From the IMG/VR virus record IMGVR_UViG_3300021399_000007, positions 5,874-69,873 of that record: a DNA stretch of 64,000 bases, one strand, 5' to 3'. The notes under the pieces were generated by a model that was not told where the DNA came from, made no database searches, and saw only the letters and a program-made list of their open reading frames with translations. Shown here one piece after another: positions 1 to 64,000 of this stretch. Both the position numbers and the translations under genes were made by a program. Each line of letters begins with the position of its first letter. Positions within the stretch are counted from its first letter, which is position 1. This DNA comes from a virus.

Positions 1-2
1 TA

Positions 3-1147
3 AGTCATTGGCTTGAAGTAGTAACTTGGAGAAAACAACATTACGAAAAAATTTTATTTAAAGAAGGTATATTTGAAGAAAGAAATGCAGGTTTTCAAAC
101 TAGTGGAGCACCTTCAGCAGACGGAACAAAAGTTTCTTGGCAACCTTCTGAAGAATTTTTTACTCATACTGAAGTTGAAATAAATAAAATTAGAGATTTA
201 TTTAAAACTATTGTTTGTCTTTGTCCTGGGTTAACTATTAATTTAAACAATAATGGAAAAGAAGAGCATTACATTTCAACAAAAGGACTTCATGATCTTA
301 TTGATGAAGCAGTCGGTGATAAAGAAATAATTAATAATAGATTTAGTGTAATATATAATGAACCTCATGGAAAAAATAAATTAGATATTGCATTAACATA
401 TACATCTAACTATTCTTCAACTATTGTTCCTTATGTTAATACTGGCCTAACAGAATCTGGGCCTCATATTACTCAGATTAAAACTATTATTACAAAAGAA
501 TTTAATAAATTCTTTAAAGAAAAGAAATGGTTGAAAGAAAAAGATACTAATTTAACTGGTGATGATATTCAAGAGGGAATGTATGTGGTATTTAATATTA
601 CTGCTCCTAATGTTGGATATGATGCACAGGTCAAAAGTAGAATTACAAAAATTGATATGACGCCATTTACTTCTGCTTTAAGCACAAATCTTGAAATATG
701 GCTAAATAACAATGAAAAAGAAATAAAAAGTATTTTTGAAAAGGCAGTTGCCGCGCGTAAAGCACGAGACGCCGCAAAGAAAGCAAGAGACAAGGCAAGA
801 GAGCAAAATAAAAAGAAACAGAAAGCTCTTAAATTTGATAGTAAACTTGCTGATTGCAATTCAAAGGATAGAAGTAAGTGTGAAATTTATATTACTGAGG
901 GAGATAGTGCATCTGGTAATTTAAAACTTGCTCGTGATAATGAAACACAGGCGGTTATGCCAGTTAGAGGTAAAATTTTAAATACTCAGAAAGCTACTTT
1001 TGCACAAATCCAAAAAAATGCAGAAATTATGACAATGTGCGATGCGTTTTTTGGACCTGGAGATTGGTCTATTGATCCTAAAACTCTCAAGGTAACATAT
1101 CATCAAGTAAGATATGGAAAAATTATTATCATGTCTGATGCCGACGT
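3..1147 (+). CDS. Type II DNA topoisomerase large (ATPase/TOPRIM) subunit, GyrB / T4 gp39-like, exon 1 (5' end lies outside the window)
   Basis: Open frame from the window start. TOPRIM motifs EGDSA and PVRGKILN are present. Homology to GyrB (IIIMSDADV...) stops abruptly at 1147 and resumes at 2205. Confidence 0.8.
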
Positions 1148-2204
1148 CAGTAACACGGCGTATGAAAGACTTTTCGCTTAATCAGGCGGGTAAAAATTTT
1201 TGGTCAACTTTGTATTATGTGATATGTACATTTTTCATATAATATGAAGGAGAAAAGAATTTTTGCTAACGGGGAATCCTAAACCAAATGGCATGGAAAT
1301 CCCGTGGGAAACAAATATTAATTCATTCTCTTTCAATAAATCAATGAAGGAGAATAAAAATGATAGGAATTTATAAAATTACAGAAAGAAATAATCCAAC
1401 AAATTTTTATGTTGGTCAATCAAATGATATAGATAGAAGATTTAAAGAGCATATTTATAAAACATCAAAACAATCACGTATTCCTTTTGATGATTAGATA
1501 ACTAATAAAGGAAAAGATGCTTTTTTATTTGAAGTATTAGAAGTATGTTCTATAGATGAATTAAATGATAAAGAAAAATATTGGATAAATAAATTAAACG
1601 CTATAAAATCTGGCAATAAAAATGAAGGTGGATTAACAGATGTCATAGGCAGTCACAATCCAAAAGCAAAATTAACAGAAGAAGATGTGATTCGAATTAG
1701 ACAAGCTTATGCCAACCATGAGCGCCAAAAAGATGTATATAAAGAATTTGAAAACAAAATTTCTTTTGGTTATTTTCAAAATCTTTGGCAAGGCAGATCT
1801 TGGTCACATGTTATGTCAGAAGTCTTTACGGAAGCGAATAAACAATATTATATTTATCAAAATTCACAGGGTAGTAATGGAGTTTCCGCTCAATTTACTG
1901 ATGAAGAAGTAATTCAACTTCGACATAGATATGTAAATGAAACTGCCAAAAAAATTTATGAAGATTATAAAGATCGAGTATCCTATCAAACATTTCAAGC
2001 TATGCTTTGGGGAAGAAGTTACTCAACGCTTCCTATTTATAAAAAGAAAGAAAAGAAATGGATTAATATTTGAACCTGTATCGACTATTCCCTTTGCCTT
2101 CTGGGCGGGGAAGTAGGACTGCTATTGATACGCAGTTCGAAATGGTCTCCTCTCAATAGAGAGTAAAAGATAGTCAGTGCTTATGGAAACATAAGAATAA
2201 CACG
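1148..2204 (+). mobile_element. Group I (IA-like) self-splicing intron interrupting the topoisomerase gene
   Basis: The exon reading DADV|DGAHI is restored by joining 1147 to 2205. The 5' exon ends in T and the intron ends in G. A T4 td-like core is present (CTAACGGGGAATCC ... GGAAATCCCGTGGG P3/P4/P6-like; GGACTGC...TAGTC P7-like; GNRA hairpin CTTATGGAAACATAAG P9-like). It contains a homing endonuclease ORF. Confidence 0.65.
1369..2073 (+). CDS. Intron-encoded GIY-YIG homing endonuclease (contains one in-frame TAG at ~1495)
   Basis: N-terminal GIYKITE...YVGQS...RFKEH...E..YWI GIY-YIG motifs. The frame continues through TAG into track ORF 1687..2073. Confidence 0.7.
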
Positions 2205-2613
2205 CGATGGAGCACATATTAAAAATCTTTTTTATACATTTATATGGAATTTTTGTCCAGATTTAATTAAAGATGGTTATGTATATGCGGGCGTGCCACC
2301 TCTTTATAAAATCACTCTCGCCGCAAATAAAGGATATAAATATCTTAAAAATGATGAAGCATTAGCTGAATATCAAAAAGAAAACAAAGGAAAGAAATAT
2401 CAAGTTGGACGCATGAAAGGACTCGGTGAGATGAACGTCGAAGAGACGGAAGAAACACTTACAGATCCTAATAATAGAATTATTAAACAAATTAATGTTG
2501 AAGATATTGTGGCAGCTGATAAACTTTTCAATGATTTAATGGGGAACGCAGTTATCCCACGTAAACGTTATATTAAAGAACACAGTTCCGAGGCAACTTA
2601 TAATGCAGAATAA
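2205..2613 (+). CDS. Topoisomerase II large subunit, exon 2 (C-terminal part)
   Basis: DGAHIKNLFYTF...GVPPLYKI...GLGEMN matches the GyrB C-terminal region. It is in frame with track ORF 2293..2613, with no stop back to 2205. Confidence 0.75.
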
Positions 2614-2990
2614 TCGTTTAATTCAAATGAATCAATGGGGTTCATATATCTATGTTGGAAAATATAAAAAAGGTATTTATAGAAATTGGGGAGATTATGC
2701 AGAAGATTTAAATCCTCAAAGTATAGAATAGATTATGAAAAAGTTATATTACTTTGAAGAAAATTTAGAAGCATTATAGGAGGATTTAAATAAAATAAAA
2801 TAAATGAGAAATAATTAGCAAAAATTAATAGATATTATGTTCGAAATTGCATTAATGATTCATAACCATCCATATTTCCAAGATAAAAATAATGAAAAAA
2901 TATGTGAATGGATTAGAGATCAACTAAAACAATGCGGTTTTGAAACTACACCTCTTGGCAGCAGTTGGGGAGTATTAAAGGAGATTAAAA

Positions 2991-5333
2991 ATGCAAAATG
3001 ATTTAACAAAAGAATTAGGTACAAATTTTATAGAATATGCTGTTGCAGTTAATACTGATCGAGCTATCCCTAATGCGAAAGATGGATTAAAGCCTGTTGC
3101 AAAACGAATCTTATGGGGCGCAGAAGATAAAACTAAATGTGTATCAAGTAAACCACATGTAAAAGCAGCTAAACTTGTTGGTGATATTATGGGTACTTAT
3201 CATCCGCATGGTGATAGCTCAATTTATGGTGCTCTTGTACGCCTTTCTCAAAATTGGGTTATGCGTTATCCATTAATTGATTTCCATGGTAATAATGGTA
3301 ATATTATTGGAGATGGCCCTGCACATATGCGTTATACTGAATGTAGATTAAGTAAACTTGCAGAAGATGGGCTTCTTCAAGGAACAAAGAAAAATAATGT
3401 TGATTTCATTCCTAACTATGATGAAACAACAGAGGAGCCAGTATCTCTTCCAAGTATTTTCCCTAATTTACTTTGTAATCCTAATAGCGGTATTGGTGTA
3501 GCTATGGCTTGCTCCTGGGCACCACATAATCTTGGTGAAGTAGCTGCGGCAATTAACCAATATTTATCTGGAGAAGAACCCATGTTGCCTGGTCCAGATT
3601 TTCCAACAGGTGGAATTATTATTAATCAAAAAGAAATTCCTGCAATTATGCGAACTGGACATGGTAGCGTAAAAGTTCGTGGTAAGTTTGAAATTGATAA
3701 GCAAAAAATTATTTTTACAGAAATTCCTTATGGAACATCTGTTGAAGGATTGATGACTGAAATTGGCGAAGTTTCAGATGCAAAGGAAATTGAAGGCATT
3801 GATAATATTCGTGATGAGTCTAATAAAAAAGGTGTTAGAATTGTCATTGAATGCGATAAAGGTATCAATCCTGCAAGTATTGTAAATAAACTTTTTGCAA
3901 AAACAAATTTACAAAGTTCATTTAGCTATAATCAGGTTGCTCTTGTCGATAAAGTGCCAACTGAATTAAATCTTAAAGATTGTATTAAAATCTATGTTGA
4001 CCATAATATTGATTGCATAACAAGAGAAACTAAATTTGATTTAGATAAGGCCATTGATAGACTTGAAATTGTTAATGGTTTACTGCGGGCACTTGAGGAT
4101 ATTGACAACATCATAGCGCTGATTAAAGGCTCCGAAAATGCAATTGCCGCAAAAGAAGCATTAATTAAGAAATATCAGTTCACAGAAAATCAAGCTAAAG
4201 CAATTTTAGCTATGAGACTTTCTTCTCTTGCAAAACTTGAAAAAGTTGAATTAGAGAAAGAAGCCGAAGATTTAAAAAATAAAATTTTTATGCTTAATCA
4301 GATTTTAGATAGTCGAGATGAGCAAATCGGAATTCTTAAAGTGCGACTTCAAGGACTAGTAAATAAATACGGTGACGCTCGTCGTACTGAACTAACTAAT
4401 ATTGAAGTAAAACCAGAAGATAAAATTATTGAGGAAGTTACTCCAGAAGATTGTGTTGTAATTCTTTCTCAAACTGGAGATATTAAACGTATACCTAAAA
4501 ATAGCTTTAAGGTACAACGCAAAAATGGGAAAGGCGTTAAGACAAAAGATGATGTAATTATGTCTACCATCTCTACTAATACTATTGATAATCTTCTTCT
4601 CTTTACTAAAAAAGGAAAAATGTTTAAAATTATCGTAGATGAAGTACCAGTTGGAACAAATGTATCAAAAGGCGTCCATGTTGGAACTTTAATTAATATG
4701 GATCAAGATGATGAAGTGATTGCTATCACTTCTTTGGCAAGAAGTAATACTGCAAAATATGTAGTATTCTTTACTAAACAAGGTTTGATGAAAAAAACTC
4801 TTCTTGATGAATATACAAAAGTGAAACGTAGTACAGGAATTGCCGCCATTAAATTAAACGATGGTGATTCTATTGCCAATGTAGAATTTATGAACGAAGA
4901 AGATATTCTTATTATTACTAAAAATGGAATGTCTATTCATTTTGAAAGCAAAAATGTTAATCCTATTGGTAGAGTTGCGGCAGGCGTTAAAACTATAAAA
5001 TTAGATGACAATGATGAGGTTGTTGTGGGACTTCCAATTCATTCAGACAATGATACTGTTGCTATTTTTTCTACAAAAGGATATGGTAAAAAGACTTCTA
5101 TTAAAGAATTTACAGTTCAGGGTAGAGGCGGAAAAGGTTTGGTAATTTATCGACCAAGTGCGGTATATGGTGAAATTGTAGGTGCGGCAGTTGTATCAGA
5201 TAAAGACGCCATTCTTCTTTCAGGCCAGCCTAATTCTATATGCATTGCCGCAACTGATTTACCATTATTAACTAGAACTAGTTTTGGTAATATCATGATA
5301 AAATCTAATATTTCATCGGTGGTAAAAATATGA
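2991..5333 (+). CDS. Type II DNA topoisomerase subunit A (GyrA/ParC / T4 gp52-like)
   Basis: 780 aa. N-terminal GyrA signature with the catalytic Tyr in AHMRYTE, plus a C-terminal beta-pinwheel-like repeat region. Confidence 0.85.
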   Translation: MQNDLTKELGTNFIEYAVAVNTDRAIPNAKDGLKPVAKRILWGAEDKTKCVSSKPHVKAAKLVGDIMGTYHPHGDSSIYGALVRLSQNWVMRYPLIDFHGNNGNIIGDGPAHMRYTECRLSKLAEDGLLQGTKKNNVDFIPNYDETTEEPVSLPSIFPNLLCNPNSGIGVAMACSWAPHNLGEVAAAINQYLSGEEPMLPGPDFPTGGIIINQKEIPAIMRTGHGSVKVRGKFEIDKQKIIFTEIPYGTSVEGLMTEIGEVSDAKEIEGIDNIRDESNKKGVRIVIECDKGINPASIVNKLFAKTNLQSSFSYNQVALVDKVPTELNLKDCIKIYVDHNIDCITRETKFDLDKAIDRLEIVNGLLRALEDIDNIIALIKGSENAIAAKEALIKKYQFTENQAKAILAMRLSSLAKLEKVELEKEAEDLKNKIFMLNQILDSRDEQIGILKVRLQGLVNKYGDARRTELTNIEVKPEDKIIEEVTPEDCVVILSQTGDIKRIPKNSFKVQRKNGKGVKTKDDVIMSTISTNTIDNLLLFTKKGKMFKIIVDEVPVGTNVSKGVHVGTLINMDQDDEVIAITSLARSNTAKYVVFFTKQGLMKKTLLDEYTKVKRSTGIAAIKLNDGDSIANVEFMNEEDILIITKNGMSIHFESKNVNPIGRVAAGVKTIKLDDNDEVVVGLPIHSDNDTVAIFSTKGYGKKTSIKEFTVQGRGGKGLVIYRPSAVYGEIVGAAVVSDKDAILLSGQPNSICIAATDLPLLTRTSFGNIMIKSNISSVVKI

Positions 5334-5566
5334 GTAAAAATTTTGAAATTATAAATAGAGAAAATATTTATATTGAAGATAAGCCTCAATATATTACTCT
5401 TTTTTATAAGAATAAAGCATATACATTTATAATTGAAAGAACTGGATATAAAGACTTTAATTTTTATTATTCTAGTGATTCAATTCCTGATGATATTACA
5501 AAAAAAGAAATTGAAAATTTTTGTTACAATTATTTTATAAATTATGAAGATTGGAATAAAATATGA
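5330..5566 (+). CDS. hypothetical protein
   Basis: ORF overlapping the upstream stop (ATGA). Confidence 0.4.
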   Translation: MSKNFEIINRENIYIEDKPQYITLFYKNKAYTFIIERTGYKDFNFYYSSDSIPDDITKKEIENFCYNYFINYEDWNKI

Positions 5567-5722
5567 ATAAATTAAATTGTCCTAACTGCGGAGTGCCAAT
5601 CTTCGCAGATAATTATAAAACTTAGTGATGTAAAAAAATAATATTAAATTAATTAGAATATCAATATAAACAATTAGACACTTTAACTATAGATGATTTA
5701 ATAATATAATGGGTGATTTAAT

Positions 5723-7660
5723 ATGACAATGCGTGGAATAATAGATATGCTTAATTATCATACTACATTATATGATAAAGGTAAAAGTGTATGGTCTGAT
5801 AAAGAATGGGATGAATTATATTTTAAACTTCAAAAATTAGAAAAAGAAACTGGTATTATTTATCCAGATTCACCAACTCAAAAAGTTTATTTTGAAAAAG
5901 TTTCTGAATTAAAAAAAGTTAAACATAATCATCCAATGTTGTCTCTTGATAAAACAAAAGATATAGAAGATATCAAATCTTTTATAAAAGGACATGATTG
6001 GGTGGCCATGGCAAAAATGGACGGATTAACTTGTTCATTACATTATGTTGATGGAAAACTGGTTTCCGCAGAGACAAGAGGAAATGGTATAGAAGGAGAA
6101 GATATTACTCATAATGCTTTAATAATTTCATCTATCCCTAATCAAATTAATTATAAAAAAGAATTAATTATTGATGGAGAAATTATTTGTACTTACAAAA
6201 ATTTTGAAAATTTTAACACTGAGTATAAAAATCCACGAAATTTTGCGAGTGGCAGTATTAGACTACTTGATTCAAAAGAATGTGTAAAAAGAAAATTAGA
6301 TTTCATTGCATGGGATGTAATCAAAGGGTTTAATAAAGAGACTTTGACAGAAAATCTTATTGAATTACGGCAGATTGGTTTTACAACAGTTCCATTAACA
6401 ATTAAAAATTTAATAACTCCAGATATTAATTCTGCAATAAATTTTTTAAAGGAACATTGTGAATTAAAGTCATATCCTATTGATGGGATTGTATTTAAAT
6501 ATGATAATGTTAAAGAGTATGAGGCGGCTGGCCGCACAGATCATCATTTTAAGGGCGGCTTAGCGTATAAGTTCTATGATGAAACTTATGAAACTCATTT
6601 AAAATATATCCAATGGACAATGGGAAGAACTGGTGTTCTTACTCCAGTAGCAGTATTTGATCCTATTGATATTGATGGTTCAATAGTAGAAAGAGCAAGT
6701 TTACATAATTTAAGTGTAATGGAAAATATTTTAGGTATTCCTTTTGAAAAACAAAAATTACAGGTTTTTAAAGCAAATATGATTGTTCCGCAAATTTATA
6801 GTGCAGAAAAACCAAAAGAAAAACCTAGTAGTCCTATTATTCCATTAATAGAAAAATGTCCTATTTGCGGTGAAGATGTAGAAATTATTAACAATAATGG
6901 TGTAAAAATTATTGTATGTACTAATCCCTCATGCCAGGGGAAATTTATTAATATACTTGAGCATTTTTGTGGGAAAAAGGGTCTTGATATTAAAGGATTA
7001 TCTAAAGCTACTTTTCAAAAGTTAATTGATTGGGGATGGCTTGAAAATCTTGAAGGAGTTTTTAATCTTAATCAATATAGAAATGAATGGATTAAAAAGC
7101 CTGGTTTTGGAATAACTTCTGTAGATAAAATCTTAAAATCAATAGAAGAGCATAGACATACAACACTTGATGCCTTTATATCTGCGATTGGTATCCCCCT
7201 TATAGGGCGGGCAGTAGCAAAAGATTTAATTAATTATTTTGAAACTTATGAAGATTTTCGTAATGCAATTGATGATGATAAATATGATTTTTCCATATTA
7301 GATAATTTTGGAGAAGAAATGAATAAAAGTATTAAAAATTTTGATTATGCGGAAGCTGACAGAATTTCTAAACTTTTAATTTTTGAAACTCCTGTTGTTA
7401 ACAACGTTCAAATAAATAATAGTCTTACAGGAAAAACTATAGTTATTACGGGAAAACTTACTACATTTAAAAATAGAGCTGAATTAAAAGCTGTTATTGA
7501 ATCTCATGGTGGAAAGGTATCAGATTCTATTTCTGGCAAGACTGATTTATTAATTAACAATGATGTAAATAGCACATCATCTAAAAACAAAGCTGCGAAG
7601 GCACGCAATATACCTATTGTTTCAGAACTAGATTTTATAAAGCAATATATTGAAAACTAA
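5723..7660 (+). CDS. ligA: NAD+-dependent DNA ligase (LigA-type)
   Basis: KMDGLT adenylation motif, a Cys4 zinc finger (CPICGE...CTNPSCQG), HhH region and a C-terminal BRCT-like domain. 645 aa. Confidence 0.85.
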   Translation: MTMRGIIDMLNYHTTLYDKGKSVWSDKEWDELYFKLQKLEKETGIIYPDSPTQKVYFEKVSELKKVKHNHPMLSLDKTKDIEDIKSFIKGHDWVAMAKMDGLTCSLHYVDGKLVSAETRGNGIEGEDITHNALIISSIPNQINYKKELIIDGEIICTYKNFENFNTEYKNPRNFASGSIRLLDSKECVKRKLDFIAWDVIKGFNKETLTENLIELRQIGFTTVPLTIKNLITPDINSAINFLKEHCELKSYPIDGIVFKYDNVKEYEAAGRTDHHFKGGLAYKFYDETYETHLKYIQWTMGRTGVLTPVAVFDPIDIDGSIVERASLHNLSVMENILGIPFEKQKLQVFKANMIVPQIYSAEKPKEKPSSPIIPLIEKCPICGEDVEIINNNGVKIIVCTNPSCQGKFINILEHFCGKKGLDIKGLSKATFQKLIDWGWLENLEGVFNLNQYRNEWIKKPGFGITSVDKILKSIEEHRHTTLDAFISAIGIPLIGRAVAKDLINYFETYEDFRNAIDDDKYDFSILDNFGEEMNKSIKNFDYAEADRISKLLIFETPVVNNVQINNSLTGKTIVITGKLTTFKNRAELKAVIESHGGKVSDSISGKTDLLINNDVNSTSSKNKAAKARNIPIVSELDFIKQYIEN

Positions 7661-7881
7661 AGAAAATTTTTATATAATATAATTGTAAATAAGATGAATA
7701 GTTACGAAGAGTTGTAGTCGGAAGCAAAGAAAACAAAAATTAAAAATAATATTTATTTCACCTGTTATTTTTCTTGATTTTTTAAAAAATTTTTGATATA
7801 ATAAAAATACAGATGATAAATATAAATTCATCTTAATTAAATAATAAACAAATATATATATAATTACAAGGAGAAAAAAAT

Positions 7882-8169
7882 ATGTTAAAAGAAAATAGTA
7901 AAATTGTTTATGATTTTGTAAAAGCACACGATGGAGAAGATTTTACTGCACAGGATATTGCAGATGCAACAGGACTTTCTGTTCGTTCGGTTAATGGTAT
8001 TGTGACTTCTGCTTTCCAGCGTCATAAGGATAAGGATAAGAACGAAATTCCTCTTATGGTTCGTGTTCCTGCAGAAATTGAAGATCCTGAAACAGGACTT
8101 CATAAGGCAATTAAGTTTATTCAGCTTACAGATACAGGCCGCGAATTCGACCCTGACGCCGAAGATTAA
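7882..8169 (+). CDS. hypothetical protein
   Basis: ORF with an RBS AAGGAG, following a TGTTATAATATAA-type promoter region. Confidence 0.4.
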   Translation: MLKENSKIVYDFVKAHDGEDFTAQDIADATGLSVRSVNGIVTSAFQRHKDKDKNEIPLMVRVPAEIEDPETGLHKAIKFIQLTDTGREFDPDAED

Positions 8170-8231
8170 TCTTAATTATATTGTGAGGGTTAGATAAAAT
8201 TTATCTAACCCTCTTTTATATTGGAGAAAAA

Positions 8232-8822
8232 ATGTTATTTATAATATTAAGTTTTATTTTTTTAATATTTGGTTTAATTCTTTTTTACAAAGCCAATCAA
8301 ATAAAAATTAATAAAAATGAATAGCAAGAAAAATATAAACAAATATTAAAAAATCAAATTACTCAATTAAAAATTGAGATTGATGCTTTAAAGCAATCTC
8401 AATTTAAAAAACAAAAAGAAATTGATTAGTAGTTAATACAATGGCAGGCTAATCGTAAAAAAGAAATTGAAGTATATATAGAAAGTCAAAAACAATTAGC
8501 TGATCAAACTGTAAATACAGTATATGAATCTGCCCAAAAGCAAATTTCAGATATTAATAATGATATTCAAAGTACTCGTAATATAGCATTGCAAGAAAAA
8601 AAATAGATACAAACTGAAATTAATAAATTAAAAGCCTCATTAAGTGCGGGTGTTGAAGCTCGTCTCCGCGAACAATAGAAAAAAGATAAAATTAATTTTT
8701 ATAAACTTTCTATTTCTGAAGCAGATTTAGCTGATGTAAAAATGCTATAGAATTTAAAATCTTCTTTTCATAAACCTGTTGTTTTAAGTAAACTTATATG
8801 GACTCAATATTTCCAAAAACAA
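8232..8822 (+). CDS. Membrane-anchored coiled-coil protein with 6 in-frame TAG codons (possibly fused to the downstream endonuclease frame)
   Basis: ATG at 8232, an N-terminal hydrophobic helix, and a Q/K-rich coiled coil. TAGs include a tandem TAGTAG. The same frame continues into 8823 with no TAA or TGA. Confidence 0.4.
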
Positions 8823-9149
8823 ATGACAGAATTATGTGATAGAATTTTAGGAAAAAAGACTGTTTGTGGCATTTATAAAATTACTAATTTATTAACAGAA
8901 CAATGTTATATTGGTCAAAGTGTTAATATTAGTGATAGATGGAAGCAACATTGTAAATGCGGTTTAGGTATTGAAGCATCCGCAACAAATGTTTTATATA
9001 ATGCCATGCAAAAAAATGGAGTATGGAATTTTAGTTTTGAATTATTAGAATAGTGTTCAAAAGATCAATTAAATGAAAAAGAAAGATTTTGGATATAGAT
9101 GTATCAAAGTAATAAATTTGGTTTAAATACTACAAAGGGGAATTTATAA
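8823..9149 (+). CDS. Free-standing GIY-YIG homing endonuclease (2 in-frame TAG)
   Basis: GIYKITN...YIGQS...RWKQH...FELLE(TAG)CS..NEKERFWI(TAG)MYQ parallels the intron HEG segment LEVCS..NDKEKYWINKL residue for residue, with TAG at sense positions. Ends at TAA 9147-9149. Confidence 0.6.
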
Positions 9150-9379
9150 TGATTAAAGTTTTTACTTTAAATAAAAATAATAAAATTGAATTAACTAAAT
9201 AGGAATTACAAAAGTTATTAGATGAATCTTATTGGGAGGGCAGAAATTCAGTTTATATCTCACCCTCTTGGACATATGTTTCTCCAACTAAATGGACTTG
9301 TGATACCACAACAGAGCCATTATCAACAAACGCAGCAACCGCAACAATTATAGTAGGAGATAATAAAAATGAAATTTGA
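9149..9379 (+). CDS. hypothetical protein (1 in-frame TAG)
   Basis: ATG overlapping the upstream TAA. One TAG. Stop TGA at ~9377. Confidence 0.3.
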
Positions 9380-10256
9380 AAATACACAAGTTTGGGGATT
9401 TGAACATGCAATACGAGGTATGAGAAATCCTAAAAATAGTTGGGATAAAAGCGATAGTTATTTTAATATTACAGATGATTATGATGAAGGGATTCTTGAT
9501 GTAGCTGACGCCTGGGTTTATCAAAATTATCCTGAGTTGAATGGGCATGAAGATACTAAAGAATTTTTTGATTTAGAAGATAAATGTTGTAATTGGTTAC
9601 TTACAGAAGGAATTTTAAAAGAATCCAAAAATTATCAGTATAGGGATAATGCTTTTATCGGACCTAATGATATGAAACTTGCCCAAACATTGATTAAGGC
9701 CGGTCCAGAACATCGTAAATTTTTACGACAAATTTTTGTATCAGTTGATATTACAGCTCCACTTTATTGGTGGAAATAGATGGATACTTATAAAATTGGA
9801 ACCATCGCTAATAGTACATCAACAATGCATAAATTAACTAGTAAACCTATTACTATTGATTGTTTTGAAACAGATGATATGAATCCTGATTTAATATATT
9901 ATAGTATTCCAGAATATGCAGGTGGACCAGCAAAAAATGATATTGGAATGTTATCTGATTTTATGATTGAACAGCTTGAATTTCTTCGTCAAAAATATAT
10001 TGAAACAAAAAATAAAGGATACTGGAAAGAACTCGTGCGGTGGTTGCCTGAAAGCTGGTTACAAACTAGAACTTGGACCGCAAATTATGAAGTCCTTCAT
10101 ACTATTGCTCATCAACGTAAAAATCATAAGTTAAATGAATGGAGCGGGCAAGATGATCCATCTAAAAATAATTTTATTAAATGGATGCATGAATTACCTT
10201 ATGCTCAATATTTAATTTTTGATGATGAAAATATTCCTTTTCAAATTGAAAAATAA
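9369..10256 (+). CDS. hypothetical protein; track ORFs 9369..9779 and 9780..10256 fused through a single in-frame TAG; weak ThyX-like segment
   Basis: Both ORFs share one frame, separated only by TAG at 9777-9779. APLYWWK(TAG)MDTYK resembles the ThyX APIFVARQWFRHR region, but the RHR motif is absent. Confidence 0.4.
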
Positions 10257-10323
10257 AAAATAAAATGTTATAATATAATTACAAGATGAAAATTATATTA
10301 TAAATGAAAAGGAAAAATCACAA

Positions 10324-10695
10324 ATGACTAAGAAAGAAGCCTTTATTGATTTTGTAAATTATTTTTTTGAAGATAATGATGTACGTTTTGAGAATGATGG
10401 AAAATTTCAATTAGCTAAAGAATTTTTTGAAGATTTTAAAAATAATAAAATCAAAAATTCAGGAGCCATGACAGAAAATGGTAAGAAGTTACTTTCTTGG
10501 ATGCAGGAGAATGTAGATACAATGACTAATCTCTTTACATCCAAAGAAGCAGCTGAAGCCCTTTTTACCTCAGGTCGCTCTATTGCAGGTTCTATGCGTA
10601 AATTGGTAAATGATGGATATGTGGAAAAAACTGGTAAAGATCCCGTCCAGTATTCTCTTACTGAAGCCGGTAAGAGTTATCAATTTGAAAAATAA
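10324..10695 (+). CDS. hypothetical protein
   Basis: ORF with an RBS and an upstream TGTTATAATATAA motif. Confidence 0.4.
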   Translation: MTKKEAFIDFVNYFFEDNDVRFENDGKFQLAKEFFEDFKNNKIKNSGAMTENGKKLLSWMQENVDTMTNLFTSKEAAEALFTSGRSIAGSMRKLVNDGYVEKTGKDPVQYSLTEAGKSYQFEK

Positions 10696-10754
10696 AAAAA
10701 TTTTTGTTATAATATAAAAGTAAAAGTTGATTAATAAAAAGGAGAAAAAATTAA

Positions 10755-11741
10755 ATGAAAGCAAACGCAAGATTTATTAACACAGAAAAAATTGAAGGAT
10801 ATGTTTATAGTACAGGTAGTAATTTTAATCAGCTTTCTGAAAGGGTTTCTGGAGAGAACTCCAAAAATCCTGGTACTAAATATATTGCAGGTGATCTTGA
10901 CATTGCAGTAGATGAGGCTGGTTTGAACGTAATCAGCATTCATTATACTTATGTAACTGAAACTTATAAAAGTGGTCAGACAAATAATACATATACCGCC
11001 CTTAAAAAGATTATTGATAACCCCGAAAAGACCTGGGTAAATGGCGGAAAAGAAAATGCTTTCAAAATCCAGTGTACTGGAACAGCTCTCGCAATTAATG
11101 ATTTTATTGCAGCAGATGGATCAAAAGTTGCCGCAGTAAGAAATGAAAATGGATTCTGTTCTATCGTGAATGAACTTGGACCAGAGGCAGAGAGAAATAC
11201 TTTTACAGCAGATATGTTGATTACAAAAGTAACTCATGTAGACGCTGATCCCGAAAAGAATATTGCTGAAGATTTTGCAACTATCAGCGGAGCAATTTTT
11301 GGATATGGGCCAGTTCTTTTGCCTGTTTCTTTCGTTGTTCGTAATGAAATGGGTATGAATTATTTTGAAAATCTTGAAGCGACTCCTTCTAATCCTGTTT
11401 TCACAAAGGTTTGGGGGCGTATCAATTGCATGACAATTAAGACAGAAAGAACTGAAGAATCTGCATTCGGTGAAGCAGCGGTTCAGACTTATGAAAGAAA
11501 GAGTCGTGAATATGTTGTAACTGGTACTGCTAAGGTTCCTTATGATTTTGGTGATGAAGAAGTTCTTACCGCAGCAGACGTAAATAAGATGACTCAGGAT
11601 CGTCAGGTTATGCTGGCAGAAGTTGAAAAGAGATATAATGAGCGTCAGGCTAATAAGGCCACTGGTGGAGTAAATTTTAATGCAGCTGCTGCAACAAAAG
11701 CTGCACAGACTGCAGTACCTGAAGGTGGATTTGTATTTTAA
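10755..11741 (+). CDS. hypothetical protein, possibly recombination-associated (adjacent to a Sak4-like ATPase)
   Basis: 328 aa ORF with an RBS AAGGAG. No motif I can name. Confidence 0.4.
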   Translation: MKANARFINTEKIEGYVYSTGSNFNQLSERVSGENSKNPGTKYIAGDLDIAVDEAGLNVISIHYTYVTETYKSGQTNNTYTALKKIIDNPEKTWVNGGKENAFKIQCTGTALAINDFIAADGSKVAAVRNENGFCSIVNELGPEAERNTFTADMLITKVTHVDADPEKNIAEDFATISGAIFGYGPVLLPVSFVVRNEMGMNYFENLEATPSNPVFTKVWGRINCMTIKTERTEESAFGEAAVQTYERKSREYVVTGTAKVPYDFGDEEVLTAADVNKMTQDRQVMLAEVEKRYNERQANKATGGVNFNAAAATKAAQTAVPEGGFVF

Positions 11742-11792
11742 TAAAAGGGGAATTAATCTTTCCCTTTCTTTTAAAGAAAGGATATTATAATT

Positions 11793-12833
11793 ATGGCAGA
11801 TATTGATATTTTTAGTATCCAACCCCATCAGGTAAGTCGTGATCTTCGCGGTTATTCTGTATTTTTCTACGGTGGTTGGAAAACTGGTAAAACTACAATT
11901 GCATCAAAGTTTCCTAATGCGCTTCTTCTTGCCTTTGAAAAAGGTTATAATGCGTTGGCGGGTGTTCGTCCACAGCCGATTAATTCTTGGGCAGAATTTA
12001 AGAAAGTTTTACGTCAGTTAAAGGATTCCCGCGCAAAAGAAATGTTCGAAACTATTATTGTAGATACTGCGGATATTGCTTATGACTATTGCACAAAATA
12101 TATTTGTGATAATGCGCAAAGATCTGATGGCGGATATGGAGTAGATTCTATTTCAGATATTCCATTCGGAAAAGGATATGGAATGGTTGAAAAGGAATTT
12201 GACACAGCTCTCCGCTCAATCGTTCAGATGGATTATGGTCTTGTAATTATTTCGCACGAAACTGATAAAACTTTCACAGATGAAGCAGGGAATCAGTTTA
12301 ATAAAATTGTTCCTACTCTTGATAAAAGGGCAAATAATATTTGTGCAAGAATGTGCGATATTGTTGGTTATTCAAGAGCAATCACTGATAAGGATGGGAA
12401 TCTTACCACTAAATTGTTTATGCGTGGAACTCCACGTTATGAAGCTGGTTCAAGGTTTAAATATACTCCAGATTTTATTGATTTTTCATATGATAATCTT
12501 GTAAATGCTATTGCGACTGCTATTGATAAACAAGCAGAAGAAGACGGCGCACAGTATTTTACAGATACTCGTAAGAATGCATATGAAGATACTACTAAAG
12601 ACCTTAATTTTGATGAATTAATGAAAAATTGCAATAATCTAATTAAGGAAATGATTGATAATAATTCTGAGGAAGTCTTTAAAGAGTTTTATCAACCTCG
12701 TATTGTTCAAATTACAGATAGGTATTTGGGCAGAGGCCAAAAAATGAGTCAATGTTCAAGAGAACAGGTAGAAGCTCTTTCCTTAATTTATGATGATCTC
12801 CTCTTACTTTCCAAAGAGACTGAATCAGAATGA
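11793..12833 (+). CDS. Sak4-like P-loop ATPase (RecA-superfamily recombination/replication ATPase)
   Basis: Walker A GGWKTGKTT and Walker B IIVDTAD. Confidence 0.55.
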   Translation: MADIDIFSIQPHQVSRDLRGYSVFFYGGWKTGKTTIASKFPNALLLAFEKGYNALAGVRPQPINSWAEFKKVLRQLKDSRAKEMFETIIVDTADIAYDYCTKYICDNAQRSDGGYGVDSISDIPFGKGYGMVEKEFDTALRSIVQMDYGLVIISHETDKTFTDEAGNQFNKIVPTLDKRANNICARMCDIVGYSRAITDKDGNLTTKLFMRGTPRYEAGSRFKYTPDFIDFSYDNLVNAIATAIDKQAEEDGAQYFTDTRKNAYEDTTKDLNFDELMKNCNNLIKEMIDNNSEEVFKEFYQPRIVQITDRYLGRGQKMSQCSREQVEALSLIYDDLLLLSKETESE

Positions 12834-12840
12834 TTATATA

Positions 12841-12905
12841 TTAAAGACTTGTCAAAAATTTATTTTTTTGACAAGTCTTCTTTTTTTTGTTATAATATAA
12901 TTAAA
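12841..12905 (+). promoter_or_regulatory. Terminator hairpin + TGTTATAATATAA middle-type promoter module (one example of a recurring module)
   Basis: GACTTGTCAAAAA..TTTTTGACAAGTC hairpin plus T-run, then TTTTTTGTTATAATATAATT. The same motif recurs at ~7666, 10267, 10705, 18405, 20352, 24396, 32704 and 50662. Confidence 0.5.
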
Positions 12906-12930
12906 GAATTTTTAAAAGGAGATATTGTAA

Positions 12931-13449
12931 ATGGCTCATCATTATGTAAAATGCTTATATTGCGGTGAACAATTTGATAGAGACACTGAACCAACAAAAC
13001 AAGTCTCCGCACGTAGATACGCTCATATAAAATGTTGGGAAGAACATATTGCTAATATGTCCCAAGAGGAAAGGGATATTGAAGCATTTTATGATTATAC
13101 AAAAAAACTATTTGGAGAAGATTATAATTATATTTTAACTAAAAAACTTGCTGAAAGATATGTAAAAGAAAATAATTATACTTATAGCGGAATGTTAAAA
13201 ACTCTTAAATGGTATTATGAAAAAGAAGGTAATTCTTTAGACAAAAGCAATGGTAGCATAGGAATCATTCCATACATTTATAAGCAAGCATTAAATTATT
13301 ATTATGCATTATATCAGGCACAATTAGTAAATAAAGAAAAAGATATCACTAACTTTACAATACCAAAAGAAAAGATAGTAGAAATTGAATCTCCACGTGT
13401 ATATGTGCGGCCGCCGCGTATGTGGTTAGAAGAGGAGGAAAATAAATGA
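12931..13449 (+). CDS. hypothetical Zn-finger protein
   Basis: CLYCGE...HIKCWEEH cysteine/histidine cluster. Confidence 0.4.
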   Translation: MAHHYVKCLYCGEQFDRDTEPTKQVSARRYAHIKCWEEHIANMSQEERDIEAFYDYTKKLFGEDYNYILTKKLAERYVKENNYTYSGMLKTLKWYYEKEGNSLDKSNGSIGIIPYIYKQALNYYYALYQAQLVNKEKDITNFTIPKEKIVEIESPRVYVRPPRMWLEEEENK

Positions 13450-14990
13450 GTTCAAAATATTATGATGTTTCTGCTTGTATGCAGGTAATAGGAGATGTAT
13501 TCATTAATCCTTCTCTCTTGGATTTAGAAGAAAAATATAAATTTCATGAAGAAGATTTTGTTCAAGAATTTCATAAAATTTTATTTGGATGTATTTATAA
13601 TCTTCATCAACTTGGAGCAAAACAAATATCAATAGAAGATATTGAAAAATATTTAGAGCAAAGACCAAAAAAATATGCAACTTATAAAATAAATAAAGGT
13701 TCTGAATATTTAGAAAATATTAAAGAAATGTGCCAACTTGCAGCATTTGATTATTATTATAATCGCATGAAGAAAATGACGCTTTTACGAATGTATAATA
13801 AAAATGTTGGAATGGATTTATCTTGGTTATACGATCCTGATAATGTATTAGATGTTAAAAAGAAAGAAGCACAAGAGTCATGGTTTGATAACACTCCAAT
13901 AAATGAAATTGCAAATACCATTAATGACAAAATTGATGAAATAAAAGCAAAATATATTGATAACTCAGAAGATGGAATTATTCAGGCGGGAGATGGAGCA
14001 TTAACATTACTTGAAAGATTAAAAACTAATCCAGAAATTGGTTATCCTCTTTATGGAAAATTAGTTAATGCAGTACATCGAGGAGCAAGATTAAAAAAGT
14101 TTTATTTGCGGTCAGCTGCTACTGGTGTCGGAAAGACGCGTTCAATGATAGCAGATGCCTGTTCCATTGCTTGTAATAAAATCTATAATCTTGAAACAAA
14201 ACAATGGGAAGATAATGGGACTCGTGAACCAACTCAATTTATTACAACAGAACAAGAAGAAGATGAGATTCAAACTATGATGATTGCTTTTCTGTCTGGA
14301 GTAAATGAAGATCATATTCTTGAAAATACATATACCGAAGGTGAATGGGAGCGAGTAAGCGAGGCCGCCACAATTCTTTCAAAAAGTCCTTTATATATTA
14401 AAAAATTACCAGATTTTTCACTTCAAGATATTGAAAATACAATTAAATTTGGTATTCGTCAATATGATGTGAGATATGTTTTTATGGATTATATTCATTC
14501 AAGTATGAAAATTCTTAGTGAAATTAGTTCAAAAGCTGGAGTAAAAGGATTACGAGAAGATAATATTCTTTTTATGATTAGCGTAAGAATTAAAGACTTA
14601 TGTAATCAATATGGTGTATTTGTTATGTCTGCAACTCAATTAAATGCAGATTATGTATCAGCTCAACAATATGACCAAAATCTACTTCGTGGAGCAAAAG
14701 CTATTGCAGATAAAATTGACTGTGGTATGATTATGCTTCAAGTCAGTCAAGATGATAGAGAAGCATTAAAAAATATTGTTAATTCTATGGGCATTGAAAT
14801 GCCTGACATAAAAATTTCTGTTTATAAAAATAGGCGCGGTCGCTATAAAGATATTCTTCTTTGGTGTAAATCTGATAGAGGAATATGTCGTATCAATCCT
14901 ATATTCGTAACTAATTATAATTATGAATTAATGGATATTGAAGATTTAAAAATTAAAGTAACTCCAAAAATTGAAAGTAGTGCATTTTAA
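13446..14990 (+). CDS. DnaB-like replicative DNA helicase
   Basis: 514 aa. RecA-like core with Walker A AATGVGKTR. Overlapping start coupled to the upstream gene. Confidence 0.7.
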   Translation: MSSKYYDVSACMQVIGDVFINPSLLDLEEKYKFHEEDFVQEFHKILFGCIYNLHQLGAKQISIEDIEKYLEQRPKKYATYKINKGSEYLENIKEMCQLAAFDYYYNRMKKMTLLRMYNKNVGMDLSWLYDPDNVLDVKKKEAQESWFDNTPINEIANTINDKIDEIKAKYIDNSEDGIIQAGDGALTLLERLKTNPEIGYPLYGKLVNAVHRGARLKKFYLRSAATGVGKTRSMIADACSIACNKIYNLETKQWEDNGTREPTQFITTEQEEDEIQTMMIAFLSGVNEDHILENTYTEGEWERVSEAATILSKSPLYIKKLPDFSLQDIENTIKFGIRQYDVRYVFMDYIHSSMKILSEISSKAGVKGLREDNILFMISVRIKDLCNQYGVFVMSATQLNADYVSAQQYDQNLLRGAKAIADKIDCGMIMLQVSQDDREALKNIVNSMGIEMPDIKISVYKNRRGRYKDILLWCKSDRGICRINPIFVTNYNYELMDIEDLKIKVTPKIESSAF

Positions 14991-15406
14991 TAAATAAAGG
15001 TATTTTAAATGAAATATGTAAAAAGTATATTAGATTTAATAAATGAGGGATAGATTATTCTATGCAACAATTTAAAAGAAGAAGAAAAAGAAATTATCGT
15101 ATCAATTTATGATTATTCTGAAAATCCAAAACATTCATCTGTTCCTTCTTGGGGGTATTTAGAATATCCAGGCTGTAAATATTGGCATTAATAAAAGTTA
15201 TAAATAAAGAAATAAAAAACCTAAAATAGAAAGTAGTGTTTTTTAATGAAAAAACAAAGAAAACCAAGGCCACAACCTCCTAAATGGTTTTGGCCTGATA
15301 GCGATAATTGTTGGGATTGTAAATATAATTATACTAAATGTAATAGCTGTAAAAGATTAAAAATATTTAGAAAAGAATATAGAGATAAAAAAGCAAAGGA
15401 GAAAAT

Positions 15407-15823
15407 ATGATTATTTGTGGTTTTCCTGGAGTTGGAAAATCTACCTTAGCAAAATTTTCTAATTGGGTAGATTTAGAAAGTACCCCATTTGAAAAAGATT
15501 GGGTTCGTTATGCAAAAGTAGCAAAACATATGAGTGATAATGGATATAATGTTATGGTGTCTACTCATCCTCAGTTGTTAGAACAATTTGAACAAATGGA
15601 AGTAAGATACACTGTTGTAATTCCTCCTATTGATGATTTTTCTACTTATAAAGATAGATATATTAACAGAGGAAATGATATTAATTTTATCATTTCTATT
15701 GATTATAATTGGGGTAAATGGATACAGGATATTATTAAAAAATCTTCAGTTAATAAAACCGTTGTAATATTACCAAAAGATGGATGTTTACAGGCTTATA
15801 TTGAAGGGTATAAAAACATATGA
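15407..15823 (+). CDS. P-loop NTPase / nucleotide kinase-like
   Basis: GFPGVGKST Walker A at the N-terminus. Confidence 0.5.
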   Translation: MIICGFPGVGKSTLAKFSNWVDLESTPFEKDWVRYAKVAKHMSDNGYNVMVSTHPQLLEQFEQMEVRYTVVIPPIDDFSTYKDRYINRGNDINFIISIDYNWGKWIQDIIKKSSVNKTVVILPKDGCLQAYIEGYKNI

Positions 15824-15915
15824 TTATAACTCTTTTTATTCTAATTTGTTTATTTATAATTTTTATAGTATTATTTGCAGAAAAATTATATGAATGGACA
15901 AAAGGATAATATAAT

Positions 15916-16104
15916 ATGGATGATAAAGTTTTTAGATATAGAAAAAATCATAAAAAATGTAAATATTGTAAATATTATCATGTTGACGGAGCAATACAAT
16001 TAGGTATAGTTTATGACCATTGTAAAGCCAAAGATACTATTATTTATAATATAGACATCCCACGATGGTTTTGTTCATGTTATGAGGTTAAAAATGAATT
16101 TTAA
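15916..16104 (+). CDS. small Cys-rich protein
   Basis: CKYCKYYH...HCKAK...CSC pattern. Confidence 0.3.
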   Translation: MDDKVFRYRKNHKKCKYCKYYHVDGAIQLGIVYDHCKAKDTIIYNIDIPRWFCSCYEVKNEF

Positions 16105-17191
16105 GTATAATAAAGATACACTTAAAGAAAATCTAACAATAGAAGAAGTATTTGATCTTGTAAGTGAATTGGGCGGTGAACCTATAATGGGAAATGGATT
16201 ATTTACCGCCCGCACAATTTGTCATGGTGGTGATAGTCATAAATTATATTACTATGAAAATACTCGATTATTTCATTGTTATACAGGATGCGGCGATGCT
16301 TCATTTGATATATATGATTTGGTATTAAGAGTTAATAAGGCTGCTGGTATTCAAAATTTTTCTTTACCTCGTGCTATTGCATTTGTAGCTCGATACTTTG
16401 GATATACAGCAGAAACATTCAATTTTGAAGATAACCAAGAAGCAAATGAAGATTGGCAAATTATTAATAACTTTAAAAGAAATAAGGAAAAAAATCAACC
16501 GCAAATTGTAGAATTAAAAACTTATAATAATAAAGTGTTAAGATATTTACCTCATCCGCATATTATTCCTTGGGAGCAAGAAAACATAACATTTGATATT
16601 ATGGAGTCAAGAGGAATCTGTTATGACCCTATTAATGAAGGAATTGTTATTCCTCATTATGATATAGATGGAAATCTTGTTGGTATTAGAGAGAGAACGC
16701 TTATAAAAGAAAATGAGGTATATGGTAAATATCGCCCTGCATATTTAAAGGGGAAGCTTTATAATCATCCTCTTGGATTTAATTTATATAATTTAAATAA
16801 TAGCAAAAAAGCAATTTCTACATTTCAAAAAGCTATTGTATTTGAAGGAGAAAAAAGTTGTCTTAAATATGCTTCATATTTTGGACAAGAGTCAGATATA
16901 AGCGTTGCTTGTTGTGGCAGCAATTTAATTAATTATCAAGTCAAACTGCTTTTATCTCTTGGAGTAAAAGAAATTATTATTGCACTTGATAAACAGTTTC
17001 AAAAAATTGGTGATAATGAATGGCAGAAATGGGTTATTAAATTAAAAACTTTATATAATAAGTATGGTAATTATGTAAATATTAGTTACATGTTTGATAA
17101 AGATAATTTACTTGGATATAAAGATTCACCAATAGATTGTGGGAAGGATACATTTTTACAATTATTTAAAAAAAGGGTTACAATAGAATGA
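16082..17191 (+). CDS. DNA primase (DnaG-like, CHC2 zinc finger + TOPRIM)
   Basis: CHGGDSHKLYYYENTRLFHCYTGCG zinc-binding motif, and TOPRIM-like EGEKS...D.D segments. Confidence 0.6.
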   Translation: MRLKMNFKYNKDTLKENLTIEEVFDLVSELGGEPIMGNGLFTARTICHGGDSHKLYYYENTRLFHCYTGCGDASFDIYDLVLRVNKAAGIQNFSLPRAIAFVARYFGYTAETFNFEDNQEANEDWQIINNFKRNKEKNQPQIVELKTYNNKVLRYLPHPHIIPWEQENITFDIMESRGICYDPINEGIVIPHYDIDGNLVGIRERTLIKENEVYGKYRPAYLKGKLYNHPLGFNLYNLNNSKKAISTFQKAIVFEGEKSCLKYASYFGQESDISVACCGSNLINYQVKLLLSLGVKEIIIALDKQFQKIGDNEWQKWVIKLKTLYNKYGNYVNISYMFDKDNLLGYKDSPIDCGKDTFLQLFKKRVTIE

Positions 17192-17571
17192 ATATAAAAA
17201 TTTTTATTTTAATATCAATGATTTTTTGTCACATTGTTGATGATTATTACTTACAAGGATGGCTAGCTTCTGCTAAACAAAAATCTTGGTGGATAAAAAA
17301 CGCTCCAAATAAATTATATAAAAATGATTATTTAATGGCTTTATTTTGTCATAGTTTTAGTTGGTCTTTCATGATTCAACTACCCATTTTAATTTATAGT
17401 TTTTATACGCATTTATTTATATGGAATATATTATTATTTATTATAAATGTAATTATTCATATGTTTGTAGATAATTTAAAAGCAAATAAATTAAAAATTA
17501 ATTTAATTCAAGATCAAATTATTCATTTTATTCAAATTGTTGTAACTTGGTTTATAATAATCACATTTTAA
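17188..17571 (+). CDS. small integral membrane protein
   Basis: Several hydrophobic helices. Overlapping start. Confidence 0.4.
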   Translation: MNIKIFILISMIFCHIVDDYYLQGWLASAKQKSWWIKNAPNKLYKNDYLMALFCHSFSWSFMIQLPILIYSFYTHLFIWNILLFIINVIIHMFVDNLKANKLKINLIQDQIIHFIQIVVTWFIIITF

Positions 17572-17587
17572 AAGAAAGGTAATAAAA

Positions 17588-18388
17588 ATGAATGCAAATC
17601 CGTGGAGATATAAAGAAGATAATAAAATAAAAGCACAAAAACAAATTAAATATATGGATGAGAATTTTGCTAATGAAACTGCGACGGCCATTGCTGACAC
17701 AAATATTTATACTGGTCCATTAAATAAAAATGACTGGACTAAAAATGGCTTTAATCCAGTTCCATATTCACAACTACTTGATATGGGTACTGTTGATGCA
17801 ATTTTTCATGTTCGAGAAGTCTTAGGAGAAGATAATAAAGAAATTAAAGTTGCTGCTCTCAATTTTGCATCATATAGAAATCCTGGCGGAAAATTTATTG
17901 ATGGTAGTAATGCTCAAGAAGAGTGTTTATGTCATGAATCTAATCTTTATAATATTTTAAGAAATTTCATATCATATTATAAAGAAAATAATTCTAAACC
18001 AAATAAAAATCTTTATACTGATAGAGCATTATATTCTCCAAATGTAATTTTTAATAGAGGAGATCATATAGTTAAAGCGGATGTGATTACTTGTGCCTCT
18101 CCAAATTGGACTGCCGCCCGAGAATGGAATGCTTCTCAAGTTGAAAATACTCTTGTATTAGCTCAACGTATTCAGTTTATTAAAGACATTGCAGAACTTG
18201 AAGCAGTTGATGTTCTTATTCTTGGAGCATGGGGATGTGGAGTATTCGGACAAAATCCAAAAACTGTTGCAAGATTATTTGATTTTATTTTTAGAGAAAG
18301 TGAAATTAAAAATATTGTATATGCCGTTCCTGGAGGATTAAATTCTGATAATTTTAAAGCCTTTGACGAATATATTAGAAAGAGTTGA
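17588..18388 (+). CDS. Macrodomain protein of the bacterial-type PARG (DUF2263) family
   Basis: PARG signature GG-X7-QEE (NPGGKFIDGSNAQEE) and diphosphate-binding loop GAWGCGVFGQN. Confidence 0.55.
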   Translation: MNANPWRYKEDNKIKAQKQIKYMDENFANETATAIADTNIYTGPLNKNDWTKNGFNPVPYSQLLDMGTVDAIFHVREVLGEDNKEIKVAALNFASYRNPGGKFIDGSNAQEECLCHESNLYNILRNFISYYKENNSKPNKNLYTDRALYSPNVIFNRGDHIVKADVITCASPNWTAAREWNASQVENTLVLAQRIQFIKDIAELEAVDVLILGAWGCGVFGQNPKTVARLFDFIFRESEIKNIVYAVPGGLNSDNFKAFDEYIRKS

Positions 18389-18457
18389 TTTGATAACTCT
18401 TTCTTTTTTTGTTATAATATAAATAGAAATATTATAAAACTAAAGGGAAGAAAATGT

Positions 18458-20257
18458 ATGAAATATGAATTAATTAATAAACCAAATAAAAATTTTTCAG
18501 CAGTTCAACAAATCCTATATAACAGAGGAATTACAGAAGATGAAATTTTACATTATGTAAATTTATCTGACTAGGATATTAATTCTCCATTATTATTAGG
18601 CGAACAAAATTTAAAGCAAGGATTAATATTAATTTTAAACACTATAAAACGAGATGATAATGCAGTAATTATTGTAGATTGCGATTGTGATGGATATACA
18701 TCTGCCGCATTATTAATTAATTATTTATATAGATTATTTCCAACATGGGTAATTGGTAATTTAGATTGGATTATGCATGATAGTAAACAACATGGGTTAT
18801 CAGATTGCTATCAAAATATCGTTGAAGGAAATTTTATAACTAATAAACAATATTCATTGGTTATATGTCCAGATTCAAGTAGTAATGATTATAAATATCA
18901 TAAATTTTTATATGATAATGGAATCCAAACATTGGTATTAGATCACCATTTAGCAGATCATATTAGTGATTATGCTGTGATTATTAATAATCAACTTTCT
19001 AATTATCCTAATAAGGAGTTATCTGGAGTTGGTGTAGTTTGGCAATTTTGTCAATATATAGATTCAATATTAGAAGTTAATTATGCAAATGATTTTCTTG
19101 ATTTAGTGGCACTTGGAAATTGTGGAGATATGATGTCTTTACGTTCTTTTGAAACGCGCTATCTTATTACAAAAGGATTCAAAAAATAGAATATAAAAAA
19201 TCCTTTTATTGATTATATGCTTGATAAAAATTCATTTCCATTATCAAAAGCAGATTATATATCTTCTGATCCATAGATGGCATGTACTTCTATGGGCGCC
19301 GCTTTCTTTATTGTTCCTTTTGTTAATGCTATTACACGGAGCGGGACTCAACAAGAGAAAGAATTACTTTTTAATTCCATGCTAAATCATAAAGCTTTTG
19401 AAGAAGTTCTTTCAAACAAACGAGGACATAAATTAGGAGAAAAAGAAAAATTAATTTTACAGGCAGTTAGAACAGTTACAAATGTTAAAAATAGACAAAC
19501 AAGAGCAGAAGATGCAGGTTTGGCTATGTTAGAAAAAATGATTGAAACTAATCACATGCTTGACCATAAAATTCTTTTATTCTTATTAGAACCAGGCCAA
19601 ATTGATTCTGAAATTCGTGGTTTAATTGCAAATAAATTCATGGCAAAATATCAAAGACCATGTTGCTTATTAACACGGACCAATAGAAATGGAAAAGAAA
19701 CTTATGAAGGTTCAATGAGGGGATATACAAAAACTGGCATTGATAGTTTTAAAGAAGTGCTTGAACAATGTCCTGGTATTACCTATGTAGAAGGTCATGA
19801 TAATGCGGCGGGCGTTGGTATTGAGGCAAACCATATCGAAGACTTTCTTTACCACATTGACCAGCTTTTAGAAGATGTTTCTGTTGAGCCTATTTATAGA
19901 GTAGATTATGATTTTAAAGAAATTGATAACAATAATCAACTCATTTTAGAAATTGCAAGTATGAATGATTATTGGGGTCAAGATATTGATAGAGCATATG
20001 TAAATATTAATTTTAAAATTACAAGTTCTAATTTTCAAATTATGAAAAGTAATACTTTAAAATTTAATCTTCCGAATGGGTTATCTATTATTAAATTTAA
20101 TGGAACTGATGAGGAAATTACTCAATTTACAACTACAGGATATTTAGAATTAAATGCAATCTGTAAATGCAATGCCAATGAATGGAATGGTCGCGTTTAT
20201 CCGCAGCTGTTAATGGAAGATTATGAAATTATAGATTCCTCTAAATATTTCTTTTAA
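18458..20257 (+). CDS. DHH-family phosphoesterase (RecJ-like exonuclease), 3 in-frame TAG
   Basis: DCDCDGYTSAALL and LVLDHHLADH DHH motifs. TAGs at ~18570, 19189 and 19274 join the N-terminus to track ORFs 18773..19189 and 19277..20257 in one frame. Confidence 0.6.
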
Positions 20258-20398
20258 TGGCTCGGCACGCAGGCAGCCGTCCGCAGGAAATGGAAAATGC
20301 ATTTGGACTTTTTTCAATCACATTTTTCTTTTTTTGATTTTTTTCTTATTTTTTGTTATAATATATATATAGAATAAAATGAAAGGAAAATAAAAATA

Positions 20399-20680
20399 AT
20401 GGAATTTAAATGTTCAGAAATAAAAAAAGTAGCTATTGGAGATGAAATTTTTACAATAAAAACAGAACAAGATGAGAAGAAATTAAAAGGCTATCAATTT
20501 GATTCTTTAGTATATAGATATATTAGGGCTAGAGAGCAAATGGCAGAATATGAATATTTGAGAGATCGACAGAGTAATATCTCTAAGCATACTGAGTGGA
20601 CTGTATATCGACAAAGAGCGAATAGAGATATAATGCGTTTTGTTCAAATTTTAGATGAAGTAATTGGAGAGCATGAATAA
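20399..20680 (+). CDS. hypothetical protein
   Basis: ORF following a terminator/promoter module at ~20280-20372. Confidence 0.4.
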   Translation: MEFKCSEIKKVAIGDEIFTIKTEQDEKKLKGYQFDSLVYRYIRAREQMAEYEYLRDRQSNISKHTEWTVYRQRANRDIMRFVQILDEVIGEHE

Positions 20681-20689
20681 TGATATGTG

Positions 20690-20854
20690 AAAAATGCAAA
20701 TTTTTTAAAGATATTTTTGGAAATTATGTTCAATGTTGTAAAACTGGAAGATTCCTTAATTATGAATATTGGCATAATGAAGATCCCTATGATTGTCCAA
20801 TAAAATCTAAAGAAAAGGAGGAAGTAGAACCTAATGTTTTTAACTAAAAAACAA
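20690..20854 (+). CDS. small Zn-ribbon protein
   Basis: CEKC...CC...C pattern. ATGA overlap with the upstream gene. Confidence 0.3.
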
Positions 20855-22023
20855 GAAGAAGGTTTGAAAGTTGCCGTAGCCAGACACCGTGCAAATGAAA
20901 AATACACAGTGATTGCTGGCTACGCCTAAGAGCTGGTACAGGAAAATCCACACTTGTAAGATATATTATTGATGCTCTTAATGTTGAAGAAGATAGAGTA
21001 TGTCATTGTGCTTTTACAGGTAAAGCCGCAGAAGTATTAAAGAAAAAGGGAAATAAAAATGTAGCAACTCTTCATCGACTATTATATGAACATATACCGC
21101 GGCCAGCGGGTGGTTTCTTTAGAAAACCAAAACCATTTATTGATTATGATGTAATTGTAGTTGATGAAGTTTCTATGGCTCCTAAATCTTTAATGGAATT
21201 GCTGTTTAAACATCAAGTATATGTTATTTGTTTAGGAGATCCATTTCAGTTGCCGCCCATTGATAAAGATGAAGATAATCATTTATTAGATGATCCTCAC
21301 ATTTTTCTTGATGAAATTATGAGACAGGAAGAAGATTCTGAAATTATTCAGCTTACCATGAAAATCAGAAATCAAGAACCGATTGATTATTTTAATGGTA
21401 ATGAAGTAAAAATTATTCCTTACTCAGATTTAAACACTGGGGTATTACAATGGGGAGATCAGATCCTAACCGCAACAAATGCAAAGCGTCAAGCTATTAA
21501 TAATCAAATGCGCGCACTACAGGGTAGGACTGGTGAGCCTGTTGATGGAGATAAAATTATATGTCTTCGTAATTATTGGGAAGATTCAAGTTTAAATGGT
21601 GATGCTTTAATCAATGGAACTATTGGTATTCTTCAAAATAGTTTTCAAACTTGGAGAGAAATTCCCAGATTTGTACAAAGTGATATAAGAAAATTTGATG
21701 TTTTAGTTGGTGATTTAGTGGTACCAGAAACTAATGATGTTTATCAAATGACAGAAATGGATCGTCAAATGATTATCACTGGAGAAAAATGTTGCGGATG
21801 GCAATTGTCATATAAGTTAGGAAAGCTTCGATTAAAATATGGTGATTTAGTGCCTAAAGAATTTGCCTATGCATACGCAGTTACTTGTCATAAAGCACAA
21901 GGAAGTTCTTGGCCTAATGTAGTAGTTTTAGAAGAATCTTTTCCATTCGATAGGATGGAGCATGCTCGTTGGCTTTATACTGCATGTACGAGAGCAGAAA
22001 AAAAATTAGTTTTAGTACGATAA
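20834..22023 (+). CDS. Dda-like SF1B DNA helicase; N-terminus and Walker A lie in different frames (-1 frameshift or indel near 20920-20930)
   Basis: MFLTKKQEEGLKVAVARHRANEKYTVIAGYA(TAA) continues in the -1 frame as LRAGTGKSTL...VVDEVSM..., matching the T4 Dda N-terminus LTEGQKNAF...HHVTINGPAGTGKTTL. The downstream frame is track ORF 21175..22023. Confidence 0.65.
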
Positions 22024-22095
22024 AAACCGGTCAAAAGTGTATAATTTATATAATCTAATTTTTATATATTATAGAAAAACATAGGAGGAACGATT

Positions 22096-22848
22096 ATGTC
22101 GAAAATAATAGATATGACTGGTGCTAAAATTAATTATTTAACTGTTATTGAAAGAGGTCCAAATACAGCAGATGGCCGAGCTCAATGGCTGTGTTAGTGT
22201 AAGTGTGGTAATAAAAAATTAATTAAAGGAAAAGATTTGCGAAGCGGAAGAGTTAAAAGCTGCGGATGTTTACAAAAATAGCGAGCCAGTGAAGTAAATA
22301 CTATAAATGAAGTAGGTAATCAATATGGATTTTTAACAGTATTACGGCGAGCTACAAAAGAAGAAGCTCCAAAAAGTAATCAAAGAAATGTTTTTTGGGT
22401 TTGTTCTTGTTTGAATTGTGGAAACCCCTATTTTATTGCGGATGCTCATTCTTTAAGAACTGGACGATTAAATAGTTGCGGTTGTTTAATTAGCAAAAAT
22501 GAAACTAAAATTAAACAATTACTAACAAAAAATAATGTTTCTTTTGAAACCCAAAAAACTTTTAATAATTTATTAGATAAACAAAAATTAAGTTTTGACT
22601 TTTATATAAACAATCAATATATAATAGAATTTGATGGTAAACAACATTTTATTCAAGATAGTGGTTGGAGTAATAGAGAAAAGTTAGAATATACTCATAA
22701 TCATGATTTAATAAAAAATAGATATTGTTTTGAACATAACATTCCATTAATTAGGATACCATATAATGCAGAATATACTTTTGAAGATTTAAAACTAGAA
22801 ACTACAAGATTTCTTTTAACTCCAGAGAATGAAGAAAAATATTATTAG
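22096..22848 (+). CDS. Putative free-standing homing endonuclease (repeated Zn-binding C..C..GN/SCGC modules + C-terminal EFDG..H nuclease-like domain), 2 in-frame TAG
   Basis: Repeats KINYLTVIER...WLC(TAG)CKCGN...KSCGC and FWVCSCLNCGN...NSCGC. C-terminal IIEFDGKQHF...HN. TAGs at ~22197 and ~22280. Confidence 0.45.
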
Positions 22849-23131
22849 AAAGGAGAATGATATGAAATATATTCAAACTAAATTTTGCAAAGGAACTTTT
22901 ATTCTTGAAAAACATATTAATTTAAATAATTTTTTAAATGAAGATGAGCAAAAAAGATTTTATGATTTAAAAAATACTGATGAAAATGAAATGTCTGATG
23001 AAGATTTTGAATGGTATGAAGATGTTTTAAATAGAATTAAAGAAGAATCTGATTTTGTTGAATCAGAAGTAGTTTCTTATGAAGTTGATGACTGGGAAGA
23101 ATATGATGATGAAAATTATTTAATGGAGTAA
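22829..23131 (+). CDS. acidic hypothetical protein
   Basis: D/E-rich ORF. Confidence 0.4.
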   Translation: MKKNIIRKENDMKYIQTKFCKGTFILEKHINLNNFLNEDEQKRFYDLKNTDENEMSDEDFEWYEDVLNRIKEESDFVESEVVSYEVDDWEEYDDENYLME

Positions 23132-23135
23132 AAAA

Positions 23136-23318
23136 ATGCAAGATGTAATTATATTTATTAATAAAATGAAAGTTGTATTTAATCTTCTTCCAGATGAAGA
23201 AATAGATACTTATAATAATATTTATAATGAATCAACAGAAGAGTTTATAACTTGGATTAATAGAAAATATGAAGAGTATATGAATATTATAAATAAATTG
23301 AATGAGGTTCCAAATTAA
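23136..23318 (+). CDS. hypothetical protein
   Basis: Short ORF. Confidence 0.3.
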   Translation: MQDVIIFINKMKVVFNLLPDEEIDTYNNIYNESTEEFITWINRKYEEYMNIINKLNEVPN

Positions 23319-23320
23319 AA

Positions 23321-23704
23321 ATGTTTTTTAATAAATATAAAAAGAAAATTGAATCTTTAGAGAGAGACTTGGCTTTTTGGCAAAAAAGTTGCAATGAACT
23401 TCAAAAAACAATTGACGAATTAAAAGAAGAAAATAATACTTTAAAAAATAGTAATACCACATTAAATAATTAGGTAATTAAAATAAACAAACTTTCTCAA
23501 GAAAATGAAATAATGAAAAAATATTATAAATTAAATGAAGAACCTTCTTCTGACGTTCAGGCAAAAGTATTAGTAGATTTAAGACTGCACGATATGGAAT
23601 TTAAAATACTTCAAGAAAAATTAAGTAATTGTCAACAACAATTATCACTTAATCAAAGGTTACTATCATTACCTTATTATCCTATATATCAGAGATATTA
23701 TTAA
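23321..23704 (+). CDS. coiled-coil protein (1 in-frame TAG)
   Basis: Leucine-zipper-like heptads. TAG at ~23470 joins it to track ORF 23513..23704. Confidence 0.4.
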
Positions 23705-24147
23705 TGAAAATATATACCTCATATTTTTATCAAATTCGCAATTTTAAACAAAATATGGTACCAGTTTCAACTTGTTTATCAGATCCAGAATGGTTTAAAC
23801 CACCAATCGGAAAAGAATATTATATAGATAAGAGAGGTATTATATGCGGCCTTCGCTATAAACCTCTTATAGTCCAGTCCCAAGGAACACATTATTGTCC
23901 CTGTGAAGAAAAAGAAATATTAAAAGGTAATTGCCCTACAATGAAGGAATATAGACAATTACTTGAAACTGTTGATTTTGATAAAATGATAAAAGCATTT
24001 GAATTTTGTTTAAATAAATTTCATAAAGATACTATTGTTTTAATAGTTTATGAAGCATCAAATAATCCATGTAGTGAAAGAAAGAACTTACAGGAGTATT
24101 TTAACAATCATGAAATAGAATGTAAAGAATTAGAATATCCAATATAA
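23704..24147 (+). CDS. hypothetical protein
   Basis: ORF overlapping the previous stop. Confidence 0.45.
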   Translation: MKIYTSYFYQIRNFKQNMVPVSTCLSDPEWFKPPIGKEYYIDKRGIICGLRYKPLIVQSQGTHYCPCEEKEILKGNCPTMKEYRQLLETVDFDKMIKAFEFCLNKFHKDTIVLIVYEASNNPCSERKNLQEYFNNHEIECKELEYPI

Positions 24148-24417
24148 TATTAAAACAATAATAATAAAAGACAAATATAATACAGGAAAAGAATTATTAA
24201 ATTATATTCTAAAAGAAAAATATAAAAACAATATTAATTTTATAAAAATTACACAAGATAATTTTAAACTATTAGATTAGGAACATTTAATAATAAAATG
24301 GACAGAAAATTATCCTGGAGCAATTTATTATCATACTACAGTTGCAGGGTTACCAATAAAAATTATTTAATAAAAAAAATTTGACAAACTCAAAAATTTT
24401 TTGTATAATATAATTGT

Positions 24418-24575
24418 AAGAAATAAATATGCAGAAAGAGAGGTACGGTCCAATGGGCTAAACAATTTTTGTAACCCGTGAATTAATGTAATTATGGAGG
24501 GTACTCCAATGGACAATGTAGCTTAAATATTTATTCTTTAACCGAGTCAAGCGAGGCAACTCGCTTGACTTTTTT
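24418..24575 (+). ncRNA. Candidate small non-coding RNA between a promoter (TGTATAATATAATTG) and an intrinsic terminator (GTCAAGCGAG..CTCGCTTGAC + T-run)
   Basis: No ORF. Internal direct repeat GGTACGGTCCAATGG / GGTACTCCAATGG. Strong terminator hairpin at 24541-24580. Confidence 0.25.
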
Positions 24576-24763
24576 ATTTATTTATTGTATAATATAAATA
24601 TATAATATAATCATTGGAGAATGAGAATAATGATGAAAAAATTATTAATAAATATTTTAACAGAAGAATATGAATTAAATCTTTTTGAAAGCGAAAAAAT
24701 TATTGAAAAATTATTTTATATTTTAGAAAATGATTTATTAAAATGGAATAAAATAGAATGTAA

Positions 24764-27700
24764 ATGGGAGATAATTTAATGAAAAGATTTGAACCTCACT
24801 CTCACTCTGAATTTTCGAATATACGATTATTAGATTGTATTAATAAAATTCCAGCTCTTATTGATAGAGCAATAGAAATAGGTTTATGTGGAATTGCATT
24901 AACAGATCATGAATGTCTGAGCGGGCATCCCGAAGCTAATTTTTATGCTCAGGATATTTTAAAAGGTCATCCAGATTTTAAAGTAGCATTAGGTAATGAA
25001 ATATATTTAACACCCAATAGAGAGATGGGCCAGAAATATTATCATTTTATTTTAATAGCAAAAAATAAAACTGGATTTAGAGCATTAAAAGAATTATCTT
25101 CAAGAGCATGGATGAATAGTTATTGGGATCGCGGTCTTGAAAGAGTCCCAACAATTTATAATGAACTTGAAGAAATTGTTAATAAATATCCTAATAGTTT
25201 AATTGCAACAACTGCATGTATTGGCGGACAAGTATCTTCTCAAGTTTTAAATTTAATTAAAGCTGAAAAACATGAAGATACTGCGGGAATTACTGAGGCA
25301 CATAATAATATTGTAAATTTTATTTTATGGTGTAAAAAATTATTTGGAGAAGATTTTTATATTGAATGTGCGCCAGGTCAATCAAGTGAACAAATTGCGG
25401 TTAATAAACGTCTTAAGGCTGTGGCCGCCGCATTTAAATGTAAAATGGTTCTTGGCTCAGATGCTCATTATCTGACAAAAGAAGATAGATTTGTTCATAA
25501 AGCATATCTTAATTCAAAAGGGGGAGAACGTGAGGTTGATGCGTTTTATGAATATGCTTATCTTCAAGATGAAAATGATATAAAAGAAAATATTGCACCA
25601 TCTGAACTAAATTATGATGAATTAGTAAATAATTCATATGAAATTTATAATAAAATTGAAAATTATAGTATTGCACATAAACAAACTATTCCAAAAGTAC
25701 CAGTTAAAAATTATAAAAAAGTACCTGCTTCAGAATATTGGCATCAACACTATCCTACATTAGCTTCAATGTTTGAATCAGAAGATATATATGAAAAATA
25801 TTGGGTACATCAGTGTGTTGATAAATTAAATGAAATGTTCGATCATAATAATTATAACCATGAACAAGTAGACCCTTATTATGAAAGACTTGAAGAAGAA
25901 GCAGATATTAAAAAAACTATTAGTGAAAAACTTGAAACTAATATGTTTCGTTATCCTATTACTCTTCAACATTATGTTGATCTCTTTTGGGAGTGCGGTA
26001 GCACAGTTGGCGCAGGCCGTGGTTCATCTTGTTCAGGCTTAAATCATTATTTATTAGGTGTAACTCAGTTGGATCCCATTAAATGGAATCTTCCATTCTG
26101 GCGTTATCTTAATAAAGAGCGTATTGAGCTTGGCGATATTGATCTTGATCTTTGTCCGTCAAAACGTCCATTAATTCTTCAAAAGATAAAAGAAGAAAGA
26201 GGACAGTATTTTTATGATAATATTGATGATTTAAGTAGAAAAAATCTTGGTTGTACATTAATTGCAACTTTTGGAACTGAAGGAACAAAATCGGCGGTAT
26301 TGACAGCATGTCGTGGTTATCGCTCAGAAGATTTTCCAGATGGGATTGATGTTGATACAGGTCAGTATTTATCTTCATTAATACCTAGTGAAAGAGGATT
26401 TCTTTGGCCGCTTAAAGATGTTGTTTATGGAAACAAAGATAAAGATAGAAAACCAATTACCCCATTTATCACAGAAATAAATCAGTATCCTGGCCTTTTG
26501 GATATTGCAATGGCAATCGAAGGATTAATTAATAAAAGAAGTAGTCATGCTTCTGGTGTTATTCTTTTTGATGAAGATCCATATGAATTTGGATGTTTTA
26601 TGAAAACTCCAAAAGGTGAAATTATTACTCAATGGGATCTTCATAAATGTGAAGCATGCGGCATGACAAAATATGACTTCTTAGTAACAGAAGTGCAAGA
26701 TAAAATTGTTGAAACTATTAGACTTCTTCAAAAATATAATAAAATTGATAACAATTTGACATTAAGGGAAGTATACAATAAATATCTTCACCCAGAAGTT
26801 CTTCCTTTGAATGATGAAACTATATGGAAAGCATTACAGGAAAATAGTGTTTTAAATATTTTTCAGTTTGATTCAGATGTTGGTTCTCAGGCTGCAAAAA
26901 AAATTAAACCAACGAATATCATGGAAATGGCGGATGCCAATGGTTTGATGCGTCTTATGACCGCAGAAAAAGGCGCAGAAACACCAATGGAAAAATATAT
27001 TCGTTATAAAAATAATTTATCATTATGGTACCAAGAGATGGATCGAGTTGGTTTAACAAAAGAAGAACAAACTGCGATTGAACCATATTTTAAACAATCT
27101 TATGGAGTACCTCCATCTCAGGAGCAGTTGATGCGAATGTTAATGGATGATAAAATCTGCGGTTTCTCTCTTAAAGAAGCAAACACCGCACGTAAGATTG
27201 TTGGTAAAAAACAAATGGCAAAAATTCCAGAATTACATCAACAAATTTTGGATAAGGCAACAAGTCCTGCTCTTGGTAAATATATTTGGGAATGTGGTGT
27301 TGGACCTCAGATGGGGTATTCATTTTCAATTATTCACGCTCTTGCATATTCATTTATCGGAGCACAAACAATTTATATTGCAACTCATTGGAATCCAATT
27401 TATTGGAATACAGCTTGTCTTATTGTTAATAGCGCATCTCTTGAAAATGAAGAAGATGATGATGACGATGGAAACACAAAAGACAAATCAACTGATTATT
27501 CAAAGTTAGCAAAAGCTATCGGAGATATAACATCAAGAGGAATTAAGGTATCTTTAATTGATATTAATAAATCTGGTTTTAGTTTTGAACCAGACGAGCC
27601 AAATAATGAAATTTTGTTTGGATTAAAAGGTGTTAATAAAATTGGTGGGCCAGTAATTGATCAAATTATTAGCGGCCGCCCATATACAGGAATTATTGAT

Positions 27701-28720
27701 TTTATGAATAGATGTCCATTAAATAAAACTCAAATGATATCTTTGATTAAATCAGGAGCCTTTGATAAGATTGATAATAAATGGGCATCAGAAATTTGTA
27801 AAGAAAATCCGAGATATGCAATTATGGCATATTATATATCATTAGTTTGTGATCCAAAGAAGCGATTAACTTTACAGAATTTTAATGGATTATTAAAAAG
27901 TGGTTTAGTACCAGAAGAATTAAATAAACAAAAACAAGTATTTGTATTTAATAAATTCCTTAAAGATAATAAAAAAGTTGGTAAATATTATGTATTTGAC
28001 GAAGGTTCATTAAATTTTTATTCACAATATTATGATTTAAATGAACTTGATATTATTAATGGAATTACTTGTATTCTCCAAACTAAATGGGATAAAATCT
28101 ATCAAAAAGAAATGGATGAAGCAAGAAACTGGTTAAAAGAAAATCAAGATGAAGTATTAAATCAATATAATAATTTATTATTTAATGAAACATGGAATAA
28201 ATATGCAACTGGAAATATTTCTGCATGGGAAATGGAAAGTTTGTGTTTTTATTATCATGAACATGAATTATCTAATATTGATAAATATAAGTATGGAATT
28301 GTTGATTTTTCAACTTTATCATATGAGCCTGAAGTAGATTATTTCTTTAAAAGAGCGGGTAGAGATATTCCAATCTTTAAATTATATAAAATCGCAGGAA
28401 CTATTATTAGTAAAAATAATACTAAAGCATCCGTTGCAATTTTAACAACAGATGGGGTTGTTAATGTAAAATTTACCAAAGAATATTATGCGATGTATAA
28501 TCGTCAGATTTCTGAAGTACAGACAGATGGTAGCAAAAAAGTTCTTGAAAAAGGATGGTTCTCTCGCGGAACTAAAATTATGGTAACTGGTTATAGAAGA
28601 GAAGATACTTTTGTAGCAAAAACTTATAAAGCAACTTCTACACATCAGTTATACCGAATTATAAATATTGAAGGTAAAAATATTACATTAGAGCATGAAA
28701 GGGTAAATTTAAATGGATAA
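24764..28720 (+). CDS. DNA polymerase III alpha subunit (PHP domain, DnaE/PolC-type replicative polymerase)
   Basis: 1318 aa. N-terminal PHP metal-binding HSHSEFS...DH. Pol III alpha-sized. Confidence 0.8.
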   Translation: MGDNLMKRFEPHSHSEFSNIRLLDCINKIPALIDRAIEIGLCGIALTDHECLSGHPEANFYAQDILKGHPDFKVALGNEIYLTPNREMGQKYYHFILIAKNKTGFRALKELSSRAWMNSYWDRGLERVPTIYNELEEIVNKYPNSLIATTACIGGQVSSQVLNLIKAEKHEDTAGITEAHNNIVNFILWCKKLFGEDFYIECAPGQSSEQIAVNKRLKAVAAAFKCKMVLGSDAHYLTKEDRFVHKAYLNSKGGEREVDAFYEYAYLQDENDIKENIAPSELNYDELVNNSYEIYNKIENYSIAHKQTIPKVPVKNYKKVPASEYWHQHYPTLASMFESEDIYEKYWVHQCVDKLNEMFDHNNYNHEQVDPYYERLEEEADIKKTISEKLETNMFRYPITLQHYVDLFWECGSTVGAGRGSSCSGLNHYLLGVTQLDPIKWNLPFWRYLNKERIELGDIDLDLCPSKRPLILQKIKEERGQYFYDNIDDLSRKNLGCTLIATFGTEGTKSAVLTACRGYRSEDFPDGIDVDTGQYLSSLIPSERGFLWPLKDVVYGNKDKDRKPITPFITEINQYPGLLDIAMAIEGLINKRSSHASGVILFDEDPYEFGCFMKTPKGEIITQWDLHKCEACGMTKYDFLVTEVQDKIVETIRLLQKYNKIDNNLTLREVYNKYLHPEVLPLNDETIWKALQENSVLNIFQFDSDVGSQAAKKIKPTNIMEMADANGLMRLMTAEKGAETPMEKYIRYKNNLSLWYQEMDRVGLTKEEQTAIEPYFKQSYGVPPSQEQLMRMLMDDKICGFSLKEANTARKIVGKKQMAKIPELHQQILDKATSPALGKYIWECGVGPQMGYSFSIIHALAYSFIGAQTIYIATHWNPIYWNTACLIVNSASLENEEDDDDDGNTKDKSTDYSKLAKAIGDITSRGIKVSLIDINKSGFSFEPDEPNNEILFGLKGVNKIGGPVIDQIISGRPYTGIIDFMNRCPLNKTQMISLIKSGAFDKIDNKWASEICKENPRYAIMAYYISLVCDPKKRLTLQNFNGLLKSGLVPEELNKQKQVFVFNKFLKDNKKVGKYYVFDEGSLNFYSQYYDLNELDIINGITCILQTKWDKIYQKEMDEARNWLKENQDEVLNQYNNLLFNETWNKYATGNISAWEMESLCFYYHEHELSNIDKYKYGIVDFSTLSYEPEVDYFFKRAGRDIPIFKLYKIAGTIISKNNTKASVAILTTDGVVNVKFTKEYYAMYNRQISEVQTDGSKKVLEKGWFSRGTKIMVTGYRREDTFVAKTYKATSTHQLYRIINIEGKNITLEHERVNLNG

Positions 28721-29288
28721 AATTAAACTTCTTGCTTTGTTCGGTGAATCCAGCGCTGGAAAAGATTCAATCCAGCGTTGGCTTGGACAAAGATTAAAAA
28801 ATGCACATAATATAGTATCATATACAACACGCCCACCACGAGATTATGAAATAGAAGGTCGTGAATATCATTTTATATCTGATATTAAATTTAAAACCTT
28901 AATTGAAAATAATAAAATGCTTGAACATACAAAATTTAATAATTGGTATTATGGTACTTATATTAATGAATTAGATAAAAATAAAATTAATATAGGAGTT
29001 TTTAATCCTGAGGGAGTTCGTAATATTATTCTTTCTTATCATCAATATATTGATATACTTCCAGTATGGATTAAGACTCCAGAAAAGACTCGTTTATTAA
29101 GATCACTCAAAAGAGAAAAAAATCCAGACTGCACTGAAATTTGTCGTCGTTTCTTGGCTGATCAAAAAGATTTTTCAAATATTGATTTTGATTATGAAAT
29201 TTTTTTAAATGATGACAGTAATAATGAAGATTATTATGGATTTTTAAATATACCAAAAATTTCTGCTTTTATAAAAGGACAAAATTAA
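28713..29288 (+). CDS. Guanylate kinase-like nucleoside monophosphate kinase
   Basis: P-loop GESSAGKDS and GMP-kinase signature YTTRPPRDYEIEGREYHFIS. Confidence 0.6.
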   Translation: MDKIKLLALFGESSAGKDSIQRWLGQRLKNAHNIVSYTTRPPRDYEIEGREYHFISDIKFKTLIENNKMLEHTKFNNWYYGTYINELDKNKINIGVFNPEGVRNIILSYHQYIDILPVWIKTPEKTRLLRSLKREKNPDCTEICRRFLADQKDFSNIDFDYEIFLNDDSNNEDYYGFLNIPKISAFIKGQN

Positions 29289-29360
29289 TTAATTTATATA
29301 AGCAAATTTTAAATAATATAGTAACCCTAAAAATATTTTATCTAATTAGGAGAGGATGTA

Positions 29361-31647
29361 TATGATTTATGTAATCAAAAGAGATGGCAGAAAAATGCCA
29401 TTCAACACAGAAAAAATAAAAAATGCAATTTTGAAAGCCTTTAAAGCAGTAGATGGTTAGATTTCAGATTATGCAGAAACTAAAGCAGAAAATATTGCTA
29501 ACTATATTGAAGGTTACTGCGAAGAAGAACTTGAACCATTATCTATTGAAGAAATTCAAGATTTAGTAGAAAATGGTTTGATGTCAACAAAACGAAAAGA
29601 CGTTGCTAAAGCCTACATCAAATATCGTGAAAATCGCACAAGAGAAAGAAATTGGAATAATAACATGATGCGGGCAGCGCAAGAAAAACTCACCGGATCC
29701 CGTATCGATAATCAAAATGCTAATGTCGATGAACATTCATTTGGCGGGCGTCGTGGAGAATTTGATTCTGTTATTTCTAAACAATATGCTTTAGATAACT
29801 GTATGTCAAAGATGTCACGAGAAAATCATTTAAATAATGAAATTTATATTCATGATTTAGATGCATATGCGGTTGGTATGCACAACTGTCTTAGTATGCC
29901 ATTGGATGATTTGCTTGCAAATGGTTTCAACACTCGTCAAACGGATGTAAGACCCGCAAATTCAATTAATACAGCTTTTCAATTAGTTGCTGTTTTATTT
30001 CAGCTTCAAAGTTTACAACAATTTGGCGGAGTTTCAGCAACCCATCTCGACTGGACAATGGTTCCATATGTAAGAAAATCATTTTTCAAACATCTTAAGG
30101 ATGGTTGTCAATACATATTAAAAATAAATTTTGATAAATATGAAACAGTTTTTAATGGAACTGATCCAATAGATTTTGAAGGATATAAAACATTTCATGA
30201 AGCATATGATTATGCAATGGACATGACAAAAAAAGAATTAGAGCAAGCAGTTGAAGGAATGTATCATAATCTTAATACTTTACAAAGTAGAAGCGGAAAT
30301 CAGCTTCCTTTTACATCAATAAATTACGGGACCTGCACACTTCCTGAAGGGCGTATGGTTATTAAAGCCATATTAGAAGGTAGTATTAAAGGTGTTGGTA
30401 AATTTCATAAAACTCCAATCTTCCCTTGTGGTATTTTTCAAGTAATGAGCGGAGTCAATAAAGAGCCAGGAACACCAAATTATGATTTATTTAGATTAGC
30501 TCTTGAATCAACAGCAAAAAGATTATATCCAAATTATGCTAATGTTGATTGGAGCGGAAATGCTGGTTATGACCGGAATGATCCAACTACATATTTTTCA
30601 ACAATGGGATGTCGTACAGCCAATGGTTTCGATATAAATGCAGACCCAGGCGTAAATCCGCAACGAAAAGATGGACGCGGCAATATTTGTCCTGTAACTA
30701 TTATTCTTCCTACTATTGCAATGGAAGCAAAAAATGCTTCTGATGATTGGATTAAACAAAGTGAATTATTACATGGAGAATGGGCAGGTATTCAATCTGA
30801 ACTTTATATAGATAAGTTTATGACACTTTTGGATAAAAAAATCCACGAAGCTAAAGATATGCTTCTTGAAAGATTTGAATATATTTGTTCGCAAGACCCA
30901 TCTTCTGCAAAATTTATGTGGGAAAATCATACTATGTTAGGTTATAAACCAGAAGAAGGAATTCGTTCTGCCCTTAAACATGGCACAATAGTAATTGGTC
31001 AATTAGGTCTTGCAGAATGTTTACAAATTCTTATTGGTAAGGATCATACAACAGAAGAAGGTATGGAATTAGCTAAACACATAGAACAATTATTTAAAAA
31101 TAGATGCGCCGAATTTAAGCAGCAATATAAACTTAATTTTGGTGTTTATTATACTCCTGCCGAGAATCTTTGTTATACAGCGATGAAAAAATTCCAAGAT
31201 AAATATGGAAAAATTCCAAATGTAAGTGATAAAGAATTTTTCACTAATAGTATGCATGTTCCAGTTTGGAAAGAAATTGATCCGTTTACAAAGATTGATA
31301 TTGAAAGTCAGCTAACTGGATATTCTTCTGCGGGGTGTATTACTTATGTAGAATTAGACAGCGGAATTTTACATAATATTGATGCATTAGAACAAATTGT
31401 AAATTATGCTATGGATAAAGATATTCCATATTTTGCATTAAATATTCCAAATGATTTATGTTTAAATTGCGGTTACACTGGAGAAATCAATGACGAATGT
31501 CCTATGTGTAAAAGCAAAAATATCCAAAGACTTCGTAGAGTAACTGGTTATTTAACAGGAGATTATAAGACCGCATTTAATCTTGGGAAACAGCAAGAGA
31601 CAGAAATGAGATTTAAACATTCAACATTATTAAGAGGATATAAATAA
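29361..31647 (+). CDS. nrdD: Anaerobic ribonucleoside-triphosphate reductase NrdD with N-terminal ATP-cone (1 in-frame TAG at ~29457)
   Basis: ATP-cone (MIYVIKRDGRKMPFNTEKI) upstream. Glycyl-radical motif RRVTGYL and a C-terminal Cys4 Zn site. TAG joins the ATP-cone to track ORF 29578..31647. Confidence 0.85.
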
Positions 31648-31649
31648 AA

Positions 31650-32210
31650 ATGATAACAAATATTAAAAAATCTATTTTAGCAGGTATTCTTATTGGATTA
31701 GGTGTTTTAATTAATTCTCAATCAGATTATCCGCCTTTAGGAGCATTATTATTTAGTTTTGGGCTATTAACTATAATTCAAATGCAACTAAATTTATATA
31801 CTGGTAAAATTGGTTATTTCACTCAAATGCACGAATGGAAATTTTTAATTACCGTACTATTATTTAATTGCATTGGAATTGCGGCGACCGTAGGTTTATA
31901 TGCACTCGGTAACCAGAACTATTCAAGTATTATATCTGCGGCTGCCGCTACAAAATTCGCAAAACCCGCATTAACGTTATTTATTAACGCCTGCTTTTGT
32001 GGGGCACTAATTCATTTTGCTGTAAAAAATAAAATAACTATATTAACAATTTTTGCAGTTATGATTTTCATCCTTATCGGAGCAGAACACTGTATAGCTG
32101 ATTTCCCATACCTTTTATTCAATTTATCTCCTATTAATATTTTAAAATTTATTGCAATTATTTTTGGTAATTCAATAGGCGCAATATTAATTGAAAGGTT
32201 AAATAAATAA
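31650..32210 (+). CDS. integral membrane protein (about 6 TM)
   Basis: Hydrophobic throughout. Sits between nrdD and nrdG. Confidence 0.4.
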   Translation: MITNIKKSILAGILIGLGVLINSQSDYPPLGALLFSFGLLTIIQMQLNLYTGKIGYFTQMHEWKFLITVLLFNCIGIAATVGLYALGNQNYSSIISAAAATKFAKPALTLFINACFCGALIHFAVKNKITILTIFAVMIFILIGAEHCIADFPYLLFNLSPINILKFIAIIFGNSIGAILIERLNK

Positions 32211-32212
32211 AA

Positions 32213-32698
32213 ATGGATAGATATGCAGGTTTAATAACTAATGATTTTGCAAATGGAGTTGGCACTTGCGTCTCATTTTGGACGCAAGGCTGCCCGCACC
32301 GCTGTCCTGGTTGTCAAAACCCATAGACATGGGATTTTAAAGGTGGAAAAGAAATTCCCACAGATATACGAGGACAAATTATTAAAGCTATTTGTGCAAA
32401 TGATATTATAAGAAATTTTTCAGTCTTGGGCGGAGAGCCTTTATGTGAAGAAAATTTAGATGAAGTTGAAAAAATTATTACAGCAGTAAGAACTGCTTAT
32501 CCGCACATAAAAATTTTTGTATGGACTGGTTATACTTTAGAAGAGTTGTTAGAAAAATAGGATGAAAAAATTAATAGTATTTTATCTCAAATTGATATTT
32601 TAATAGATGGTCGTTTTATTCAAGAGGAAAGAGATATTACTCTTGAATTAAGAGGAAGTAAAAATCAACGAGTCTTATATCGAGGAATTGATTTTTAA
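32213..32698 (+). CDS. nrdG: Anaerobic ribonucleotide reductase activating protein NrdG (radical SAM), 2 in-frame TAG
   Basis: CPHRCPGC radical-SAM cluster motif and GGEP motif. TAGs at ~32318 and ~32558. No ORF appears in the track because of the TAG interruptions. Confidence 0.7.
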
Positions 32699-32739
32699 TA
32701 AAATTTTTTATATAATATATATAACAAAGGAGATTTCTA

Positions 32740-33138
32740 ATGAATAAAAATGATACACATGATGTTTCATTAGGAACATTATATGATTTTAATAAGCAAC
32801 TAATTTTGAAACAGGGTGAAATTAGCAAAACCAAACTTAAAACAATTAAACCTAAATTAGAAGAGTGGTTTAATTGGCAAATTGATGGATATGCTATGTT
32901 GCTTTGCCGCGAAAGATATGATTTTACAGTATTTCATCTGTATGAAAAACAAAATCCCAATCCACCAAGAGTTGCAGTAACAGAACTAATTGATCTGCTT
33001 AAAAATAGAGGAAAAATTCTTTCTATCGAAAAAGACTCCAATACATTAAATAATGCTTGGGAAATCTGGCTTGAAATTGACGGAGAAGCCTTCGCTTATT
33101 ACTTATTTAATTGTGATGATTGGGTTATTCAATGCTAA
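32740..33138 (+). CDS. hypothetical protein
   Basis: ORF with an RBS AAAGGAG. Confidence 0.4.
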   Translation: MNKNDTHDVSLGTLYDFNKQLILKQGEISKTKLKTIKPKLEEWFNWQIDGYAMLLCRERYDFTVFHLYEKQNPNPPRVAVTELIDLLKNRGKILSIEKDSNTLNNAWEIWLEIDGEAFAYYLFNCDDWVIQC

Positions 33139-33155
33139 AAAGGAGGATATAAGAT

Positions 33156-33416
33156 ATGAAAAAAATTATTGGAATTATCCATCCTTTTGATATGTATCAA
33201 ACTTTTTATGTTTACGAAGATGGTAATAAACTTGAAACCATTCAAACTAGAGTAAAAGACATTCCAGATACAATATTTGAGTTATCTCGTGCATATAATA
33301 CTTATCAAGTTGATTTATCTGGTGCAGAACATTTTACTGAAGGTATTATAAAACAAATTCAAGAAAAAGAAAATACTAAATACAATGAACATAAATTAAC
33401 TATTAAATGTATTTAA
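33156..33416 (+). CDS. hypothetical protein
   Basis: ORF with an RBS AAGGAGG. Confidence 0.4.
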   Translation: MKKIIGIIHPFDMYQTFYVYEDGNKLETIQTRVKDIPDTIFELSRAYNTYQVDLSGAEHFTEGIIKQIQEKENTKYNEHKLTIKCI

Positions 33417-33433
33417 AATAAAGGAGATTAACA

Positions 33434-33679
33434 ATGGCAAAATATCTAATTAGTACAATAGAAACTTATAGAGTAGATACAGAAGCTGAAGCAACAAAAG
33501 CAATCGAAGAAGCAAAAAATGATAGTGCTTATACTTTAGGTAAATATATTAGTGAACATAAAGAGCGAAAATCAAAAGGCGAAATTGTTGATGAATATTG
33601 GAAACTTTCTTTGACCAAAATATTTAATGATATTAAAGAGCCTGAATCTATTATAACAATTAATTATGAGGTAGAATAA
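33434..33679 (+). CDS. hypothetical protein
   Basis: ORF with an RBS AAGGAG. Confidence 0.4.
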   Translation: MAKYLISTIETYRVDTEAEATKAIEEAKNDSAYTLGKYISEHKERKSKGEIVDEYWKLSLTKIFNDIKEPESIITINYEVE

Positions 33680-33680
33680 T

Positions 33681-34130
33681 ATGGAATTGACTGCTGATAT
33701 TAATGTAAAAAAACTTAATGATTTAGCTAAACTTCCTACAAGAGGAAGTGAATACGCGGCAGGATATGATTTATATGCAGCGACATATTATACTACTTAT
33801 ATTGAGCCTCATTCTACTGTAAAAATTGGAACTGGTCTCTCTTTTGAATTACCTAAAAACACATTTGCGGCAATTTTCCCGAGATCTGGTATTGCTACAA
33901 AGCGCGGCCTCCGCCCCGCAAACTGTGTGGGGGTATGTGATAGCGACTATCGAGGAGAATATATTGTAGCTTTACATAATGACACAGATGAAGTTCAAAG
34001 TATTGAGCCTCAAGAACGAATTGCACAGATGATTCTTCTTCCTTTTATTGAAATGAATTTTAATGAAGTAGAAGATTTATCTAATACTGATCGAGGTGAT
34101 TCTGGATTTGGAGATTCAGGTAAATTTTAA
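33681..34130 (+). CDS. dut: dUTP pyrophosphatase (trimeric dUTPase)
   Basis: dUTPase motifs AAGYDLYA, RSG, G..DSDYRGE and RGDSGFGDSG. Confidence 0.8.
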   Translation: MELTADINVKKLNDLAKLPTRGSEYAAGYDLYAATYYTTYIEPHSTVKIGTGLSFELPKNTFAAIFPRSGIATKRGLRPANCVGVCDSDYRGEYIVALHNDTDEVQSIEPQERIAQMILLPFIEMNFNEVEDLSNTDRGDSGFGDSGKF

Positions 34131-34261
34131 TGAAAATACTATTAGCAATTAGCTTCTCAATTTTATTTATAATATTAGGATTAATAGACAGAAAAACAAT
34201 GTCTGAAGAAGAATTAAAAAAAAGAATATGGTTATTCAACCATGGATTCTATTAAATAAAA

Positions 34262-34292
34262 AATAGGGCAGATGATTAAATCATCTGCCCTT
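34262..34292. terminator. Bidirectional intrinsic terminator between the convergent + (early) and - (late) blocks
   Basis: GGGCAGATGATTTAAATCATCTGCCC hairpin flanked by A-run and T-run. Confidence 0.55.
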
Positions 34293-34298
34293 TATTTT

Positions 34299-34861
34299 TT
34301 ACTCAGTTTTAACTGGTAAATTTGTTTTTATATCTCTTCCACCATTTGCATATCTAGCAAAATCGACCACTGCTTTAAATTGTTTTGGATCAAAACTATC
34401 AACAATTTTTGCAGCAGCTTCCGCATTAGCGGGTAAATCATTAATCATTTGATTAATGATTGCACCAACACTGGTATTATTTACAAAACTTGTTTCCTTA
34501 ATGTTATTAAGTTGTTCAAAAAGTTCATTATATTCATCTTCATTGATAACTTTAAAGAACTCTTCATAAAAACCGTTACTCTTTAAAGTATCATATAATT
34601 TAAATTCATCTTCTCTTTGTTTTTCAGTGAAAGAAATGTTTGTATACATATAAACTAAATTTAATTCAAAATATAAATTTAATTTAAACTCATTATACAT
34701 TCCATTCTACAAAGATTTTTGTAATGTAATCATTAATAAATCATATTTATCTTGCGCTGGCAAATACTGAAGAACTTCTACTTTTTGTCCACAAAAATCA
34801 AAAGTTTTTACTTCTGTATTTACCTTTAATTTCATATTAGCATAAGATACTTTCATATCAA
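34299..34861 (-). CDS. hypothetical late protein (1 in-frame TAG)
   Basis: A minus-strand sigma-70-like promoter TTGACAAAATAAAAATTTTATGTTATACTATAAT plus RBS AAAAGGAG at ~34865-34935. The frame continues through TAG into track ORF 34299..34700. Confidence 0.4.
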
Positions 34862-34934
34862 TATCTCCTTTTAACTCTTGTTTATACTAATTATAGTATA
34901 ACATAAAATTTTTATTTTGTCAAATTTTTTATTA

Positions 34935-35702
34935 TTACTAAATAGATTTTATTGTTTCTCCAATTGTTTCATTAGCGATATTTTGTAATGTTTGTTTTAA
35001 ACTTACATTTATTGAACGCTATGCTTCTTTATTTTCTTTTTTCTTTTTAATTAAATATTCTTGAATAGCCTAGAAATTGTTTAATTTATTATTAATAATT
35101 TCTTGTGCCATATTAAATAATTGTTCAATACTTAATGTAGTAGCTTGATTTGATTTTACTGCCATCTACATATTATTAATAGTAGTATCACCTTCTAAAG
35201 TACCTGATAAGTTTGTTACTTTCATTACATAACTCATAAATTGTTCCATATTATCTTCTGGCACATTGGTATGAATAAAATGTTCATGTAATAATAAAGT
35301 CGCATAAGCTTCATTTATGCTACCGAAAGAAGAAACCAAAACGCCATTCCATTTTTGTCCACTATATGGATAAAGCCATAAAATATATGCTCCGCCATTA
35401 GATCTTTTATATTTATTAAATCTCTAATATGCTGTATTATATGTAGATTTTAACGAGGAATAATTAAAATTTTTAGTGTCCTATTGTATAGATTGTTCAA
35501 TTTTTGTAGCATGCTCTCGTAACATTTTTGCATTATTTCTATATCTAACAATTACATTACCATATCTATCTACATCAACTTTTAAAAAATCTGACATATT
35601 ATTAATTACATAAGTTTCTGGAACTCCTTTAGATCCAACCCATACATATGTTGTAGCAACTATTTGTCCCAATGCAGCATTTAAATATTCTTGAAATTTC
35701 AT
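34935..35702 (-). CDS. hypothetical late protein with several in-frame TAG
   Basis: Track ORF 35481..35702 continues in the same frame through about 5 TAG codons to TAA at ~34935. Confidence 0.4.
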
Positions 35703-35753
35703 TGCTAACTAATAAGTTTCTAAAATCCCTTTTTTTATTTCCTAAGAAAAATT

Positions 35754-36065
35754 CTATTTTCGAATTCTTAATCTCTCTTTTAAATAGATATCATATTCTG
35801 TAGTGTCTTTATAGGCTGCACCATTAGCTTTACAATTTGCTTTAAAACTATGCCAAGCTTTTATAGTTCGTTTTAATGCTGTCTCAAAATTAGAAATTTG
35901 CTTTATCATTATTTGATATTTTTCTATAAACTTTGATGCAGTTTGTATAATAATTTTATAGCTCTTTTGAACTTCCTGCGCTTCAACAGAGGTTGATGCA
36001 TTTAAAATAATTTTAGTATTAACATCTAATTCATTTTTATCAAATTGAATATCTACTTGTGACAT
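35754..36065 (-). CDS. hypothetical protein
   Basis: ORF preceded by a terminator hairpin AGGGAGGGTTAATTATAATCCTCCCT at ~36085-36115. Confidence 0.4.
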   Translation of the reverse strand: MSQVDIQFDKNELDVNTKIILNASTSVEAQEVQKSYKIIIQTASKFIEKYQIMIKQISNFETALKRTIKAWHSFKANCKANGAAYKDTTEYDIYLKERLRIRK

Positions 36066-36140
36066 ATTTATTTATTCCTTTATAATAAAAAATAGGGAGG
36101 ATTATAATTAACCCTCCCTATTCTATTTTTATTTAATTAA

Positions 36141-37145
36141 TTATCCCTGTACTACATCATCTGTTTCAGTTCCTTCTCCAGTATGAGTTCCATTGACGGA
36201 ATCATCAATAGATTCATCAATATTGAAACCAGTTGGATGCGGGAATAATGGCTTAACTTCATTCTTAGCCTCGGTTGCATCATCAACTACCTGAATAGCG
36301 CAAAGAACTTTATTAGTCTTATTAAAATATGTATATCCAGGGAATGCATCCATAGTAAAGGTGAAGGTACTAGGATCACCAGTAGCTGCCATTGAGAAAG
36401 TAAAGTTAGACTGAATTTTAACATTCGGGAATGTTAAATTAGCAGGTAAATCTTTACCATCGGACTGACGTCTAAACAATGTATCTGCTTCTACATAGTA
36501 ATAACCACCGAAAGTACCTGCATCAATCTGAAGCTCAGATACAGTACTAGATGCCTTAATTACATAATAATCAACCATCACTGGCCCGCTACTTGCAATA
36601 GCGGTCGCTTCTGCAACACCAGTAATCTGTAATTTCTTACCGCCAGTAGCCACAGACCAGCCTTTTAAGATTTCACCAGTAAGATCACCATACTCATCTA
36701 ACTTAATAATATAAATAGGAGCTGTAGGACAAATTGTTTCACTTTGCTCTAAAGCATCCGTTAAATCAATTTCTAATGTATTATTAGTAGCTGTAATGGT
36801 AGCAGTTGCTGCAGCGATTGCATTAGTAGTCTGATGGAAATGAACAGATTCACTAGATAATCCTTTAATAACACCAGCACCAGAAAGCATAGCGAAACTA
36901 ACAGGAGAAAGTAAGGCGTCTTCAACAGTAAATGTAAGAGTTTTCTAACCTTCCCAAGCAATTAAACGAGTATTACCACGACCACCTGTTGCATATACCG
37001 TGGTAGCCGCACCTTCCATCGAAGATGTTTTTGCAGTATCAAGATAGAATACAGGCTGACCTTTTTCAAAAGTCTTATCACCAATTTTTTGCTGATTCTT
37101 TGCCTTAAATACTACATTAGCAATTTCACGCACACCAAATTTCAT
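36141..37145 (-). CDS. Virion structural protein (possible tail tube/major tail protein), 1 in-frame TAG
   Basis: RBS AAGGAGG. Track ORFs 36945..37145 and 36141..36890 share a frame and are joined through TAG at ~36943. Confidence 0.45.
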
Positions 37146-37190
37146 TTGGATTTCCTCCTTATATTTTTATACAAAATCTTATTATTTTTA

Positions 37191-38557
37191 TTATTTTGAA
37201 TCATCTTCATAGATGTCTTTTAACCAGTCTTCAGGATCCTACATACCAGTTGCCCCAGCAACTTTAAATCGTTCCCAAGTGTCATAATGCAATTTTAATT
37301 CAAACCGATTAAATTCATCCATCAATTGATAAACAGTATAATTCATTAAATCATTTATATTTTTTTGCTATCCAACAGCAAGAATAGATATATATCGACT
37401 TAAAATAGAGATTTTTGTTTTTGGCGCCAGCTTCGCCCTTTTTTCTTGACCTCTTTTAAGTTTATTTGCAATTTTTTGTGATAAACTTCCACTTGGATTA
37501 TACTATTTATTCTTTTCATTCTTTAGGCAAAATATATCAATTAAAATCTATTTAAAATTATCAAAATTTTTTTCATCAATTTTAGACACATCATTAGTCT
37601 ATGGATTTCGTAATTGTATTGCCTAAAGTTCCAACCTAATTTCATAAGTTGGAAACAACAAAGCGAGAATAGATAAAACATTTAATCTAGCCTATTGAGA
37701 TTCTAAATTTTTTTCTCGTATCATTGTCATTATTATATTAAAATTTGACAAGTTCGATAAATCAATTTTGTCCTAAGTGAAAAAGACATCTTTATTAAAA
37801 TTTAATAATTCGCATCCAGGCCAAAACCGTGACTATGTAATATAAGCAATTTCTTTTAATCGCGGCTGATGAATTGTAATTCTAGCTTCTGGAAATGGAA
37901 TATCATTTCCCGATAATAAAAGTAATTCATCAATCATTTTTTATTAATCCATCCATCATAATTAGGCATTTTATCATGCTAACTTGGTAATACATCATCC
38001 GTACCATGAACAGCAGAATAAGTTAACGTATAACCAGAAAGAGTTTCATCAAGTACGAGCTAATTACAACCTGTAAATTGGAAAGTTCCAAGCCCAGATA
38101 ACCGCGCATTATTAAGAATCCCATCAATATATCCACAAATTTTTAATGGCCTAACTCTAAAATTACCAAGATCCCAACAATCAGTGTGACATAATACATC
38201 AATATAAACATTGCAATCTCTAAATTGTGGATTTGTTATAGTTGGTTTAAAATTATCAAAAGAAAAAATTAAATAACTTTTAACTTCCTAATGCTAAGAC
38301 ATCATAATTTTTGGTTCAAATTTTATATATCCTAGCTATCTTAATTTAGCCAAACTCATATCTTTAATCGCATTTTGATAAATAACACTGTTTGTATCTA
38401 AACAATCTTTTGTATTAATAACTAGTAATTTTTTTAATTCATTACTATAAGGTTGACTTTCTATAAACAATTTTCGTAAAATTGTTTCTAAATCTTTTTC
38501 ACATGATAAAAAAGATGAAGTAAAATCAACTGGTCTTAAAATTAAATCTCTTTTCAT
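37191..38557 (-). other. TAG-dense late coding region (at least 2 genes); frames only partly resolved by eye
   Basis: No ORF of 60 aa or more in any frame. A minus-strand frame downstream of 38336..38557 reads protein-like sequence (LGYIKFEPKIMMSQHQEV...HSHGFG...) with TAG about every 20-40 codons and real TAA TAA TGA stops at ~37725. A separate ~109 aa frame with 2 TAG ends at TAA 37191. Confidence 0.35.
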
Positions 38558-38582
38558 ATGTTTTATCTACTCCTTTTATCTC

Positions 38583-39566
38583 TTAAAGGGCAGTAATTGT
38601 TACATCTAATGTAATATCTTCTTGGCCCTCAACTCTATATATTAAAGTAAATACTCCCAATTCACCAATAGAAACATTCAATGGAATAATTTTTAAAGAG
38701 CTATTTAGTGAATCTTCTTTATCTTTCCATCTTATATACCAATGACCATTTTCAGCATTATGAATTTCATAATATGCCTTGCTGTATTGCTGAACTGCAG
38801 TTGGTCCATCAATATAAGCGGCGGTCTCATCGATAGGATTTTCCTGTCCAGACTCATCGTGTTCAGCAGCGACTGCATCCGCAATAGAATTTTCAAAAAA
38901 TTCATCTAAGAATACTTGAATAATACCATCTCCATAATAGGGATCTACACCAACTACTTGCCAAGTTTTTTCTGTATTATATCTTGGATCTAAAACTTTT
39001 ATAGTTTTAAATCTTTCAAAATAATTATTTGTAGTTTCATCTGCAGCAATATACATTACTAATGAATAATTCAATGTATTCCATTCAATACCCGCTTTTT
39101 GAGTCCATTCAATAGAAGTCTCAACAGGTCCTCGAATATAAACCCAATATAAATTATCCCCAACTTTAACCTATTGATCACATCTTCTAATCTCAGATCT
39201 AAAATAAGCATCTTCTTCAAGATACTCTAAATACACAAGCCAATGTGTATCAGTTTCTTTCCATGTAAAAACATCTCCAGGTTTAATATCAATATCAATC
39301 TCCCCCTAAGACGTTTTTCCCATTCTTGGAGTATTTAAACAAATGTCTTTATATGGGATGGAAAGAATTTTATTATCATAAGCTGGTTTATTTTTATCTG
39401 GATTAATTAAACACCTAAATTCTTTTCCATCTGATAATATCGCTGTGGCAGCTTGATAAGAATATAATAAAGCTTTTTTTAGACTTTTTAATTTATCATT
39501 AATAAATCTTTGCTCTTGATTGCCACCTTGATATTTTAACCTTTTATTTAATAATTCTAAGGACAT
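38583..39566 (-). CDS. Virion structural protein (2 in-frame TAG)
   Basis: Track ORFs 39306..39566 and 38583..39074 are in one frame, joined through TAGs. Confidence 0.45.
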
Positions 39567-39593
39567 TTTATTAATCTCCTTTAAAGAATTTTA

Positions 39594-39932
39594 TTATATT
39601 CTATCTCCATTTGATAATATACTTTTTTGTAACTCATTCATTAATCCTAAACATTCAAAAATCGTTCTACGATAACAAAGAAAATCATCATCATCTATTA
39701 ATGAATAAAGTCCTTCTAATTTATTTAATAAGGGAAAGAAGATTTCTGAATAGCCGCAATTCATTAATCTTTGCATTCCCGCTAATTCTTCTAATATTGT
39801 TTGTAATGGTTTTTTCCAATCAGCGCCCTATTCTCTACTAGGTAAAAGTTTATAAATTTGATTAATAAGATTTTGTAATCTATCATGAATTGTTAAATTA
39901 TCCATAACAATATTATATTTTAATATCATAAT
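39594..39932 (-). CDS. small late protein (1 in-frame TAG)
   Basis: ATG at ~39932 (MILKYNIVMDNL...). The frame continues through TAG into track ORF 39594..39776. Confidence 0.4.
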
Positions 39933-39934
39933 AA

Positions 39935-40528
39935 TTATCCCCCTGCCTTTTCATTGATAATTCTTTTATCAATTAAATCATCAACCGTATAATTAACAGG
40001 AGTTCTAAGCAATCCAAGAGTAGATTTCATAATACCATTCTTATTAGGAGCCCTTCTTTTATATAAACGCTGAAGATGAAATCCTTCTCTTTCGTAATCT
40101 TTCTTTAATTGAAGAAGCTTTTGCATATGATTAGCTTGAGAAGTAAATTTGAAATCAGACCCGCTATATTTCATTCGTGTATTTTCTACACTAGCAAGTT
40201 GTTGACTTAACCATTCTACAATCATATAAACAGCAAGAATATTTATCTCTTCATGTGTTAATGAATTATTAAAATATCCTTCATTATAAATAATTGCAGG
40301 CACTTCCTCATTATCACTTTCTGCCCCTTGATAAGTTGATTCTTCTGTAACTTCAAGCAATTCATAATCCCATAAATTAATACGAGGAAATTCAAATTTT
40401 TCAATAGCAGAAAGTAAAAGCTGTTCTAACATTTTGAATGTATCTAATTCTGTTAATTCTAAATACATATCATCTGTAATTTTTGAAAGAAAGGAGTCAT
40501 ATACAAGTGAAAAAGCAGTTGTATTCAT
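39935..40528 (-). CDS. hypothetical structural protein
   Basis: 197 aa ORF with an RBS AGGAGGTAT. Confidence 0.45.
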   Translation of the reverse strand: MNTTAFSLVYDSFLSKITDDMYLELTELDTFKMLEQLLLSAIEKFEFPRINLWDYELLEVTEESTYQGAESDNEEVPAIIYNEGYFNNSLTHEEINILAVYMIVEWLSQQLASVENTRMKYSGSDFKFTSQANHMQKLLQLKKDYEREGFHLQRLYKRRAPNKNGIMKSTLGLLRTPVNYTVDDLIDKRIINEKAGG

Positions 40529-40549
40529 TTATATACCTCCTATTAAAAA

Positions 40550-41137
40550 TTATTCTTTAGCAACTGGCTTATACCTACGTCCAGATGGCGCGGCGGCTGT
40601 ATTATCAGATTTTATCGGACTAGTCCTTCTCTTAATAGTAGTTTGAACATTCTCATTACTATCATTTTCTGTTTCACTATCATACTTTGTATTTTGAATT
40701 TCAATAGCTCTAGTAACATCAAATCCTAATTTATCTTTAATAGCTTGACGCTTATTCATATCATTAAGCGGCATTTTAACTGATAAATCTTTAATCATAT
40801 CTTTAATTACATCTGGAGCAAAATCTAAACAATCTAAAAATTGATCTAATGTGCCAACTGTTAATAATTTTTTCACATCATCCTCTGAATAATGATATTC
40901 AGGTTCAGAATTTTGATTAAATAATGCAGTAACCACATTTTCATCAACAATTTCAAGATATTCTTTTAAAATTACATCTCCGCCAGGGATGAAAGATAAT
41001 TTTTCTAATTCATCAAATGAAATATCCTTACTTTCATGAGGATAAAAATTTCTATGAACTCCCAACTCAGGAACATCATAGCCAACAACACCATTAAATT
41101 TATTAACGACTTTTACCATTTCATTTTTGTCAATCAT
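40550..41137 (-). CDS. hypothetical structural protein
   Basis: 195 aa ORF with an RBS AAAGGAG. Confidence 0.45.
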   Translation of the reverse strand: MIDKNEMVKVVNKFNGVVGYDVPELGVHRNFYPHESKDISFDELEKLSFIPGGDVILKEYLEIVDENVVTALFNQNSEPEYHYSEDDVKKLLTVGTLDQFLDCLDFAPDVIKDMIKDLSVKMPLNDMNKRQAIKDKLGFDVTRAIEIQNTKYDSETENDSNENVQTTIKRRTSPIKSDNTAAAPSGRRYKPVAKE

Positions 41138-41159
41138 ATTAAAACTCCTTTTATCTCTT

Positions 41160-41200
41160 TATAAAAAAAATAGGGGAGAAGAATTAAAATAATTATTCTC
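41160..41200 (-). terminator. Intrinsic terminator immediately downstream of the major capsid gene
   Basis: Minus-strand hairpin GGGGAGAATAATTATTTTAATTCTTCTCCCC followed by a T-run. Confidence 0.45.
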
Positions 41201-41217
41201 CCCAATTAAACAATATA

Positions 41218-42282
41218 TTATTTTGTTCCAATATATTTCTTAAGTGTGGTGTTTTGATAAATGCAGATTCCAGGATTAACCATATAAGTAGCTACACCAA
41301 GTTTCTGATAAGTCTGAATCTCAGTAGACCAATCACGATTATCAAAAGATTTCACTTGAGCAGTGCCTTCAAATGCAACTTTTACGGGCTTTTCAGCGCC
41401 AGTAGGAATAATATAAGCAAGAGAAGGATCAATGACCTTATCTGCATATAACGCAGTCTTACCAATATTATCTTCAAAAGATTGAGGAAGAATAATTACA
41501 CGATGGCCCTTATAAATTGCAAAGTATCCATTATTCCAAATTTCCTCTTTCATCCCATCCGACCAAGTATTAGCACTTGCAGGAAGCATTGTAGCAGCAA
41601 ATTCAAAAGTGCAATAAATTGTGCTCTTTCCACCATAAGAATCAGCGATCTGAAGTAATTTATCCATTTCAGCTTCACTGAATGTTGTCTGAACAGACTT
41701 CTGAAGATTAGGAACATTATTAATTAAAGCTTCAAGAGCCTTAGCAATTTCCTTATAAACTGCTTCATCCATTCCTTCAAGTACAAGACTATAATAATCA
41801 TTCATAGTCATGCGGCCATCAAGCAGCTCTTCCCATTCAATACGAGCAGCGCCGCCATAAGCAGCAGTTGGTACTTCGAGTGAATATCCGTCTAACTTGA
41901 AGACTTCATATCTACCAGCTAAACCAACTCTAGTAACGAACTGTTTTGCACGTTTCTTAGAAGCCTCACTAATTCTTACCTTATAAACAGGCTTTACTCC
42001 CTGAGCAAAGGTACGGACATCAGCAAACTGACCGTATGCTTGAAGTACCTTCTGAGGAAGAACCTCGGTAAGACCGACTTCCATTAATGTATAAATAAGA
42101 TTTTTATTTTCTCTAAAATCTTGAGGAGTAGAACCAAGTTCATTTAACTCCTTAATAAATGTTTTATTCAGAGCTTCCGCTGAAAGCTTCTCTCCGCCGA
42201 AAGAATAAGCGACAGAAGGATTTAATGAAGCCTTAGCATTGGCTCTAGCTAATTCAATAAGCTGATCTCTTGTTAATGCCAT
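41218..42282 (-). CDS. Major capsid protein (probable HK97-fold), no in-frame TAG
   Basis: Position downstream of the protease/scaffold gene. Strong RBS AGGAGG before MALTRDQ. About 354 aa. Followed by a terminator. Confidence 0.55.
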   Translation of the reverse strand: MALTRDQLIELARANAKASLNPSVAYSFGGEKLSAEALNKTFIKELNELGSTPQDFRENKNLIYTLMEVGLTEVLPQKVLQAYGQFADVRTFAQGVKPVYKVRISEASKKRAKQFVTRVGLAGRYEVFKLDGYSLEVPTAAYGGAARIEWEELLDGRMTMNDYYSLVLEGMDEAVYKEIAKALEALINNVPNLQKSVQTTFSEAEMDKLLQIADSYGGKSTIYCTFEFAATMLPASANTWSDGMKEEIWNNGYFAIYKGHRVIILPQSFEDNIGKTALYADKVIDPSLAYIIPTGAEKPVKVAFEGTAQVKSFDNRDWSTEIQTYQKLGVATYMVNPGICIYQNTTLKKYIGTK

Positions 42283-42299
42283 TGTCTTTTTCCTCCTTA

Positions 42300-42887
42300 T
42301 CACTGAACTCTCTGAATCTTAACGCCCTGTTGACCATCAGGCATTGTATAAATTTTTACAACCTTCCAAGCCATTCCAGTCACCCCAGAAAGACTAGAAG
42401 CTGCACTACCACCAGACTTAATTACCTCTAAGAATCCTGTGGTCCCAGGTGTTAAATAATTACCCTCAGCAATTGCAACGCCAGTAGTTTCTGCAGTATC
42501 AGAAGTATTAGCTTCAAAAGTATTAGTTGTAAAAATATCACCAATATTTGTTTTAATTAAACGCGGATACATTTTACCATCAGTAAAATCATCCACTTTA
42601 TATACAAAATCTTTATGACTTTGTTTCCTTTCATCATAAAGTTTCTCTTCATTATAAACAAGCATAAATTCGCCATCACCAGTAAAATTTACTTCACCAG
42701 CCGCATAATCATATTTAGCAAATTGACCCTGTTCAAGTTGGGTAATTGCATTGCTTGGTTGACCACTTGCAGCCGTATTTCCTTTTGCAGGTAACTGAGC
42801 GTAAATCTGACCAGTGACAATACCAGAAAGGTGATTAGGCTCAACTTGTCCATAACCTTTTCTCTTAATTGTTGCCATTTTCAGCAT
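42300..42887 (-). CDS. hypothetical head protein (decoration/head-associated?)
   Basis: 195 aa ORF between the protease/scaffold gene and the capsid gene. Confidence 0.4.
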   Translation of the reverse strand: MLKMATIKRKGYGQVEPNHLSGIVTGQIYAQLPAKGNTAASGQPSNAITQLEQGQFAKYDYAAGEVNFTGDGEFMLVYNEEKLYDERKQSHKDFVYKVDDFTDGKMYPRLIKTNIGDIFTTNTFEANTSDTAETTGVAIAEGNYLTPGTTGFLEVIKSGGSAASSLSGVTGMAWKVVKIYTMPDGQQGVKIQRVQ

Positions 42888-42906
42888 CCTCCTAATAATT
42901 AAAAAA

Positions 42907-44238
42907 TTAATTAAGTCTTTCTTGTTCTTTAACAGCTTTCACCCAATCTGGCAGGCTGTTGTTCTCATCACCTAAATTATAGGTTATAATATCTTCTTCG
43001 TTTTTCTTTTCATCAGTCTTTTTTTCTAAAGAAAAACTAATTTTTTTATCAAAGCAAATTACAGAAAGTTTTGCTTTAATTTCATCTAAAGTATACTTCT
43101 CTTTATTACTAATAACATCTGCTTTATCTTCATCGGAAAGCATATAAAATTCAGCAATAAGAGCATCCTTCTTCTGATTATCAATTTCTTTCTTGAAATT
43201 TACAAGTTCTTGATATTGACTCTGAAGCGTACTATAACTTTCTTTTAAAGTATTAAGCTCTTCTTCGAGTAACTCATACTTTTTAGCACTATTCTTATCA
43301 TCATCATCCTTGTCATCATCAGGATCATCATCAGGATCATTTTCACCCTCATCATCCACGGGCTTATCATCCTTTTCATTATCCTTTTTAACGTAATCAG
43401 TAGGAGCAGAAGTATCCTCTATGTTATTATTAACCTCTGGAGTTGTTTCAGCATTCACTTCTTCCGCCTGAGTAAACTCAGTAACAGGTTCAATATTTTC
43501 ATCTTCAACAACCACAGTGTCTTTAAGATTCTCCATCTGTTGTCCTCCTCCGTTCAAGGCATTCTTTAAATCTTGCATCATACTATAAAGTGTGTGCTTA
43601 AAATTATCATCTAATGTAAATCTTGCACTTACATTTGGAGCCGTTACAGAAGCGCCTTCGAAGCAAGGCTCAACATCGTCTCCTAATATGCAAATTTTTT
43701 GAATAATTGCATCATTTATAATAAAGAAATCCATTCCATTGTCATAACTAGTTTCCCAATGTCCCTTAACAGATTCCTTTTGAAGTTCCATTGATTGCGG
43801 ACGCCCCTCTTCCACAGGTAAGCTGGATTCTGGGAATTGATCGGTCCAAAGGTATCCAGTAGTCATAAGATATTTATGAACAATAGTGTTACCCATGCCA
43901 TCATTGTCTTCAAAATTTTGGAACCAAACTTTTGCGTCTGGTGCTACAAATCCATAAGGAACAGTTTGACATTCGAATTTAATTCCTTCATCATCAATAA
44001 TAACTTTTTCTCCATGATCTGTAAAATCTTCTTTACTTTCTCTATAATAACCAACAATAGGAGCGCCGCGAAGAGTTTTACCAATTTCAGCTGCAACTTC
44101 TTCTGTAATGAAAGTATGGTTTCTATTAGCTCCTACATAAAGAACCTTAATCTCACATTTTGACATTAAGGGATTAATATCAAGAGGTTGAAGATTTAAA
44201 AATTCAGGAGAGTCTATAGTCGCAACTGATTGATGCAT
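42907..44238 (-). CDS. Putative prohead protease/scaffold fusion protein
   Basis: 443 aa with a globular N-terminal domain and a C-terminal highly acidic stretch (DDDPDDDKDDDDK) plus coiled coil (ELLEEELNTLKESYSTLQSQYQELVNF). Lies between portal and capsid. No TAG. Confidence 0.45.
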   Translation of the reverse strand: MHQSVATIDSPEFLNLQPLDINPLMSKCEIKVLYVGANRNHTFITEEVAAEIGKTLRGAPIVGYYRESKEDFTDHGEKVIIDDEGIKFECQTVPYGFVAPDAKVWFQNFEDNDGMGNTIVHKYLMTTGYLWTDQFPESSLPVEEGRPQSMELQKESVKGHWETSYDNGMDFFIINDAIIQKICILGDDVEPCFEGASVTAPNVSARFTLDDNFKHTLYSMMQDLKNALNGGGQQMENLKDTVVVEDENIEPVTEFTQAEEVNAETTPEVNNNIEDTSAPTDYVKKDNEKDDKPVDDEGENDPDDDPDDDKDDDDKNSAKKYELLEEELNTLKESYSTLQSQYQELVNFKKEIDNQKKDALIAEFYMLSDEDKADVISNKEKYTLDEIKAKLSVICFDKKISFSLEKKTDEKKNEEDIITYNLGDENNSLPDWVKAVKEQERLN

Positions 44239-44415
44239 AATAAAATTCTCCTTTCATTCCCTCATATTTATATTAAAAATTTAGGCATTTTCTTTAACGG
44301 CTTTTGTCCAAAAAATTTTTTAGCTCATTGATTCTTTATTTTGTAAAGTTTTTGTTGATTTTTCATCATCAGCTTTTTCCGGCCTGCCCGCGCCATCTCC
44401 ACTTTCTGAACCACC

Positions 44416-45888
44416 CTACTTGCGATTAAGAACTTCCGCATTCATAGTGCTAGACATTAATGGAGGAATAAATACATTAACCAAATCAAGAATATCATTT
44501 TCAAAATAAGCAGTAGCCAATACCGCACTTTGTGCTTGACCCAATGCTATTTGCGGCAACATTTTAGAATAACCTAATTGAGTATGTTCCTTATATTGTT
44601 TAGCTAAATCTTTATAATTATAGATTGTAGTAGGAAGAATTTGTGCTCTATAAGTAACCTTTTTTGGACTTCGATTATAAGGTATTAATAGAGTATTTAA
44701 AAATGTTTCAAACTGTTGAATCAAATTCCACATTGAAGCTTCATCATTTAAGATAGATTTTTCAAGAGCAATGTTACCATCTGTGTTAAATTGCATTTGT
44801 GAAACACCTGCTTCATTATAAACAGTTCGTTCCACTTTTTCCAAATCATCTGTAGTAGTTGATGTCTTATTATCAGCCATGTCTGCGACTTCAACATCCG
44901 CAAAAGTAGTTAAAACATCAATTCCAATAGCCTTAGATAGCATTTGAACCGCATTGTTATGAAGTTGTTGCGCTTCATCTACATCAAATACTAAATCACC
45001 ATTTTTATCAATAGGCATTTTCTGAATGATAATTTTTAACAATTGTTGTTGCATTTTGCGGCGGTCGAGGTCTTGTGCCGCATCCAAATCAATAATTGCA
45101 GGAATTACCGCAATAAAAGGAGGAAAATCCTCCCCATTTAAATTGAATTTAATAACAGAACCAATTTCAAGTAAATACCACCCAGATTCATCTCCAGGAA
45201 AATCAGGCTTTAATTTTCCTTGTCTATACAGTTTATATCCTTTTTCAAATTCTGGTGGAAATACTTTTAACATTCTTGCAAGTTGTTCTGCATTAGCAAA
45301 CATATCATTAAAATATTTCATATTAAATTCAACCGCAGGATGACCATTTACCATAAAACGCGATCTACAATATTTTGGTGGCAATTCTTGTACAATAACA
45401 GTTCCATTTTGTGCAATTAAATAACCATAATAACAGCCATTTTTCATTACTTTTAATGCAACTTCTCCAAAAAATTTCTTCGCTTCAAAATTATCCAAAT
45501 ATGCTAAAACTTTATTAAAGCCCTCAAGAAGTTTTTCAGGTTTTATTGCTTCAGTATAGTAGGGTGTAACAAGCCAATCATATCTATACATATATGCCAT
45601 ATAACGGCACAATCTTTGATAAATACCGCTAATTTTATAAAAATAATTAGAGATATCTCTCATTTTATCAAGGTCGTTATAATAAATTGCTCTTAAAACC
45701 TGTTCTTTATCTGCTAATTGTGGATTTACTTTACGAAGGTCACCTAATTTAAGAATCGCATCAGATATTGACTTTACTCCAACTTTAATTTTTGCAAAGT
45801 CAATAGGCACATAACCAGTAGCCTAATTAGGAATTTGGTAATCTTCAGTTCCAATCATGTTAAAGCCTTTTTTCTTTATCTAAGCCAT
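44416..45888 (-). CDS. Portal protein (by size and position), 2 in-frame TAG near the N-terminus
   Basis: Frame extends upstream of the track start through 2 TAG to ATG at ~45888 (MAQIKKKGFNMIGTEDYQIPNQATGYVPIDF...). Lies directly downstream of the large terminase. Confidence 0.5.
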
Positions 45889-45948
45889 TCGATTAATCAA
45901 CTTTAGATACCTCTCCTTCTTTAATATCCAGCCGCCTCTAATATATAA

Positions 45949-48074
45949 TCATAATTTATTCTTGCTTCATCCCAATAGGGAATGATTACTAAATTGATCC
46001 CATGATCTCGACAATATTCTCTTTTTTTCATATCGTTGTATTGTTGTTTTCTTAAACCATTATATCCACCAAATTTTTCTTTAGCTTCATAATGTTGAAT
46101 TCCTTGAAATTCAATGAGAAAATCAATATTATGCTAATCGTCGAAAACCGCAAAATCAAATCTTAGCGGGCGGCCTGTATTACTTACTAAATCTGGAAAA
46201 GAGTATTCTTCTGCGAACTCTAATCCAGACTCTTGTAGAATTTCTTCTATTTTAATTTCTCCTCTAGATGCTCGCATATTTTTTCTCCTTCACTATATTA
46301 TATAAAAATTTTATCTATAAAATTAATAAACTTTGACCTTAAGCTGGAGTAAAAAATAAAAAGTCAGAAATATTACGTTTTTTCTTCTTTTTATTTAATT
46401 CCTATTCATAACGAATATAATATAATCCATATATAAAAGCAGAAAATTTATCTTTCTTAATACTTCTATTGCTCTGTTTCAGAATAATATTAACTCCCTA
46501 ATTTTCTTCTACAAGATTTAACATTTGTTCTTTCAAAATCGAGGTTAATATAAAAGGTCGTAAATAATCATTTCTTTCATCAATATTCATATTTTGACCT
46601 TGTTTAGTTGACATTAATTTAGTTTTTGCCAAGCCTTCATCAATTAAAAATCTAATCTTCCCACTAAACATCTGAGTTTGTGCATAACTATATGCCTATG
46701 TATTTATAGGCGCATTAGCTTTAATTAAAAACAAAATATCCCGCTCTGTCTCAGGAGTAACAAATTTTTTATATTCTGGATATTCATCTGTATTATAAAC
46801 ACCAAAAGGAGGTAAATATTCACCATCATCTGTATCTTGCGCTTTAACTAAATAATCAATAAGCCCAACTCCTAGACCATTAGCATCAACTGCAATTCTA
46901 CGCGGCCTATATTTATAATACAAATGTTTTATATGAATACATTGAGTTTCAAAGTGTTCTGCATCATAAGTATAAATATTTACAAGAGTCTTATGAGCTG
47001 CCCCTTGAACTTGCGGCGTAACTTTAAAAACACAAATCTCTGTAGTACATCCCACACGTCCAACGTCTATACCAAATACATAATAAGCATTTTTTGAAGA
47101 CCGCCCGCTATATTCATACTATGGTTGTAATAATACTCTGTATTTATCAAATTTTTCAGAAGAAAAGAATGCATTTTCAACATCGCCAGACCAAATACTA
47201 CGATATTCTCTATTGAATGATTCATCATTAAAAGTCCCTTGTAATCTTAATTGCTATACAAAATCTTCATCCAATAGACCAGAAATCACAGGTGTTTCAT
47301 AAGTTCCGCCCATAATCATATATTCTTCTGGATCAATGATAGAATTAATTAAAATTTCAATTAATTTGTGATAAGCAAAACTATTTTTCCATCCCGCTGT
47401 GGTTATATAAATTTGTGATTTATTAACATTCTCCTCTTTGTGGCGGCTACCATCTGAAAGTCTTCTATCAACGTTTGTAGTAGGAATAATAACTTCATTT
47501 AGAATATCACCATCAATTAATACGCACTCTTCCATTAATCCACCAGTACGACGTTGACCTCTAGATGACTGCCTCGCCGCTAAGATATCAATAGTAGAGC
47601 CATTCTTAAATACATATTTAACGTTATCTTTTGATTTAGTAGATACACCGCGATCCCAGTTAATTTCATTATTTAAACCAGGTATGAGTTTACATATTTC
47701 CTAAATTTTAGCAATAGTAATAGAAGCTGCCTGCTCCTTTCCGCCTGTAGTTACAAATAAATGTGAATTAGGATATAAAATGCATCTAATCATTAATGCC
47801 ATCATTGATAAAAAAGACTTAGAATATGCGCGCGGGAATGTTGCGTACACATACCGGTGCCGCATCACAATTCTAAGAAAAATTCTTTGATAAAATAAAA
47901 AATTAAATGTGCTATCTTTTCCTTTTATAAAATCCACAAAAATATCAGGATATTCCCTAAAATAAGCAATTAAATCTCTTAATCCATCTATGTCTTTCAA
48001 TAGCCGCTATTCTGATAAACCTTGTTTTTTATACTATCTGTCGGAGGATAACTGAAGTAATTCTTTTAAATTCA
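45949..48074 (-). CDS. Terminase large subunit with multiple in-frame TAG (track fragments 47701..48000, 47254..47535, 46696..47055)
   Basis: Start MNLKELLQLSSDR(TAG)YKKQGLSE(TAG)RLLKDIDGLRD... at ~48074. One minus-strand frame carries the three fragments, separated only by TAG. Deviant Walker-A-like PRAYSKSF. TGA stop at ~45949. Confidence 0.55.
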
Positions 48075-49409
48075 TTCGTGTTTAAGCCTCCTATTTATGT
48101 ATTCTTCTTCAATTAAATCATCATTTAAGTCATCATCATGATCTTTCATGTGATTTAAGGATTTTTTATAATTAGTAAAATCATCATCATCTAATTCCAC
48201 ATTATCTAATCCTTTAGCTTTTGCATCTTTTTTATCTTTTTTCATTTCATTTGAAATGCGTTTATCTTGCAAATATTTTTCAATTTCTTGCGCTAATGAT
48301 TTATCTTCATAAATTAAGTTTTTATTATATGCTTTTAAATCTAAAATAATTTGATCAACAATATCTTGCGGCTAATTGCAATGATAACGTGGAATTTCTC
48401 CGCTATGAGCCTCAACAAAATCAACAATAGCAGAAGCAGAATCAATTGTATCAGCATCTTTATCTTTATTCTGCGCCTATGTAAATTTTGCGGACTTCAT
48501 CATAGCATCATAGACACGCGATAATTTCTGGTAAGAATCGATGTCGCCGCAATCAATAGCCTCATTCATTTTGAGGGATGTCTTGCAAATCATTTTTAAT
48601 GTATCAATACGTGCCGCCCCTTGAATATCAAATGAATTCATAAATTCATTATATAATTGTTCAAGAGCAACCCACTGACTGGGTTTATAAAGTCGGCCCC
48701 ATTTAACCGCAAGATACATTTTATCATCATCATCTAAATTCGCGCCAGGATCAACTATTTCGCTTTCCGCCATAAAATTTTGTTCTCTAAATGGATTTTT
48801 TGCTTGATTAAGCGCCTAGGCGTATGACTATGGTTGACCGTAAACCTGGAATATTTGGCCTAAATGTTCTCCTGTAATAGCATCCCCCCACCGCGGTAAT
48901 TCCTTATTTTGAGTTTCTGTGCTAACAAGAGTCTGATACTAGGCGGGGGATATTTTTCCTTCGCTCAATTTAACTTTTAACGAGGCCTAATACCGCGCCT
49001 TCTCTTCTGCTTCGGCCTTTTCTTTTTTAGCCTTTTCCGCGTCCATTTCTTCTTGAATTTTTTTGGTATCCGCATATCCATATTTGCTCCATTGTTTGAG
49101 CTTCATTTTAGCAAGATATTTACCAATAACAGACATTCCATTCATTTTATAAGGGTCTTTCGCAAACGCCTTATCTCTTAATACATTCCATTCAGTAGGA
49201 ATATAAGGAACATCCATTTTTTCAAGAATCCATTCAAAAGTACTAGGATCAAAATTATCTATATGCGCGGTTAAGCATGGTTTGCAAATTTCGCATTTAC
49301 TGCCATCTTTATATGTATAAAAATTTATTTGTGCAATTCTTTTGCCACACCGCTCGCATTGACATTTACCATTTGCGTCTTCTTGCTGTCCTTTTAATTT
49401 TTGCGCCAT
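48072..49409 (-). CDS. Zn-ribbon protein, possible small terminase subunit; about 7 in-frame TAG
   Basis: Track ORFs 48987..49409, 48477..48773 and 48072..48272 are in one minus frame, joined only by TAG. N-terminal CxxC...CxxC. Immediately upstream of the large terminase with an overlapping stop/start. Confidence 0.35.
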
Positions 49410-49444
49410 AAAAGTCTCCTTTCTTCATTTTTTATTTTTAAAAA

Positions 49445-50562
49445 AATTCTTTAATGAATTAAAGACTTTTGTCCTTTTTCTTATTTCTACAACATTTACA
49501 AATACTATACCAACCATCCTTTGAAGTTCTATTTCTTGTAAAAAAATAAGGATGAGCAAGTTTTACCTAATGACAGCGCGAACATTTTTTCCATTTTCCT
49601 TTTTCTTCTATTGTATAATGCCAAATTATCCAATCTTCTTTTGCTTTTTCAGAAATAATTTTTGGGATTTTTTTCCGCCACACTGAAGATAAATATTCAA
49701 TAGAATAAGTGATATTATATTTATTTTTTATCTTTTCCGCAATTTCTTTATTTTGAAGTCCATCTATTTTATAAATCATAATATCATATAAAATAGGATA
49801 ATCATCTTTCAATGCTTTTTCTATAAGATTATCTAGATCCTCCATTAAGTACCACCAATCATCGTCAAAATGGCCCCAAACGTCTTCTTTTAATTTAGAA
49901 TAATTACACAATAGACAACAAACATGCTATGGATTAAATAGTGATACTAAACAGTTACTTTCTGGGTCAAAATTTTCATTTATTTTTATTTTTTCATTTA
50001 AATTTATTTGATTAGCGCTTTTGGTTATCCGCATCATAGTAATGGGCGGTTTGTAGATACTTTTTAATACATATTGATCTTGTCTAGCTTCAATTAATTG
50101 TTTTGTAAGTAAGAATTTTTGTTTTCCCTTAGCCGCCTTTTGCCGCGCCTCTATTTTTTTAATTTCTTCTCTTAATTCTTTTAATCCTGGTATAGTTATT
50201 ATATCTTCTTCTGTGATTTGTATTTTTGGAACTAATAAAATGTTTTTATCGCCGCCAGTCATAAAGTTATAAATGCCATCCTCGCCATTCTATAACTTGG
50301 AAACTAGACCTTCATAGGAGATTTCTCTTTTGTTGATAGTTACCATCCTATTGTCTGTTAAGACTTTCCGCTCTTTTTTATTATCATAAGTTTCTGTTAA
50401 GTATTTTGTAAGCTATTCTAAATAATAAGGAGTAAGTTTTTCTGAGGGAATATTATTAACAATTTCATGTACTATTTTATTACGCTATTGAGGGTCAATA
50501 ATAGTATAGTCCAAGGTGGGATAAGGTCTTTTAGACTACATATTTTTTAACTCTTTTTCCAT
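49445..50562 (-). CDS. Late-operon leader protein with a sigma-70 region-4-like HTH (candidate late transcription regulator / sigma-like factor), about 6 in-frame TAG
   Basis: RBS GCAGAAAGGAG and ATG at ~50562. One frame joins track ORFs 49927..50262 and 49567..49911 through TAGs. DIMIYKIDGLQNKEIAEKIKNKYNITYSIEYLSSVWRKKIPKI resembles sigma region 4. C-terminal Cys cluster (CSRCH..CKCC). Confidence 0.4.
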
Positions 50563-50680
50563 GAAATACTCCTTTCTGCTAATTCATTAATTACATTATA
50601 CCAAAAAAATTTTCAAAAGTCAAACGCGGCAATTGGATATTTTTATTGATTTTTATTAAAAAATATTTTATAATATAATT

Positions 50681-50896
50681 ATGAATAATAAAGAAAGGTA
50701 TATGAATATGAAAGCAATAGCAAATTATAATATGGGCTTTGATAAGGGGACCTTTGTAAAAGGGAAAGCCTATAATTATAGGAGGGCTGATGAAGAAAAT
50801 TCACAAAGATTTTTTATAACAACAGAAGAGAATGCAGAACAAGAATTATGGGACACAGAATTTGATATATTATTTACTATAGAAGGAGAAGAGTAA
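50681..50896 (+). CDS. hypothetical protein
   Basis: ORF after a TTTTATAATATAATT promoter motif. Confidence 0.4.
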   Translation: MNNKERYMNMKAIANYNMGFDKGTFVKGKAYNYRRADEENSQRFFITTEENAEQELWDTEFDILFTIEGEE

Positions 50897-50898
50897 TT

Positions 50899-51264
50899 AT
50901 GGAAAGTAATAATTGTCGTGTAACTACTGAATTTAAGGTAAATGCGGAGAAGCGAACTGTATTGTGTATTATAACTGCGATTAATGATGTGCCAATTCGA
51001 TTGGCAAAATATGGATTAGCAGATGAAGATTATGATAATATTGATTTTGATATTCGTATTTATAAGGGGATTGCGCGGTGCGCGCCTGAAGATACTTGGG
51101 ATGAGTCTTATGGAAAGAAATTGGCAGAGTATAGAGCATCTTGTGAACGCCGCACCGATGTTAATAATGAGTTGAAAGCTTATATTAATGATATTTCTAG
51201 ACGGATTGATAATCTTTATGATTATGGCCTTATGAAAGATCCCCATATGCTGGAGGAGAAGTGA
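50899..51264 (+). CDS. hypothetical protein
   Basis: ORF, tightly spaced with its neighbours. Confidence 0.4.
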   Translation: MESNNCRVTTEFKVNAEKRTVLCIITAINDVPIRLAKYGLADEDYDNIDFDIRIYKGIARCAPEDTWDESYGKKLAEYRASCERRTDVNNELKAYINDISRRIDNLYDYGLMKDPHMLEEK

Positions 51265-51291
51265 TGGTCGCCGCCATCACTTCTAATTGCT

Positions 51292-51495
51292 ATGAAGAAA
51301 ACATATTGTGATAGATGCGGCAAAGAAATTTATTATGATCCGCAGCAACAAGCTATTTTACCGACGTATAATATAAGTTATGCAACATATGGTATTTGTT
51401 ATCAACCAAATCATTTTGATTTATGTGGTAATTGTCAAAAGGAATTTAATAATTGGATGGGAAAATGGTTAAAGGAAAAAAGAAATGAAGATTGA
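51292..51495 (+). CDS. small Zn-ribbon protein
   Basis: CDRCGK...CGNCQKE. Confidence 0.4.
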   Translation: MKKTYCDRCGKEIYYDPQQQAILPTYNISYATYGICYQPNHFDLCGNCQKEFNNWMGKWLKEKRNED

Positions 51496-51817
51496 TGTAA
51501 AATATAATATAGGAGATAGTATTCAATATATTGAAAAAATATCTCATTCAGTTTGGGGTCGTTGTCCATGCTGTGAAGGTGAAAAATATATTATTGGTGC
51601 AGATGGAGAACAATATGAATGTCCTAAGTGTGATGGGAATGGTAAAGTGTACAAGAGAGATTTAAATATTGAAGATGAAAAAACAGGAACAATAAAAAGT
51701 ATTCATATTCATTATGATAGTGATATGGACTCTTATCATGGAAAACCAGATATTTATTACACCATTCCAAAAAATTTTCATCATATTCAACAAGACGATA
51801 TTATTGGAAAAATATAA
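51485..51817 (+). CDS. small Zn-ribbon protein
   Basis: CPCCEGE...CPKCDGNG. Confidence 0.4.
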   Translation: MKIDVKYNIGDSIQYIEKISHSVWGRCPCCEGEKYIIGADGEQYECPKCDGNGKVYKRDLNIEDEKTGTIKSIHIHYDSDMDSYHGKPDIYYTIPKNFHHIQQDDIIGKI

Positions 51818-52131
51818 TGGCTGAATTTATTTTTACAAAAGAAAAAGTTGTTATGCCAGGAGAGAAGATAGGAATGATATTACAGAAACATACAATAGAT
51901 GAAGTCCCACCTGCAGATAAAGAGCTATTAATGGTTATTGATATTGGAGCGGAAAATGGATATAATCTTTGGACGGTGGGAACTTGGGATGATGAACGTG
52001 GTTGGTGTTGTCCTTTTGATGAAGTTGGATATACTGTTGTTGAATGGTATGAATTGCCGCCGCAAAAGAGAATAGTAGAAGATTATTCTTATCATCAGAT
52101 GAGAATGGAAGAATTTTGGAATGATAAATGA
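51817..52131 (+). CDS. hypothetical protein
   Basis: ORF overlapping the upstream stop. Confidence 0.4.
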   Translation: MAEFIFTKEKVVMPGEKIGMILQKHTIDEVPPADKELLMVIDIGAENGYNLWTVGTWDDERGWCCPFDEVGYTVVEWYELPPQKRIVEDYSYHQMRMEEFWNDK

Positions 52132-52361
52132 AAAATGAAAAAATGTGGGAAAATATAAGTTTGCAAGAAATAATTAGGATGGCTTTTCCGCGGGGATGGG
52201 ACAAAATAAAGTATTGGAGGCGAAAACCGCAGGCTTATACTTTAGAAAAGGCTCTTGAAACTTTGCAAATAATGTTAGCTACACAAGATATTAATTTAAT
52301 GATAGATTGGGCGTATAATGAATTTATTCCACCTTACGCGGTGCATAGTATAAAAAGATGA
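52128..52361 (+). CDS. hypothetical protein
   Basis: ORF overlapping the upstream stop. Confidence 0.35.
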   Translation: MKNEKMWENISLQEIIRMAFPRGWDKIKYWRRKPQAYTLEKALETLQIMLATQDINLMIDWAYNEFIPPYAVHSIKR

Positions 52362-52744
52362 GATTTATAGCAGAAGATAATCCAAATTTATATATTGATG
52401 TAGAAAATTATAGTGAATTAGAGAAAAAAATAAAAGAATTTGGAAATCCTAATTATAATTATGAAGTTATTTTTGAATTTCATGATCCTCGAATTGCGGG
52501 AAGAATAAAAGCAAAAAAAAAGGGGATAAGTATGGAAAGAATAATTAAAGGACGTTTTAAAAATAATGGAGAATATAAAGAAGAAGATAAATATACTCCT
52601 ATTTTAAATAATGGTGCAGTTGTAGGTTTTATTGAATCAGTAGAAAAAGAAAATATAAATATTATATTGTGGGGAAAATGTATTTCTAAAGAATATTTAT
52701 ACGGTGAATCAGAGAATATTCTTTGTTCAATTTCTTTTTGTTAA
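52358..52744 (+). CDS. hypothetical protein
   Basis: ORF. Last gene before the non-coding repeat region. Confidence 0.4.
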   Translation: MRFIAEDNPNLYIDVENYSELEKKIKEFGNPNYNYEVIFEFHDPRIAGRIKAKKKGISMERIIKGRFKNNGEYKEEDKYTPILNNGAVVGFIESVEKENINIILWGKCISKEYLYGESENILCSISFC

Positions 52745-53590
52745 GAGGGGAAGTCATTTCCTCGATTTAGAGAGGGAATCGCTTTTTCGATTCAAAAATA
52801 CTTTTGGAGAGAGAAATGTGGAGCCCAAACCCTTTTATTAAATTCAAAAAATTTTTTTCACAAAATATACCCCCCGTAATACTGACTACCTTGACTAGAT
52901 TTCGTGAGGCCTGAATGAGATAGGGCGGAAATAGGTCCCTACAAAAATATTCACAGCCTTGATTAAAACAAACAATTAAATAAAAATAATTACAAAGATG
53001 ATGAAATAAAAATAAAAAAGTTTCATCATCTTTTTGTTTGAAAGAAAAATAAAACACAATAGTTATTATTTTAATAAACGTGCTGCTGGGCGGCAAACGC
53101 TCGTTTGTCGCCGAGGTTCTTCATGGAGTAGGGTTGCAGGTTTTATTCGACCAATTCTGAGAAATCGGCAAAGTTGGTCATTTCCTAGAATTAGGTAAAT
53201 TTACCTAAAAGTGAAAAATTGGTAAAGTTCTTGTTAAAAAATTAACGAAGTTAGAGGCCAGCGACTCTTGTTAGTCGCAATGAACTTTGACCAATTTTTA
53301 TTTTTTGGCTTTAATAAAATGAGTTTACTAATTGGCAAAGGAACAGGATCAGATAGTAAACAGACTGTACTAATTAAACAATGTAACGAATACTTCAATA
53401 CACTAAAGTGTTAGAGAACTAAAGCAACAGCAGACGAAAGACACACAAAGCGACTAAGTAACAACTGTTTACTATATTAATAAGAACTAATGTAGAAAGA
53501 TTGTTAAAAAATTAACGAAGTAATGATACTTACAGACTTAAAAACACTAAAAAAGTAAATTCATTTTACAATATATTTTTTTCAAAAAAG
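52745..53590. repeat. ~850 bp non-coding region with iteron-like direct/inverted repeats and strong hairpins (candidate origin of replication or regulatory hub)
   Basis: Repeats AAATCGGCAAAGTTGGTCA / AAAATTGGTAAAGTTCTTGTT / inverted AACTTTGACCAATTTT at 53155-53300. Hairpin GGCGGCAAACGCTCGTTTGTCGCC at ~53087. Two TTGTTAAAAAATTAACGAAG boxes at 53230 and 53505. Confidence 0.45.
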
Positions 53591-53660
53591 TGTTGACTTT
53601 TTTCCGGACTTTTGATATAATCAAATCATCAAAGAGAGGTACACAAAACAAGAAAGAGAG
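53591..53660 (+). promoter_or_regulatory. Sigma-70-type promoter with a conserved downstream leader (first of about 20 near-identical cassettes in 53591-63780)
   Basis: TTGACT-17-TATAAT followed by AATCATCAAAGAGAGG. Most cassettes carry GTTAAAAAAATAACTTTTAAAA immediately upstream of the -35 element. Confidence 0.55.
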
Positions 53661-53669
53661 GATAAGGAA

Positions 53670-53933
53670 ATGAAAAAAGAGACTTGCGGAGTTGCTATAG
53701 AGAACAATCTGAAAGTAAATGCTTTCCATTACATACCAGAAACAAAGGAAGAAGAAATCAAAGAAACCGAACAAATTATCGCATTCCTTAAGAATCAGCT
53801 GGCTGACTATGAAAAAGAACTCCAAGGAACGGTCAAGGCTCGGAGAAGAAACGAAATCAGCTTCCACATCAATCTGATTCAGCGAAGAATAAAATTCGAA
53901 GAAAAAAATCTTTTTTTCCAAAAAAACGCTTGA
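53670..53933 (+). CDS. hypothetical accessory-cassette protein
   Basis: Sigma-70 promoter GTTGACTTTTTTCCGGACTTTTGATATAAT plus leader AATCATCAAAGAGAGG. Confidence 0.45.
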   Translation: MKKETCGVAIENNLKVNAFHYIPETKEEEIKETEQIIAFLKNQLADYEKELQGTVKARRRNEISFHINLIQRRIKFEEKNLFFQKNA

Positions 53934-53989
53934 CAAATCCGGTTTAATAGATTATACTATAATCAGAAAAGGAAAGGAGAGTAAAAGAA

Positions 53990-54430
53990 ATGACAAGAAC
54001 AATCTTCTTCGACATGGACGGAACAATCGCAGACCTTTACAAAGTAGACGGATGGCTGACCGACCTTATCAACAAAGATGTAAGACCTTACAGAGAAGCA
54101 AAAGTAATGCACAACATGCAAGTACTTGCAAGACTTCTTAACAGACTTCAGAAGAAAGGAAACAAAGTAGCAATCATTAGTTGGTTGGCAAAAAACAGCA
54201 CAGAAGAATATGACACAAGAGTAGCGCAGACTAAAAGAGAGTGGTTGAAAAAACATCTCACAAGCGTTAACTTCGATGAAATCCACATTGTAAAATACGG
54301 AACAAGAAAAGAAACATTCATCCACACAGAAAACGACATTCTCTTTGACGATGAAGAACAAAACAGAAACAACTGGACGGGAAAAGCTTACAACGTGAAT
54401 AACATCATTGAAACACTGAAGAGCCTTTGA
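53990..54430 (+). CDS. HAD-superfamily phosphatase (5'(3')-deoxyribonucleotidase-like), paralogue 1
   Basis: FFDMDGTIAD motif I and DILFDDEE motif. Promoter TTGACAAATCCGGTTTAATAGATTATACTAT. Terminator AGAGCCTTTGAAAAGGCTCT. Confidence 0.6.
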   Translation: MTRTIFFDMDGTIADLYKVDGWLTDLINKDVRPYREAKVMHNMQVLARLLNRLQKKGNKVAIISWLAKNSTEEYDTRVAQTKREWLKKHLTSVNFDEIHIVKYGTRKETFIHTENDILFDDEEQNRNNWTGKAYNVNNIIETLKSL

Positions 54431-54703
54431 AAAGGCTCTTTTTTAATGCGGAATGTTAGTTATGACTAATTCTTGCGGCGAGCGAGATTGTTAAAAAATT
54501 AACAAACGTCTGCGGGCGCTGGGGGCCGAAAAATTTTATCACAGGTGGGTCGCAGTTGTCAAGACAGAAAAATGCACAAAATAGTTAATTATTAGGTTTC
54601 CCATTTTGTGCATTATTTTTTTCAAAATACGTTGACTTTTCCGGTCAAATAGCTTATAATTAAATCATCAAAGAGAGATACACAAAAGAAAGGAGAAAAC
54701 ATC

Positions 54704-54889
54704 ATGACATTATTATTCGCAATCTCAATCGCAATCTTCATTATCAGTTCTTTTATCATTTTCATCTTCTCTTGGAAAATTACTGAAAAAACTCAAGACA
54801 TCTTAAGAATTGTTGCTCTTGTTAGCGCAATAATGATAATCGTATCAATATTTATTTTTCCATTTATTCAAGTATTTTTTTTAAAATAA
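54704..54889 (+). CDS. small two-TM membrane protein
   Basis: Own TTGACT-17-TATAAT promoter and RBS AAGGAG. Confidence 0.4.
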   Translation: MTLLFAISIAIFIISSFIIFIFSWKITEKTQDILRIVALVSAIMIIVSIFIFPFIQVFFLK

Positions 54890-54951
54890 TGATTGACAAT
54901 CCAGTCAATCTCTGTTATAATCAAATTATCAAAAGAAAGGAGATATAAACA

Positions 54952-55083
54952 ATGAAAACTACAAGAGGTTGGTACATCTTCAAGGACGGCACGCAGGCAT
55001 GGTTCAATGGTCTCTCCGCTAGAGAGAAGAGGAACGAAGTCATAAAGCACGGCGAGATTGTCAAATTCATCCCCACACCTTGA
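54952..55083 (+). CDS. small protein (43 aa)
   Basis: Promoter TTGACAATCCAGTCAATCTCTGTTATAAT, RBS AAGGAG, terminator GAGGCTCTACATGAGCCTC. Confidence 0.35.
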   Translation: MKTTRGWYIFKDGTQAWFNGLSAREKRNEVIKHGEIVKFIPTP

Positions 55084-55255
55084 GGCTCTACATGAGCCTC
55101 TTTTTTATGCGCGGGGCGTTGACATTTACATCAACGTATTCAAAAGTTAAAAGTTGGCGATTTTGATTGTTAAAAAAATAACTTTTAAAAAAGTGTTGAC
55201 AAAAGATCAGACATTTGCTATACTTAAATCATCAAAGGAAAGGAGATTAAAACAA

Positions 55256-55422
55256 TGACAAGAGAGGAAATGTTAACACTGGTAATCAAAAAGTTTGGTT
55301 TCGAGCATGAATATACAATCCAGTTCGCAGAAGCGATGGAATGGTTAGGAAGAAAAGAGCTTGAAGCTCTTATGAATGAAGTGTTAGCACTTCCACTTGA
55401 TATTGAAGATGAGGATGAATAA
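55256..55422 (+). CDS. small acidic protein (55 aa)
   Basis: Promoter TTGACAAAAGATCAGACATTTGCTATACT, RBS AAGGAG, terminator GATGAGGATGAATAATCCTCATC. Confidence 0.4.
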
Positions 55423-55585
55423 TCCTCATCTTTTTTTATGCGCGGCGCGCTGGTGGCCGCACCAGCGCGTTTTTCCATTATACCATACCCATCGGGTTTT
55501 GTCAATTGACATTTTGCACAAATTTTAATGCTAAAAATATCCTAAAATTCGTCATTCTTTCAAAAGTTAAAAATCGGTAGATTTC

Positions 55586-55690
55586 TTGTTAAAAATTTAA
55601 CAATCGACTAAAAGTGAAAAATCGGCAAAGTTCTTGTTAAACTTTTAACAATCTACCTACCACTCCTTGTTAAATTCTTAACAAGGGAAA
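55586..55690. promoter_or_regulatory. Array of three tandem palindromic operator-like sites (TTGTTAAA-N4-TTTAACAA) upstream of the 55745 promoter
   Basis: TTCTTGTTAAAAATTTAACAATCG, TTCTTGTTAAACTTTTAACAATCT and CCTTGTTAAATTCTTAACAAGGG, spaced about 45 and 33 bp apart. A perfect palindrome TGTCAATTGACA sits at ~55500. Confidence 0.5.
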
Positions 55691-55803
55691 AATTAAAAAT
55701 CAGCGGTTTTGACTTTGTTAAAAAAATAACTTTTAAAAAGGGGTTGACAACCGGAGTAATAAGGCTTATAATAAGGGTACAAACAAGGAAGGGGGACAAC
55801 CTA

Positions 55804-56265
55804 ATGACTACCAACACCGCACTCCACATCAATCTGATTGACCGCTACAACGCAGTTGCTTATACCCATGAGTATGTATGGGGCTTCACCTACAAAAAAA
55901 ATGTCTATATGACAATCACCGACGCAACTGTGATGCCGTTCGTTACCTGCCTTGACAAGGCAAGCCGTGGTGCTGGATATGCACTTCGCTTCTGCCCCAA
56001 CACTCAGCAGAAAGTGGCCCTGCTTCCATATGCGACCCTCCTTTGCTCTGAAGCTTACTTCAATGAAGTAGTAGCCGACAGCAAGTACAATAAAGGCGAG
56101 ATTTTTGAAAAAATGGTCACCGAACATTTTGGACAGACCTGGGAAAAGGATAATGTTCCCTTTACTGAAGATGGTGATATCACAGTCGATGGTACTGCAT
56201 ATCAAATCAAGTTTCAGAAAGCCACCTTCTGTAACGAAAAGAGCATAGCCAACCTTGAAAAATAA
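55804..56265 (+). CDS. hypothetical accessory protein
   Basis: Promoter GTTGACAACCGGAGTAATAAGGCTTATAAT. RBS AAGGAAGGGGG. The track ORF starts earlier at 55744, inside the promoter. Confidence 0.5.
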   Translation: MTTNTALHINLIDRYNAVAYTHEYVWGFTYKKNVYMTITDATVMPFVTCLDKASRGAGYALRFCPNTQQKVALLPYATLLCSEAYFNEVVADSKYNKGEIFEKMVTEHFGQTWEKDNVPFTEDGDITVDGTAYQIKFQKATFCNEKSIANLEK

Positions 56266-56362
56266 GGTTGGCTATATAGCCCGGGCGCTTGAAAAAAAAT
56301 TTCATATTGACATTTTAAAAAAACTATTGTATAATGTATATAGAAAGTGAGGGAAGAACAAA

Positions 56363-56623
56363 ATGAAAACTTTTATATGTGCTTTTTTCTTGACTATTGC
56401 AGGAATCATCGGAACATGGGAATCTAAATATTCTAGACCCGTAATCTGCACATACTACGACCCCTGCACTAACATTTCCACTTTCACAGACAATAGCGGG
56501 AATGATTGGGAATGGGAAAATGGAAATGATGAGGTTTTTGAAATCGGAAAGTCCTATACTCTTATTATGGATGATAATCATTCTTCTTCTATTTATGACG
56601 ACCTCATTAAAAAAATAAAATAA
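56363..56623 (+). CDS. small secreted/membrane-anchored protein (N-terminal signal-like helix)
   Basis: Promoter TTGACATTTTAAAAAAACTATTGTATAAT. Hydrophobic N-terminus MKTFICAFFLTIAGIIG. Confidence 0.45.
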   Translation: MKTFICAFFLTIAGIIGTWESKYSRPVICTYYDPCTNISTFTDNSGNDWEWENGNDEVFEIGKSYTLIMDDNHSSSIYDDLIKKIK

Positions 56624-56698
56624 AAAATAAAAAACCTATTGACAAATTAAAAAAGAAAGCTTATAATAGATTTATCAAAAGAAAGGAAGAAAAAAATT

Positions 56699-56929
56699 AT
56701 GACGAACGTATCCTATGACATCTACCGCAACAATCAGAAAGTAAAAAATGTAACTACCTATGCCGAAGCGGTTGCTTCTGTTAAAGAGCTGGGCGGGCGC
56801 GGGACTTTCAAGACTGTTTACACTAGCTTCAACCCCGAAGACACCGCAGAAAAGCGTGAATATGCTCATTCTCACGCTCAGAAAGTACATGAAGCGCTGA
56901 AGCGTAAAGCAGGGGTTAAGAAACATTAA
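56699..56929 (+). CDS. hypothetical small protein
   Basis: Promoter TTGACAAATTAAAAAAGAAAGCTTATAAT. RBS AAGGAAG. Confidence 0.45.
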   Translation: MTNVSYDIYRNNQKVKNVTTYAEAVASVKELGGRGTFKTVYTSFNPEDTAEKREYAHSHAQKVHEALKRKAGVKKH

Positions 56930-56976
56930 CCCCTGCACCCCCACAAATAAGAGTATAATAGAAAGGAAGTAAAAAA

Positions 56977-57198
56977 ATGAAAGTATCTATTAACTATTCA
57001 ATTCCTGTTTCAGCGGTTATTGTTTTTGATGAAATTTTTCGTTGTTCTGAACTGACTGACAGCTCTTATCCCCTGCAGAGATACATTGATAAAGCTGAAG
57101 AACTTATGCATATGTACGGTTTTGAATGGGCAGATATCATTGATGATGATGACGGTACTGTGATTGCTCAAATTGAAAGAGAGGACGATGATGAATGA
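56977..57198 (+). CDS. hypothetical small acidic protein
   Basis: RBS GAAAGGAAG. Co-transcribed with 56699. Terminator GACCGAGGTTTACATGACCTCGGTC. Confidence 0.4.
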   Translation: MKVSINYSIPVSAVIVFDEIFRCSELTDSSYPLQRYIDKAEELMHMYGFEWADIIDDDDGTVIAQIEREDDDE

Positions 57199-57394
57199 TA
57201 CTAATGGTATTGTTGATGATGACAGCGGCCTTCCTTATAGTTTTACTGAATGATGATGGCCCAAATAGACCGAGGTTTACATGACCTCGGTCATTTTTCG
57301 CCCGGGCCGCATGTTAAAAAAATAACTAACAAAGACCGCTTGACATTCTTCTATTGTTTTGATATAATCATTATCAGAAAGGGGATGTAACATA

Positions 57395-57886
57395 ATGAAA
57401 TTTTTAAATGAAGATTTACTTATTTCCTTGGTAGATGATTTTCTTAAGCCTTTTGGTCTTGATTCAGATTTTGATTCCGATTTTTCTTATGACCCTGACG
57501 ATGAGAGAGTTTATTTTTCAATCGCAGTTTCTGAAAGAGCAGATAGACTTTTCAAACAATATGTGCTTTCACATTTCCATTTTAAAATTTCCAACATTTT
57601 CATGATTTCTCTTTTGCATGAGGTTGGACATGCTTTCACCCTTGGAAATTTTTCTAAAATGGAAATCAAAACTGACCACTTTGAAAAAGAAACCATCGAA
57701 GAAATGCTTGATGCGGATGACTCCGATGACATTTATTCTTTATATTTTGATTTGAAAATCGAAAAGGTTGCTACTGAATGGGCGGTCAACTACTACAAAG
57801 AAAACACCAAACGCTGCGAAGATTTTTATTCAAAGTTTGTAAATGCCCTTAGAACGGAATATAAAAGGCTGGGAGTGACTGAGTAA
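57395..57886 (+). CDS. Putative HExxH zinc metallopeptidase-like protein
   Basis: LLHEVGHAF motif. Promoter CTTGACATTCTTCTATTGTTTTGATATAAT. Confidence 0.45.
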   Translation: MKFLNEDLLISLVDDFLKPFGLDSDFDSDFSYDPDDERVYFSIAVSERADRLFKQYVLSHFHFKISNIFMISLLHEVGHAFTLGNFSKMEIKTDHFEKETIEEMLDADDSDDIYSLYFDLKIEKVATEWAVNYYKENTKRCEDFYSKFVNALRTEYKRLGVTE

Positions 57887-57998
57887 GTCACCCCTAACCG
57901 CCCGGGCAGCGAGATTGTTAAAAAAATAACTTTTAAAATGGTATTGACATTTGTTCCTTTGTGTGGTATAGTATAACCATGAAAGAGAGGTAAACAAA

Positions 57999-58340
57999 AT
58001 GGCTCGTAAAATTTTCTTCGCAAGAGATTGGGACAAAGTTGGTAGAAATTATTATGAAATTTATACCACTGTTTGTATGGGATATACTTTTACTGTTGGA
58101 AAAGGAATTGAAAGAGACCCGAACTTTTCTATCTTTTATGTAACTAATGATGGACAGCATGACCATTATGAAATCCTTAATGTTTACATTACTGCAGGCG
58201 ATACCATCGAAGATACACAGAAAGGCGTTCTTACTACTCTCAAAAGAGAAATGAAAAGAGTTATTCAAAGAGGGTTGACAACTCGTGTAAAAAGTGGTAT
58301 GCTTACTATAGAACAGATAGAAAGGTGGGTAACAAAATGA
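57999..58340 (+). CDS. hypothetical accessory protein
   Basis: Promoter TTGACATTTGTTCCTTTGTGTGGTATAGTAT. RBS AGAGAGG. Confidence 0.45.
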   Translation: MARKIFFARDWDKVGRNYYEIYTTVCMGYTFTVGKGIERDPNFSIFYVTNDGQHDHYEILNVYITAGDTIEDTQKGVLTTLKREMKRVIQRGLTTRVKSGMLTIEQIERWVTK

Positions 58341-58475
58341 CAAATTTAAAAGATTTTATGTTATTTCAAATAGGCTCCTATCAAGTTATGGGATTATTCA
58401 GTAAAAAAGCTGATACGAAACTCAAACGTATTTTACATTATTTGCCTGTATTGATTATTAAGAAAGGATAACAAA

Positions 58476-58721
58476 ATGTATAAACTCTATTCAAGAATAA
58501 GTGACCATGAAACAATCCTTGAACTGTGGGGCGCATCAACCAAACATCCTGATAGCGTGTTTTTCTTTTCAGAATTTGAACCAAGCCCATGGTTTGACAG
58601 AGCCGACCAAATTGTTCCTTGGCTTCTGGAGTGCGCAAGCAAGATGAACTGGCCTATCCATTCTTACGAACTGGCAAAATGGGCGTGCATGATTTACGAG
58701 TCATGGCGCGGTTGGAATTAA
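58476..58721 (+). CDS. hypothetical accessory protein
   Basis: RBS AAGGA. Same operon as 57999. Confidence 0.45.
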   Translation: MYKLYSRISDHETILELWGASTKHPDSVFFFSEFEPSPWFDRADQIVPWLLECASKMNWPIHSYELAKWACMIYESWRGWN

Positions 58722-58737
58722 TGAAAGGAGATACATC

Positions 58738-58869
58738 ATGCAGGAACTTTTCGATCTTTTCTATCTCTATGATTACATGGTTATGCACACTGTTGATGAA
58801 GAACATGAGGAATACATACACCTGCGTCGTTACGTTGCAAAGCTGATTGAGGGGTTGGGGGCTGAGTAA
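58738..58869 (+). CDS. small protein (43 aa)
   Basis: RBS AAAGGAG. Ends inside a terminator hairpin GGGGCTGAGTAAGTCCCC. Confidence 0.3.
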   Translation: MQELFDLFYLYDYMVMHTVDEEHEEYIHLRRYVAKLIEGLGAE

Positions 58870-59170
58870 GTCCCCACTAACTTTGCCCGGGCGGCCCGTC
58901 GATTTATACAAAAGGATCCATATTTTCAATTTGATTTTTGTGCAACATTACGTCTTTACAAATCAAGAAACCTTTGCTATAATCTAGTTACAAGGTGAGG
59001 GAAACAAAAAGCCCTCAAAACTCAAAAGGGTTAGACAACAAGGCGCGCTGAGTCTAGCTTTTGGATTGAAAGGAGACAAGCAAAATGAGAATGCCGAGAG
59101 ATTGGATTTAATCCCTTTGGCTGAGTAGGAATGCCACTGTATGATTTGTAAAAAATAAAAATAAAAAACC

Positions 59171-59400
59171 TCTTGACAAATAGGGCGACTTGTGGTATAA
59201 TCTAATCACAGGTTAAGAAAGGAGATAGATAAGCCCATGATGAAAATTAAGAAATGAGCGCTTAGACTTGGGCATGGAGCGCTATGACATAAATTAAAAG
59301 GACTTGTCCATGGTAGCGGTGGATTGGCCACCCACCGAACTACCGAAACTTAAAAAAATTTTTTTAAAAAAAGCTTGACAACTGAATAAGGAACTGATAT
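59171..59400 (+). repeat. Leader module copy A (promoter, mini-ORF MMKIKK, two conserved hairpins, second promoter) upstream of wHTH paralogue 59444
   Basis: Homologous to 62491..62760. Conserved segments are AGCGCTATGACATAAA and GGTGGATTGGCCACCCACCG. Hairpin 1 shows compensatory changes (GCGCT/AGCGC versus GCGTT/AACGC). Confidence 0.5.
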
Positions 59401-59443
59401 AATAAAATCATCAAAAAGATAAACAAATCATTTAAAAAAGGAG

Positions 59444-59824
59444 ATGTATACTATGACAAAACTTACCTACGCTATGGCTATCGACTTCGCAACCGCAATC
59501 ATCACCAATGGAACTGCTGATTTCAACGGCTTCTCCGCTGATGAGTACCTTGAGAAGCTGGAGTCCCTCAAGGCTTCCCTTGCAAGACGCAACGGAAGTG
59601 AGAGAAAACCCACCAAGACCCAGCAGGCAAATGAGGGTCTGAAAGAAGATATGTGGGCTTACGTTTCTGAGAATGGTGCAAAGCGTGCCAATGAGGTCGC
59701 TGAACACTTCGCTATCAGCGGTCAGAAGGCTTCGGCTCTGCTGAACGCACTGGTCAAGGAAGGTCGCCTTGACAAGTTCACCGAGAAGCGTGTGACCTAC
59801 TTCAGGGTTGCTGAGGGGATGTAA
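59444..59824 (+). CDS. KPTKTQ-motif winged-helix-like small protein, paralogue A
   Basis: Shares the KPTKTQ..N(D/E)G(F/L)K motif and a C-terminal wHTH-like segment with 62777 and 63774. Promoter CTTGACAACTGAATAAGGAACTGATATAAT. Confidence 0.5.
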   Translation: MYTMTKLTYAMAIDFATAIITNGTADFNGFSADEYLEKLESLKASLARRNGSERKPTKTQQANEGLKEDMWAYVSENGAKRANEVAEHFAISGQKASALLNALVKEGRLDKFTEKRVTYFRVAEGM

Positions 59825-59995
59825 TCCCCTCACCGCTACCCCCAAGCGTGCCGAATCGTGATTGAAATAAATCCGTAGATTGAGGACGCTTGGGGGCGCG
59901 CCCGGGTACTCGTTAAAAAAATAACTTTCAAAAAGGGATTGACATCTCAATAGAAAAGGATTATAATGTAATCACAAAAAGAAAGGAGACAAAAA

Positions 59996-60199
59996 ATGAT
60001 TGCAGTTTTAAGATGGACAGATGGTTTTGGCCATGACACTTATGTAAAGGCAATTTATCCTACTCTTGAACAAGCAAAACAGTATTTTTCAGAGGGGGAC
60101 CGTTGGGTAGAATTTAATTATGGACTTGTTGATTTTGATTGGTATGAAGCCAATGAGTTCAGAGAAATAAAACATAGAAAAAAGAAGAAAAAGACTTGA
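59996..60199 (+). CDS. hypothetical small protein
   Basis: Promoter ATTGACATCTCAATAGAAAAGGATTATAAT. RBS AAAGGAG. Confidence 0.4.
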   Translation: MIAVLRWTDGFGHDTYVKAIYPTLEQAKQYFSEGDRWVEFNYGLVDFDWYEANEFREIKHRKKKKKT

Positions 60200-60253
60200 C
60201 AAATCTTTTAAAGTATGTCATAATCAAATCATCAAAAAAAAGAGGTAAACACC

Positions 60254-60553
60254 ATGAAGATTAATTACAAAGAAGTCACCATTACCACCACTTGCCCCTT
60301 CTGCGGACATATTAACGAAGTAGCGGTCAACAAATCCGATTACTGGGAGTGGCAGAACGGCGCACTTGTTCAGGATGCGTTCCCCTATCTCACAGCTGAT
60401 GAGCGTGAGACACTTGTGAGTGGCATCTGCCCCGCTTGTTGGGACAGAATGTTCAGCTTTCCCAATGATGAGGAAGATGATGAACTTTTTGACGACTGCG
60501 ATTATGAAATGGGTTTTGATCCCTATCTTGGGTGTTTTTCAGATGACTGCTGA
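60254..60553 (+). CDS. small Zn-ribbon protein
   Basis: CPFCGH...CPACW. Promoter CTTGACAAATCTTTTAAAGTATGTCATAAT. Confidence 0.45.
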   Translation: MKINYKEVTITTTCPFCGHINEVAVNKSDYWEWQNGALVQDAFPYLTADERETLVSGICPACWDRMFSFPNDEEDDELFDDCDYEMGFDPYLGCFSDDC

Positions 60554-60874
60554 GGTCATCTGACCCACCCGGGCGCCCGTTAACAATTCTGTAACAAAAT
60601 TAATAAATTGTTAAATTGACAAAATAAAAAAGATTTATTATAATTGTTACAGAAAGAGAGGTAAAAAGCTATGAAGAACACTTGGAAAATGGAAACATCT
60701 AAGGATTTTACCGCATGGGATTTAAATTGCCGAAATGTAGTCCCCCACAAAAAGCATCACAATGAACTTGAAAAAAAATTAAAAAGAAAAAATCGTAGAA
60801 AAGTAAAAATGACGCTTGACATTCTTTTTAAGTGATGCTATAATACAATTACAAAAAGAAAGGGGAATAAAAAA

Positions 60875-61312
60875 ATGACGATTTGGTTTGACATGGATGG
60901 AACAATTGCTAATCTCTACGGAGTTCAAAACTGGCTTGACTATCTGATGGCAAGCGACCCCACCCCTTACGCAATCGCTAAACCGCTTCTGAGACTGAAC
61001 GCACTGGCAAGAGTTCTAAATAATCTTCAGCGCAAGGGTTACAAAGTCGGAGTCATCAGCTGGCTTGCTAAAAACAGCACCGCCGACTATGACGAAGCGG
61101 TCACCAAAGCAAAGATTGATTGGTTGACTAAACATCTTGCAAGCGTTACTTTCGATGAAATCAACATCGTAAGATACGGAACTCCAAAACATCTGTTCGC
61201 TACCTGCGAAGCCGACATTCTTTTCGATGATGAGGAAAAGAACCGCAACGAATGGACAGGAAAAGCGTTCGATGTGAATAACATTCTTGAAGTGCTGAAG
61301 GGACTGGATTAA
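60875..61312 (+). CDS. HAD-superfamily phosphatase, paralogue 2 (GC-richer codon usage than paralogue 1)
   Basis: WFDMDGTIAN and DILFDDEE motifs. Collinear with 53990..54430 at the protein level. Terminator GGACTGGATTAATCCAGTCC. Confidence 0.6.
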   Translation: MTIWFDMDGTIANLYGVQNWLDYLMASDPTPYAIAKPLLRLNALARVLNNLQRKGYKVGVISWLAKNSTADYDEAVTKAKIDWLTKHLASVTFDEINIVRYGTPKHLFATCEADILFDDEEKNRNEWTGKAFDVNNILEVLKGLD

Positions 61313-61419
61313 TCCAGTCCCAAATTTTTTGGCCCGGGCGCCCATTTTTTTCATTAAACCCCTTGACAAATCAAAGAATATCAATTATAATTGATTTATC
61401 AAAAGAAAGGAGCAAAAAA

Positions 61420-61791
61420 ATGAAAACTGCAAAATTATCTCTTTTAATATTATTTTTCCTCTTTGCTATTGTTATTATTTCATCCTCTGCGACTGCCGCC
61501 AAAAACGATTTAAAAATCATTAAAACTCTTTGCAAAAATAGACCATTTAAAGTGGTTTCCCACAAAGACTACAAAAAAATAACTCACAGGAAAAACAAAC
61601 CTTACATAATAGTTGTAAAAATCATTTCCCGCTCAAAAGGAAACTATGGTTTTACAAAAGAAGGATATTACATTTCCTATAACAAAAGAGTCAAAGTAGG
61701 AAAAAAGGTTACTAGTTACCTTATTTATAATCCAAAAAACAATAGTCATGATGATGTGCTATGGGTTGTAGATAATGGGAAATATAAATAA
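61420..61791 (+). CDS. small secreted protein (signal peptide)
   Basis: MKTAKLSLLILFFLFAIVIISSSATAA. RBS AAAGGAG. The track start at 61363 lies within the promoter CTTGACAAATCAAAGAATATCAATTATAAT. Confidence 0.45.
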   Translation: MKTAKLSLLILFFLFAIVIISSSATAAKNDLKIIKTLCKNRPFKVVSHKDYKKITHRKNKPYIIVVKIISRSKGNYGFTKEGYYISYNKRVKVGKKVTSYLIYNPKNNSHDDVLWVVDNGKYK

Positions 61792-61846
61792 AAAACATGT
61801 TGACTTTTTTCTTAATCAATGATATAATCTAATCAAGAAAGGAGAG

Positions 61847-62188
61847 ATGAACATGACAAACAAAGATAAACTGATTGAAAAAATCATGAGAGAATGTGAA
61901 CAGGAAGGCGAGCCTGTTACAAGAGAAGAAGCTGAAGAAATGGCGGAGATGGAAATCAAAGCCAATGGCATCAAGCGGTATGAACAGTCCGATAAACCGC
62001 GGAAGGCCACCAAAAAAGAGCGGAAGGTGGATACCACAAAGAAACGCCTGCTGATGGATTGCAAGGTGCTTCTTGAAGGTCTTGGCGCTGAGGTTCTCAA
62101 TGTGAAAACTGAGACCGAAGTCACTTTCAACTTTGAGGGCGAAGAGTATAGCCTGAAACTGGTCAAGCATCGCCCCAAGAAGGAATAA
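61847..62188 (+). CDS. hypothetical basic/acidic small protein
   Basis: Promoter GTTGACTTTTTTTCTTAATCAATGATATAAT. RBS AAGGAGAG. Terminator GGCAGAGGATTTTTCCTCTGTC. Confidence 0.45.
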   Translation: MNMTNKDKLIEKIMRECEQEGEPVTREEAEEMAEMEIKANGIKRYEQSDKPRKATKKERKVDTTKKRLLMDCKVLLEGLGAEVLNVKTETEVTFNFEGEEYSLKLVKHRPKKE

Positions 62189-62490
62189 AAACAAGGCAGA
62201 GGATTTTTCCTCTGTCTTTTCCAGCGGGGCGCGAGCCTTCGGTTCGCGCCGAAATTTCCATTGTACCACACCCCGCACTTTTTGTCAAGCAAAATCTGCA
62301 AAAAAACTACACAAAATTATATCCCAAAATTAGTGCAACATTCCGATGTTGACTTTCTAAAAAACTTATATTATAATATGTTTACAAGGTAAGGGAAGGG
62401 CAACACAATCGAGTAGGATGGTCGGCAGAGCCTAGCGCCTTCTGATTATTTGAATAGACAGATAGCCACTTCAAAAAAAATAAAAAAACT

Positions 62491-62760
62491 TGTTGACAAA
62501 TAAAAAATCTTATGTTATAATAAGTACATAAGATAAAGAAAGGATTGATACAGCTGATGAGACTTAGGATGTAAGCGTTGGGGCGCAAACGCTATGACAT
62601 AAAAGAGGCGCAGGGGTAGATACGCGGACGCGGACAGAGTGAGAAAGGCGGTGGAATTGGCCACCCACCGCTCCCCGAAAAGTTTTTAAAAAAAGCTTGA
62701 CAACTAAATGAGGAACTGTTATAATAAGCACATAAGAAAACAAAACACCACTTAATCAAG
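62491..62760 (+). repeat. Leader module copy B (promoter, mini-ORF MRLRM, two hairpins, second promoter) upstream of paralogue 62777
   Basis: See copy A at 59171..59400. P-b TTGACAAATAAAAAATCTTATGTTATAAT. P-c CTTGACAACTAAATGAGGAACTGTTATAAT. Confidence 0.5.
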
Positions 62761-62776
62761 AAAGGAAGTATCTACC

Positions 62777-63136
62777 ATGACGAAGAGAGAAATGTTCACC
62801 AAAATCCGCACTGCTGTTGCTAACGATGCTGAGATGGTCGCCTTCATTGACCACGAAATCGAGTTGCTGAACCGCAAGTCCGCAACCCCGAAGAAACCCA
62901 CCAAGACGCAGGTGGAAAACGATGGTTTCAAGGCTGAAATCCTTGAAACGTTGGCTCAGGTCGATGCGCCTGTGACCATCAAGGAACTGTGCGGTGCCTG
63001 TGAAGCTCTCGCAGGTCTTTCCAATCAGCGTGTGACTCACATGCTGACTGACCTCCGCAAGGATGGCAAGGTTGCTCGGTCCTATGTTAAGAAGGTTGCC
63101 TACTTCGCTCTTGGTTCTGAGGACGAGGTAGAGTAA
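62777..63136 (+). CDS. KPTKTQ-motif winged-helix-like small protein, paralogue B
   Basis: MTKREMFTKIRTAVANDAEMVAFIDHEIELL...KPTKTQVENDGFKAEI is near-identical in its N-terminal half to 63774. Confidence 0.5.
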   Translation: MTKREMFTKIRTAVANDAEMVAFIDHEIELLNRKSATPKKPTKTQVENDGFKAEILETLAQVDAPVTIKELCGACEALAGLSNQRVTHMLTDLRKDGKVARSYVKKVAYFALGSEDEVE

Positions 63137-63773
63137 GAAAAAGGGTTTGCGGTTATCCCTTAAAACCGCATTTTATGGGGGATTTATAGTGAAGCCTGAG
63201 GTGACAAGTAGTTGCGTAATAGCCCTTGTGTAATTCCTGGGAAGATGTGGTGCAAGTCCCATTCCCCCAACTCTACTGACAATATTCGTTCCTCCTTTCT
63301 TTGAAAAGACACCATCTTTTTAGATGGTGTCTTTTTCATTTGGCGCCACGCGACCGGTCGGCCGCGGGGCGAAACTTCCATTATATCATACTCTGGGCTT
63401 TTTGTCAAGTGAAAATCTGCACAAACATCTCGCCGCAAAATTCCCAAAATTAGTGCAATATTCCGACATTGACTTTTTCAAAAAAATTTATTATAATATA
63501 TTTACAAGGTAAGGGAAGTCAACCGCTAAAAAAACTTAAAAAGTTAAAAAAAGTTCTTGACAAAACAAAAGCCTTGTGCTATAATAATCTTGTTGGGTGG
63601 TAGAAGCAACATAAAATAAAAGATACCCGTGGAGTTGATGGTACGATAGTCTCCGAAAAAAAACCATCAAAAAATTAAAAAATCTATTGACAAATCAAAA
63701 ATCTTATGTTAAAATAAGTACATAAGATAAAACAAAAACAAATCAATCAATCAAAAGAAAGAGGTGTTTATTA

Positions 63774-64000
63774 TGACAAAGAAAGAAATGTTCTCCAAAA
63801 TCCGTACTGCTGTTGCTGATAACGCTGAAATGGTTGCTTTCATCGACCATGAGATTGAACTGCTGGAGAAGAAGTCCAGTTCCCCGAAAAAGCCGACCAA
63901 GACTCAGCTTGAGAATGACGGCTTCAAGGCGGAGATTGTCGCCTACCTCACGGATGCTGATGCTCCGAAGAACATCAAGGAACTTCAGGCCGAGGTCGCT
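63774..64000 (+). CDS. KPTKTQ-motif protein, paralogue C (3' end outside the window)
   Basis: MTKKEMFSKIRTAVADNAEMVAFIDHEIELLEKKSSSPKKPTKTQLENDGFKAEI. Promoter ATTGACAAATCAAAAATCTTATGTTAAAAT. Confidence 0.45.

Follow-up and report, generated by a model that had tools for sequence, protein, structure and literature searches.

What does TAG encode in a phage whose conserved genes it repeatedly interrupts? The stretch of DNA analysed here, hereafter the window, is 64,000 nucleotides long and represents about 45% of the approximately 140-kb genome of an SPbeta-like tailed phage of Bacillota with a YonF-type terminase. Its provenance is rumen or gut metagenomes. The original prediction was that TAG is a sense codon in this DNA, probably for glutamine. 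The first part is borne out and the second is not: judged by comparison with related loci, TAG is a sense codon that pairs with glutamate rather than glutamine, and we regard it as highly probable that it is read mainly or wholly as glutamate.

In-frame TAG and the stop codons in use

Among the 55 open reading frames of at least 100 residues obtained in the window when TAG is read as sense, 23 contain TAG in frame, with 82 such codons downstream of the first ATG and 88 across the stop-to-stop frames. The frames end at TAA (41 of 55) or TGA (14 of 55) and never at TAG, which holds also for the 32 that are free of TAG; in two frames a TAG zero to three codons ahead of the stop is ambiguous. Some TAGs of the stop-to-stop frames, at 15866-16054 and 22072, probably precede the true start. 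As had been predicted, no interrupted gene needs readthrough of TAA or TGA, and none needs a frameshift. Coding coverage, which had been put forward as a check, does rise from 84% under the standard code to 93% with TAG as sense, but TAA as sense also reaches 93%, so that coverage alone does not discriminate.

TAGs are numerous in a packaging and virion block on the minus strand. The large terminase (TerL, YonF/SPbeta type; 46339..48081) contains eight, at 48034, 48007, 47701, 47254, 47119, 46696, 46498 and 46402; the positions 47701, 47254 and 46696 given in the original prediction are exact TAG codons. With all eight read through, the protein has 578 residues, the length of 100+ homologues, which match it over its full length. 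Upstream of TerL lie a YonG-like gene with six TAGs (48072..49424), assigned by synteny with a gene in L002 that contains PF27269 (YonG_N), and the first gene of the block, also with six (49459..50583). A putative portal gene adjoins TerL on the other side (44320..45948; TAGs at 45880, 45823 and 44416), the same placement as that of the portals of Geobacillus phage E3 and Brevibacillus phage Sundance. Seven virion-module genes within 34299..39950 together contain 29 TAGs: 34299-34919 (two), 34935-36071 (nine, the last directly before TAA), 36141-37166 (one; phrog_2729, virion structural), 37191-37940 (nine), 37934-38575 (five or six; phrog_6123), 38583-39590 (two) and 39594-39950 (one). Five further virion-module genes on this strand (39935..44253), including YonD-like and YonB-like genes, are free of TAG.

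On the plus strand, Pfam domains run across TAGs in several genes. The anaerobic ribonucleotide reductase NrdD (29317..31647) matches NRDD (6e-149; 2-562 of 562) together with the ATP-cone. Its TAG is confirmed but lies inside the ATP-cone, at 29458-29460, and not between cone and catalytic body as had been proposed; another, at 29347, probably precedes the start. Domains are likewise continuous in the NrdG activase (32207..32698; Fer4_12, 4e-40; TAGs at 32324 and 32558), in a DHH/DHHA1/RecJ_OB phosphoesterase (18389..20257; TAGs at 18572, 19187 and 19274) and in two GIY-YIG endonucleases. One of the latter (8187..9149), with an N-terminal TM segment and a coiled coil, has eight TAGs including a tandem pair at 8427-8432, and the other, a homing endonuclease (1348..2073) flanked by gyrB-like and gyrA-like genes, has a single TAG at 1495. 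A frame at 9195..10256 contains the TAG-ATG junction (9777-9782) that had been noticed in a pair of frames at 9369-10256; a second tandem TAG, at 9351-9356, may be upstream of its start. A Zn-finger/DUF5889-like endonuclease (22054..22860) has TAGs at 22195, 22279 and 22846. Homology that continues across TAG, in TerL as in these domains, and tandem TAGTAG had both been described in the original prediction, and we recover both.

The core replication genes, which lie within 3..28720 on the plus strand and were assigned with Pfam, are free of TAG: gyrB-like (3-1181), gyrA/topoIV (2979-5333), NAD-ligase (5717-7660), AAA_24 (11775-12833), DnaB (13446-14990), PARG (17561-18388), UvrD-like (20899-22023), Pol III alpha (24764-28720, 1318 residues) and guanylate kinase (28713-29288). 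Core replication genes have no TAG against approximately 370 Glu codons, whereas TAG makes up 12% of TAG plus Glu codons in the virion block. TAG is enriched in packaging and virion genes and depleted in replication genes; the five TAG-free virion genes are exceptions, so the late-gene enrichment is gene-specific rather than uniform. A block of small genes on the plus strand (50660..64000) has few TAGs, four of them in frames of at least 100 residues. The early/late split is imperfect on both sides, NrdD, NrdG and DHH having TAGs and the five virion genes having none.

The residue at TAG positions

We aligned the window's frames at codon level with more than 200 related loci. At 90% identity or above, the partners of TAG were E in 373 cases, D in 10 and Q in 10; at 70-90% identity they were E in 958, D in 121 and Q in 99, and at 40-70% E in 460 and Q in 97. 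Over all loci the TAG-aligned residues were E (1657), Q (248), K (175) and D (161), and the majority residue was E at 38 of 56 TAG sites of the window and Q at five. When the likelihood of each residue was calculated with substitution frequencies that these same alignments supplied, E came first in every identity bin, with a margin of more than 580 log units. The alignment of residues at TAG thus speaks for glutamate by a wide margin in every test, and not for the glutamine originally predicted. The same pipeline recovered a Q majority for the distant relatives L154-L156, from which we conclude that it is not biased towards E. GAA and GAG occur at TAG-aligned sites in a ratio of 303:70, matching ordinary Glu codon usage, and these alignments show TAG swapping with GAA and GAG among relatives in the manner of a synonymous codon.

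Composition and outgroups point in the same direction. Across TerL orthologues, each additional TAG goes with the loss of one Glu codon (slope -0.91, r -0.83, p 2e-12), while the number of Gln codons is flat (slope -0.12). In four cultured standard-code phages, the TAG columns contain E in 59 of 181 cases, over a background of 7%, and Q in 11 of 181; ten columns read EEEE or EEEx in these phages, including three TAG sites of the window and two adjacent invariant E that follow a hydrophobic strand.

In individual genes, the aligned sense residue is E at all eight TerL sites (69 E at 46402 and 67 at 47119), and in outgroup phages the columns of 47701 and 46402 are EEEE and that of 47119 is EEME. 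Relatives have an E majority at five of the six sites in the YonG-like gene, with Q at 48828, and in the first gene of the block E leads the sense residues at four of the six sites. The portal site 45880 is TAG in 31 relatives and E in 21; in the virion module, E is aligned at 38288 (18), 38060 (16) and 36945 (16). Across the plus-strand block, TAGs of relatives face E 37 times in the window, Q 18 times and K 12 times. In the GIY-YIG gene at 8187..9149, E is commonest at 8430, 8676, 8748 and 9051, and K, Q or D at 8427, 8604 and 9096; site 9777 is E in 20 relatives and TAG in seven. Relatives of the DHH gene have GAA or TAG at 19187, GAT or AGT at 19274 and a retained TAG at 18572. The NrdD TAG is kept in L283-L285, and its counterpart in PDB 8p23 is E; for the NrdG codon at 32324 (CQNP-TAG-TWD), L283 has GAA and the PFL-activating enzyme 3c8f has D. 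No relatives aligned with the Zn-finger/DUF5889-like endonuclease. We stress that the "Q" found in databases at TAG positions is an artefact, since the underlying DNA codon is TAG translated with code 15 and not a Gln codon.

The alternative that fares best is an ambiguous TAG, in which some of the glutamylated tRNA(CUA) would be amidated by GatCAB, or GlnRS would charge part of the tRNA, giving a mixture of Glu and Gln, with TAG tolerated mainly where either residue fits. Q ranks second or third among the partners of TAG throughout, accounts for approximately one quarter in DHH and other plus-strand genes and is the majority residue at some window sites (48828, 37979 and 38567, for example), and sister lineages have a Gln-type tRNA(CUA). 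However, TAG occurs at columns where ingroup and outgroups alike have invariant Glu, E exceeds Q by 37:1 at 90% identity or above, and the number of Gln codons shows no trade-off against TAG. Moreover, TAG is one transition from CAG, so that mutation alone would be expected to yield some Q partners. We consider this reading unlikely as a general account; a degree of mixed decoding is possible, given that in some genes Q makes up a minority of 10-25%.

A candidate suppressor tRNA in close relatives

As predicted, neither a suppressor tRNA nor a release-factor gene was found in the window, which contains no tRNA at all (ARAGORN; Rfam at E ≤ 1). The tRNA with anticodon CUA that had been suggested as a check is present outside the corresponding region, in tRNA arrays of close relatives (L270, L271, L272, L277-279 and L282), and what follows describes these relatives' contigs. 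The arrays lie approximately 25-30 kb past the position equivalent to the window's end at 64000, and one of the contigs, L271, has a TerL 95% identical to that of the window. In six of seven loci, L272 being the exception, the tRNA(CUA) gene directly follows tRNA-Glu(UUC) or tRNA-Glu(CUC), and its stems show compensatory changes at 17 of 20 pairs.

The determinants of GluRS include U35, A37, U11-A24 and an augmented D-helix, and the amidotransferase uses U1-A72 as determinant and G1-C72 and U20a as antideterminants (PMC9976931; PMC2811023). In eight tRNA(CUA) sequences, U35 and A37 are invariant, U11-A24 and A73 are each present in seven, and U1-A72 is present in none; the ends are C1-G72 or G1-U72 and the D-loop has 11 nt, where a tRNA of Gln type would have U1-A72, G73 and a short D-loop. 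In the phages' tRNA sets, nearly every tRNA-Glu has A73 and nearly every tRNA-Gln has G73. The GluRS identity set also comprises the absence of nucleotide 47 and U34, the modified form of which is a major determinant (PMC9976931); position 34 of tRNA(CUA) is C, not U, and the variable loop has 4 nt in L218, L267, L266, L282 and L271 and 5 nt in L270, L272 and L277. Covariance models, which are weakly specific (unrelated isotypes score 60-65 bits), rank Glu above Gln for all eight by 1.6-22 bits, and rank Gln above Glu by 18-22 bits for the Gln-type tRNA(CUA) of distant relatives. By sequence-only HMMs, the three closest tRNA(CUA) are nearest to Cys, Trp or Gln, and that of L270 has its D-stem, anticodon arm and T-arm in common with phage tRNA-Trp. 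The tRNA(CUA) appears to combine Glu-like features with the lack of the U1-A72 pair needed by the Gln pathway, its isotype being putative.

We propose that tRNA(CUA) originated from, or converged on, tRNA-Glu, and that it would be charged with Glu by the host glutamyl-tRNA synthetase, plausibly a non-discriminating enzyme by which position 36 is not read. The missing U1-A72 and the extra D-loop bases would make it a poor substrate for GatCAB, so that Glu would be kept, and A73 without U1-A72 would make it poor for GlnRS. Early genes would be decoded by the host code, and the TAG-bearing late genes completed only after expression of the phage tRNA. Such a timing model has been proposed before for TAG-to-Gln phages.

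That TAG specifies glutamine (code 15), as in crAss-like, Lak and phAss-1 phages, is less likely still. This is the sole amber reassignment reported in phages and the one presumed in the phAss-1 group, a similar set of 136-kb phages, Q does occur as a minority at TAG sites, and glutaminylation of CUA tRNAs is the classical finding in E. coli, where they are good substrates of GlnRS (PMC9976931). Nevertheless, the alignment, composition and outgroup tests all favour E by a large margin, and the clade's tRNA(CUA), with A73 and without U1-A72, is unlike both phage tRNA-Gln and the distant Gln-type suppressors. Pseudogenes, errors of sequencing or assembly, or natural readthrough at a low level that needs no tRNA of its own would fit a window without tRNA or release-factor genes, but have next to no probability: the 82-88 in-frame TAGs are accompanied by no in-frame TAA, TGA or frameshift, they affect essential genes, TerL and portal among them, close relatives have a conserved tRNA(CUA), and many of the TAGs are unchanged in relatives that are 60-96% identical, over independent assemblies and many samples, a conservation that excludes pseudogenes and sequencing errors as far as sequence analysis reaches. 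Equally negligible is pyrrolysine or another non-standard residue, as "Pyl" is ARAGORN's label for any CUA anticodon, the tRNA is an ordinary cloverleaf (7-nt anticodon loop, 5-bp anticodon stem, large D-loop), no pyl genes or domains were among the genes called around the tRNA arrays, and TAG exchanges specifically with Glu codons.

Relation to known phages and codes

With TAG read as glutamate, we are probably dealing with a new code, absent from current tables: a lineage of approximately 140-kb SPbeta-like phages would read TAG as Glu, stop at TAA and TGA and use a glutamylated phage tRNA(CUA) that escapes the Gln pathway, while sister lineages would read TAG as Gln by means of a Gln-type tRNA(CUA). 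If this is true, one stop codon has been captured twice, for two amino acids, inside a single virus family, and pipelines that apply table 15 to recoded phages mistranslate the whole clade. Since glutamine has so far been assumed for such phages, public databases would mistranslate the proteins of this one. We found no earlier report of TAG as glutamate in phages or bacteria.

The phage resembles other SPbeta-like phages (Bacillus SPbeta/phi3T, the Lactococcus 949/AM group, Geobacillus E3 and Enterococcus EF1) in having a TerL homologous to YonF, Pfam matches to YonG_N, YonD_N, YonB, YorF and YorH, a genome of approximately 130-145 kb, and Pol III alpha, DnaB and gyrase-like genes. The cultured members, however, use the standard code and their TerL is free of in-frame TAG.

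Stop codons read as glutamate are found in eukaryotic nuclear codes, NCBI tables 30 (Peritrich) and 31 (Blastocrithidia), where UAG and UAA were reassigned via tRNA-Glu-like tRNAs with a stop-matching anticodon. The present system would share with them UAG as Glu. Those codes reassign UAA too, whereas TAA is here the main terminator, and they belong to cellular eukaryotes, whereas this is a virus of what is presumably a standard-code bacterium.

Phages with code 15 include crAss-like, Lak, Agate, Garnet and other phages (Borges et al., bioRxiv 10.1101/2021.08.26.457843; Peters et al., PMC9523058), and for phages whose code is unlike that of the host Borges et al. state that TAG-to-Gln and TGA-to-Trp are the sole changes observed. 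Code-15 phages have in common with our phage the in-frame TAG in essential and late genes, the TAA and TGA stops, early and replication genes without the recoded codon and a presumably standard-code host, and with its close relatives a phage tRNA(CUA). Unlike in these phages, TAG here aligns with Glu, and the features of the suppressor tRNA appear to be of Glu type rather than Gln type.

Gut viromes are the source of the phAss-1 group (proposed "Phassvirus"), whose siphophage-like genomes of 133-138 kb are relatives of Enterococcus phage EF1 (Babkin et al. 2023, PMC10607447). TAG occurs in approximately 40 of their frames, including TerL, portal, tape measure and NrdG, and they have 28-36 tRNA genes, including tRNA-Sup-CTA, and no dedicated synthetase; Gln was assigned from tRNAscan-SE and TerL alignments, and table 15 was used (PMC10607447). 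Likened to our phage from this published description, the group resembles it in genome size, gut origin, TAG in TerL, portal and NrdG, and a CUA tRNA, and departs from the present reading in its authors' assignment of glutamine.

TAG as a sense codon

Read with TAG as a sense codon, the window contains 55 ORFs of at least 100 aa, 23 of which contain in-frame TAG (82 codons counted past the first ATG, 88 counted from stop to stop). All 55 end in TAA (41) or TGA (14), and no other terminator is used. As the original prediction had claimed, homology continues across the TAGs: Pfam domains run through them in NrdD with its ATP-cone, in NrdG, in the DHH/DHHA1/RecJ_OB protein and in two GIY-YIG endonucleases, and the TerL coordinates that it gave (47701, 47254 and 46696) are exact TAG codons. 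Translated through its eight TAGs, TerL has 578 aa, as in its homologues. We also observed that TAG is often kept as TAG at the same positions in independent assemblies, and that no ORF of the window requires the bypass of a frameshift, a TAA or a TGA. From this domain continuity, the conservation of the TAGs and the absence of any other interruption, we conclude with near certainty that TAG is a sense codon in the window, and pseudogenes and sequencing errors are ruled out. Pyrrolysine insertion and natural readthrough were weighed and rejected. Coding coverage, which had been proposed as a check, rises from 84% to 93% with TAG as sense and likewise to 93% with TAA as sense; it cannot discriminate in such AT-rich DNA, and we dropped it.

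Two TAGs lie close to the ends of genes. The ORF at 34935-36071 terminates in ...SI-TAG-TAA (34938-34943), with TAG immediately before the real stop, so that reading and terminating at this TAG give proteins that differ by one residue. In the ORF at 22054-22860, a TAG stands 4 codons ahead of the stop.

The amino acid specified by TAG

At the eight TAG positions of TerL, the database homologues carry mostly E, with Q next. In one homologue whose DNA was checked, 9 of 9 mismatches between the stored protein and the table-11 translation were TAGs written as Q, and the Q residues of stored DHH homologues are likewise TAG in the DNA. The Q of the databases is thus an artefact of translation with code 15, in which TAG is read as Gln; reading homologues at TAG sites as proteins is misleading, and the analysis was therefore moved to the level of codons.

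For this, the ORFs of the window were aligned to 79 TerL-centred loci and the codon pairs binned by identity. In alignments of at least 90% identity, the partners of TAG were GAA (303), GAG (70), GAT (10), CAA (7) and CAG (3), that is, E 373, D 10 and Q 10; the residues opposite TAG were E 958, D 121 and Q 99 at 70-90% identity, and E 460 and Q 97 at 40-70%. A likelihood calculated from the substitution frequencies of the same alignments put E ahead of every other residue by hundreds to thousands of log units. When the majority sense residue was determined site by site, all against all, over 206 loci, it was E at 38 of the 56 window sites and, in every close relative, at 70-85% of the TAG sites (totals aligned with TAG: E 1657, Q 248, K 175, D 161). 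The same pipeline returned a Q majority for three distant relatives (L154-L156), which serve as an internal control for the E result.

Among TerL orthologues, Glu codons fall one-for-one as TAG rises (slope -0.91, r -0.83) while Gln codons remain steady (slope -0.12). In the TerL proteins of four cultured phages that use the standard code, E occupies 33% of the cells in TAG columns, against a background of 7%, and Q occupies 6%. Ten of the TAG columns read EEEE or EEEx in these four phages, including those of the window TAGs at 47701, 47119 and 46402. Also among the EEEE/EEEx columns is an invariant EE pair after a hydrophobic strand, which looks like a Walker B motif; a PDB sequence search with TerL, aimed at confirming the motif, gave no hits. 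The TAG within CQNP-x-TWD of NrdG corresponds to GAA in a relative and to Asp in PFL-activating enzyme.

Codon alignments, composition and outgroups all give E. The original prediction holds for the recoding itself and fails for the amino acid, which it had called probable Gln. Judged from sequence, the main meaning of TAG is in all likelihood Glu. Decoding may be partially ambiguous between Glu and Gln, given that Q is a persistent minority opposite TAG, is the majority at a few window sites (48828, 37979, 38567) and, where TAGs of relatives face the plus-strand block of the window, accounts for 18 residues beside 37 E and 12 K; however, TAG is one transition away from CAG, and some Q partners are expected by mutation alone.

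tRNA(CUA) in related phages and a possible route to Glu

The original prediction was right that the window lacks a suppressor tRNA: no tRNA of any kind was found in its 64 kb, nor was one found within 9 kb beyond its right end. We reached the tRNA by walking along the contig IMGVR_UViG_3300021400_001206 (139,781 bp), whose TerL is 92% identical to P0002, a homologue that is 96% identical to the TerL of the window. Along this contig, the walk first met a tape-measure gene of 2882 aa that contains 63 TAGs, and then an array of 19 tRNA genes that includes tRNA(CUA), tRNA-Glu(UUC) and tRNA-Gln(UUG). With the adjacent DUF2828 gene as an anchor, the same arrangement was recovered in ENA contigs, one of which also contains a TerL 95% identical to that of the window. 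tRNA(CUA) directly follows tRNA-Glu(UUC) or tRNA-Glu(CUC) in six of seven close-relative loci, the exception being L272. A strict pattern combining a Glu-type D-arm with CTCTAA retrieved only 4 contigs from IMG/VR and missed the closest clade.

Related phages show further features. Just upstream of the tRNA array lies a sigma-70 family gene (regions r1_2 to r4; L272:1-381, L277:1005-1895, L278:1496-2386, L282:1-137), a candidate for the control of middle or late transcription, and possibly also of tRNA(CUA) expression. tRNA genes with the anticodon UCA, labelled 'SeC' by ARAGORN, occur at L217:10668-10739 (= L269:2186-2257), where one shares the array with tRNA(CUA), and at L187:3655-3730; they look like opal suppressors. 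Another tRNA-like gene, 98 nt long and with an 8-nt anticodon loop as well as a long extra region, adjoins tRNA-Leu(CAA) at L026:4052-4149 and at L051:5350-5447 (minus strand); ARAGORN assigns it the four-base anticodons gaag and aaag. Its tRNA may decode quadruplets or contain an intron, and it is not present in the window.

Eight distinct tRNA(CUA) sequences of the Glu-reading clade were examined. All fold into a normal cloverleaf, with compensatory changes in 17 of 20 stem pairs, and share G10-C25, U35, A37 and a D-loop of 11 nt with extra bases; U11-A24 is present in seven, A73 in seven and U1-A72 in none. In the tRNAs of the phage itself, A73 marks tRNA-Glu and G73 marks tRNA-Gln. Three of the genes (from L218, L267 and L282) are near-canonical tRNA-Glu with a CUA anticodon and have tRNA-Glu as nearest neighbours. 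Covariance models based on the tRNA-Glu and tRNA-Gln sets of the phages, although weakly specific, scored Glu above Gln for all eight, by 1.6-22 bits, and sequence-only HMMs for each isotype, whose leave-one-out accuracy for tRNA-Glu was 9/13, gave the three closest tRNAs (L270-L272) no clear isotype. For these two reasons, we regard the Glu isotype of the clade's tRNA(CUA) as no more than suggested.

Distant relatives, at 57-69% protein identity, carry a Gln-type tRNA(CUA) with a GCC...GGC D-arm (L153:8896-8971, = L184:20668-20743; L203:21187-21262). The same covariance models favour Gln for these by 18-22 bits, and they have U1/A1-A72-type ends, G73 and Gln-type D-arms. Three other distant relatives, L154, L155 and L156, have TAG mostly opposite Q. 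This suggests that sister lineages within the same phage family read TAG as Gln, the tRNA type and the Q signal coming from different contigs; loci with the Gln-type tRNA(CUA) had too few alignable TAG sites to link the tRNA with Q-reading.

In the lineage of the window, the codon evolves as Glu and a conserved tRNA(CUA) is encoded; how one would lead to the other we infer from published identity rules (PMC9976931; PMC2811023). According to these, GluRS relies on U35, A37, U11-A24 and an augmented D-helix, and its non-discriminating form charges tRNA-Gln too and thus does not depend on position 36. Bacterial GatCAB, the amidotransferase that turns Glu-tRNA into Gln-tRNA, depends on U1-A72, and both G1-C72 and an additional base in the D-loop act against it; GlnRS requires the 1-72 and 3-70 pairs together with the discriminator and G10 (PMC9976931; PMC2811023). 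Under these rules, a CUA tRNA that has A73, a first pair that is strong or a wobble, and a D-loop of increased size would be glutamylated and kept as Glu-tRNA. We give charging by GluRS with escape from GatCAB an even chance. What weakens it is that C34 replaces the modified U34 and that CUA tRNAs are known to tend to be glutaminylated in E. coli.

The known recodings of stop codons in phages are limited to TAG-to-Gln and TGA-to-Trp, with TGA-to-Gly added where it is shared by the host. Stop-to-Glu codes exist in eukaryotes (tables 30 and 31), but there UAA is reassigned as well. Where phage and host codes differ, Borges et al. (10.1101/2021.08.26.457843) report only TAG-to-Gln and TGA-to-Trp; Cook et al. 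and a jumbo-phage survey treat every TAG recoding as table 15, and Babkin et al. (PMC10607447) assign Gln to TAG in the similar phages of the phAss-1 group. A literature search of incomplete coverage brought up no published case of TAG read as Glu, whether in phages or in bacteria, which is absence of evidence. The phage of the window belongs to the amber-recoded class but lacks TAG = Gln, the defining feature of code 15. If true, TAG-to-Glu is a new natural codon assignment for viruses of bacteria, the affinity of GlnRS for CUA anticodons does not dictate which amino acid a captured stop codon receives, and what holds a CUA tRNA on the Glu side of the GluRS/GatCAB/GlnRS system becomes a testable question.

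The practical consequences concern annotation and proteomics. We verified that the collection searched stores proteins of these phages as translated with table 15, TAG appearing as Q, in entries that cover all TAG sites of the window, L002:10001-11737 and the related loci L283-L287. If TAG is Glu, such entries are systematically wrong at 1-2% of residues, and because gene callers and databases apply table 15, up to ~12% of Glu positions in the virion proteins of the clade, conserved acidic residues included, are stored as Gln, affecting homology searches, structure prediction and charge estimates. Given that Glu and Gln differ in mass by 0.984 Da, which is the deamidation shift, true Glu peptides would be missed or called deamidated Gln.

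Gene layout, distribution of TAG and kin

The window (G+C 31% over 64 kb) comprises a plus-strand block of replication and nucleotide metabolism (1-34130), a convergent minus-strand block of packaging and virion genes (34299-50583) and a plus-strand block of small genes (50660-64000); an ORF at 62756-63172 was rejected as a wrong-strand shadow, the genuine genes of this last block being on the plus strand. By Pfam, the first block contains gyrB-like, gyrA/topoIV, NAD-ligase, AAA_24, DnaB and PARG genes, together with genes for a UvrD-like helicase, Pol III alpha, guanylate kinase, NrdD and NrdG. In the minus block, TerL is accompanied by a YonG-like gene, a putative portal, YonD- and YonB-like genes and virion proteins.

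The core replication genes have no TAG against ~370 Glu codons, whereas in the virion block 12% of the Glu-equivalent codons are TAG; at that rate, the chance of zero in the core replication genes is ~1e-20 (hand calculation). This agrees with a published model according to which the host can read the early genes, and the late ones depend on the phage tRNA (Borges et al., 10.1101/2021.08.26.457843). The separation is imperfect: TAG is missing from five virion genes, and NrdD, NrdG, DHH and the homing endonucleases contain some. Among the genes examined, TAG use is heaviest in a tape-measure-like gene of a close relative (2882 aa, 63 TAGs) and its neighbour (1491 aa, 31 TAGs), located at L207:4370-13015 and 13314-17786, and at L162:1-6531.

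By its TerL, the phage falls into the YonF (SPbeta-like) terminase group, and the hosts of its cultured relatives are all Bacillota (Bacillus, Lactococcus, Enterococcus, Geobacillus, Clostridium). Related contigs of 120-150 kb number in the hundreds across IMG/VR, ENA and Logan assemblies; among GenBank phage records, the closest is a 12-kb fragment of human-faecal origin, unannotated and with ~70% DNA identity. A hint on the host group comes from a DHH homologue (P0351, 62% identical) deposited under a Candidatus Onthovivens sp. (Bacilli) MAG, whose source could be a binned phage contig or a prophage.

Several smaller observations concern the layout. The PARG domain protein (17561-18388), of the microbial poly(ADP-ribose) glycohydrolase type, and a two-subunit gyrase/topoisomerase IV-like pair (3-5333) stand beside Pol III alpha and an NAD-dependent ligase, a replication set that is unusually complete for a phage of such size. 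Between the convergent blocks lies a strong hairpin (34216-34344), most simply a bidirectional terminator, whose Rfam matches (sraA, L20_leader) are weak and sub-threshold. Homing endonucleases are numerous in the lineage (in the window, for example, 1348-2073, 8187-9149 and 22054-22860): the gyrB-like and gyrA-like genes have a GIY-YIG gene between them, and a LAGLIDADG ORF splits the AAA_24 gene of the related locus L283. In more than 10 relatives (L028, L030, L048, L062, L065-L068 and others), the match to TerL extends over 2.0-2.6 kb rather than the usual 1.7 kb, which points to an interruption of TerL by an intron, an intein or an endonuclease.

Follow-up and report, generated by a model that had tools for sequence, protein, structure and literature searches.

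A putative td-type group I intron with a GIY-YIG endonuclease reading frame in a phage GyrB/ParE-like gene

The window analysed here, a 64,000-nt stretch of the IMG/VR virus record IMGVR_UViG_3300021399_000007, opens with a gene for a type IIA topoisomerase subunit that is divided by an insert (Table 1). Joining the two flanking segments yields, in translation, a single GyrB-like reading frame, truncated at its 5′ end by the window start, in which Pfam recognizes the DNA_gyraseB, Toprim and DNA_gyraseB_C domains. The joined product aligns with S. aureus GyrB (PDB 2xco; E 9e-56) without a gap over the junction, the window reading kiiimsDADVDGAHIknl and S. aureus GyrB kivimtDADVDGAHIrtl; the first-pass annotation of this DNA had GyrB-like homology break at 1147 and resume at 2205, and the alignment bears this out. 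T4 gp39/gp60 matched the same product in the PDB comparison at E ~1e-12 only. By these comparisons the gene appears to be a phage GyrB/ParE-like gene whose Toprim motif is interrupted at DADV↓DG (arrow, insertion point). Its earlier designation as a topoisomerase II large-subunit gene was right in pointing to a type IIA B subunit, but the predicted product resembles bacterial GyrB/ParE more than the T4 gp39 'large subunit'. The gene carries no other damage, nor does the GyrA-like ORF downstream (2991-5333). Window positions 1-6000 gave no match to GenBank phages by megablast.

Exon 1 reads ...YGKIIIMSDADV up to T1147 and ends ...IIIMSDADV with the GT (1146-1147) of a valine codon, the DADVDG valine codon being interrupted in phase 2. 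The third base of this codon is C2205 (GT↓C), and DGAHI starts with an Asp codon at 2206, so the earlier statement that homology resumes exactly at 2205 is correct for the boundary but places there a base that still belongs to Val. C1148 and C2205 are the same base, and a U before the intron together with a G at its end is obtained only with the boundaries 1147/1148 and 2204/2205; the intron boundary is thus unique under group I rules. The U at the end of the 5′ exon and the G at the end of the intron noted at first pass are U1147 and G2204 (omega-G). Without splicing, the exon 1 frame continues as SNTAYERLFA and reaches a TAA at 1179-1181, 11 codons into the insert. An intein is ruled out by this stop and by the GIY-YIG domain, which is the sole domain found in the insert and stands in a different frame context. 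Exon 2 ends at a TAA (2611-2613). Between the stop at 2164 and GTG 2293 its frame contains no ATG, GTG or TTG, and GTG 2293 itself lies 29 codons inside conserved sequence.

Table 1. Features of the interrupted gyrB-like gene and insertion sites of related introns. Positions refer to the window; L numbers are loci. Helices are predicted.
Feature	Position or loci	Strand	Basis
Exon 1, GyrB/ParE-like type IIA topoisomerase subunit	3-1147	+	Translation, Pfam, PDB GyrB alignment
Putative group I intron, 1057 nt, td-like (IA type with P7.1/P7.2)	1148-2204	+	Exon homology, U(-1)/omega-G rule, family covariation, model R1
P1, ACGU↓C (1144-1148) paired with GGCGU (1157-1161); loop AGUAACAC	1144-1161	+	Read from sequence
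P3 5′ strand AGACU; partner GGUCU 2144-2148, ~970 nt apart	1167-1171	+	Covariation
P3.1-like (1175-1179/1184-1188) and long P3.2-like (G1190-C1266) hairpins	1175-1266	+	Covariation
J3/4 (UAA), P4 (1269-1274/1300-1305), J4/5, P5 (1277-1279/1295-1297), P5a, P6 5′ strand GGG (1306-1308)	1267-1308	+	td sequence match
P6a 5′ strand, pairs with 2058-2071, 14 bp, encloses endonuclease ORF loop	1313-1326	+	Read from sequence
Hairpin burying endonuclease Shine-Dalgarno, AUUCUCUUUCA (1325-1335) with UGAAGGAGAAU (1345-1355)	1325-1355	+	MFE fold
GIY-YIG homing endonuclease ORF (predicted), 237 codons, stop TGA	1360-2073	+	Pfam, PHROG, PDB, family homologues
P6 3′ strand CCU (2075-2077), J6/7, P7 5′ strand (U2081, bulged C2082, GACUA 2083-2087)	2075-2087	+	Covariation
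P7.1 (2088-2092/2108-2112, internal extension) and P7.2 (2118-2122/2132-2136)	2088-2136	+	Covariation, td match by model R1
J7.2/3 UCGAAAU, P3 3′ strand 2144-2148, P8 2150-2154/2159-2163, J8/7 UAAAAGA, P7 3′ strand UAGUC + A (2171-2176)	2137-2176	+	Covariation, RF00028 similarity
P9.0 (GUG 2177-2179/CAC 2201-2203), P9 hairpin 2180-2195 (GAAA loop), omega-G 2204	2177-2204	+	Sequence; P9 in model R1
Exon 2, (V)DGAHIKNLFYTF...PPLYK...KGLGEM...	2205-2613	+	Translation, Pfam, PDB GyrB alignment
Insertion site GCT↓GAT	L004-L006		
Insertion site GT↓C	window, L008, L010-L012, L016-L018, L021		
Insertion site GTT↓GAT	L015		
Insertion site GGT↓GCA	L003, L009		
Further site in the same gene, EG↓DSA	L041, L103, L105		

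The insert contains the elements of a group I intron from P1 to omega-G. P1 is short (5 bp) and has the splice-site wobble U1147 with G1158. From here the elements follow in the order P1, AUGAA, P3 5′ strand, UUU, a 5-bp hairpin (1175-1188), a long hairpin of 77 nt (1190-1266), UAA and P4. The order in the td and Twort introns is P1, P2, P3, J3/4, P4, with which the td sequence is consistent. One feature of subgroup IA2, the placement of P7.1/P7.2 between P7 and the P3 3′ strand, is present in the window intron; another is absent here, namely a P2 that separates P1 from P3 and leaves the P3 5′ strand immediately next to J3/4. Reading the hairpin 1175-1188 as P1 or P2, with P3 beside J3/4, was ruled out by covariation, which puts the P3 5′ strand upstream. 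The core strings CUAACGGGGAA...AAUCCCGUG and CGACUAU..GUAGG..UCGAAA..AGAUAGUC match td, as the first reading of a T4-td-like core had it, and the segment at 2137-2176 resembles the RF00028 consensus AGAUAUAGUC. P3.1 is among the optional group I pairings (PMC3873408), and the P3.1/P3.2 arrangement is probably not unprecedented.

Relatives of the insert are numerous. A sensitive blastn search with it (11-base words) found intron relatives, unannotated in GenBank, in the Enterococcus phages EF1, EF5 and VRE9_3. The 3′ core pattern occurs at 20 IMG/VR loci and the 5′ core pattern (CTAACGGGGAA...AATCCCGTGG) at more than 119 IMG/VR phage loci. In most family members the corresponding loop holds a GIY-YIG ORF; 16 have no full-length endonuclease ORF there, with a remnant in some. 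Sixty-eight distinct members, with the window as row 1, were aligned over 199 columns. Its construction was guided by the structure: invariant strings served as anchors and variable hairpin interiors were set to N. MAFFT made no change to the columns. Left out were twelve members in which P7.2 is followed by an additional hairpin or the J8/7 anchor was mis-set.

Covariation in this alignment supports the fold. Under the specified structure 93.8% of 3736 cells were paired, compared with 71.3% in shuffles, none of 500 shuffles reaching as high; sliding the partners by 1-3 columns reduced pairing to 40-46%. The covariation score was 0.592 versus 0.155. P3 (helix 1) is paired in 93% of cells, and five of its six pairs change on both sides (AU27 CG18 GC14 UA8, for example). 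The P3.1-like and P3.2-like helices (2 and 3) are 97% and 93% paired, with four of five and five of seven pairs covarying. P5 and P6 covary where they are variable, the third P6 pair being GC60/CG7, and the P7 pair across the bulge (UA49/GC11/AU8) is 100% paired. Every pair covaries in P7.1 and P7.2 (helices 8 and 9) and in P8, although the P8 register was fitted per sequence from four offsets, which favours pairing there. P4 and five P7 core pairs are invariant, being fixed by the search patterns, and are uninformative on covariation. P9.0 covaries in relatives, as judged by eye (GUA/UAC, GGU/ACU, GCG/CGU). The helices have the topology of group I introns, P3/P7 pseudoknot included, together with the IA-typical P7.1/P7.2, extra helices that are a hallmark of subgroup IA.

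A covariance model was used for the comparison with td, plain pairwise alignment of the window with td being structurally poor. A 5′ sequence of the td intron matched T4-type phages at 100%, and locus L134 contains a 1016-nt td intron with I-TevI. The 3′ halves of 29 family members went into model R1; these members lie in other genes or at other insertion sites, and none is from the window's site. The model matched the window at 2075-2199 (108.9 bits, E 5.5e-23), its sole match in the 64 kb, and aligned from end to end with the td 3′ core in L134 (2165-2271; 42.7 bits, E 1.1e-7). As the one model matches both the window and td, the description 'td-like' is justified. The intron is very probably real, and it is unexceptional within a large family of phage introns that resemble T4 td.

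This fold also bears on a split gene of the T4 39/60 plus mobA type, in which a free-standing endonuclease cassette would separate two halves that are translated separately and assemble, one polypeptide ending ...DADVSNTAYERLFA and the other starting downstream of 2205. Such an arrangement has precedents in the T4 topoisomerase gene and in Aeh1 nrdA, each split by a mob endonuclease, and would suit the TAA that closes the exon 1 frame soon after the boundary. It leaves the second half with no start codon before GTG 2293, however, and offers no role for the guide sequence matched to the exon. The non-coding flanks, ~340 nt in all, adopt a ribozyme fold that covaries, and L012, which occupies the same site and has lost the ORF, retains the RNA, including P6a with a short loop. 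We therefore regard a split gene as extremely unlikely. The intron with a GIY-YIG endonuclease proposed at first pass is instead favoured by the junction, covariation, similarity to td, empty alleles, tracking of the exon by the guide and lack of an exon 2 start.

The check proposed with that annotation, a search of 1100-2250 with the Rfam group I model RF00028, was negative. RF00028 gave no group I match in the whole window at the gathering score and none in 1000-2400 at E<=10; it likewise found no match in L012, the ORF-less twin at the same site, or in L007. Compact relatives in other genes gave matches that span the model from end to end, with scores of 32-38 bits and E values of 1e-4 to 2e-8: L070 1579-1832 scored 38.2 bits (E 3e-6; 2e-8 when searched alone), L081 9031-9265 36.3 bits and L038 4665-4895 32.1 bits, every family match falling below the gathering threshold of 50 bits. 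In the printed alignments of these relatives the misfit lies at P3, and RF00028 misses the window intron because the P3 5′ strand is displaced by P3.1/P3.2. Rfam alone would have refuted the intron wrongly.

The negative RF00028 result, the short P1 and the unusual 77-nt P3.2 insertion could also be taken as signs of a degenerate intron that does not self-splice, with the gene inactivated or splicing dependent on a host or phage factor. We consider decay of this kind highly improbable. The window intron departs from the family consensus only at positions where pairing is kept, near-identical copies exist in the independent contigs L008, L018 and L021, and the gyrB-like and gyrA-like genes are otherwise intact.

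The loop closed by P6a holds an ORF whose product is predicted to be an I-TevI-like GIY-YIG endonuclease. The GIY-YIG domain PF01541 scores 38.4 bits (E 1.5e-9; cut-off 22.6), the PHROG match is to a homing endonuclease, and the best PDB match is the I-TevI catalytic domain (1mk0/1ln0), in which the mutated residues Arg27 and Glu75 have conserved equivalents in the window ORF. Pfam and PDB comparisons detected no similarity to the I-TevI DNA-binding domain in the C-terminal half. Homologous ORFs were found across the intron family. The predicted hairpin over the Shine-Dalgarno sequence has 11 bp and a z-score of only -1.3; by eye, an equivalent hairpin of different sequence is present in L009 and L017. 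In td the ribosome-binding site of I-TevI is likewise sequestered in a hairpin.

As stated at first pass, the endonuclease ORF contains an in-frame TAG, a single one at 1495-1497, and is intact only if this codon is decoded. TAG recurs in the window: many ORFs there become longer once it is treated as sense, 25 of the listed long open frames have 1-9 in-frame TAGs, and PHROG matches extend across the 8 TAGs of the large terminase, the 6 of the sigma factor and those of a virion protein. DNA ligase, Sak4, DnaB, DNA polymerase and the gyrB/gyrA-like genes are TAG-free. By this distribution TAG is predicted to be a sense codon throughout the phage (code 15-like), and the TAG at 1495-1497 is presumably read as sense too. 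The endonuclease TAG would follow from the phage genetic code, which reads TAG as an amino acid, and recoding of the endonuclease is nothing peculiar to the intron. The combination of intron and recoded endonuclease had been singled out as notable; the TAG is indeed present, but TAG is sense phage-wide, and precedent exists in Borges et al. (bioRxiv 10.1101/2021.08.26.457843), who described an early gene of Agate phages whose group I intron encodes a recoded endonuclease, with TGA read as Trp, and proposed that recoding restricts endonuclease synthesis to late times.

Which amino acid TAG encodes is suggested by the relatives. In their endonucleases TAG often stands at the conserved Q of YIGQ(S/T), and L021 has a TAG at a position that is Gln in the window; this use and exchange suggest that TAG may be read as Gln. 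The window's own TAG position is Tyr (TAT/TAC), not Gln, in the relatives that lack a TAG there. The small ORFs at 2603-3001 lie in a region that is not conserved in relatives and were uninformative on the amino acid.

With Tyr codons one mutation away from TAG, 1495 might instead be a true stop in an endonuclease pseudogene that leaves a 45-residue fragment, the intron still splicing but immobile. Endonuclease decay is common, the ORF being wholly lost in L012, and a tRNA search of the 64-kb window found none and hence no suppressor tRNA. Against this, the 192 codons past the TAG are still open in DNA of 31% GC; the same TAG is shared by L018 and L021, both with intact downstream ORFs, and terminase, sigma factor and other window genes read through TAGs. 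These observations make a pseudogene very unlikely, and decoding of the full ORF remains the preferred reading.

The insertion site is usually empty. A protein-guided scan found an uninterrupted GAYGCNGAYGTNGAYGG site in 77 of 80 related gyrB-like genes, and the empty-site genes L135-L141 share 97-98% protein identity with the window's spliced product. With close relatives uninterrupted, the intron is a presence/absence polymorphism. The empty sites of L135-L141 are also candidate intron-less substrates for cleavage. Related intron-endonuclease units are inserted at four points, none more than 12 nt from the DADVDG motif, and a further site lies in the same gene (Table 1). At each site a guide sequence is complementary to the exon (GGCGU, GGC, GACG, GCCG, GCCC). 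The sister introns that can be placed by protein homology all end in G, and removal of each restores the reading frame. At the window's site the intron-bearing alleles are all GACGT↓C and the empty alleles mostly GATGTN, a contrast that fits either P1 constraints or co-conversion.

Taken together, the data make it very probable that the insert is a mobile group I intron of the T4 td type in a phage GyrB/ParE-like gene, for which splicing and homing would proceed as follows. The pre-mRNA would fold into P1-P9, with the guide GGCGU paired to ACGU↓C at the end of the exon. The first attack, after U1147, would come from an external guanosine bound in P7 and the second, after omega-G 2204, from the freed exon, giving GACGT↓CGATGG and an intact subunit B. 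The endonuclease encoded in the P6a loop would cut intron-less alleles when phages co-infect a cell, and the intron would be copied into them by repair. It would be made only when TAG is decoded, probably as Gln, and the TAG and the hairpin-sequestered ribosome-binding site would likely limit its synthesis.

More tentatively, the introns may represent an IA structural subclass in which P3.1/P3.2 hairpins, inserted after the P3 5′ strand, take the place of P2, combined with a natural site-hopping series with re-tuned guides and a double timer, TAG plus sequestered ribosome-binding site, for late endonuclease; as a whole this wider proposal is possible but doubtful. Such a subclass would account for RF00028 missing introns that are abundant in gut and rumen-type phage metagenomes.

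For annotation of such phages the consequences are direct. Gene callers would give two gyrB fragments and a truncated endonuclease here, in place of the correct products, a single GyrB-like protein and a 237-residue endonuclease with TAG as sense. The Toprim motif of type IIA topoisomerases joins the homing sites of phage introns, beside the T4 mobA/bypass cassette. The pairs of intron-plus and intron-minus alleles and the four staggered sites provide material for studying site moves and guide re-tuning. The window would also be a second case of an intron endonuclease with a reassigned stop codon, and bears on the proposal that recoding times late expression.

Among known systems T4 td (subgroup IA2) is one of the closest. 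Shared with it are the core strings CUAAACGGGGAA...AAUCCCGUG, CGACUAUCCC...GGGGAGUAGG, UCGAAA and AGAU(AU)AGUC, P7.1/P7.2 between P7 and the P3 3′ strand, and a GIY-YIG endonuclease ORF in the P6a loop. Unlike td, which resides in thymidylate synthase, the window intron lies in a gyrB-like gene; it has no P2 between P1 and P3, two P3.1/P3.2-like hairpins after the P3 5′ strand, and no P9.1/P9.2 helices. Its endonuclease differs from I-TevI in a C-terminal half without detectable similarity to the I-TevI DNA-binding region and in its sense TAG. The introns of Enterococcus phages EF1/EF5/VRE9_3 are direct sequence relatives with the GIY-YIG ORF in the same loop, and differ in their host genes, a short P3.2 and the standard genetic code.

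The first-pass annotation had called introns in phage topoisomerase genes known but uncommon. The literature searched yielded no report of a phage gyrase or topoisomerase gene with an intron to support this, the T4 locus being a split gene with a translational bypass. The metagenomic record shows many such gyrB-like introns despite the absence of reports found. T4 gene 39/60 resembles the window in having a mobile endonuclease element (mobA) in a phage type II topoisomerase gene; in T4 the gene is split and a 50-nt translational bypass (ribosome hopping) operates, whereas RNA splicing would join the exons of the window. The T4 bypass gap directly follows the ...DADHDG codons, which suggests that this motif is a hot spot for homing endonucleases.

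In intron-rich gut phages such as the Jug phages, numerous group I introns that carry GIY-YIG or HNH endonucleases interrupt essential genes, and metatranscriptomes confirmed splicing for about half of those predicted (PMC12363816). These phages belong to a different group from the window phage, their introns are mostly ~206 nt and were found by subgroup models, and gyrB was not reported split (PMC12363816). The Agate phages offer a parallel for recoding: these gut phages, like the window phage, have a recoded stop inside the endonuclease ORF of an early-gene intron. There the recoded codon is TGA, read as Trp, and the gene family is preferentially recoded, while the window endonuclease has a single TAG in a phage that is itself TAG-recoded.

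Sister introns, among them those of L003-L006, L009 and L015 (5' and 3' junctions), occupy four different positions, all within 12 nt of one and the same DADVDG-coding sequence. In each of them the guide sequence, the P1 strand that pairs with the exon, is matched to the intron's own site, and the GIY-YIG ORFs they carry are homologous. A further intron of this family was observed in the same gene at the Toprim EG|DSA motif in the relatives L041, L103 and L105; the equivalent site in the window (about 897-911) is uninterrupted.

Window positions 1167-1266 and the 68-member family alignment A1 show that the P3 5' strand does not lie directly 5' of J3/4 but is followed by two P3.1/P3.2-like hairpins, and that P2 is absent from the family structure. 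This displacement of the P3 5' strand by two hairpins, without P2, is probably why the Rfam group I model RF00028 misses the family. Some group I introns in related phage contigs exceed the RF00028 gathering score, and one of these (L070 1998-2225, 87.8 bits) directly adjoins a member of the window's family. Several group I introns stand in tandem or closely spaced in such contigs (L070 1579-2225; several places in L081). Unannotated family members were also noticed in GenBank phage records. In VRE9_3, where the phrog_15503 half of the large terminase precedes a CDS labelled 'homing endonuclease', the terminase gene appears to be split by a family intron.

Features located in the window and in GenBank phage records
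Feature	Source	Coordinates	Strand	Remark
Small ORF	window	2603-2803		2 in-frame TAGs
TAG-bearing open frame	window	46339-48081	-	example
TAG-bearing open frame	window	49459-50583	-	example
TAG-bearing open frame	window	34935-36071	-	example
TAG-bearing open frame	window	37191-37940	-	example
TAG-bearing open frame (second GIY-YIG ORF)	window	8187-9149	+	example; 8 in-frame TAGs
Unannotated intron family member	L001, Enterococcus phage VRE9_3 (PP680569.1)	1701-3300
Unannotated intron family member	L002, EF5

TAG is a sense codon in this phage. Among the long open frames listed across the window, 25 contain 1-9 in-frame TAGs each, including the large terminase (8) and a sigma factor (6); the replication genes (ligase, DnaB, DNA polymerase and gyrB/gyrA-like) contain none, and no suppressor tRNA was found within the 64,000 nt. 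The stretch between the gyrB-like and gyrA-like genes (2603-3001) holds small ORFs that are open only with TAG as sense, and it lacks conservation among close relatives. The window's second GIY-YIG ORF matches PHROG homing endonuclease families; its GIY-YIG domain is C-terminal, preceded by an N-terminal half that resembles a membrane or coiled-coil segment.

Minimum free energy folding predicted an 11-bp hairpin (1325-1355) that buries the intron endonuclease's Shine-Dalgarno sequence, and by eye an equivalent hairpin of different sequence is present in L009 and L017. The arrangement is reminiscent of I-TevI regulation; the ribosome-binding site in td/I-TevI is likewise sequestered in a hairpin.

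Follow-up and report, generated by a model that had tools for sequence, protein, structure and literature searches.

A bacterial-type PARG gene as accessory cargo between primase and RecJ-like exonuclease genes of a TAG-recoded phage

What does a gene for a poly(ADP-ribose) glycohydrolase (PARG) do between the primase and exonuclease genes of a phage, and on which ADP-ribosylated molecule would its product act? The gene lies in a 64,000-nucleotide stretch of viral DNA, here called the window. A preliminary description, made from the letters alone, had seen in it a phage-encoded macrodomain that could counter host defence, for example by removing the ADP-ribose that DarT-type enzymes attach to DNA. 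No function of a phage PARG is described in the literature searched. We therefore examined the protein, its genome, its relatives and the explanations that compete for its role.

The PARG gene and the predicted fold of its product

The open reading frame at 17588-18388 specifies a full-length PARG macrodomain of the bacterial type in which both catalytic glutamates are retained, and its extent, plus-strand orientation and length of 266 aa are exactly those first described (Table 1). NCBIfam TIGR02452 matched the protein at 189.6 bits (cutoff 50; E = 7e-56), residues 26-260 corresponding to positions 24-265 of the 266 in the profile. Pfam PF10021 (PARG_cat_microb, the microbial-type PARG catalytic domain, formerly DUF2263), which the preliminary description had named as a profile to be compared, scored 88 bits (E = 1e-24), above its curated cutoff of 23.5. 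The eukaryotic PARG model PF05028 remained sub-threshold (11.6 bits vs a cutoff of 26.3) and matched at the diphosphate loop only. Among solved structures, significance was reached by two PARGs only, the Deinococcus radiodurans enzyme (DrPARG; E = 1e-23 with the single sequence and 4e-41 with a profile) and the Thermomonospora curvata enzyme (TcPARG; 9e-19 and 6e-37, respectively). More than 7000 homologues were found in a large protein database, while searches of the PHROGs and PADLOC profiles with the protein gave no match.

Table 1 Features of the PARG locus (positions in the window).
Feature	Position	Strand	Evidence and remarks
DNA primase, left border of the variable cargo junction	16082..17191	+	phrog_47, E = 3e-38; synteny in L001, L003 and L007-L012; junction survey
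Small membrane protein DUF3307/phrog_2470, 127 aa	17188..17571	+	PF11750, E = 6.5e-4 (under the curated cutoff); phrog_2470, E = 4.5e-13
RBS-like AGAAAGG	17573..17579	+	8 nt 5' of the PARG ATG, read from the sequence
PARG coding sequence, 266 aa	17588..18388	+	ORF list and sequence; ATG to TGA, 0 in-frame TAG
PARG signature NPGGKFIDGSNAQEE	17879..17923	+	aa 98-112, catalytic pair E111/E112
Diphosphate-binding loop GAWGCGVFGQN	18224..18256	+	aa 213-223
Asn255 codon, "ribose cap" position (TcPARG Arg268/DrPARG Thr267)	18350..18352	+	Profile alignment through a loop, moderate confidence
Intrinsic-terminator-like hairpin, 11-bp stem and T7 run	18377..18411	+	Terminator scan; overlaps the PARG stop codon
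Promoter-like site ahead of the RecJ-like gene, best of the region	18390-18418		Promoter scan 11/12, extended -10
RecJ-like DHH/DHHA1/RecJ_OB exonuclease, right border of the junction	18458..20257	+	Pfam DHH, DHHA1, RecJ_OB; 3 in-frame stops, all TAG

The PARG signature is present as reported earlier, with a corrected spacing: eight residues lie between G101 and Q110, giving GG-X8-QEE and not GG-X7-QEE. In full it reads G100-G101-K102-X7-Q110-E111-E112, where lysine replaces the third glycine of the canonical GGG-X6-8-QEE. It was aligned to the QEE motif of DrPARG and TcPARG, and the catalytic role of the signature glutamate has been established in homologues (PMC6445106, PMC8120803). In a set comprising the phage PARG and its 120 nearest homologues, G100, G101, G106, A109, Q110, E111 and E112 were invariant (121/121 sequences). 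Residue 102 varied among these homologues (Met in 51, Lys in 49, Arg in 7 and Gly in 5), so that the lysine is a trait of the subfamily and not a lesion or loss. The loop pointed out in the preliminary description was likewise found; its residues G213, A214, G216, G218, V219 and F220 were invariant in the same set, and it aligns with LGAWGCGVF of DrPARG.

An AlphaFold2 model calculated from 61 input sequences had a pLDDT of 91.5 and a pTM of 0.90. A Foldseek search of the PDB with this model returned TcPARG (3SIG/3SIH) at a TM score of 0.83 and DrPARG at 0.71-0.81, whereas generic macrodomains scored about 0.4-0.5. The TcPARG match spanned about 280 aligned columns and included the N-terminal helical extension. 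PARGs dominated both the sequence matches and the top 50 fold matches, and neither DarG nor NADAR was among them. Profile, fold and residue comparisons thus agree with the original assignment to a PARG-like macrodomain, the fold being found and the glutamate pair E111/E112 being kept. The family membership and the intact active site predict that the phage PARG is catalytically competent.

The two structurally characterized relatives differ from the phage protein in some positions. DrPARG (DRB0099; PDB 5ZDA-5ZDG) is the best sequence match, with 27-29% identity in a structure-based alignment, and shares the QEE motif and the GAWGCGVF loop, but its signature begins with GGG where the phage PARG has GGK. 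TcPARG is the best fold match and has the same catalytic signature at 25-26% identity. In TcPARG, an Arg268-Asp261 "ribose cap" blocks the 2'-OH of the adenosine ribose and makes the enzyme exo-only (PMC6445106). The profile alignment, which runs through a loop and whose register was set by the DrPARG T267K mutant chain beside the DrPARG wild type, placed the nearly invariant N255 opposite DrPARG Thr267, and G249 opposite DrPARG Asp260 and TcPARG Asp261. The cap position would therefore be small and uncharged in both DrPARG (Thr267) and the phage PARG (Asn255), and with moderate confidence the exo-only Arg-Asp barrier of TcPARG appears to be missing from the phage PARG, which has Asn255 and Gly249 there in this alignment.

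The phage genome and its use of TAG

The window comes from a gut/rumen-type, TAG-recoded phage of about 133 kb. Its minus-strand block (34-50.6 kb) carries genes for a portal protein, a large terminase and a virion structural protein, and PARGs 92-94% identical occur on IMG/VR viral contigs of 133-140 kb, in agreement with the description of the gene as phage-encoded. The protein belongs to a distinct clade, whose members of 74-94% identity come from TAG-recoded phages of ~130-144 kb. In one contig of 133,306 bp the PARG gene is split over both ends, which indicates a circular genome. Megablast with 15-21 kb of the window matched none of 50,697 phage records, no relatives were recovered with an anchor taken from 61420-61788, and no structured RNA family reached the Rfam threshold in the window.

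The plus-strand block (0.5-34 kb) encodes a GyrB fragment, GyrA, NAD-dependent DNA ligase, an AAA_24 ATPase, DnaB helicase, primase and PARG. Its other genes are those for the RecJ-like exonuclease, for a helicase fragment and Pol III alpha, for a guanylate-kinase-like enzyme and NrdD, and for a formate/nitrite-family channel, NrdG and dUTPase. The "early region" of the preliminary description is right in part: the gene lies in a block of replication and nucleotide metabolism, for which "replication module" is the apter term. The start of the DUF3307 gene overlaps the primase stop codon (ATGA), which argues for co-transcription with PARG, and the gap from the DUF3307 gene to PARG is 16 nt. The terminator-like hairpin had a predicted folding energy of -11.4 kcal/mol (z = -2.83). 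From the overlapping or closely set genes, the hairpin at the PARG stop codon and the promoter-like site after it, we conclude that PARG ends a primase-DUF3307-PARG transcription unit.

Many genes of the window are complete only with readthrough of TAG, and all genes of at least 100 aa end in TAA or TGA. PARG has no TAG among its 17 Glu codons. Since the share of TAG in its block is 3.8%, zero is the expected number, and the TAG-free status says nothing on timing.

Independently of PARG, the alignments suggest that an in-frame TAG stands for Glu and not for Gln in the lineage of the window. In orthologues of the replication module, TAG was aligned to Glu in 51%, Gln in 15% and Lys in 11% of cases, and in the same alignments true Gln codons corresponded to Gln in 76% and true Glu codons to Glu in 78%. 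The log-likelihood for these orthologues was -335 for Glu vs -473 for Gln. A survey of late-region TAGs covered 39 independent loci and 529 TAG-containing columns, in which the majority sense residue was Glu in 253 and Gln in 74. Among late-region columns conserved at 90% or more, 93 of the 145 Glu columns and 36 of the 78 Gln columns contained TAG, as did no more than 3.4% of the columns of any other residue. The per-locus counts indicated that this Glu/Gln split follows lineage. Specifically, TAG was present in 12/142 conserved-Glu and 0/74 conserved-Gln columns in the window, in 34/142 and 1/74 in L203, and in 26/131 and 0/69 in L186; the corresponding counts were 2/140 and 26/74 in L200 and L205, and 2/106 and 19/57 in L207. 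The latter three show the canonical TAG=Gln pattern and thus constitute an internal positive control. In a third gene set, the window's lineage had 33 TAGs in Glu columns and 0 in Gln columns. No PARG orthologue carried a TAG at an invariant Glu or Gln site.

No suppressor tRNA was detected in the window or in about 110 related loci. The sole tRNA(CUA) found belongs to a distant relative (L259); it looks tRNA-Gln-like and has a U1·C72 mismatch. Many Bacillota form Gln-tRNA(Gln) indirectly, by way of Glu-tRNA(Gln) and then GatCAB. A suppressor stripped of the GatCAB determinants would insert Glu, which would provide a one-step route between the Gln and Glu meanings. Borges et al. observed only TAG-to-Gln and TGA-to-Trp in phages with a code unlike that of the host (10.1101/2021.08.26.457843), and a text search of the literature for UAG-to-Glu returned ciliates only. 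If confirmed, TAG=Glu would possibly matter more than the PARG itself, as a stop-codon reassignment unreported for phages in the literature searched.

Accessory cargo and the distribution of PARG among viruses

With the primase as an anchor, the junction was surveyed in 31 relatives whose sequence shows the primase as well as the RecJ-like gene. The junction was essentially empty in 10 loci (gap of 66-92 bp) and contained a small insert in another 10 (215-351 bp; an ORF of ~80-88 aa in 6 of the 7 examined). DUF3307 alone was found in 3 loci (470 bp), PARG with or without DUF3307 in 6 (869-1271 bp) and homing-endonuclease-like genes in 2 (742-920 bp). The presence of PARG differed even among phages whose primases are 94-95% identical to that of the window, and a genome of 132.7 kb with a capsid-block gene of 95% identity had an empty junction. 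Complete genomes of both kinds exist, such as IMGVR_UViG_3300021400_000126 with PARG and IMGVR_UViG_3300037400_003961 with an empty junction. With PARG in 6 of 31 relatives and a differing presence among close phages, the gene is dispensable accessory cargo at a variable site. Such a status fits better with a conflict-related function than with a core role in replication.

Relatives of the PARG were found on at least 233 viral contigs in IMG/VR, mostly of 90-275 kb, while the phage-record set contained only those of Lak megaphages, Bacillus phage G (gp114) and a few uncultured phages (27-41% identity). Matches in BFVD (E = 3e-16 to 1e-10) indicated that viral "microbial-type PARG" proteins from giant viruses and some phages are already catalogued. 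These database entries (phage G gp114, Lak megaphages, the "TIGR02452 family protein" of uncultured siphoviruses and giant-virus PARG_cat_microb) have the same family and fold and are uncharacterized. The closest cellular homologues, with 40-45% identity, come from Lachnospiraceae, Oscillospiraceae, Eubacterium and Erysipelotrichaceae MAGs. Two bacterial copies were examined, and both lie in MGE-like regions with genes for Fic, N6-methyltransferase or SNF2 fusions, and nucleotidyltransferase. The family, the fold and the chemistry are already known, Pfam and NCBIfam recognize the protein, and databases hold viral members; what is new here is the context, namely the placement at a cargo junction and the recurrent linkage to RNA repair over phage clades.

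For the analysis of this linkage, the neighbouring genes of 85 PARG loci were clustered; the loci form 25 clades at 70% identity. No universal partner of PARG was found over the 25 clades. In 9 of the 25, at least one gene for RNA ligase, polynucleotide kinase or a Thg1-family enzyme was located within 6 kb, often directly adjacent, a count that stands without a background rate; the DUF3307 protein was near PARG in 4 of the 25. The ligases belong to PF09414, some with a PHA02142 OB-fold domain; one ligase neighbour compared with solved structures had no sequence match. The AAA_33 kinase is CthPnk-like and has its best solved relatives in the polynucleotide 5'-kinase domain of C. thermocellum (4GP6/4GP7/4JST; E about 1e-9). 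Further recurrent neighbours are a putative metallophosphoesterase, an RNase T-family exonuclease and DUF2828. The PARG-ligase-kinase order of some phage clades resembles the ligase-PARG-kinase/phosphatase operon of D. radiodurans (DRB0100-DRB0099-DRB0098; PMC11833690). Among 80 bacterial genome-contig loci, Thg1 or kinase neighbours occurred in one (L096), in all probability a contig of a phage that was binned with a MAG. The window's own PARG clade is without RNA-repair genes, and a tblastn search of the 64 kb found no homologues of the RNA ligase, kinase, Thg1, metallophosphoesterase or DUF2828; the linkage stems from other lineages.

Possible substrates of the phage PARG

The characterized bacterial-type PARGs cleave the C1'' O-glycosidic bond in PAR, at the 2'-OH of RNA and at the 5' or 3' phosphate ends of DNA and RNA (PMC11833690, PMC8120803, PMC6445106). 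In particular, S. coelicolor SCO0909 and DRB0099 reverse the 2'-OH RNA ADP-ribosylation by RhsP2 as well as phosphate-end ADP-ribosylation, and protect cells from RhsP2 (PMC11833690). Mono-ADP-ribose that is linked to Glu or Ser of a protein is left in place by DrPARG (PMC6445106). SCO0909, the source of the activities behind the mechanism considered here, is likened to the phage PARG by family only (DUF2263/PF10021); it is a cellular enzyme with a proposed role in immunity during interbacterial competition, whereas the phage PARG is phage cargo. Likewise, the DrPARG gene is chromosomal, induced by DNA damage and placed between ligase and HD/polynucleotide-kinase genes, in contrast to the position of the phage gene between primase and RecJ-like exonuclease.

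By analogy with these homologues, the phage PARG would bind a terminal ADP-ribose, and the glutamates of the QEE motif would break the C1'' O-glycosidic bond of the distal ribose by hydrolysis. The most likely substrate is ADP-ribose linked to nucleic acids (RNA, RNA primers, or DNA and RNA ends) at a terminal phosphate or at the 2'-OH of a ribose. Such adducts could be made by ADP-ribosyltransferases that serve the host as toxins or defences, and their removal would allow priming, end processing, NAD-dependent ligation and translation to go on. The accessory status, the replication and primer context, the RNA-repair linkage elsewhere and the homologue chemistry together point to a nucleic-acid de-ADP-ribosylase acting as a repair-type counter-defence, to which we assign an even chance. 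The substrate, the host ADP-ribosyltransferase and the benefit to the phage are all three what we infer from this combination. Counting against the same reading, the characterized PARGs are just 25-29% identical to the phage protein and have GGG instead of GGK, neither an ADP-ribosyltransferase nor an RNA ligase, kinase or Thg1 was found in the 64 kb, PADLOC and PHROGs gave no pointer, and to our knowledge there is no anti-phage system that makes 2'-OH or phosphate-end ADP-ribosylation.

A role directed at proteins, in which PARG trims poly- or oligo-ADP-ribose made by a host PARP-like enzyme or a phage ADP-ribosyltransferase for counter-defence or self-regulation, is in our judgement doubtful. 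It would agree with the founding activity of the family, PAR hydrolysis (TcPARG and DrPARG; PMC8120803, PMC6445106), with the bacterial PARPs that have PARG partners in Clostridia and Lachnospiraceae (C. difficile, Butyrivibrio; PMC8120803), with the origin of the nearest cellular homologues (Lachnospiraceae, Oscillospiraceae, Erysipelotrichaceae) and with the ADP-ribosyltransferases and PARPs reported in jumbo phages (PMC7824862). However, neither enzyme was found beside PARG in the contexts examined, in the annotated contexts of the homologues or in a scan of about 40 proteins of the window. The ADP-ribose next to the protein is not taken off by PARGs, so that this role would call for a MacroD/TARG partner, and no such partner was found. 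Bacterial PARP, moreover, is not counted among the established anti-phage systems. A slim chance is left for the clean-up of by-products or NAD economy, that is, the processing of ADP-ribose derivatives of RNA repair (e.g. by Tpt1/KptA) or the recycling of ADP-ribose for the phage's NAD-dependent ligase. Iyer et al., whose discussion of jumbo phages is confined to generic Macro and NADAR domains, predicted Macro domains in NAD-dependent RNA repair of phages (PMC7824862). A gene for NAD-dependent DNA ligase is present in the window, and other PARG clades have RNA-repair neighbours. Against this, no gene for Tpt1/KptA, Nudix or NAD salvage was present in the window or next to PARG at the loci examined, and the processing of ADPr-1''-phosphate is a MacroD-type, not a PARG-type, activity.

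Two further explanations place the enzyme against a known defence system. PARG might open the ribose-ribose O-glycosidic bond of the Thoeris signal, 1''-2' or 1''-3' gcADPR, to give linear ADPR. The 1''-2' linkage is chemically the bond cut in PAR and in RNA ADP-ribosylated at the 2'-OH (PMC11833690; gcADPR structures, 10.1101/2022.05.07.491051), the gene is accessory cargo, the apparent lack of the ribose cap (N255/G249, by alignment) may leave the adenosine-ribose side of the pocket open, and phage enzymes of another fold degrade cADPR isomers (PMC13232231). Nevertheless, we consider this degradation of an immune signal very unlikely: it is a chemical analogy with no PARG-gcADPR link in the literature searched, a pocket made for terminal ADP-ribose may be unable to take up a cyclic, intramolecular substrate, and the RNA-repair neighbours in other phages favour nucleic-acid substrates. 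The removal of ADP-ribose from thymine or guanine bases of phage ssDNA modified by DarT1/DarT2, the example given in the preliminary description, is scarcely credible, although PARG lies among replication genes and orphan anti-DarT hydrolases are known in phages (PMC11825919, PMC13309987). DarT adducts are undone by DarG, with TARG1/ALC1-like macrodomains, or by NADAR enzymes (PMC11833690, PMC11825919). The phage hydrolases concerned, orphan AdfB-like proteins of the NADAR type and a DarG2-like macrodomain of a chimallivirus, share the concept of counter-defence (PMC11825919, PMC13309987), but they have another fold or macrodomain class (NADAR or TARG1/ALC1-type) and cleave N-glycosidic base adducts, which the PARG class is not known to cleave. 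Human PARG is inactive on DarT-modified DNA (PMC9967889), NADAR alone acted on guanine-base-linked ADPr in one study (PMC11833690), and no DarG structure appeared among the top 50 fold matches. The DarT example is accordingly disfavoured for a family that cleaves O-glycosidic bonds (PMC9967889, PMC11833690), while the broader suggestion of counter-defence, or of repair, stays plausible in view of the patchy cargo, the recurrence in phage lineages and MGE-like regions, and the frequent RNA-repair neighbours.

More boldly, phage PARGs might form an unrecognized and widespread enzymatic class of counter-defence, either cutting the ribose-ribose bond of Thoeris gcADPR or, in concert with the RNA ligase, kinase and Thg1 repair genes of phages, undoing an undescribed host defence by ADP-ribosylation of RNA 2'-OH groups or nucleic-acid ends; we hold this to be quite unlikely. 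Bacterial-type PARGs are common yet "functionally enigmatic", and the first physiological rationale for them, as a guard against RNA-targeting ADP-ribosyltransferase toxins, dates from 2025. A nucleic-acid de-ADP-ribosylase would bring phages into this picture: the patchy occurrence of the gene at a phage hot spot and its RNA-repair wiring elsewhere point to nucleic-acid ADP-ribosylation as a battleground between phages and gut/rumen Bacillota. The natural pairs of phages with and without PARG supply the material for testing this idea.

TAG as a sense codon

In-frame TAG codons are read through by the phage across the whole window, with the genes for the RecJ-like protein and the large terminase as examples (see table). 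At conserved positions, defined as alignment columns with at least 90% conservation in the late-region set of 39 loci, the window carries TAG in 12 of the 142 Glu columns and in 0 of the 74 Gln columns. Across relatives, approximately 10% of the codons in conserved Glu columns are TAG, and each non-Glu sense codon accounts for ≤0.4%. Three independent gene sets agreed on the TAG pattern. Judged from these alignments, TAG in the window phage behaves as a codon for Glu, not Gln. No report of TAG-to-Glu reassignment in phages was found in the literature searched.

A different pattern was observed in L200, L205, and L207, loci from the same phage family as the window with capsid-block gene identities of 54–77%. 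TAG occupies 26/74 conserved Gln columns versus 2/140 Glu columns in L200 and likewise in L205, and the corresponding values for L207 are 19/57 and 2/106. From the TAG codons at Gln columns in these loci, one phage family would seem to hold two different TAG reassignments. The Gln-type pattern is also present in a few distant loci of the gyrase-region set (L245, L234, and L250). An amber-suppressor tRNA was located in L259, a distant relative; its acceptor is tRNA-Gln-like (U1, G73, UGGGG...) and carries a U1·C72 mismatch. Searches of the window and of ~110 more closely related loci yielded no suppressor tRNA.

Stop-codon reading was also surveyed among PARG sequences (n = 87, comprising 86 loci and the window region). 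In a separate clade of PARG-carrying phages with 46–48% GC (L062–L064, L067, L068, L070, and L072), reading through TGA raised the ORF coverage from ~0.7 to 0.91–0.98, and this clade appears to be TGA-recoded. Recoding was called as TAG-type for 22/87 and as TGA-type for 15/87 by a crude coverage test, by which stop-codon recoding with TAG or TGA is common in large gut phages carrying PARG.

Positions of the features discussed in the window and in loci of related phages
Feature	Locus	Position	Strand	Remark
RecJ-like gene, in-frame TAG	window	18572, 19187, 19274
Large terminase gene	window	46339-48075	-	8 TAG
Gene with in-frame TAG	window	34935-36065	-	9 TAG
Gene with in-frame TAG	window	37191-37937	-	9 TAG
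MCP-like gene	L200, L205	10001-11017		Gln-type TAG pattern over whole loci
MCP-like gene	L207	10001-11029
Amber-suppressor tRNA	L259	485-559	+	anticodon CUA; inside tRNA cluster 485-2336
PARG of TGA-read-through clade	L062-L064, L067, L068, L070, L072	about 6001-6768
Primase/RecJ junction	window	17191-18458
DUF3307/phrog_2470 protein	window	17188-17571	+	small membrane protein
DUF3307/phrog_2470 protein	L019	5461-5856
DUF3307/phrog_2470 protein	L016	4911-5330
DUF3307/phrog_2470 protein	L054	7166-7537
DUF3307/phrog_2470 protein	L078	3025-3429
~87-aa junction protein	L319	6188-6449
~87-aa junction protein	L322	5436-5700
~87-aa junction protein	L327	6172-6433
~87-aa junction protein	L342	6201-6459
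Regions with apparently fragmented replication genes	window	579-2073, 8232-9149, 21175-22860
NrdD to NrdG	window	29356-32698	+
Formate/nitrite-transporter-family channel	window	31650-32210	+	between NrdD and NrdG
NAD-dependent DNA ligase	window	5723-7660	+	adenylation, OB, HhH, BRCT domains

Cargo at the primase/RecJ junction

The junction between the primase and RecJ-like genes is a variable cargo site. The DUF3307/phrog_2470 protein, which has a conserved HxxDD..LQGW motif, is encoded adjoining or near PARG in 4 of the 25 PARG clades, otherwise divergent, and its gene also occurs at the junction on its own, without PARG. One alternative cargo is a conserved protein of ~87 aa with the motif FGCHIAIADWLPFGEV; homing-endonuclease-like genes and an empty junction were also observed. 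PARG is syntenic and 74% identical in L001 (ENA ERZ28656263 scaffold_9). At 285,255 bp, this contig is about twice the 130–144 kb usual for the phage family, which could reflect a relative of larger size or a contig assembled as a concatemer.

Replication and nucleotide genes

In the window as well as in L001 and L003, homing endonucleases appear to have broken up replication genes. The window GyrB fragment ends within the Toprim domain, and a GIY-YIG-like ORF comes after it; of a UvrD/RecD-like helicase, only the C-terminal part is present, and an ORF resembling a zinc-finger endonuclease adjoins it. GIY-YIG/LAGLIDADG genes split the genes for the RecJ-like protein and Pol III alpha in relatives. 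A scan of the window with Rfam detected no group I introns.

A formate/nitrite-transporter-family channel gene lies between the genes for NrdD, an anaerobic ribonucleotide reductase, and NrdG, the activase of NrdD. Because class III ribonucleotide reductases use formate as their reductant, the phage may import or retain formate. The phage also has its own NAD-dependent DNA ligase, which exposes phage replication directly to NAD depletion and possibly to DNA ends blocked by ADP-ribose.

Follow-up and report, generated by a model that had tools for sequence, protein, structure and literature searches.

We found that the gene of a Dda-like helicase in this viral DNA is interrupted within its Walker A motif by a stop codon and a few extra bases, and that the same interruption recurs in related phages. 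Judging from comparison of the sequences, we think it probable that ribosomes produce the helicase as a single chain of 393 aa, using a short, programmed translational bypass (a "stop-hop"). In the following, the window is the whole stretch of 64,000 nucleotides that was analysed.

In the window, an ORF (20834-20929) starts with the ATG at 20834, runs for 31 codons (MFLTKKQEEGLKVAVARHRANEKYTVIAGYA) and ends with TAA at 20927-20929. A second frame, which starts at 20836 and is -1 relative to the first, is open from 20899, reads ...LRLRAGTGKSTLV... and ends with the stop codon at 22021-22023. Its earliest ATG, GTG or TTG is found at 21175, and there is no start codon near the P-loop. This bears out the preliminary description, according to which the N-terminus and the Walker A motif of the helicase lie in different frames, the -1 frame being open to 22023. 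Its assignment of the gene as Dda-like also agrees with our results: the joined protein matches AAA_30 (E 1e-23), AAA_19 (6e-20), UvrD_C_2 (6e-19) and Viral_helicase1, and its nearest annotated relatives, with 38% identity, are named Dda-like or RecD-like helicase. The P-loop NTPase and UvrD-like C-terminal domains span the whole length of the joined protein, as in SF1B helicases of the Dda/RecD-like type. A megablast search of the locus against GenBank phages gave no match, and the closest isolates are just 38% identical at the protein level.

More than 100 intact homologues, each exactly 393 aa long, read EKYTVIAGYAGTGKSTLV (GYAGTGKS in the close homologues) and are 91-95% identical to the joined window protein. 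When the DNA is aligned to that of intact relatives, 8 additional bases stand out in the window: GCCTAAGA at 20924-20931 (or, as an equivalent placement, TAAGAGCT at 20927-20934). They separate Ala31 from Gly32 in the Walker A motif GYA/GTGKS; the preliminary description had located the shift correctly. Deleting these 8 nt from the window gives a protein of the intact 393-aa type. In the DNA the Walker A motif GxxGxGK[ST] is split by the stop; it is continuous solely if the 8 nt at 20924-20931 are skipped, and only skipping of the whole insert would restore the GYA/GTGKS of the intact homologues. No tRNA genes were found in the window. The parts of the helicase gene are the following:

20816..20821, plus strand: Shine-Dalgarno sequence AGGAGG of the replacement helicase start, 12 nt 5' of the ATG, read from the sequence
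20834..20926, plus strand: helicase part 1, codons 1-31, read as an ORF and always 31 codons in relatives; the replacement copy of the 5' end, borne by a cassette
20924..20926, plus strand: putative take-off codon GCC (Ala31), the final sense codon of part 1; GCN in all of the about 60 alleles
20927..20929, plus strand: in-frame stop TAA, adjoining the take-off codon on its 3' side; TAA, TGA or TAG in relatives
20930..20931, plus strand: spacer GA, which varies: other alleles with an 8-nt insert have AA, AG or AT
20932..20934, plus strand: putative landing triplet GCT (Ala); the tRNA-Ala of the take-off codon is able to pair here too
20935..22023, plus strand: helicase part 2, codons 32-393 (GTGKSTLV...LVLVR) and stop, with no start of its own before 21175

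When related genomes were checked for the same split, we found about 60 independent phage contigs that are interrupted at the identical codon boundary, with varying sequences, which is far beyond chance. They comprise IMG/VR contigs, GTDB bins and one JGI contig from many assemblies, and the GTDB bins are assigned to Gemmiger, Clostridia, Bacilli, Mollicutes and Anaeroplasmatales. Most relatives of the window helicase are intact. No exact match to the junction of the window was found in IMG/VR, and the interrupted family was revealed by degenerate, gapped patterns only. In the one metagenome scan, an overly permissive pattern returned nearly exclusively out-of-frame P-loop matches and one true match (L127), and a scan for any insert after GCTGGCTAY gave no true case lacking the Ala codon and the stop.

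The layout of the interrupted alleles is an Ala codon (GCN), an in-frame stop (TAA, TGA or TAG), 2-5 nt and then GGN, and the Shine-Dalgarno block GGAGGAAGTAGAAC is conserved across them. Insert lengths of 5, 6, 7 and 8 nt are seen, so that all three frame relations occur. The last triplet of the gap, the putative landing triplet, is GCN in 11 of the 24 gap types, ACN in 6, GTN in 5 and TCN in 2, and CCN, GAN or GGN never precede the GGN. While the window has the pair GCC / GCT, the non-GCN triplets found elsewhere are one-base neighbours of GCN. We note that GTN, ACN and TCN suit near-cognate pairing in the P site and would equally suit a translated Ala, Val, Thr or Ser residue.

Both parts of the gene are under selection. 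Part 1 is 31 codons long in every interrupted allele, and all but one of the complete loci have an intact part 2 (350-379 aa). Among interrupted alleles, the dN/dS of the downstream ORF is 0.02-0.16, and that of the first 100 codons after the gap, which have no start codon, is 0.02-0.06. This start-less ORF is therefore under strong purifying selection, which begins right at the landing site. At synonymous sites, the 5' segments of interrupted alleles differ little from one another, and their divergence from intact sisters is saturated. For example, part 1 of the window is identical to that of L010, an interrupted relative, and its synonymous divergence from near-identical intact relatives is saturated.

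The interrupted alleles share a hairpin, the 3' arm of which directly abuts the Ala codon:

20876..20923, plus strand: 48-nt mRNA hairpin, from the folding of interrupted versus intact alleles and from synonymous-recoding controls

Its outer stem pairs GUAGCCAG (20876-20883) with CUGGCUAC (20916-20923), and its inner stem pairs CAC.GUG (20885-20891) with CAC.GUG (20905-20911). A hairpin of about 48 nt is present in all 35 interrupted alleles that were folded and in no typical intact allele. The mean MFE is -19.2 kcal/mol for the 35 interrupted and -7.6 kcal/mol for 55 intact alleles (Mann-Whitney p 3e-14, uncorrected for ancestry). Compared with 1000 synonymous recodings, the window hairpin has z = -2.5, and over 17 lineages z ranges from -1.8 to -6.8. 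The inner stems vary by lineage yet remain complementary (AGAUACAAG/CUUGUAU, UUCACAGU/ACUGUGA, AGAUACAAC/GUUGUAUCU, AUAGCC/GGCUAU). Since they sit in different registers, RNAalifold retained just 6 outer pairs over 20 hairpins; we have therefore used folding of each sequence, comparison with intact alleles and synonymous recoding. The hairpin has co-evolved with the interruption and is linked exclusively to interrupted alleles. It matched no Rfam family. On the 3' side we found no structure (the 3' MFE equals that of intact alleles, p 0.72), and in the gap we found no consistent Shine-Dalgarno-like element (anti-Shine-Dalgarno pairing ranges from -3.3 to -9.6 kcal/mol). The preliminary description mentions neither the 5' hairpin nor a link to a homing-endonuclease cassette.

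Such a link is seen in the neighbourhood of the gene. An HNH endonuclease gene lies directly upstream in 13 of 27 interrupted loci and in none of 49 intact ones (Fisher p 1e-7, again uncorrected for ancestry). The HNH identity comes from PHROGs (phrog_2255, E 3e-23 and 9e-25); Pfam did not recognise the upstream cassette protein as HNH. Furthermore, displaced original 5' ends of the helicase gene, which differ from each other, are retained upstream of the cassette in five lineages. Four of these remnants (L010, L107, L108 and L113) stop at ...GGN TAY GCN, about 620 nt upstream, and the fifth (L120), 942 nt upstream, breaks off one codon sooner, at ...GGT TAT. From the HNH association and the displaced 5' ends it follows that a mobile cassette has its right junction at the gap. 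In the tree, interrupted alleles are scattered among near-identical intact alleles. As is characteristic of homing cassettes, the endonuclease gene of relatives goes together with the insert and is missing where the helicase gene is uninterrupted, and independent insertions have occurred at one target.

The window itself has no HNH gene; only the final 35 nt are left, and a chimeric ORF overlaps them:

20799..20833, plus strand: what is left of the HNH homing-endonuclease ORF (its last 35 nt, the remainder being deleted in this phage), from the match to L010
20680..20847, plus strand: ORF55, a chimeric leftover between orf93 (the upstream gene, which ends at 20680) and the helicase start

Positions 20799-20860 of the window are 96.8% identical, over 62 nt, to positions 1102-1163 of L010, which contain the end of its HNH ORF and the new helicase start. 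ORF55 begins at the ancestral helicase start position (ATGATA) and ends with the HNH C-terminus (KSKEKEEVEPNVFN); its sole homologue lies upstream of L024, and it has no Pfam match. Two other kinds of neighbouring gene were considered. An endonuclease-like gene downstream (22096-22848) was rejected as a partner of the interruption, as it mostly adjoins intact helicases, and nearby GIY-YIG genes are present with both types of allele.

These observations suggest the following course of events. Ribosomes would initiate at the ATG at 20834, decode 31 codons and pause with peptidyl-tRNA-Ala on GCC (20924-20926) while the stop TAA occupies the A site. The mRNA would then slide forward by 8 nt, the tRNA-Ala would re-pair with GCT (20932-20934), and decoding would restart at GGT (20935), giving ...VIAGYA/GTGKSTLV... 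with a canonical Walker A motif and a predicted trans-gap tryptic peptide YTVIAGYAGTGK. At take-off the 3' arm of the hairpin (20876-20923) would be inside the ribosome, and the hairpin, refolding as the mRNA exits its channel, may act as a driver or ratchet of the forward movement. Pairing of the mRNA on exit from the ribosome has been proposed as a forward driver of bypassing (bioRxiv 10.1101/2024.12.09.627546). We note that the 3' arm must be melted within the ribosome at take-off, and the role of the hairpin would therefore be an indirect one.

The cassette would be about 725 nt long and consist of the HNH gene, a ribosome binding site, a copy of codons 1-31 with the hairpin, the stop and 2-5 nt, and its point of insertion would be the boundary of codons Ala31 and Gly32 in Dda/RecD-like helicase genes of phages. 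If the junction were seamless, the conserved Walker A DNA, presumably the sequence that the nuclease cleaves, would be restored; the gap may therefore confer immunity to the nuclease, by analogy with T4 gene 60/MobA. In the window the HNH gene was later deleted ("hit and run").

Several other explanations have to be weighed against a bypass. The last triplet of the gap could be decoded by an incoming aminoacyl-tRNA, such that 2-5 nt rather than 5-8 would be skipped. The product would then be GYA-[A/V/T/S]-GTGKS, one residue longer than the intact protein (in the window GYA-A-GTGKS, with the peptide YTVIAGYAAGTGK). That only A/V/T/S triplets precede the GGN does resemble conservative amino-acid substitution, but of all mismatches to the Ala anticodon, those of GUN and ACN (G.U and A.C pairs) also disturb pairing the least. 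Since such a shift would leave the P-site tRNA-Ala on AGA, AAA, UAA or UUA, wholly unpaired, and would produce a P-loop of 9 residues (GxxxGxGKS), in contrast to the 58 intact alleles that were extracted, all of which fit G[YF]AG[TSVA]GK[ST], we consider it unlikely. A classical programmed frameshift, -1 (or +1/+2), at or before the stop is very improbable. The preliminary description had proposed a -1 frameshift, and the downstream ORF of the window is indeed in the -1 frame, with the two frames overlapping at 20899-20929; moreover, frameshifting is known to be stimulated when a stop codon occupies the A site (prfB). Its idea of programmed recoding is supported, but not that of slipping by -1: the stretch 20899-20929 lacks an X XXY YYZ heptamer (GAA AAA TAC is out of register, and its -1 product would lose the conserved residues), and a 3' stimulatory structure was not found. 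A -1 shift further upstream would give ...NEK-IHSDCWLRLRAGTGKS, and shifting anywhere 5' of the Ala codon loses the conserved YTVIAGYA strand. The variable inserts of 5, 6, 7 and 8 nt contradict this explanation as well, as no single direction fits.

The same description had also considered an inactivated gene or an assembly indel. A stop codon within Walker A and the intact majority of relatives could point to a gene broken by insertion (a pseudogene) or to an assembly or sequencing error, but the comparative data refute this: about 60 independent contigs, which come from many separate assemblies, are interrupted, with variation, at the identical site, the dN/dS of the downstream ORF is as low as given above, and the hairpin has co-evolved with the interruption. 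In addition, an 8-nt non-repeat insert is atypical of sequencing error, and we regard both possibilities as extremely unlikely. Alternatively, the helicase could be made in two pieces, with termination at the TAA and re-initiation at the gap, giving 31-aa and 362-aa chains that associate. According to a preprint, homing-endonuclease cassettes do split genes into interacting halves (bioRxiv 10.1101/2022.08.31.505936), and T4 gp39/gp60 and the MobE-split NrdA are divided likewise. In our case, however, no ATG, GTG or TTG lies near the landing site of the window, the gap sequences have no common start-like triplet, the cut would fall into the P-loop (GYA / GTGKS), and neither the conserved hairpin nor the near-cognate landing triplets would have an explanation, which makes two chains a very doubtful solution. 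Finally, the gap could be excised or edited from the RNA, or it could matter only at the DNA level (e.g. as an immunity spacer) with the helicase function supplied otherwise. A protein could recognise the hairpin, and immunity at the DNA level is plausible; on the other hand, the stop directly follows Ala31 in every allele and all three stops are used, which points to the ribosome, and purifying selection begins right at the landing site. Furthermore, we know of no system that excises 5-8 nt from a bacterial mRNA, and we give very little credence to this explanation.

The bypass that we favour resembles T4 gene 60/MobA in many respects. In both, a mobile HNH homing-endonuclease cassette lies within a conserved motif of a phage gene of DNA metabolism and supplies the codons preceding the gap, a stop directly follows the take-off codon, the landing triplet may be matched or wobble-matched (as with GCC / GCT in the window), and the conserved DNA that is the target, here a presumed one, is broken by the gap. 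Two ORFs that jointly encode one conserved protein, the downstream one start-less and under selection, and a stop right after the take-off codon, which characterise bypass of the gene 60 type, are both found here. According to one preprint, the insert that is bypassed in T4 gene 60 interrupts the site recognised by MobA, and some phages keep the bypass after losing the endonuclease (bioRxiv 10.1101/2022.08.31.505936). On the other hand, the gap is 5-8 nt here and about 50 nt in T4 gene 60, the take-off codon is Ala (GCN) and not Gly or Asp, and the target is the Walker A motif of a helicase instead of the Toprim domain of a topoisomerase. The structure here is a 5' hairpin ending at the take-off codon, whereas the take-off stem-loop of gene 60 is 3' of take-off; a gene 60-type stem-loop containing the take-off codon, with a Shine-Dalgarno-like element in a gap of about 50 nt, is absent here. 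A single chain would be restored here via the duplicated codons 1-31, whereas the T4 gene is split into two subunits. By BLASTP, the HNH protein has no detectable similarity to T4 gp60.1 (E 0.39) or to MobA (no alignment). The proposed bypass would be analogous, not homologous, to that of T4 gene 60/MobA.

In synthetic stop-hops in E. coli, too, a peptidyl-tRNA beside a stop re-pairs a few nt downstream at a matched codon, and L277 (GCC TAA GCA GGC) has exactly their layout. These constructs were engineered and, as Weiss et al. reportedly found in 1987, inefficient, whereas the present case is natural and conserved, has its own hairpin and would involve a hop of 5-8 nt in any frame. A natural in-frame stop-hop was not known to a 2016 review (PMC5009743). 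In the +1 "shifty stop" of prfB and antizyme, as here, a pause at an A-site stop lets the P-site tRNA realign, aided by a 5' stimulator; however, their shift is a fixed +1 onto an overlapping codon, compared with 5-8 nt onto a non-overlapping triplet, and the stimulator in this type is a Shine-Dalgarno sequence and not a hairpin. The gaps of byps-type systems are longer, 27-55 nt. The mitochondrial byps of Magnusiomyces and the UUA candidate in a Streptomyces phage terminase are likewise short, natural, non-coding inserts in genes that are skipped, and systems of the byps type tolerate imperfect matches between take-off and landing (PMC10732093). They concern other organisms and genes and have neither an HNH cassette nor a 5' hairpin abutting the take-off codon. 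Searching the literature for a recoded phage helicase, we found no description. With slightly less confidence than for the bypass itself, we consider it likely that this is a widespread and so far undescribed family of mobile HNH cassettes in phages of gut Firmicutes, which would depend on a programmed hop of the ribosome by 5-8 nt across a stop codon. The hop would be powered or ratcheted by a hairpin refolding at the rear of the ribosome, and it would be the first natural stop-hop.

Natural bypassing is, to our knowledge, known from very few systems, namely the T4 gene 60 family, the yeast mitochondrial byps and the Streptomyces phage candidate. If our interpretation is true, we have here a second, independent bypass system carried by a homing-endonuclease cassette, and an insert combined with a ribosome hop would be a recurrent route by which selfish nucleases enter essential motifs while the gene is spared. 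The minimal architecture (hairpin, Ala codon, stop and 5-8 nt) would be a small and tractable model of bypassing, in which refolding of the mRNA at the exit channel could be tested as a driver of forward sliding, and the more than 50 variants in gap length, stop, landing triplet and stem would constitute a natural series of mutations. It would also explain "frameshifted" helicase genes that are annotated as pseudogenes or split ORFs, and would be relevant to gene calling in phages that also recode TAG.

The preliminary description had read the helicase gene of the window in two frames and called its product Dda-like. Both statements hold: we re-read the ORF ends in the window sequence, and a domain search matched the joined protein to AAA_30, AAA_19 and UvrD_C_2, so that it is predicted to be an SF1 helicase of the Dda/RecD-like type. 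The elements of the break are as follows:

20834-20929 (+): 31-codon ORF MFLTKKQEEGLKVAVARHRANEKYTVIAGYA, from the ATG at 20834 to the TAA at 20927-20929
20899-22023 (+): -1 frame, open from 20899, encoding LRLRAGTGKSTLV... and ending with the stop at 22021-22023; the earliest ATG, GTG or TTG of the downstream frame is at 21175
20924-20931 (+): 8 extra bases GCCTAAGA, flanked by TAC (Tyr30) and GCT GGT ACA GGA
20876-20883 paired with 20916-20923 (+): outer stem of an RNA hairpin

A protein search returned more than 100 proteins, each exactly 393 aa long and 91-95% identical to the joined sequence, encoded on contigs of up to 143 kb; all those inspected carry ...EKYTVIAGYAGTGKSTLV.... The 8 extra bases are found when the DNA of the window is aligned with two intact loci, and since they stand between TAC and GCT GGT ACA GGA, the break lies within Walker A (GYA|GTGKS) and is an 8-nt insert with a stop codon, not a 1-nt indel.

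The exact junction of the window has no match in IMG/VR. With degenerate gapped patterns, interruptions at this codon boundary came up in successive sets of 9, 38 and 15 additional viral contigs, and the same interruption is present in one JGI contig and in five bins from GTDB (assigned to Gemmiger, Clostridia, Bacilli, Mollicutes and Anaeroplasmatales). The split that the preliminary description proposed to look for in related genomes is thus seen at some 60 loci drawn from many separate assemblies; since the scans demanded GCTGG.TAY or the GTAGCC arm, they will have overlooked more divergent members. The helicases of these loci are 46-95% identical to that of the window; among the 80 top relatives retrieved irrespective of the break, 6 are interrupted. 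The layout in every true case is ...GGC TAY GCN, a stop codon (TAA, TGA or TAG), 2-5 nt and the P-loop GGN, and a scan permitting any 4-20 nt after GCTGGCTAY gave no true interruption lacking Ala and the stop. The insert measures 5, 6, 7 or 8 nt, for example:

5 nt: GCT TAA CT GGA
6 nt: GCC TAA GCA GGC
7 nt: GCT TAA A GCT GGA
8 nt: GCC TAA GA GCT GGT (the window)

Codons 1-31 (part 1) keep this length in every interrupted allele, and the remainder (part 2), at 350-379 aa, is an intact ORF in every complete locus but one. Between interrupted alleles, the dN/dS of part 2 is 0.02-0.16, and about 0.02-0.06 over the first 100 codons past the gap, upstream of any start codon. Both halves of the gene therefore look functional, and because dN/dS is low in these start-less codons, ribosomes must, as far as the sequences tell, enter part 2 at the gap, in the GGN frame. 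Of the causes considered earlier, an inactivated gene and an assembly indel are excluded by the low dN/dS of part 2 and by the recurrence of the break at about 60 loci. A programmed -1 frameshift is excluded as a fixed slip, as is +1, since the insert lengths among relatives give all three frame relations. No slippery heptamer is found within 20899-20929, and a -1 shift further upstream was rejected because the conserved YTVIAGYA would be lost.

GYA|GTGKS, the sequence of the intact proteins, comes out at all insert lengths only if the insert is skipped in full; we therefore propose that ribosomes cross the gap by a short translational bypass. The ribosome would stall while peptidyl-tRNA-Ala occupies the P site and the stop the A site, the mRNA would slide forward by 5-8 nt, the tRNA would re-pair with a cognate or near-cognate triplet, and decoding would restart at GGN. 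In 24 gap types, the triplet before GGN is GCN (11), ACN (6), GTN (5) or TCN (2) and never CCN, GAN or GGN; in the window it is GCT. This spectrum fits the main rival equally well, in which the final triplet of the gap is decoded and adds a single small amino acid (A, V, T or S). However, the P-site tRNA would then have no pairing at all, and the P-loop would exceed its normal length by one residue. Termination at the stop followed by re-initiation would cut the P-loop, and the window has no start codon near the landing site. Excision of the gap at the RNA level has no known precedent and leaves the obligatory in-frame stop unexplained.

All 35 interrupted alleles that were folded give a hairpin of about 48 nt in two tiers 5' of the gap, with a 3' arm, CUGGCUAY, whose last base directly precedes the Ala codon. 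Over the 66 nt up to and including Tyr30, MFE averages -19.2 kcal/mol in these alleles versus -7.6 in 55 intact ones (p 3e-14, with shared ancestry ignored). Compared with 1000 synonymous recodings of the peptide, z is -1.8 to -6.8 in 17 lineages (window, -2.5). The inner stem varies by lineage yet stays complementary, in places through amino-acid changes (AGAUACAAG/CUUGUAU, UUCACAGU/ACUGUGA, AGAUACAAC/GUUGUAUCU; AUAGCC/GGCUAU in place of GUAGCC/GGCUAC). RNAalifold retains just six outer pairs because the stem registers differ. No Rfam family matched, and neither a 3' structure nor a consistent SD-like element was found. In the proposed bypass, the 3' arm would be within the ribosome at take-off, and refolding of the hairpin on mRNA exit would favour forward and block backward movement, an idea already put forward for T4 gene 60 (bioRxiv 10.1101/2024.12.09.627546). 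One intact allele, L039, lacks an HNH gene but retains a hairpin like that of interrupted alleles (AUAGCCAGA/UCUGGUUAU, -13.8 kcal/mol); it may have reverted by losing the gap, or it may represent a precursor.

In a tree of part 2, interrupted alleles are dispersed among intact, even near-identical, helicases; the window and the related phage locus L010 adjoin intact L001 and L033. Synonymous divergence in codons 1-31 is low among interrupted alleles and saturated against the intact sister (window versus L001: dS 4.5 in the 5' segment, 0.25 downstream). Directly upstream of many interrupted helicases, a gene overlaps the new start codon. Its product (about 180 aa, zinc-ribbon repeats, motif ...LEFHH..P...C.NCH.ELH) is not recognised as HNH by a Pfam search and belongs to the HNH endonucleases by PHROGs (phrog_2255, E 3e-23 and 9e-25). 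The gene is present at 13 of the 27 distinct interrupted loci with sufficient flank versus 0 of 49 intact ones (Fisher p 1e-7, shared ancestry ignored). Furthermore, five lineages keep, upstream of the HNH gene, a remnant of the first 29-31 codons of the resident gene, of intact type, about 620 nt (L010, L107, L108, L113) or 942 nt (L120) from the new start. The remnants of the former four end ...GGN TAY GCN|, followed by the left end of the cassette, (G)TTTGATAAAAC..., while that of L120 stops one codon sooner, after TAT. These displaced 5' ends point to an element of about 725 nt comprising a leader, the HNH ORF, an RBS, replacement codons 1-31 with the hairpin, the stop and 2-5 nt. It inserts between Ala31 and Gly32, and the gap is its right junction.

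The window lacks the HNH gene, and the new start follows the upstream gene at a distance of just 154 nt. Since positions 20799-20860 match the HNH 3' end and helicase start of L010 at 96.8% identity, the nuclease gene has been deleted and the recoded 5' end kept. A Cys-rich ORF of 55 aa, ORF55 (20680-20847, +), begins where the ancestral helicase started (ATGATA) and its last residues are the HNH C-terminus, so that it probably represents a chimeric scar left by the cassette. A copy with 78% identity is found upstream of the intact helicase of L024, which may have lost the gap through recombination.

Throughout the window, TAG seems to serve this phage as a sense codon (for example at 34299-50583, -, and 18389-20257, +). 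If TAG is not counted as a stop, the combined length of minus-strand ORFs of at least 150 aa rises from 3440 to 6639 aa, and each gene contains 6-9 in-frame TAGs. A RecJ-like DHH gene is "split" solely by the TAG at 19187, and an in-frame TAG aligns to CAA (Gln) in relatives. There is no tRNA gene in the window.

Mobile nucleases have a hot spot in the replication module of these phages. Between the helicase and DnaE genes lie:

22096-22848 (+), window: endonuclease-like gene with zinc-ribbon repeats, a PD-(D/E)XK-like C-terminus, a weak DUF5889 match and in-frame TAGs at 22195 and 22279
L092, 3784-4359: GIY-YIG homing-endonuclease gene
L097, 4849-5427 and 7020-7811: the same
L117, 5282-6043: the same
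L120, 8395-8973: the same

The interval is about 2.7 kb in the window and only 380 nt in intact L001, which has no homologue of the endonuclease-like gene. A link of this gene to the gap was rejected, as its homologues are also found after many intact helicases. The DnaE frame of L097 and L117 is broken near a GIY-YIG gene. In L114 (IMGVR_UViG_3300045988_168855) the post-gap helicase ORF has just 107 aa before a stop and is followed by an endonuclease-like match at 1907-2260; an intron or insert may interrupt this gene a second time. A helicase homologue of Bacillus phage vB_BpuM-BpSp (KT895374, 49560-51075) matches in two pieces over about 1.5 kb, annotated as two hypothetical proteins, and may be split in a different way (intron or insert).

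Full-text literature searches turned up no report of a recoded phage helicase. The layout of the gap is that of the synthetic "stop-hops" of E. coli, for which a 2016 review knew no natural example (PMC5009743). The closest known system is the T4 gene 60/MobA cassette, which has the same logic; no similarity was detected between the HNH protein and T4 MobA or gp60.1. The helicase differs in its gap (5-8 versus about 50 nt), its structure (a 5' hairpin versus a take-off stem-loop), its take-off residue (Ala versus Gly or Asp) and its target (Walker A versus the Toprim domain of the topoisomerase). While the T4 gene is split in two, the helicase is predicted to be restored as one chain. By analogy with MobA, the gap probably stops the cassette's own junction from rebuilding the nuclease target.
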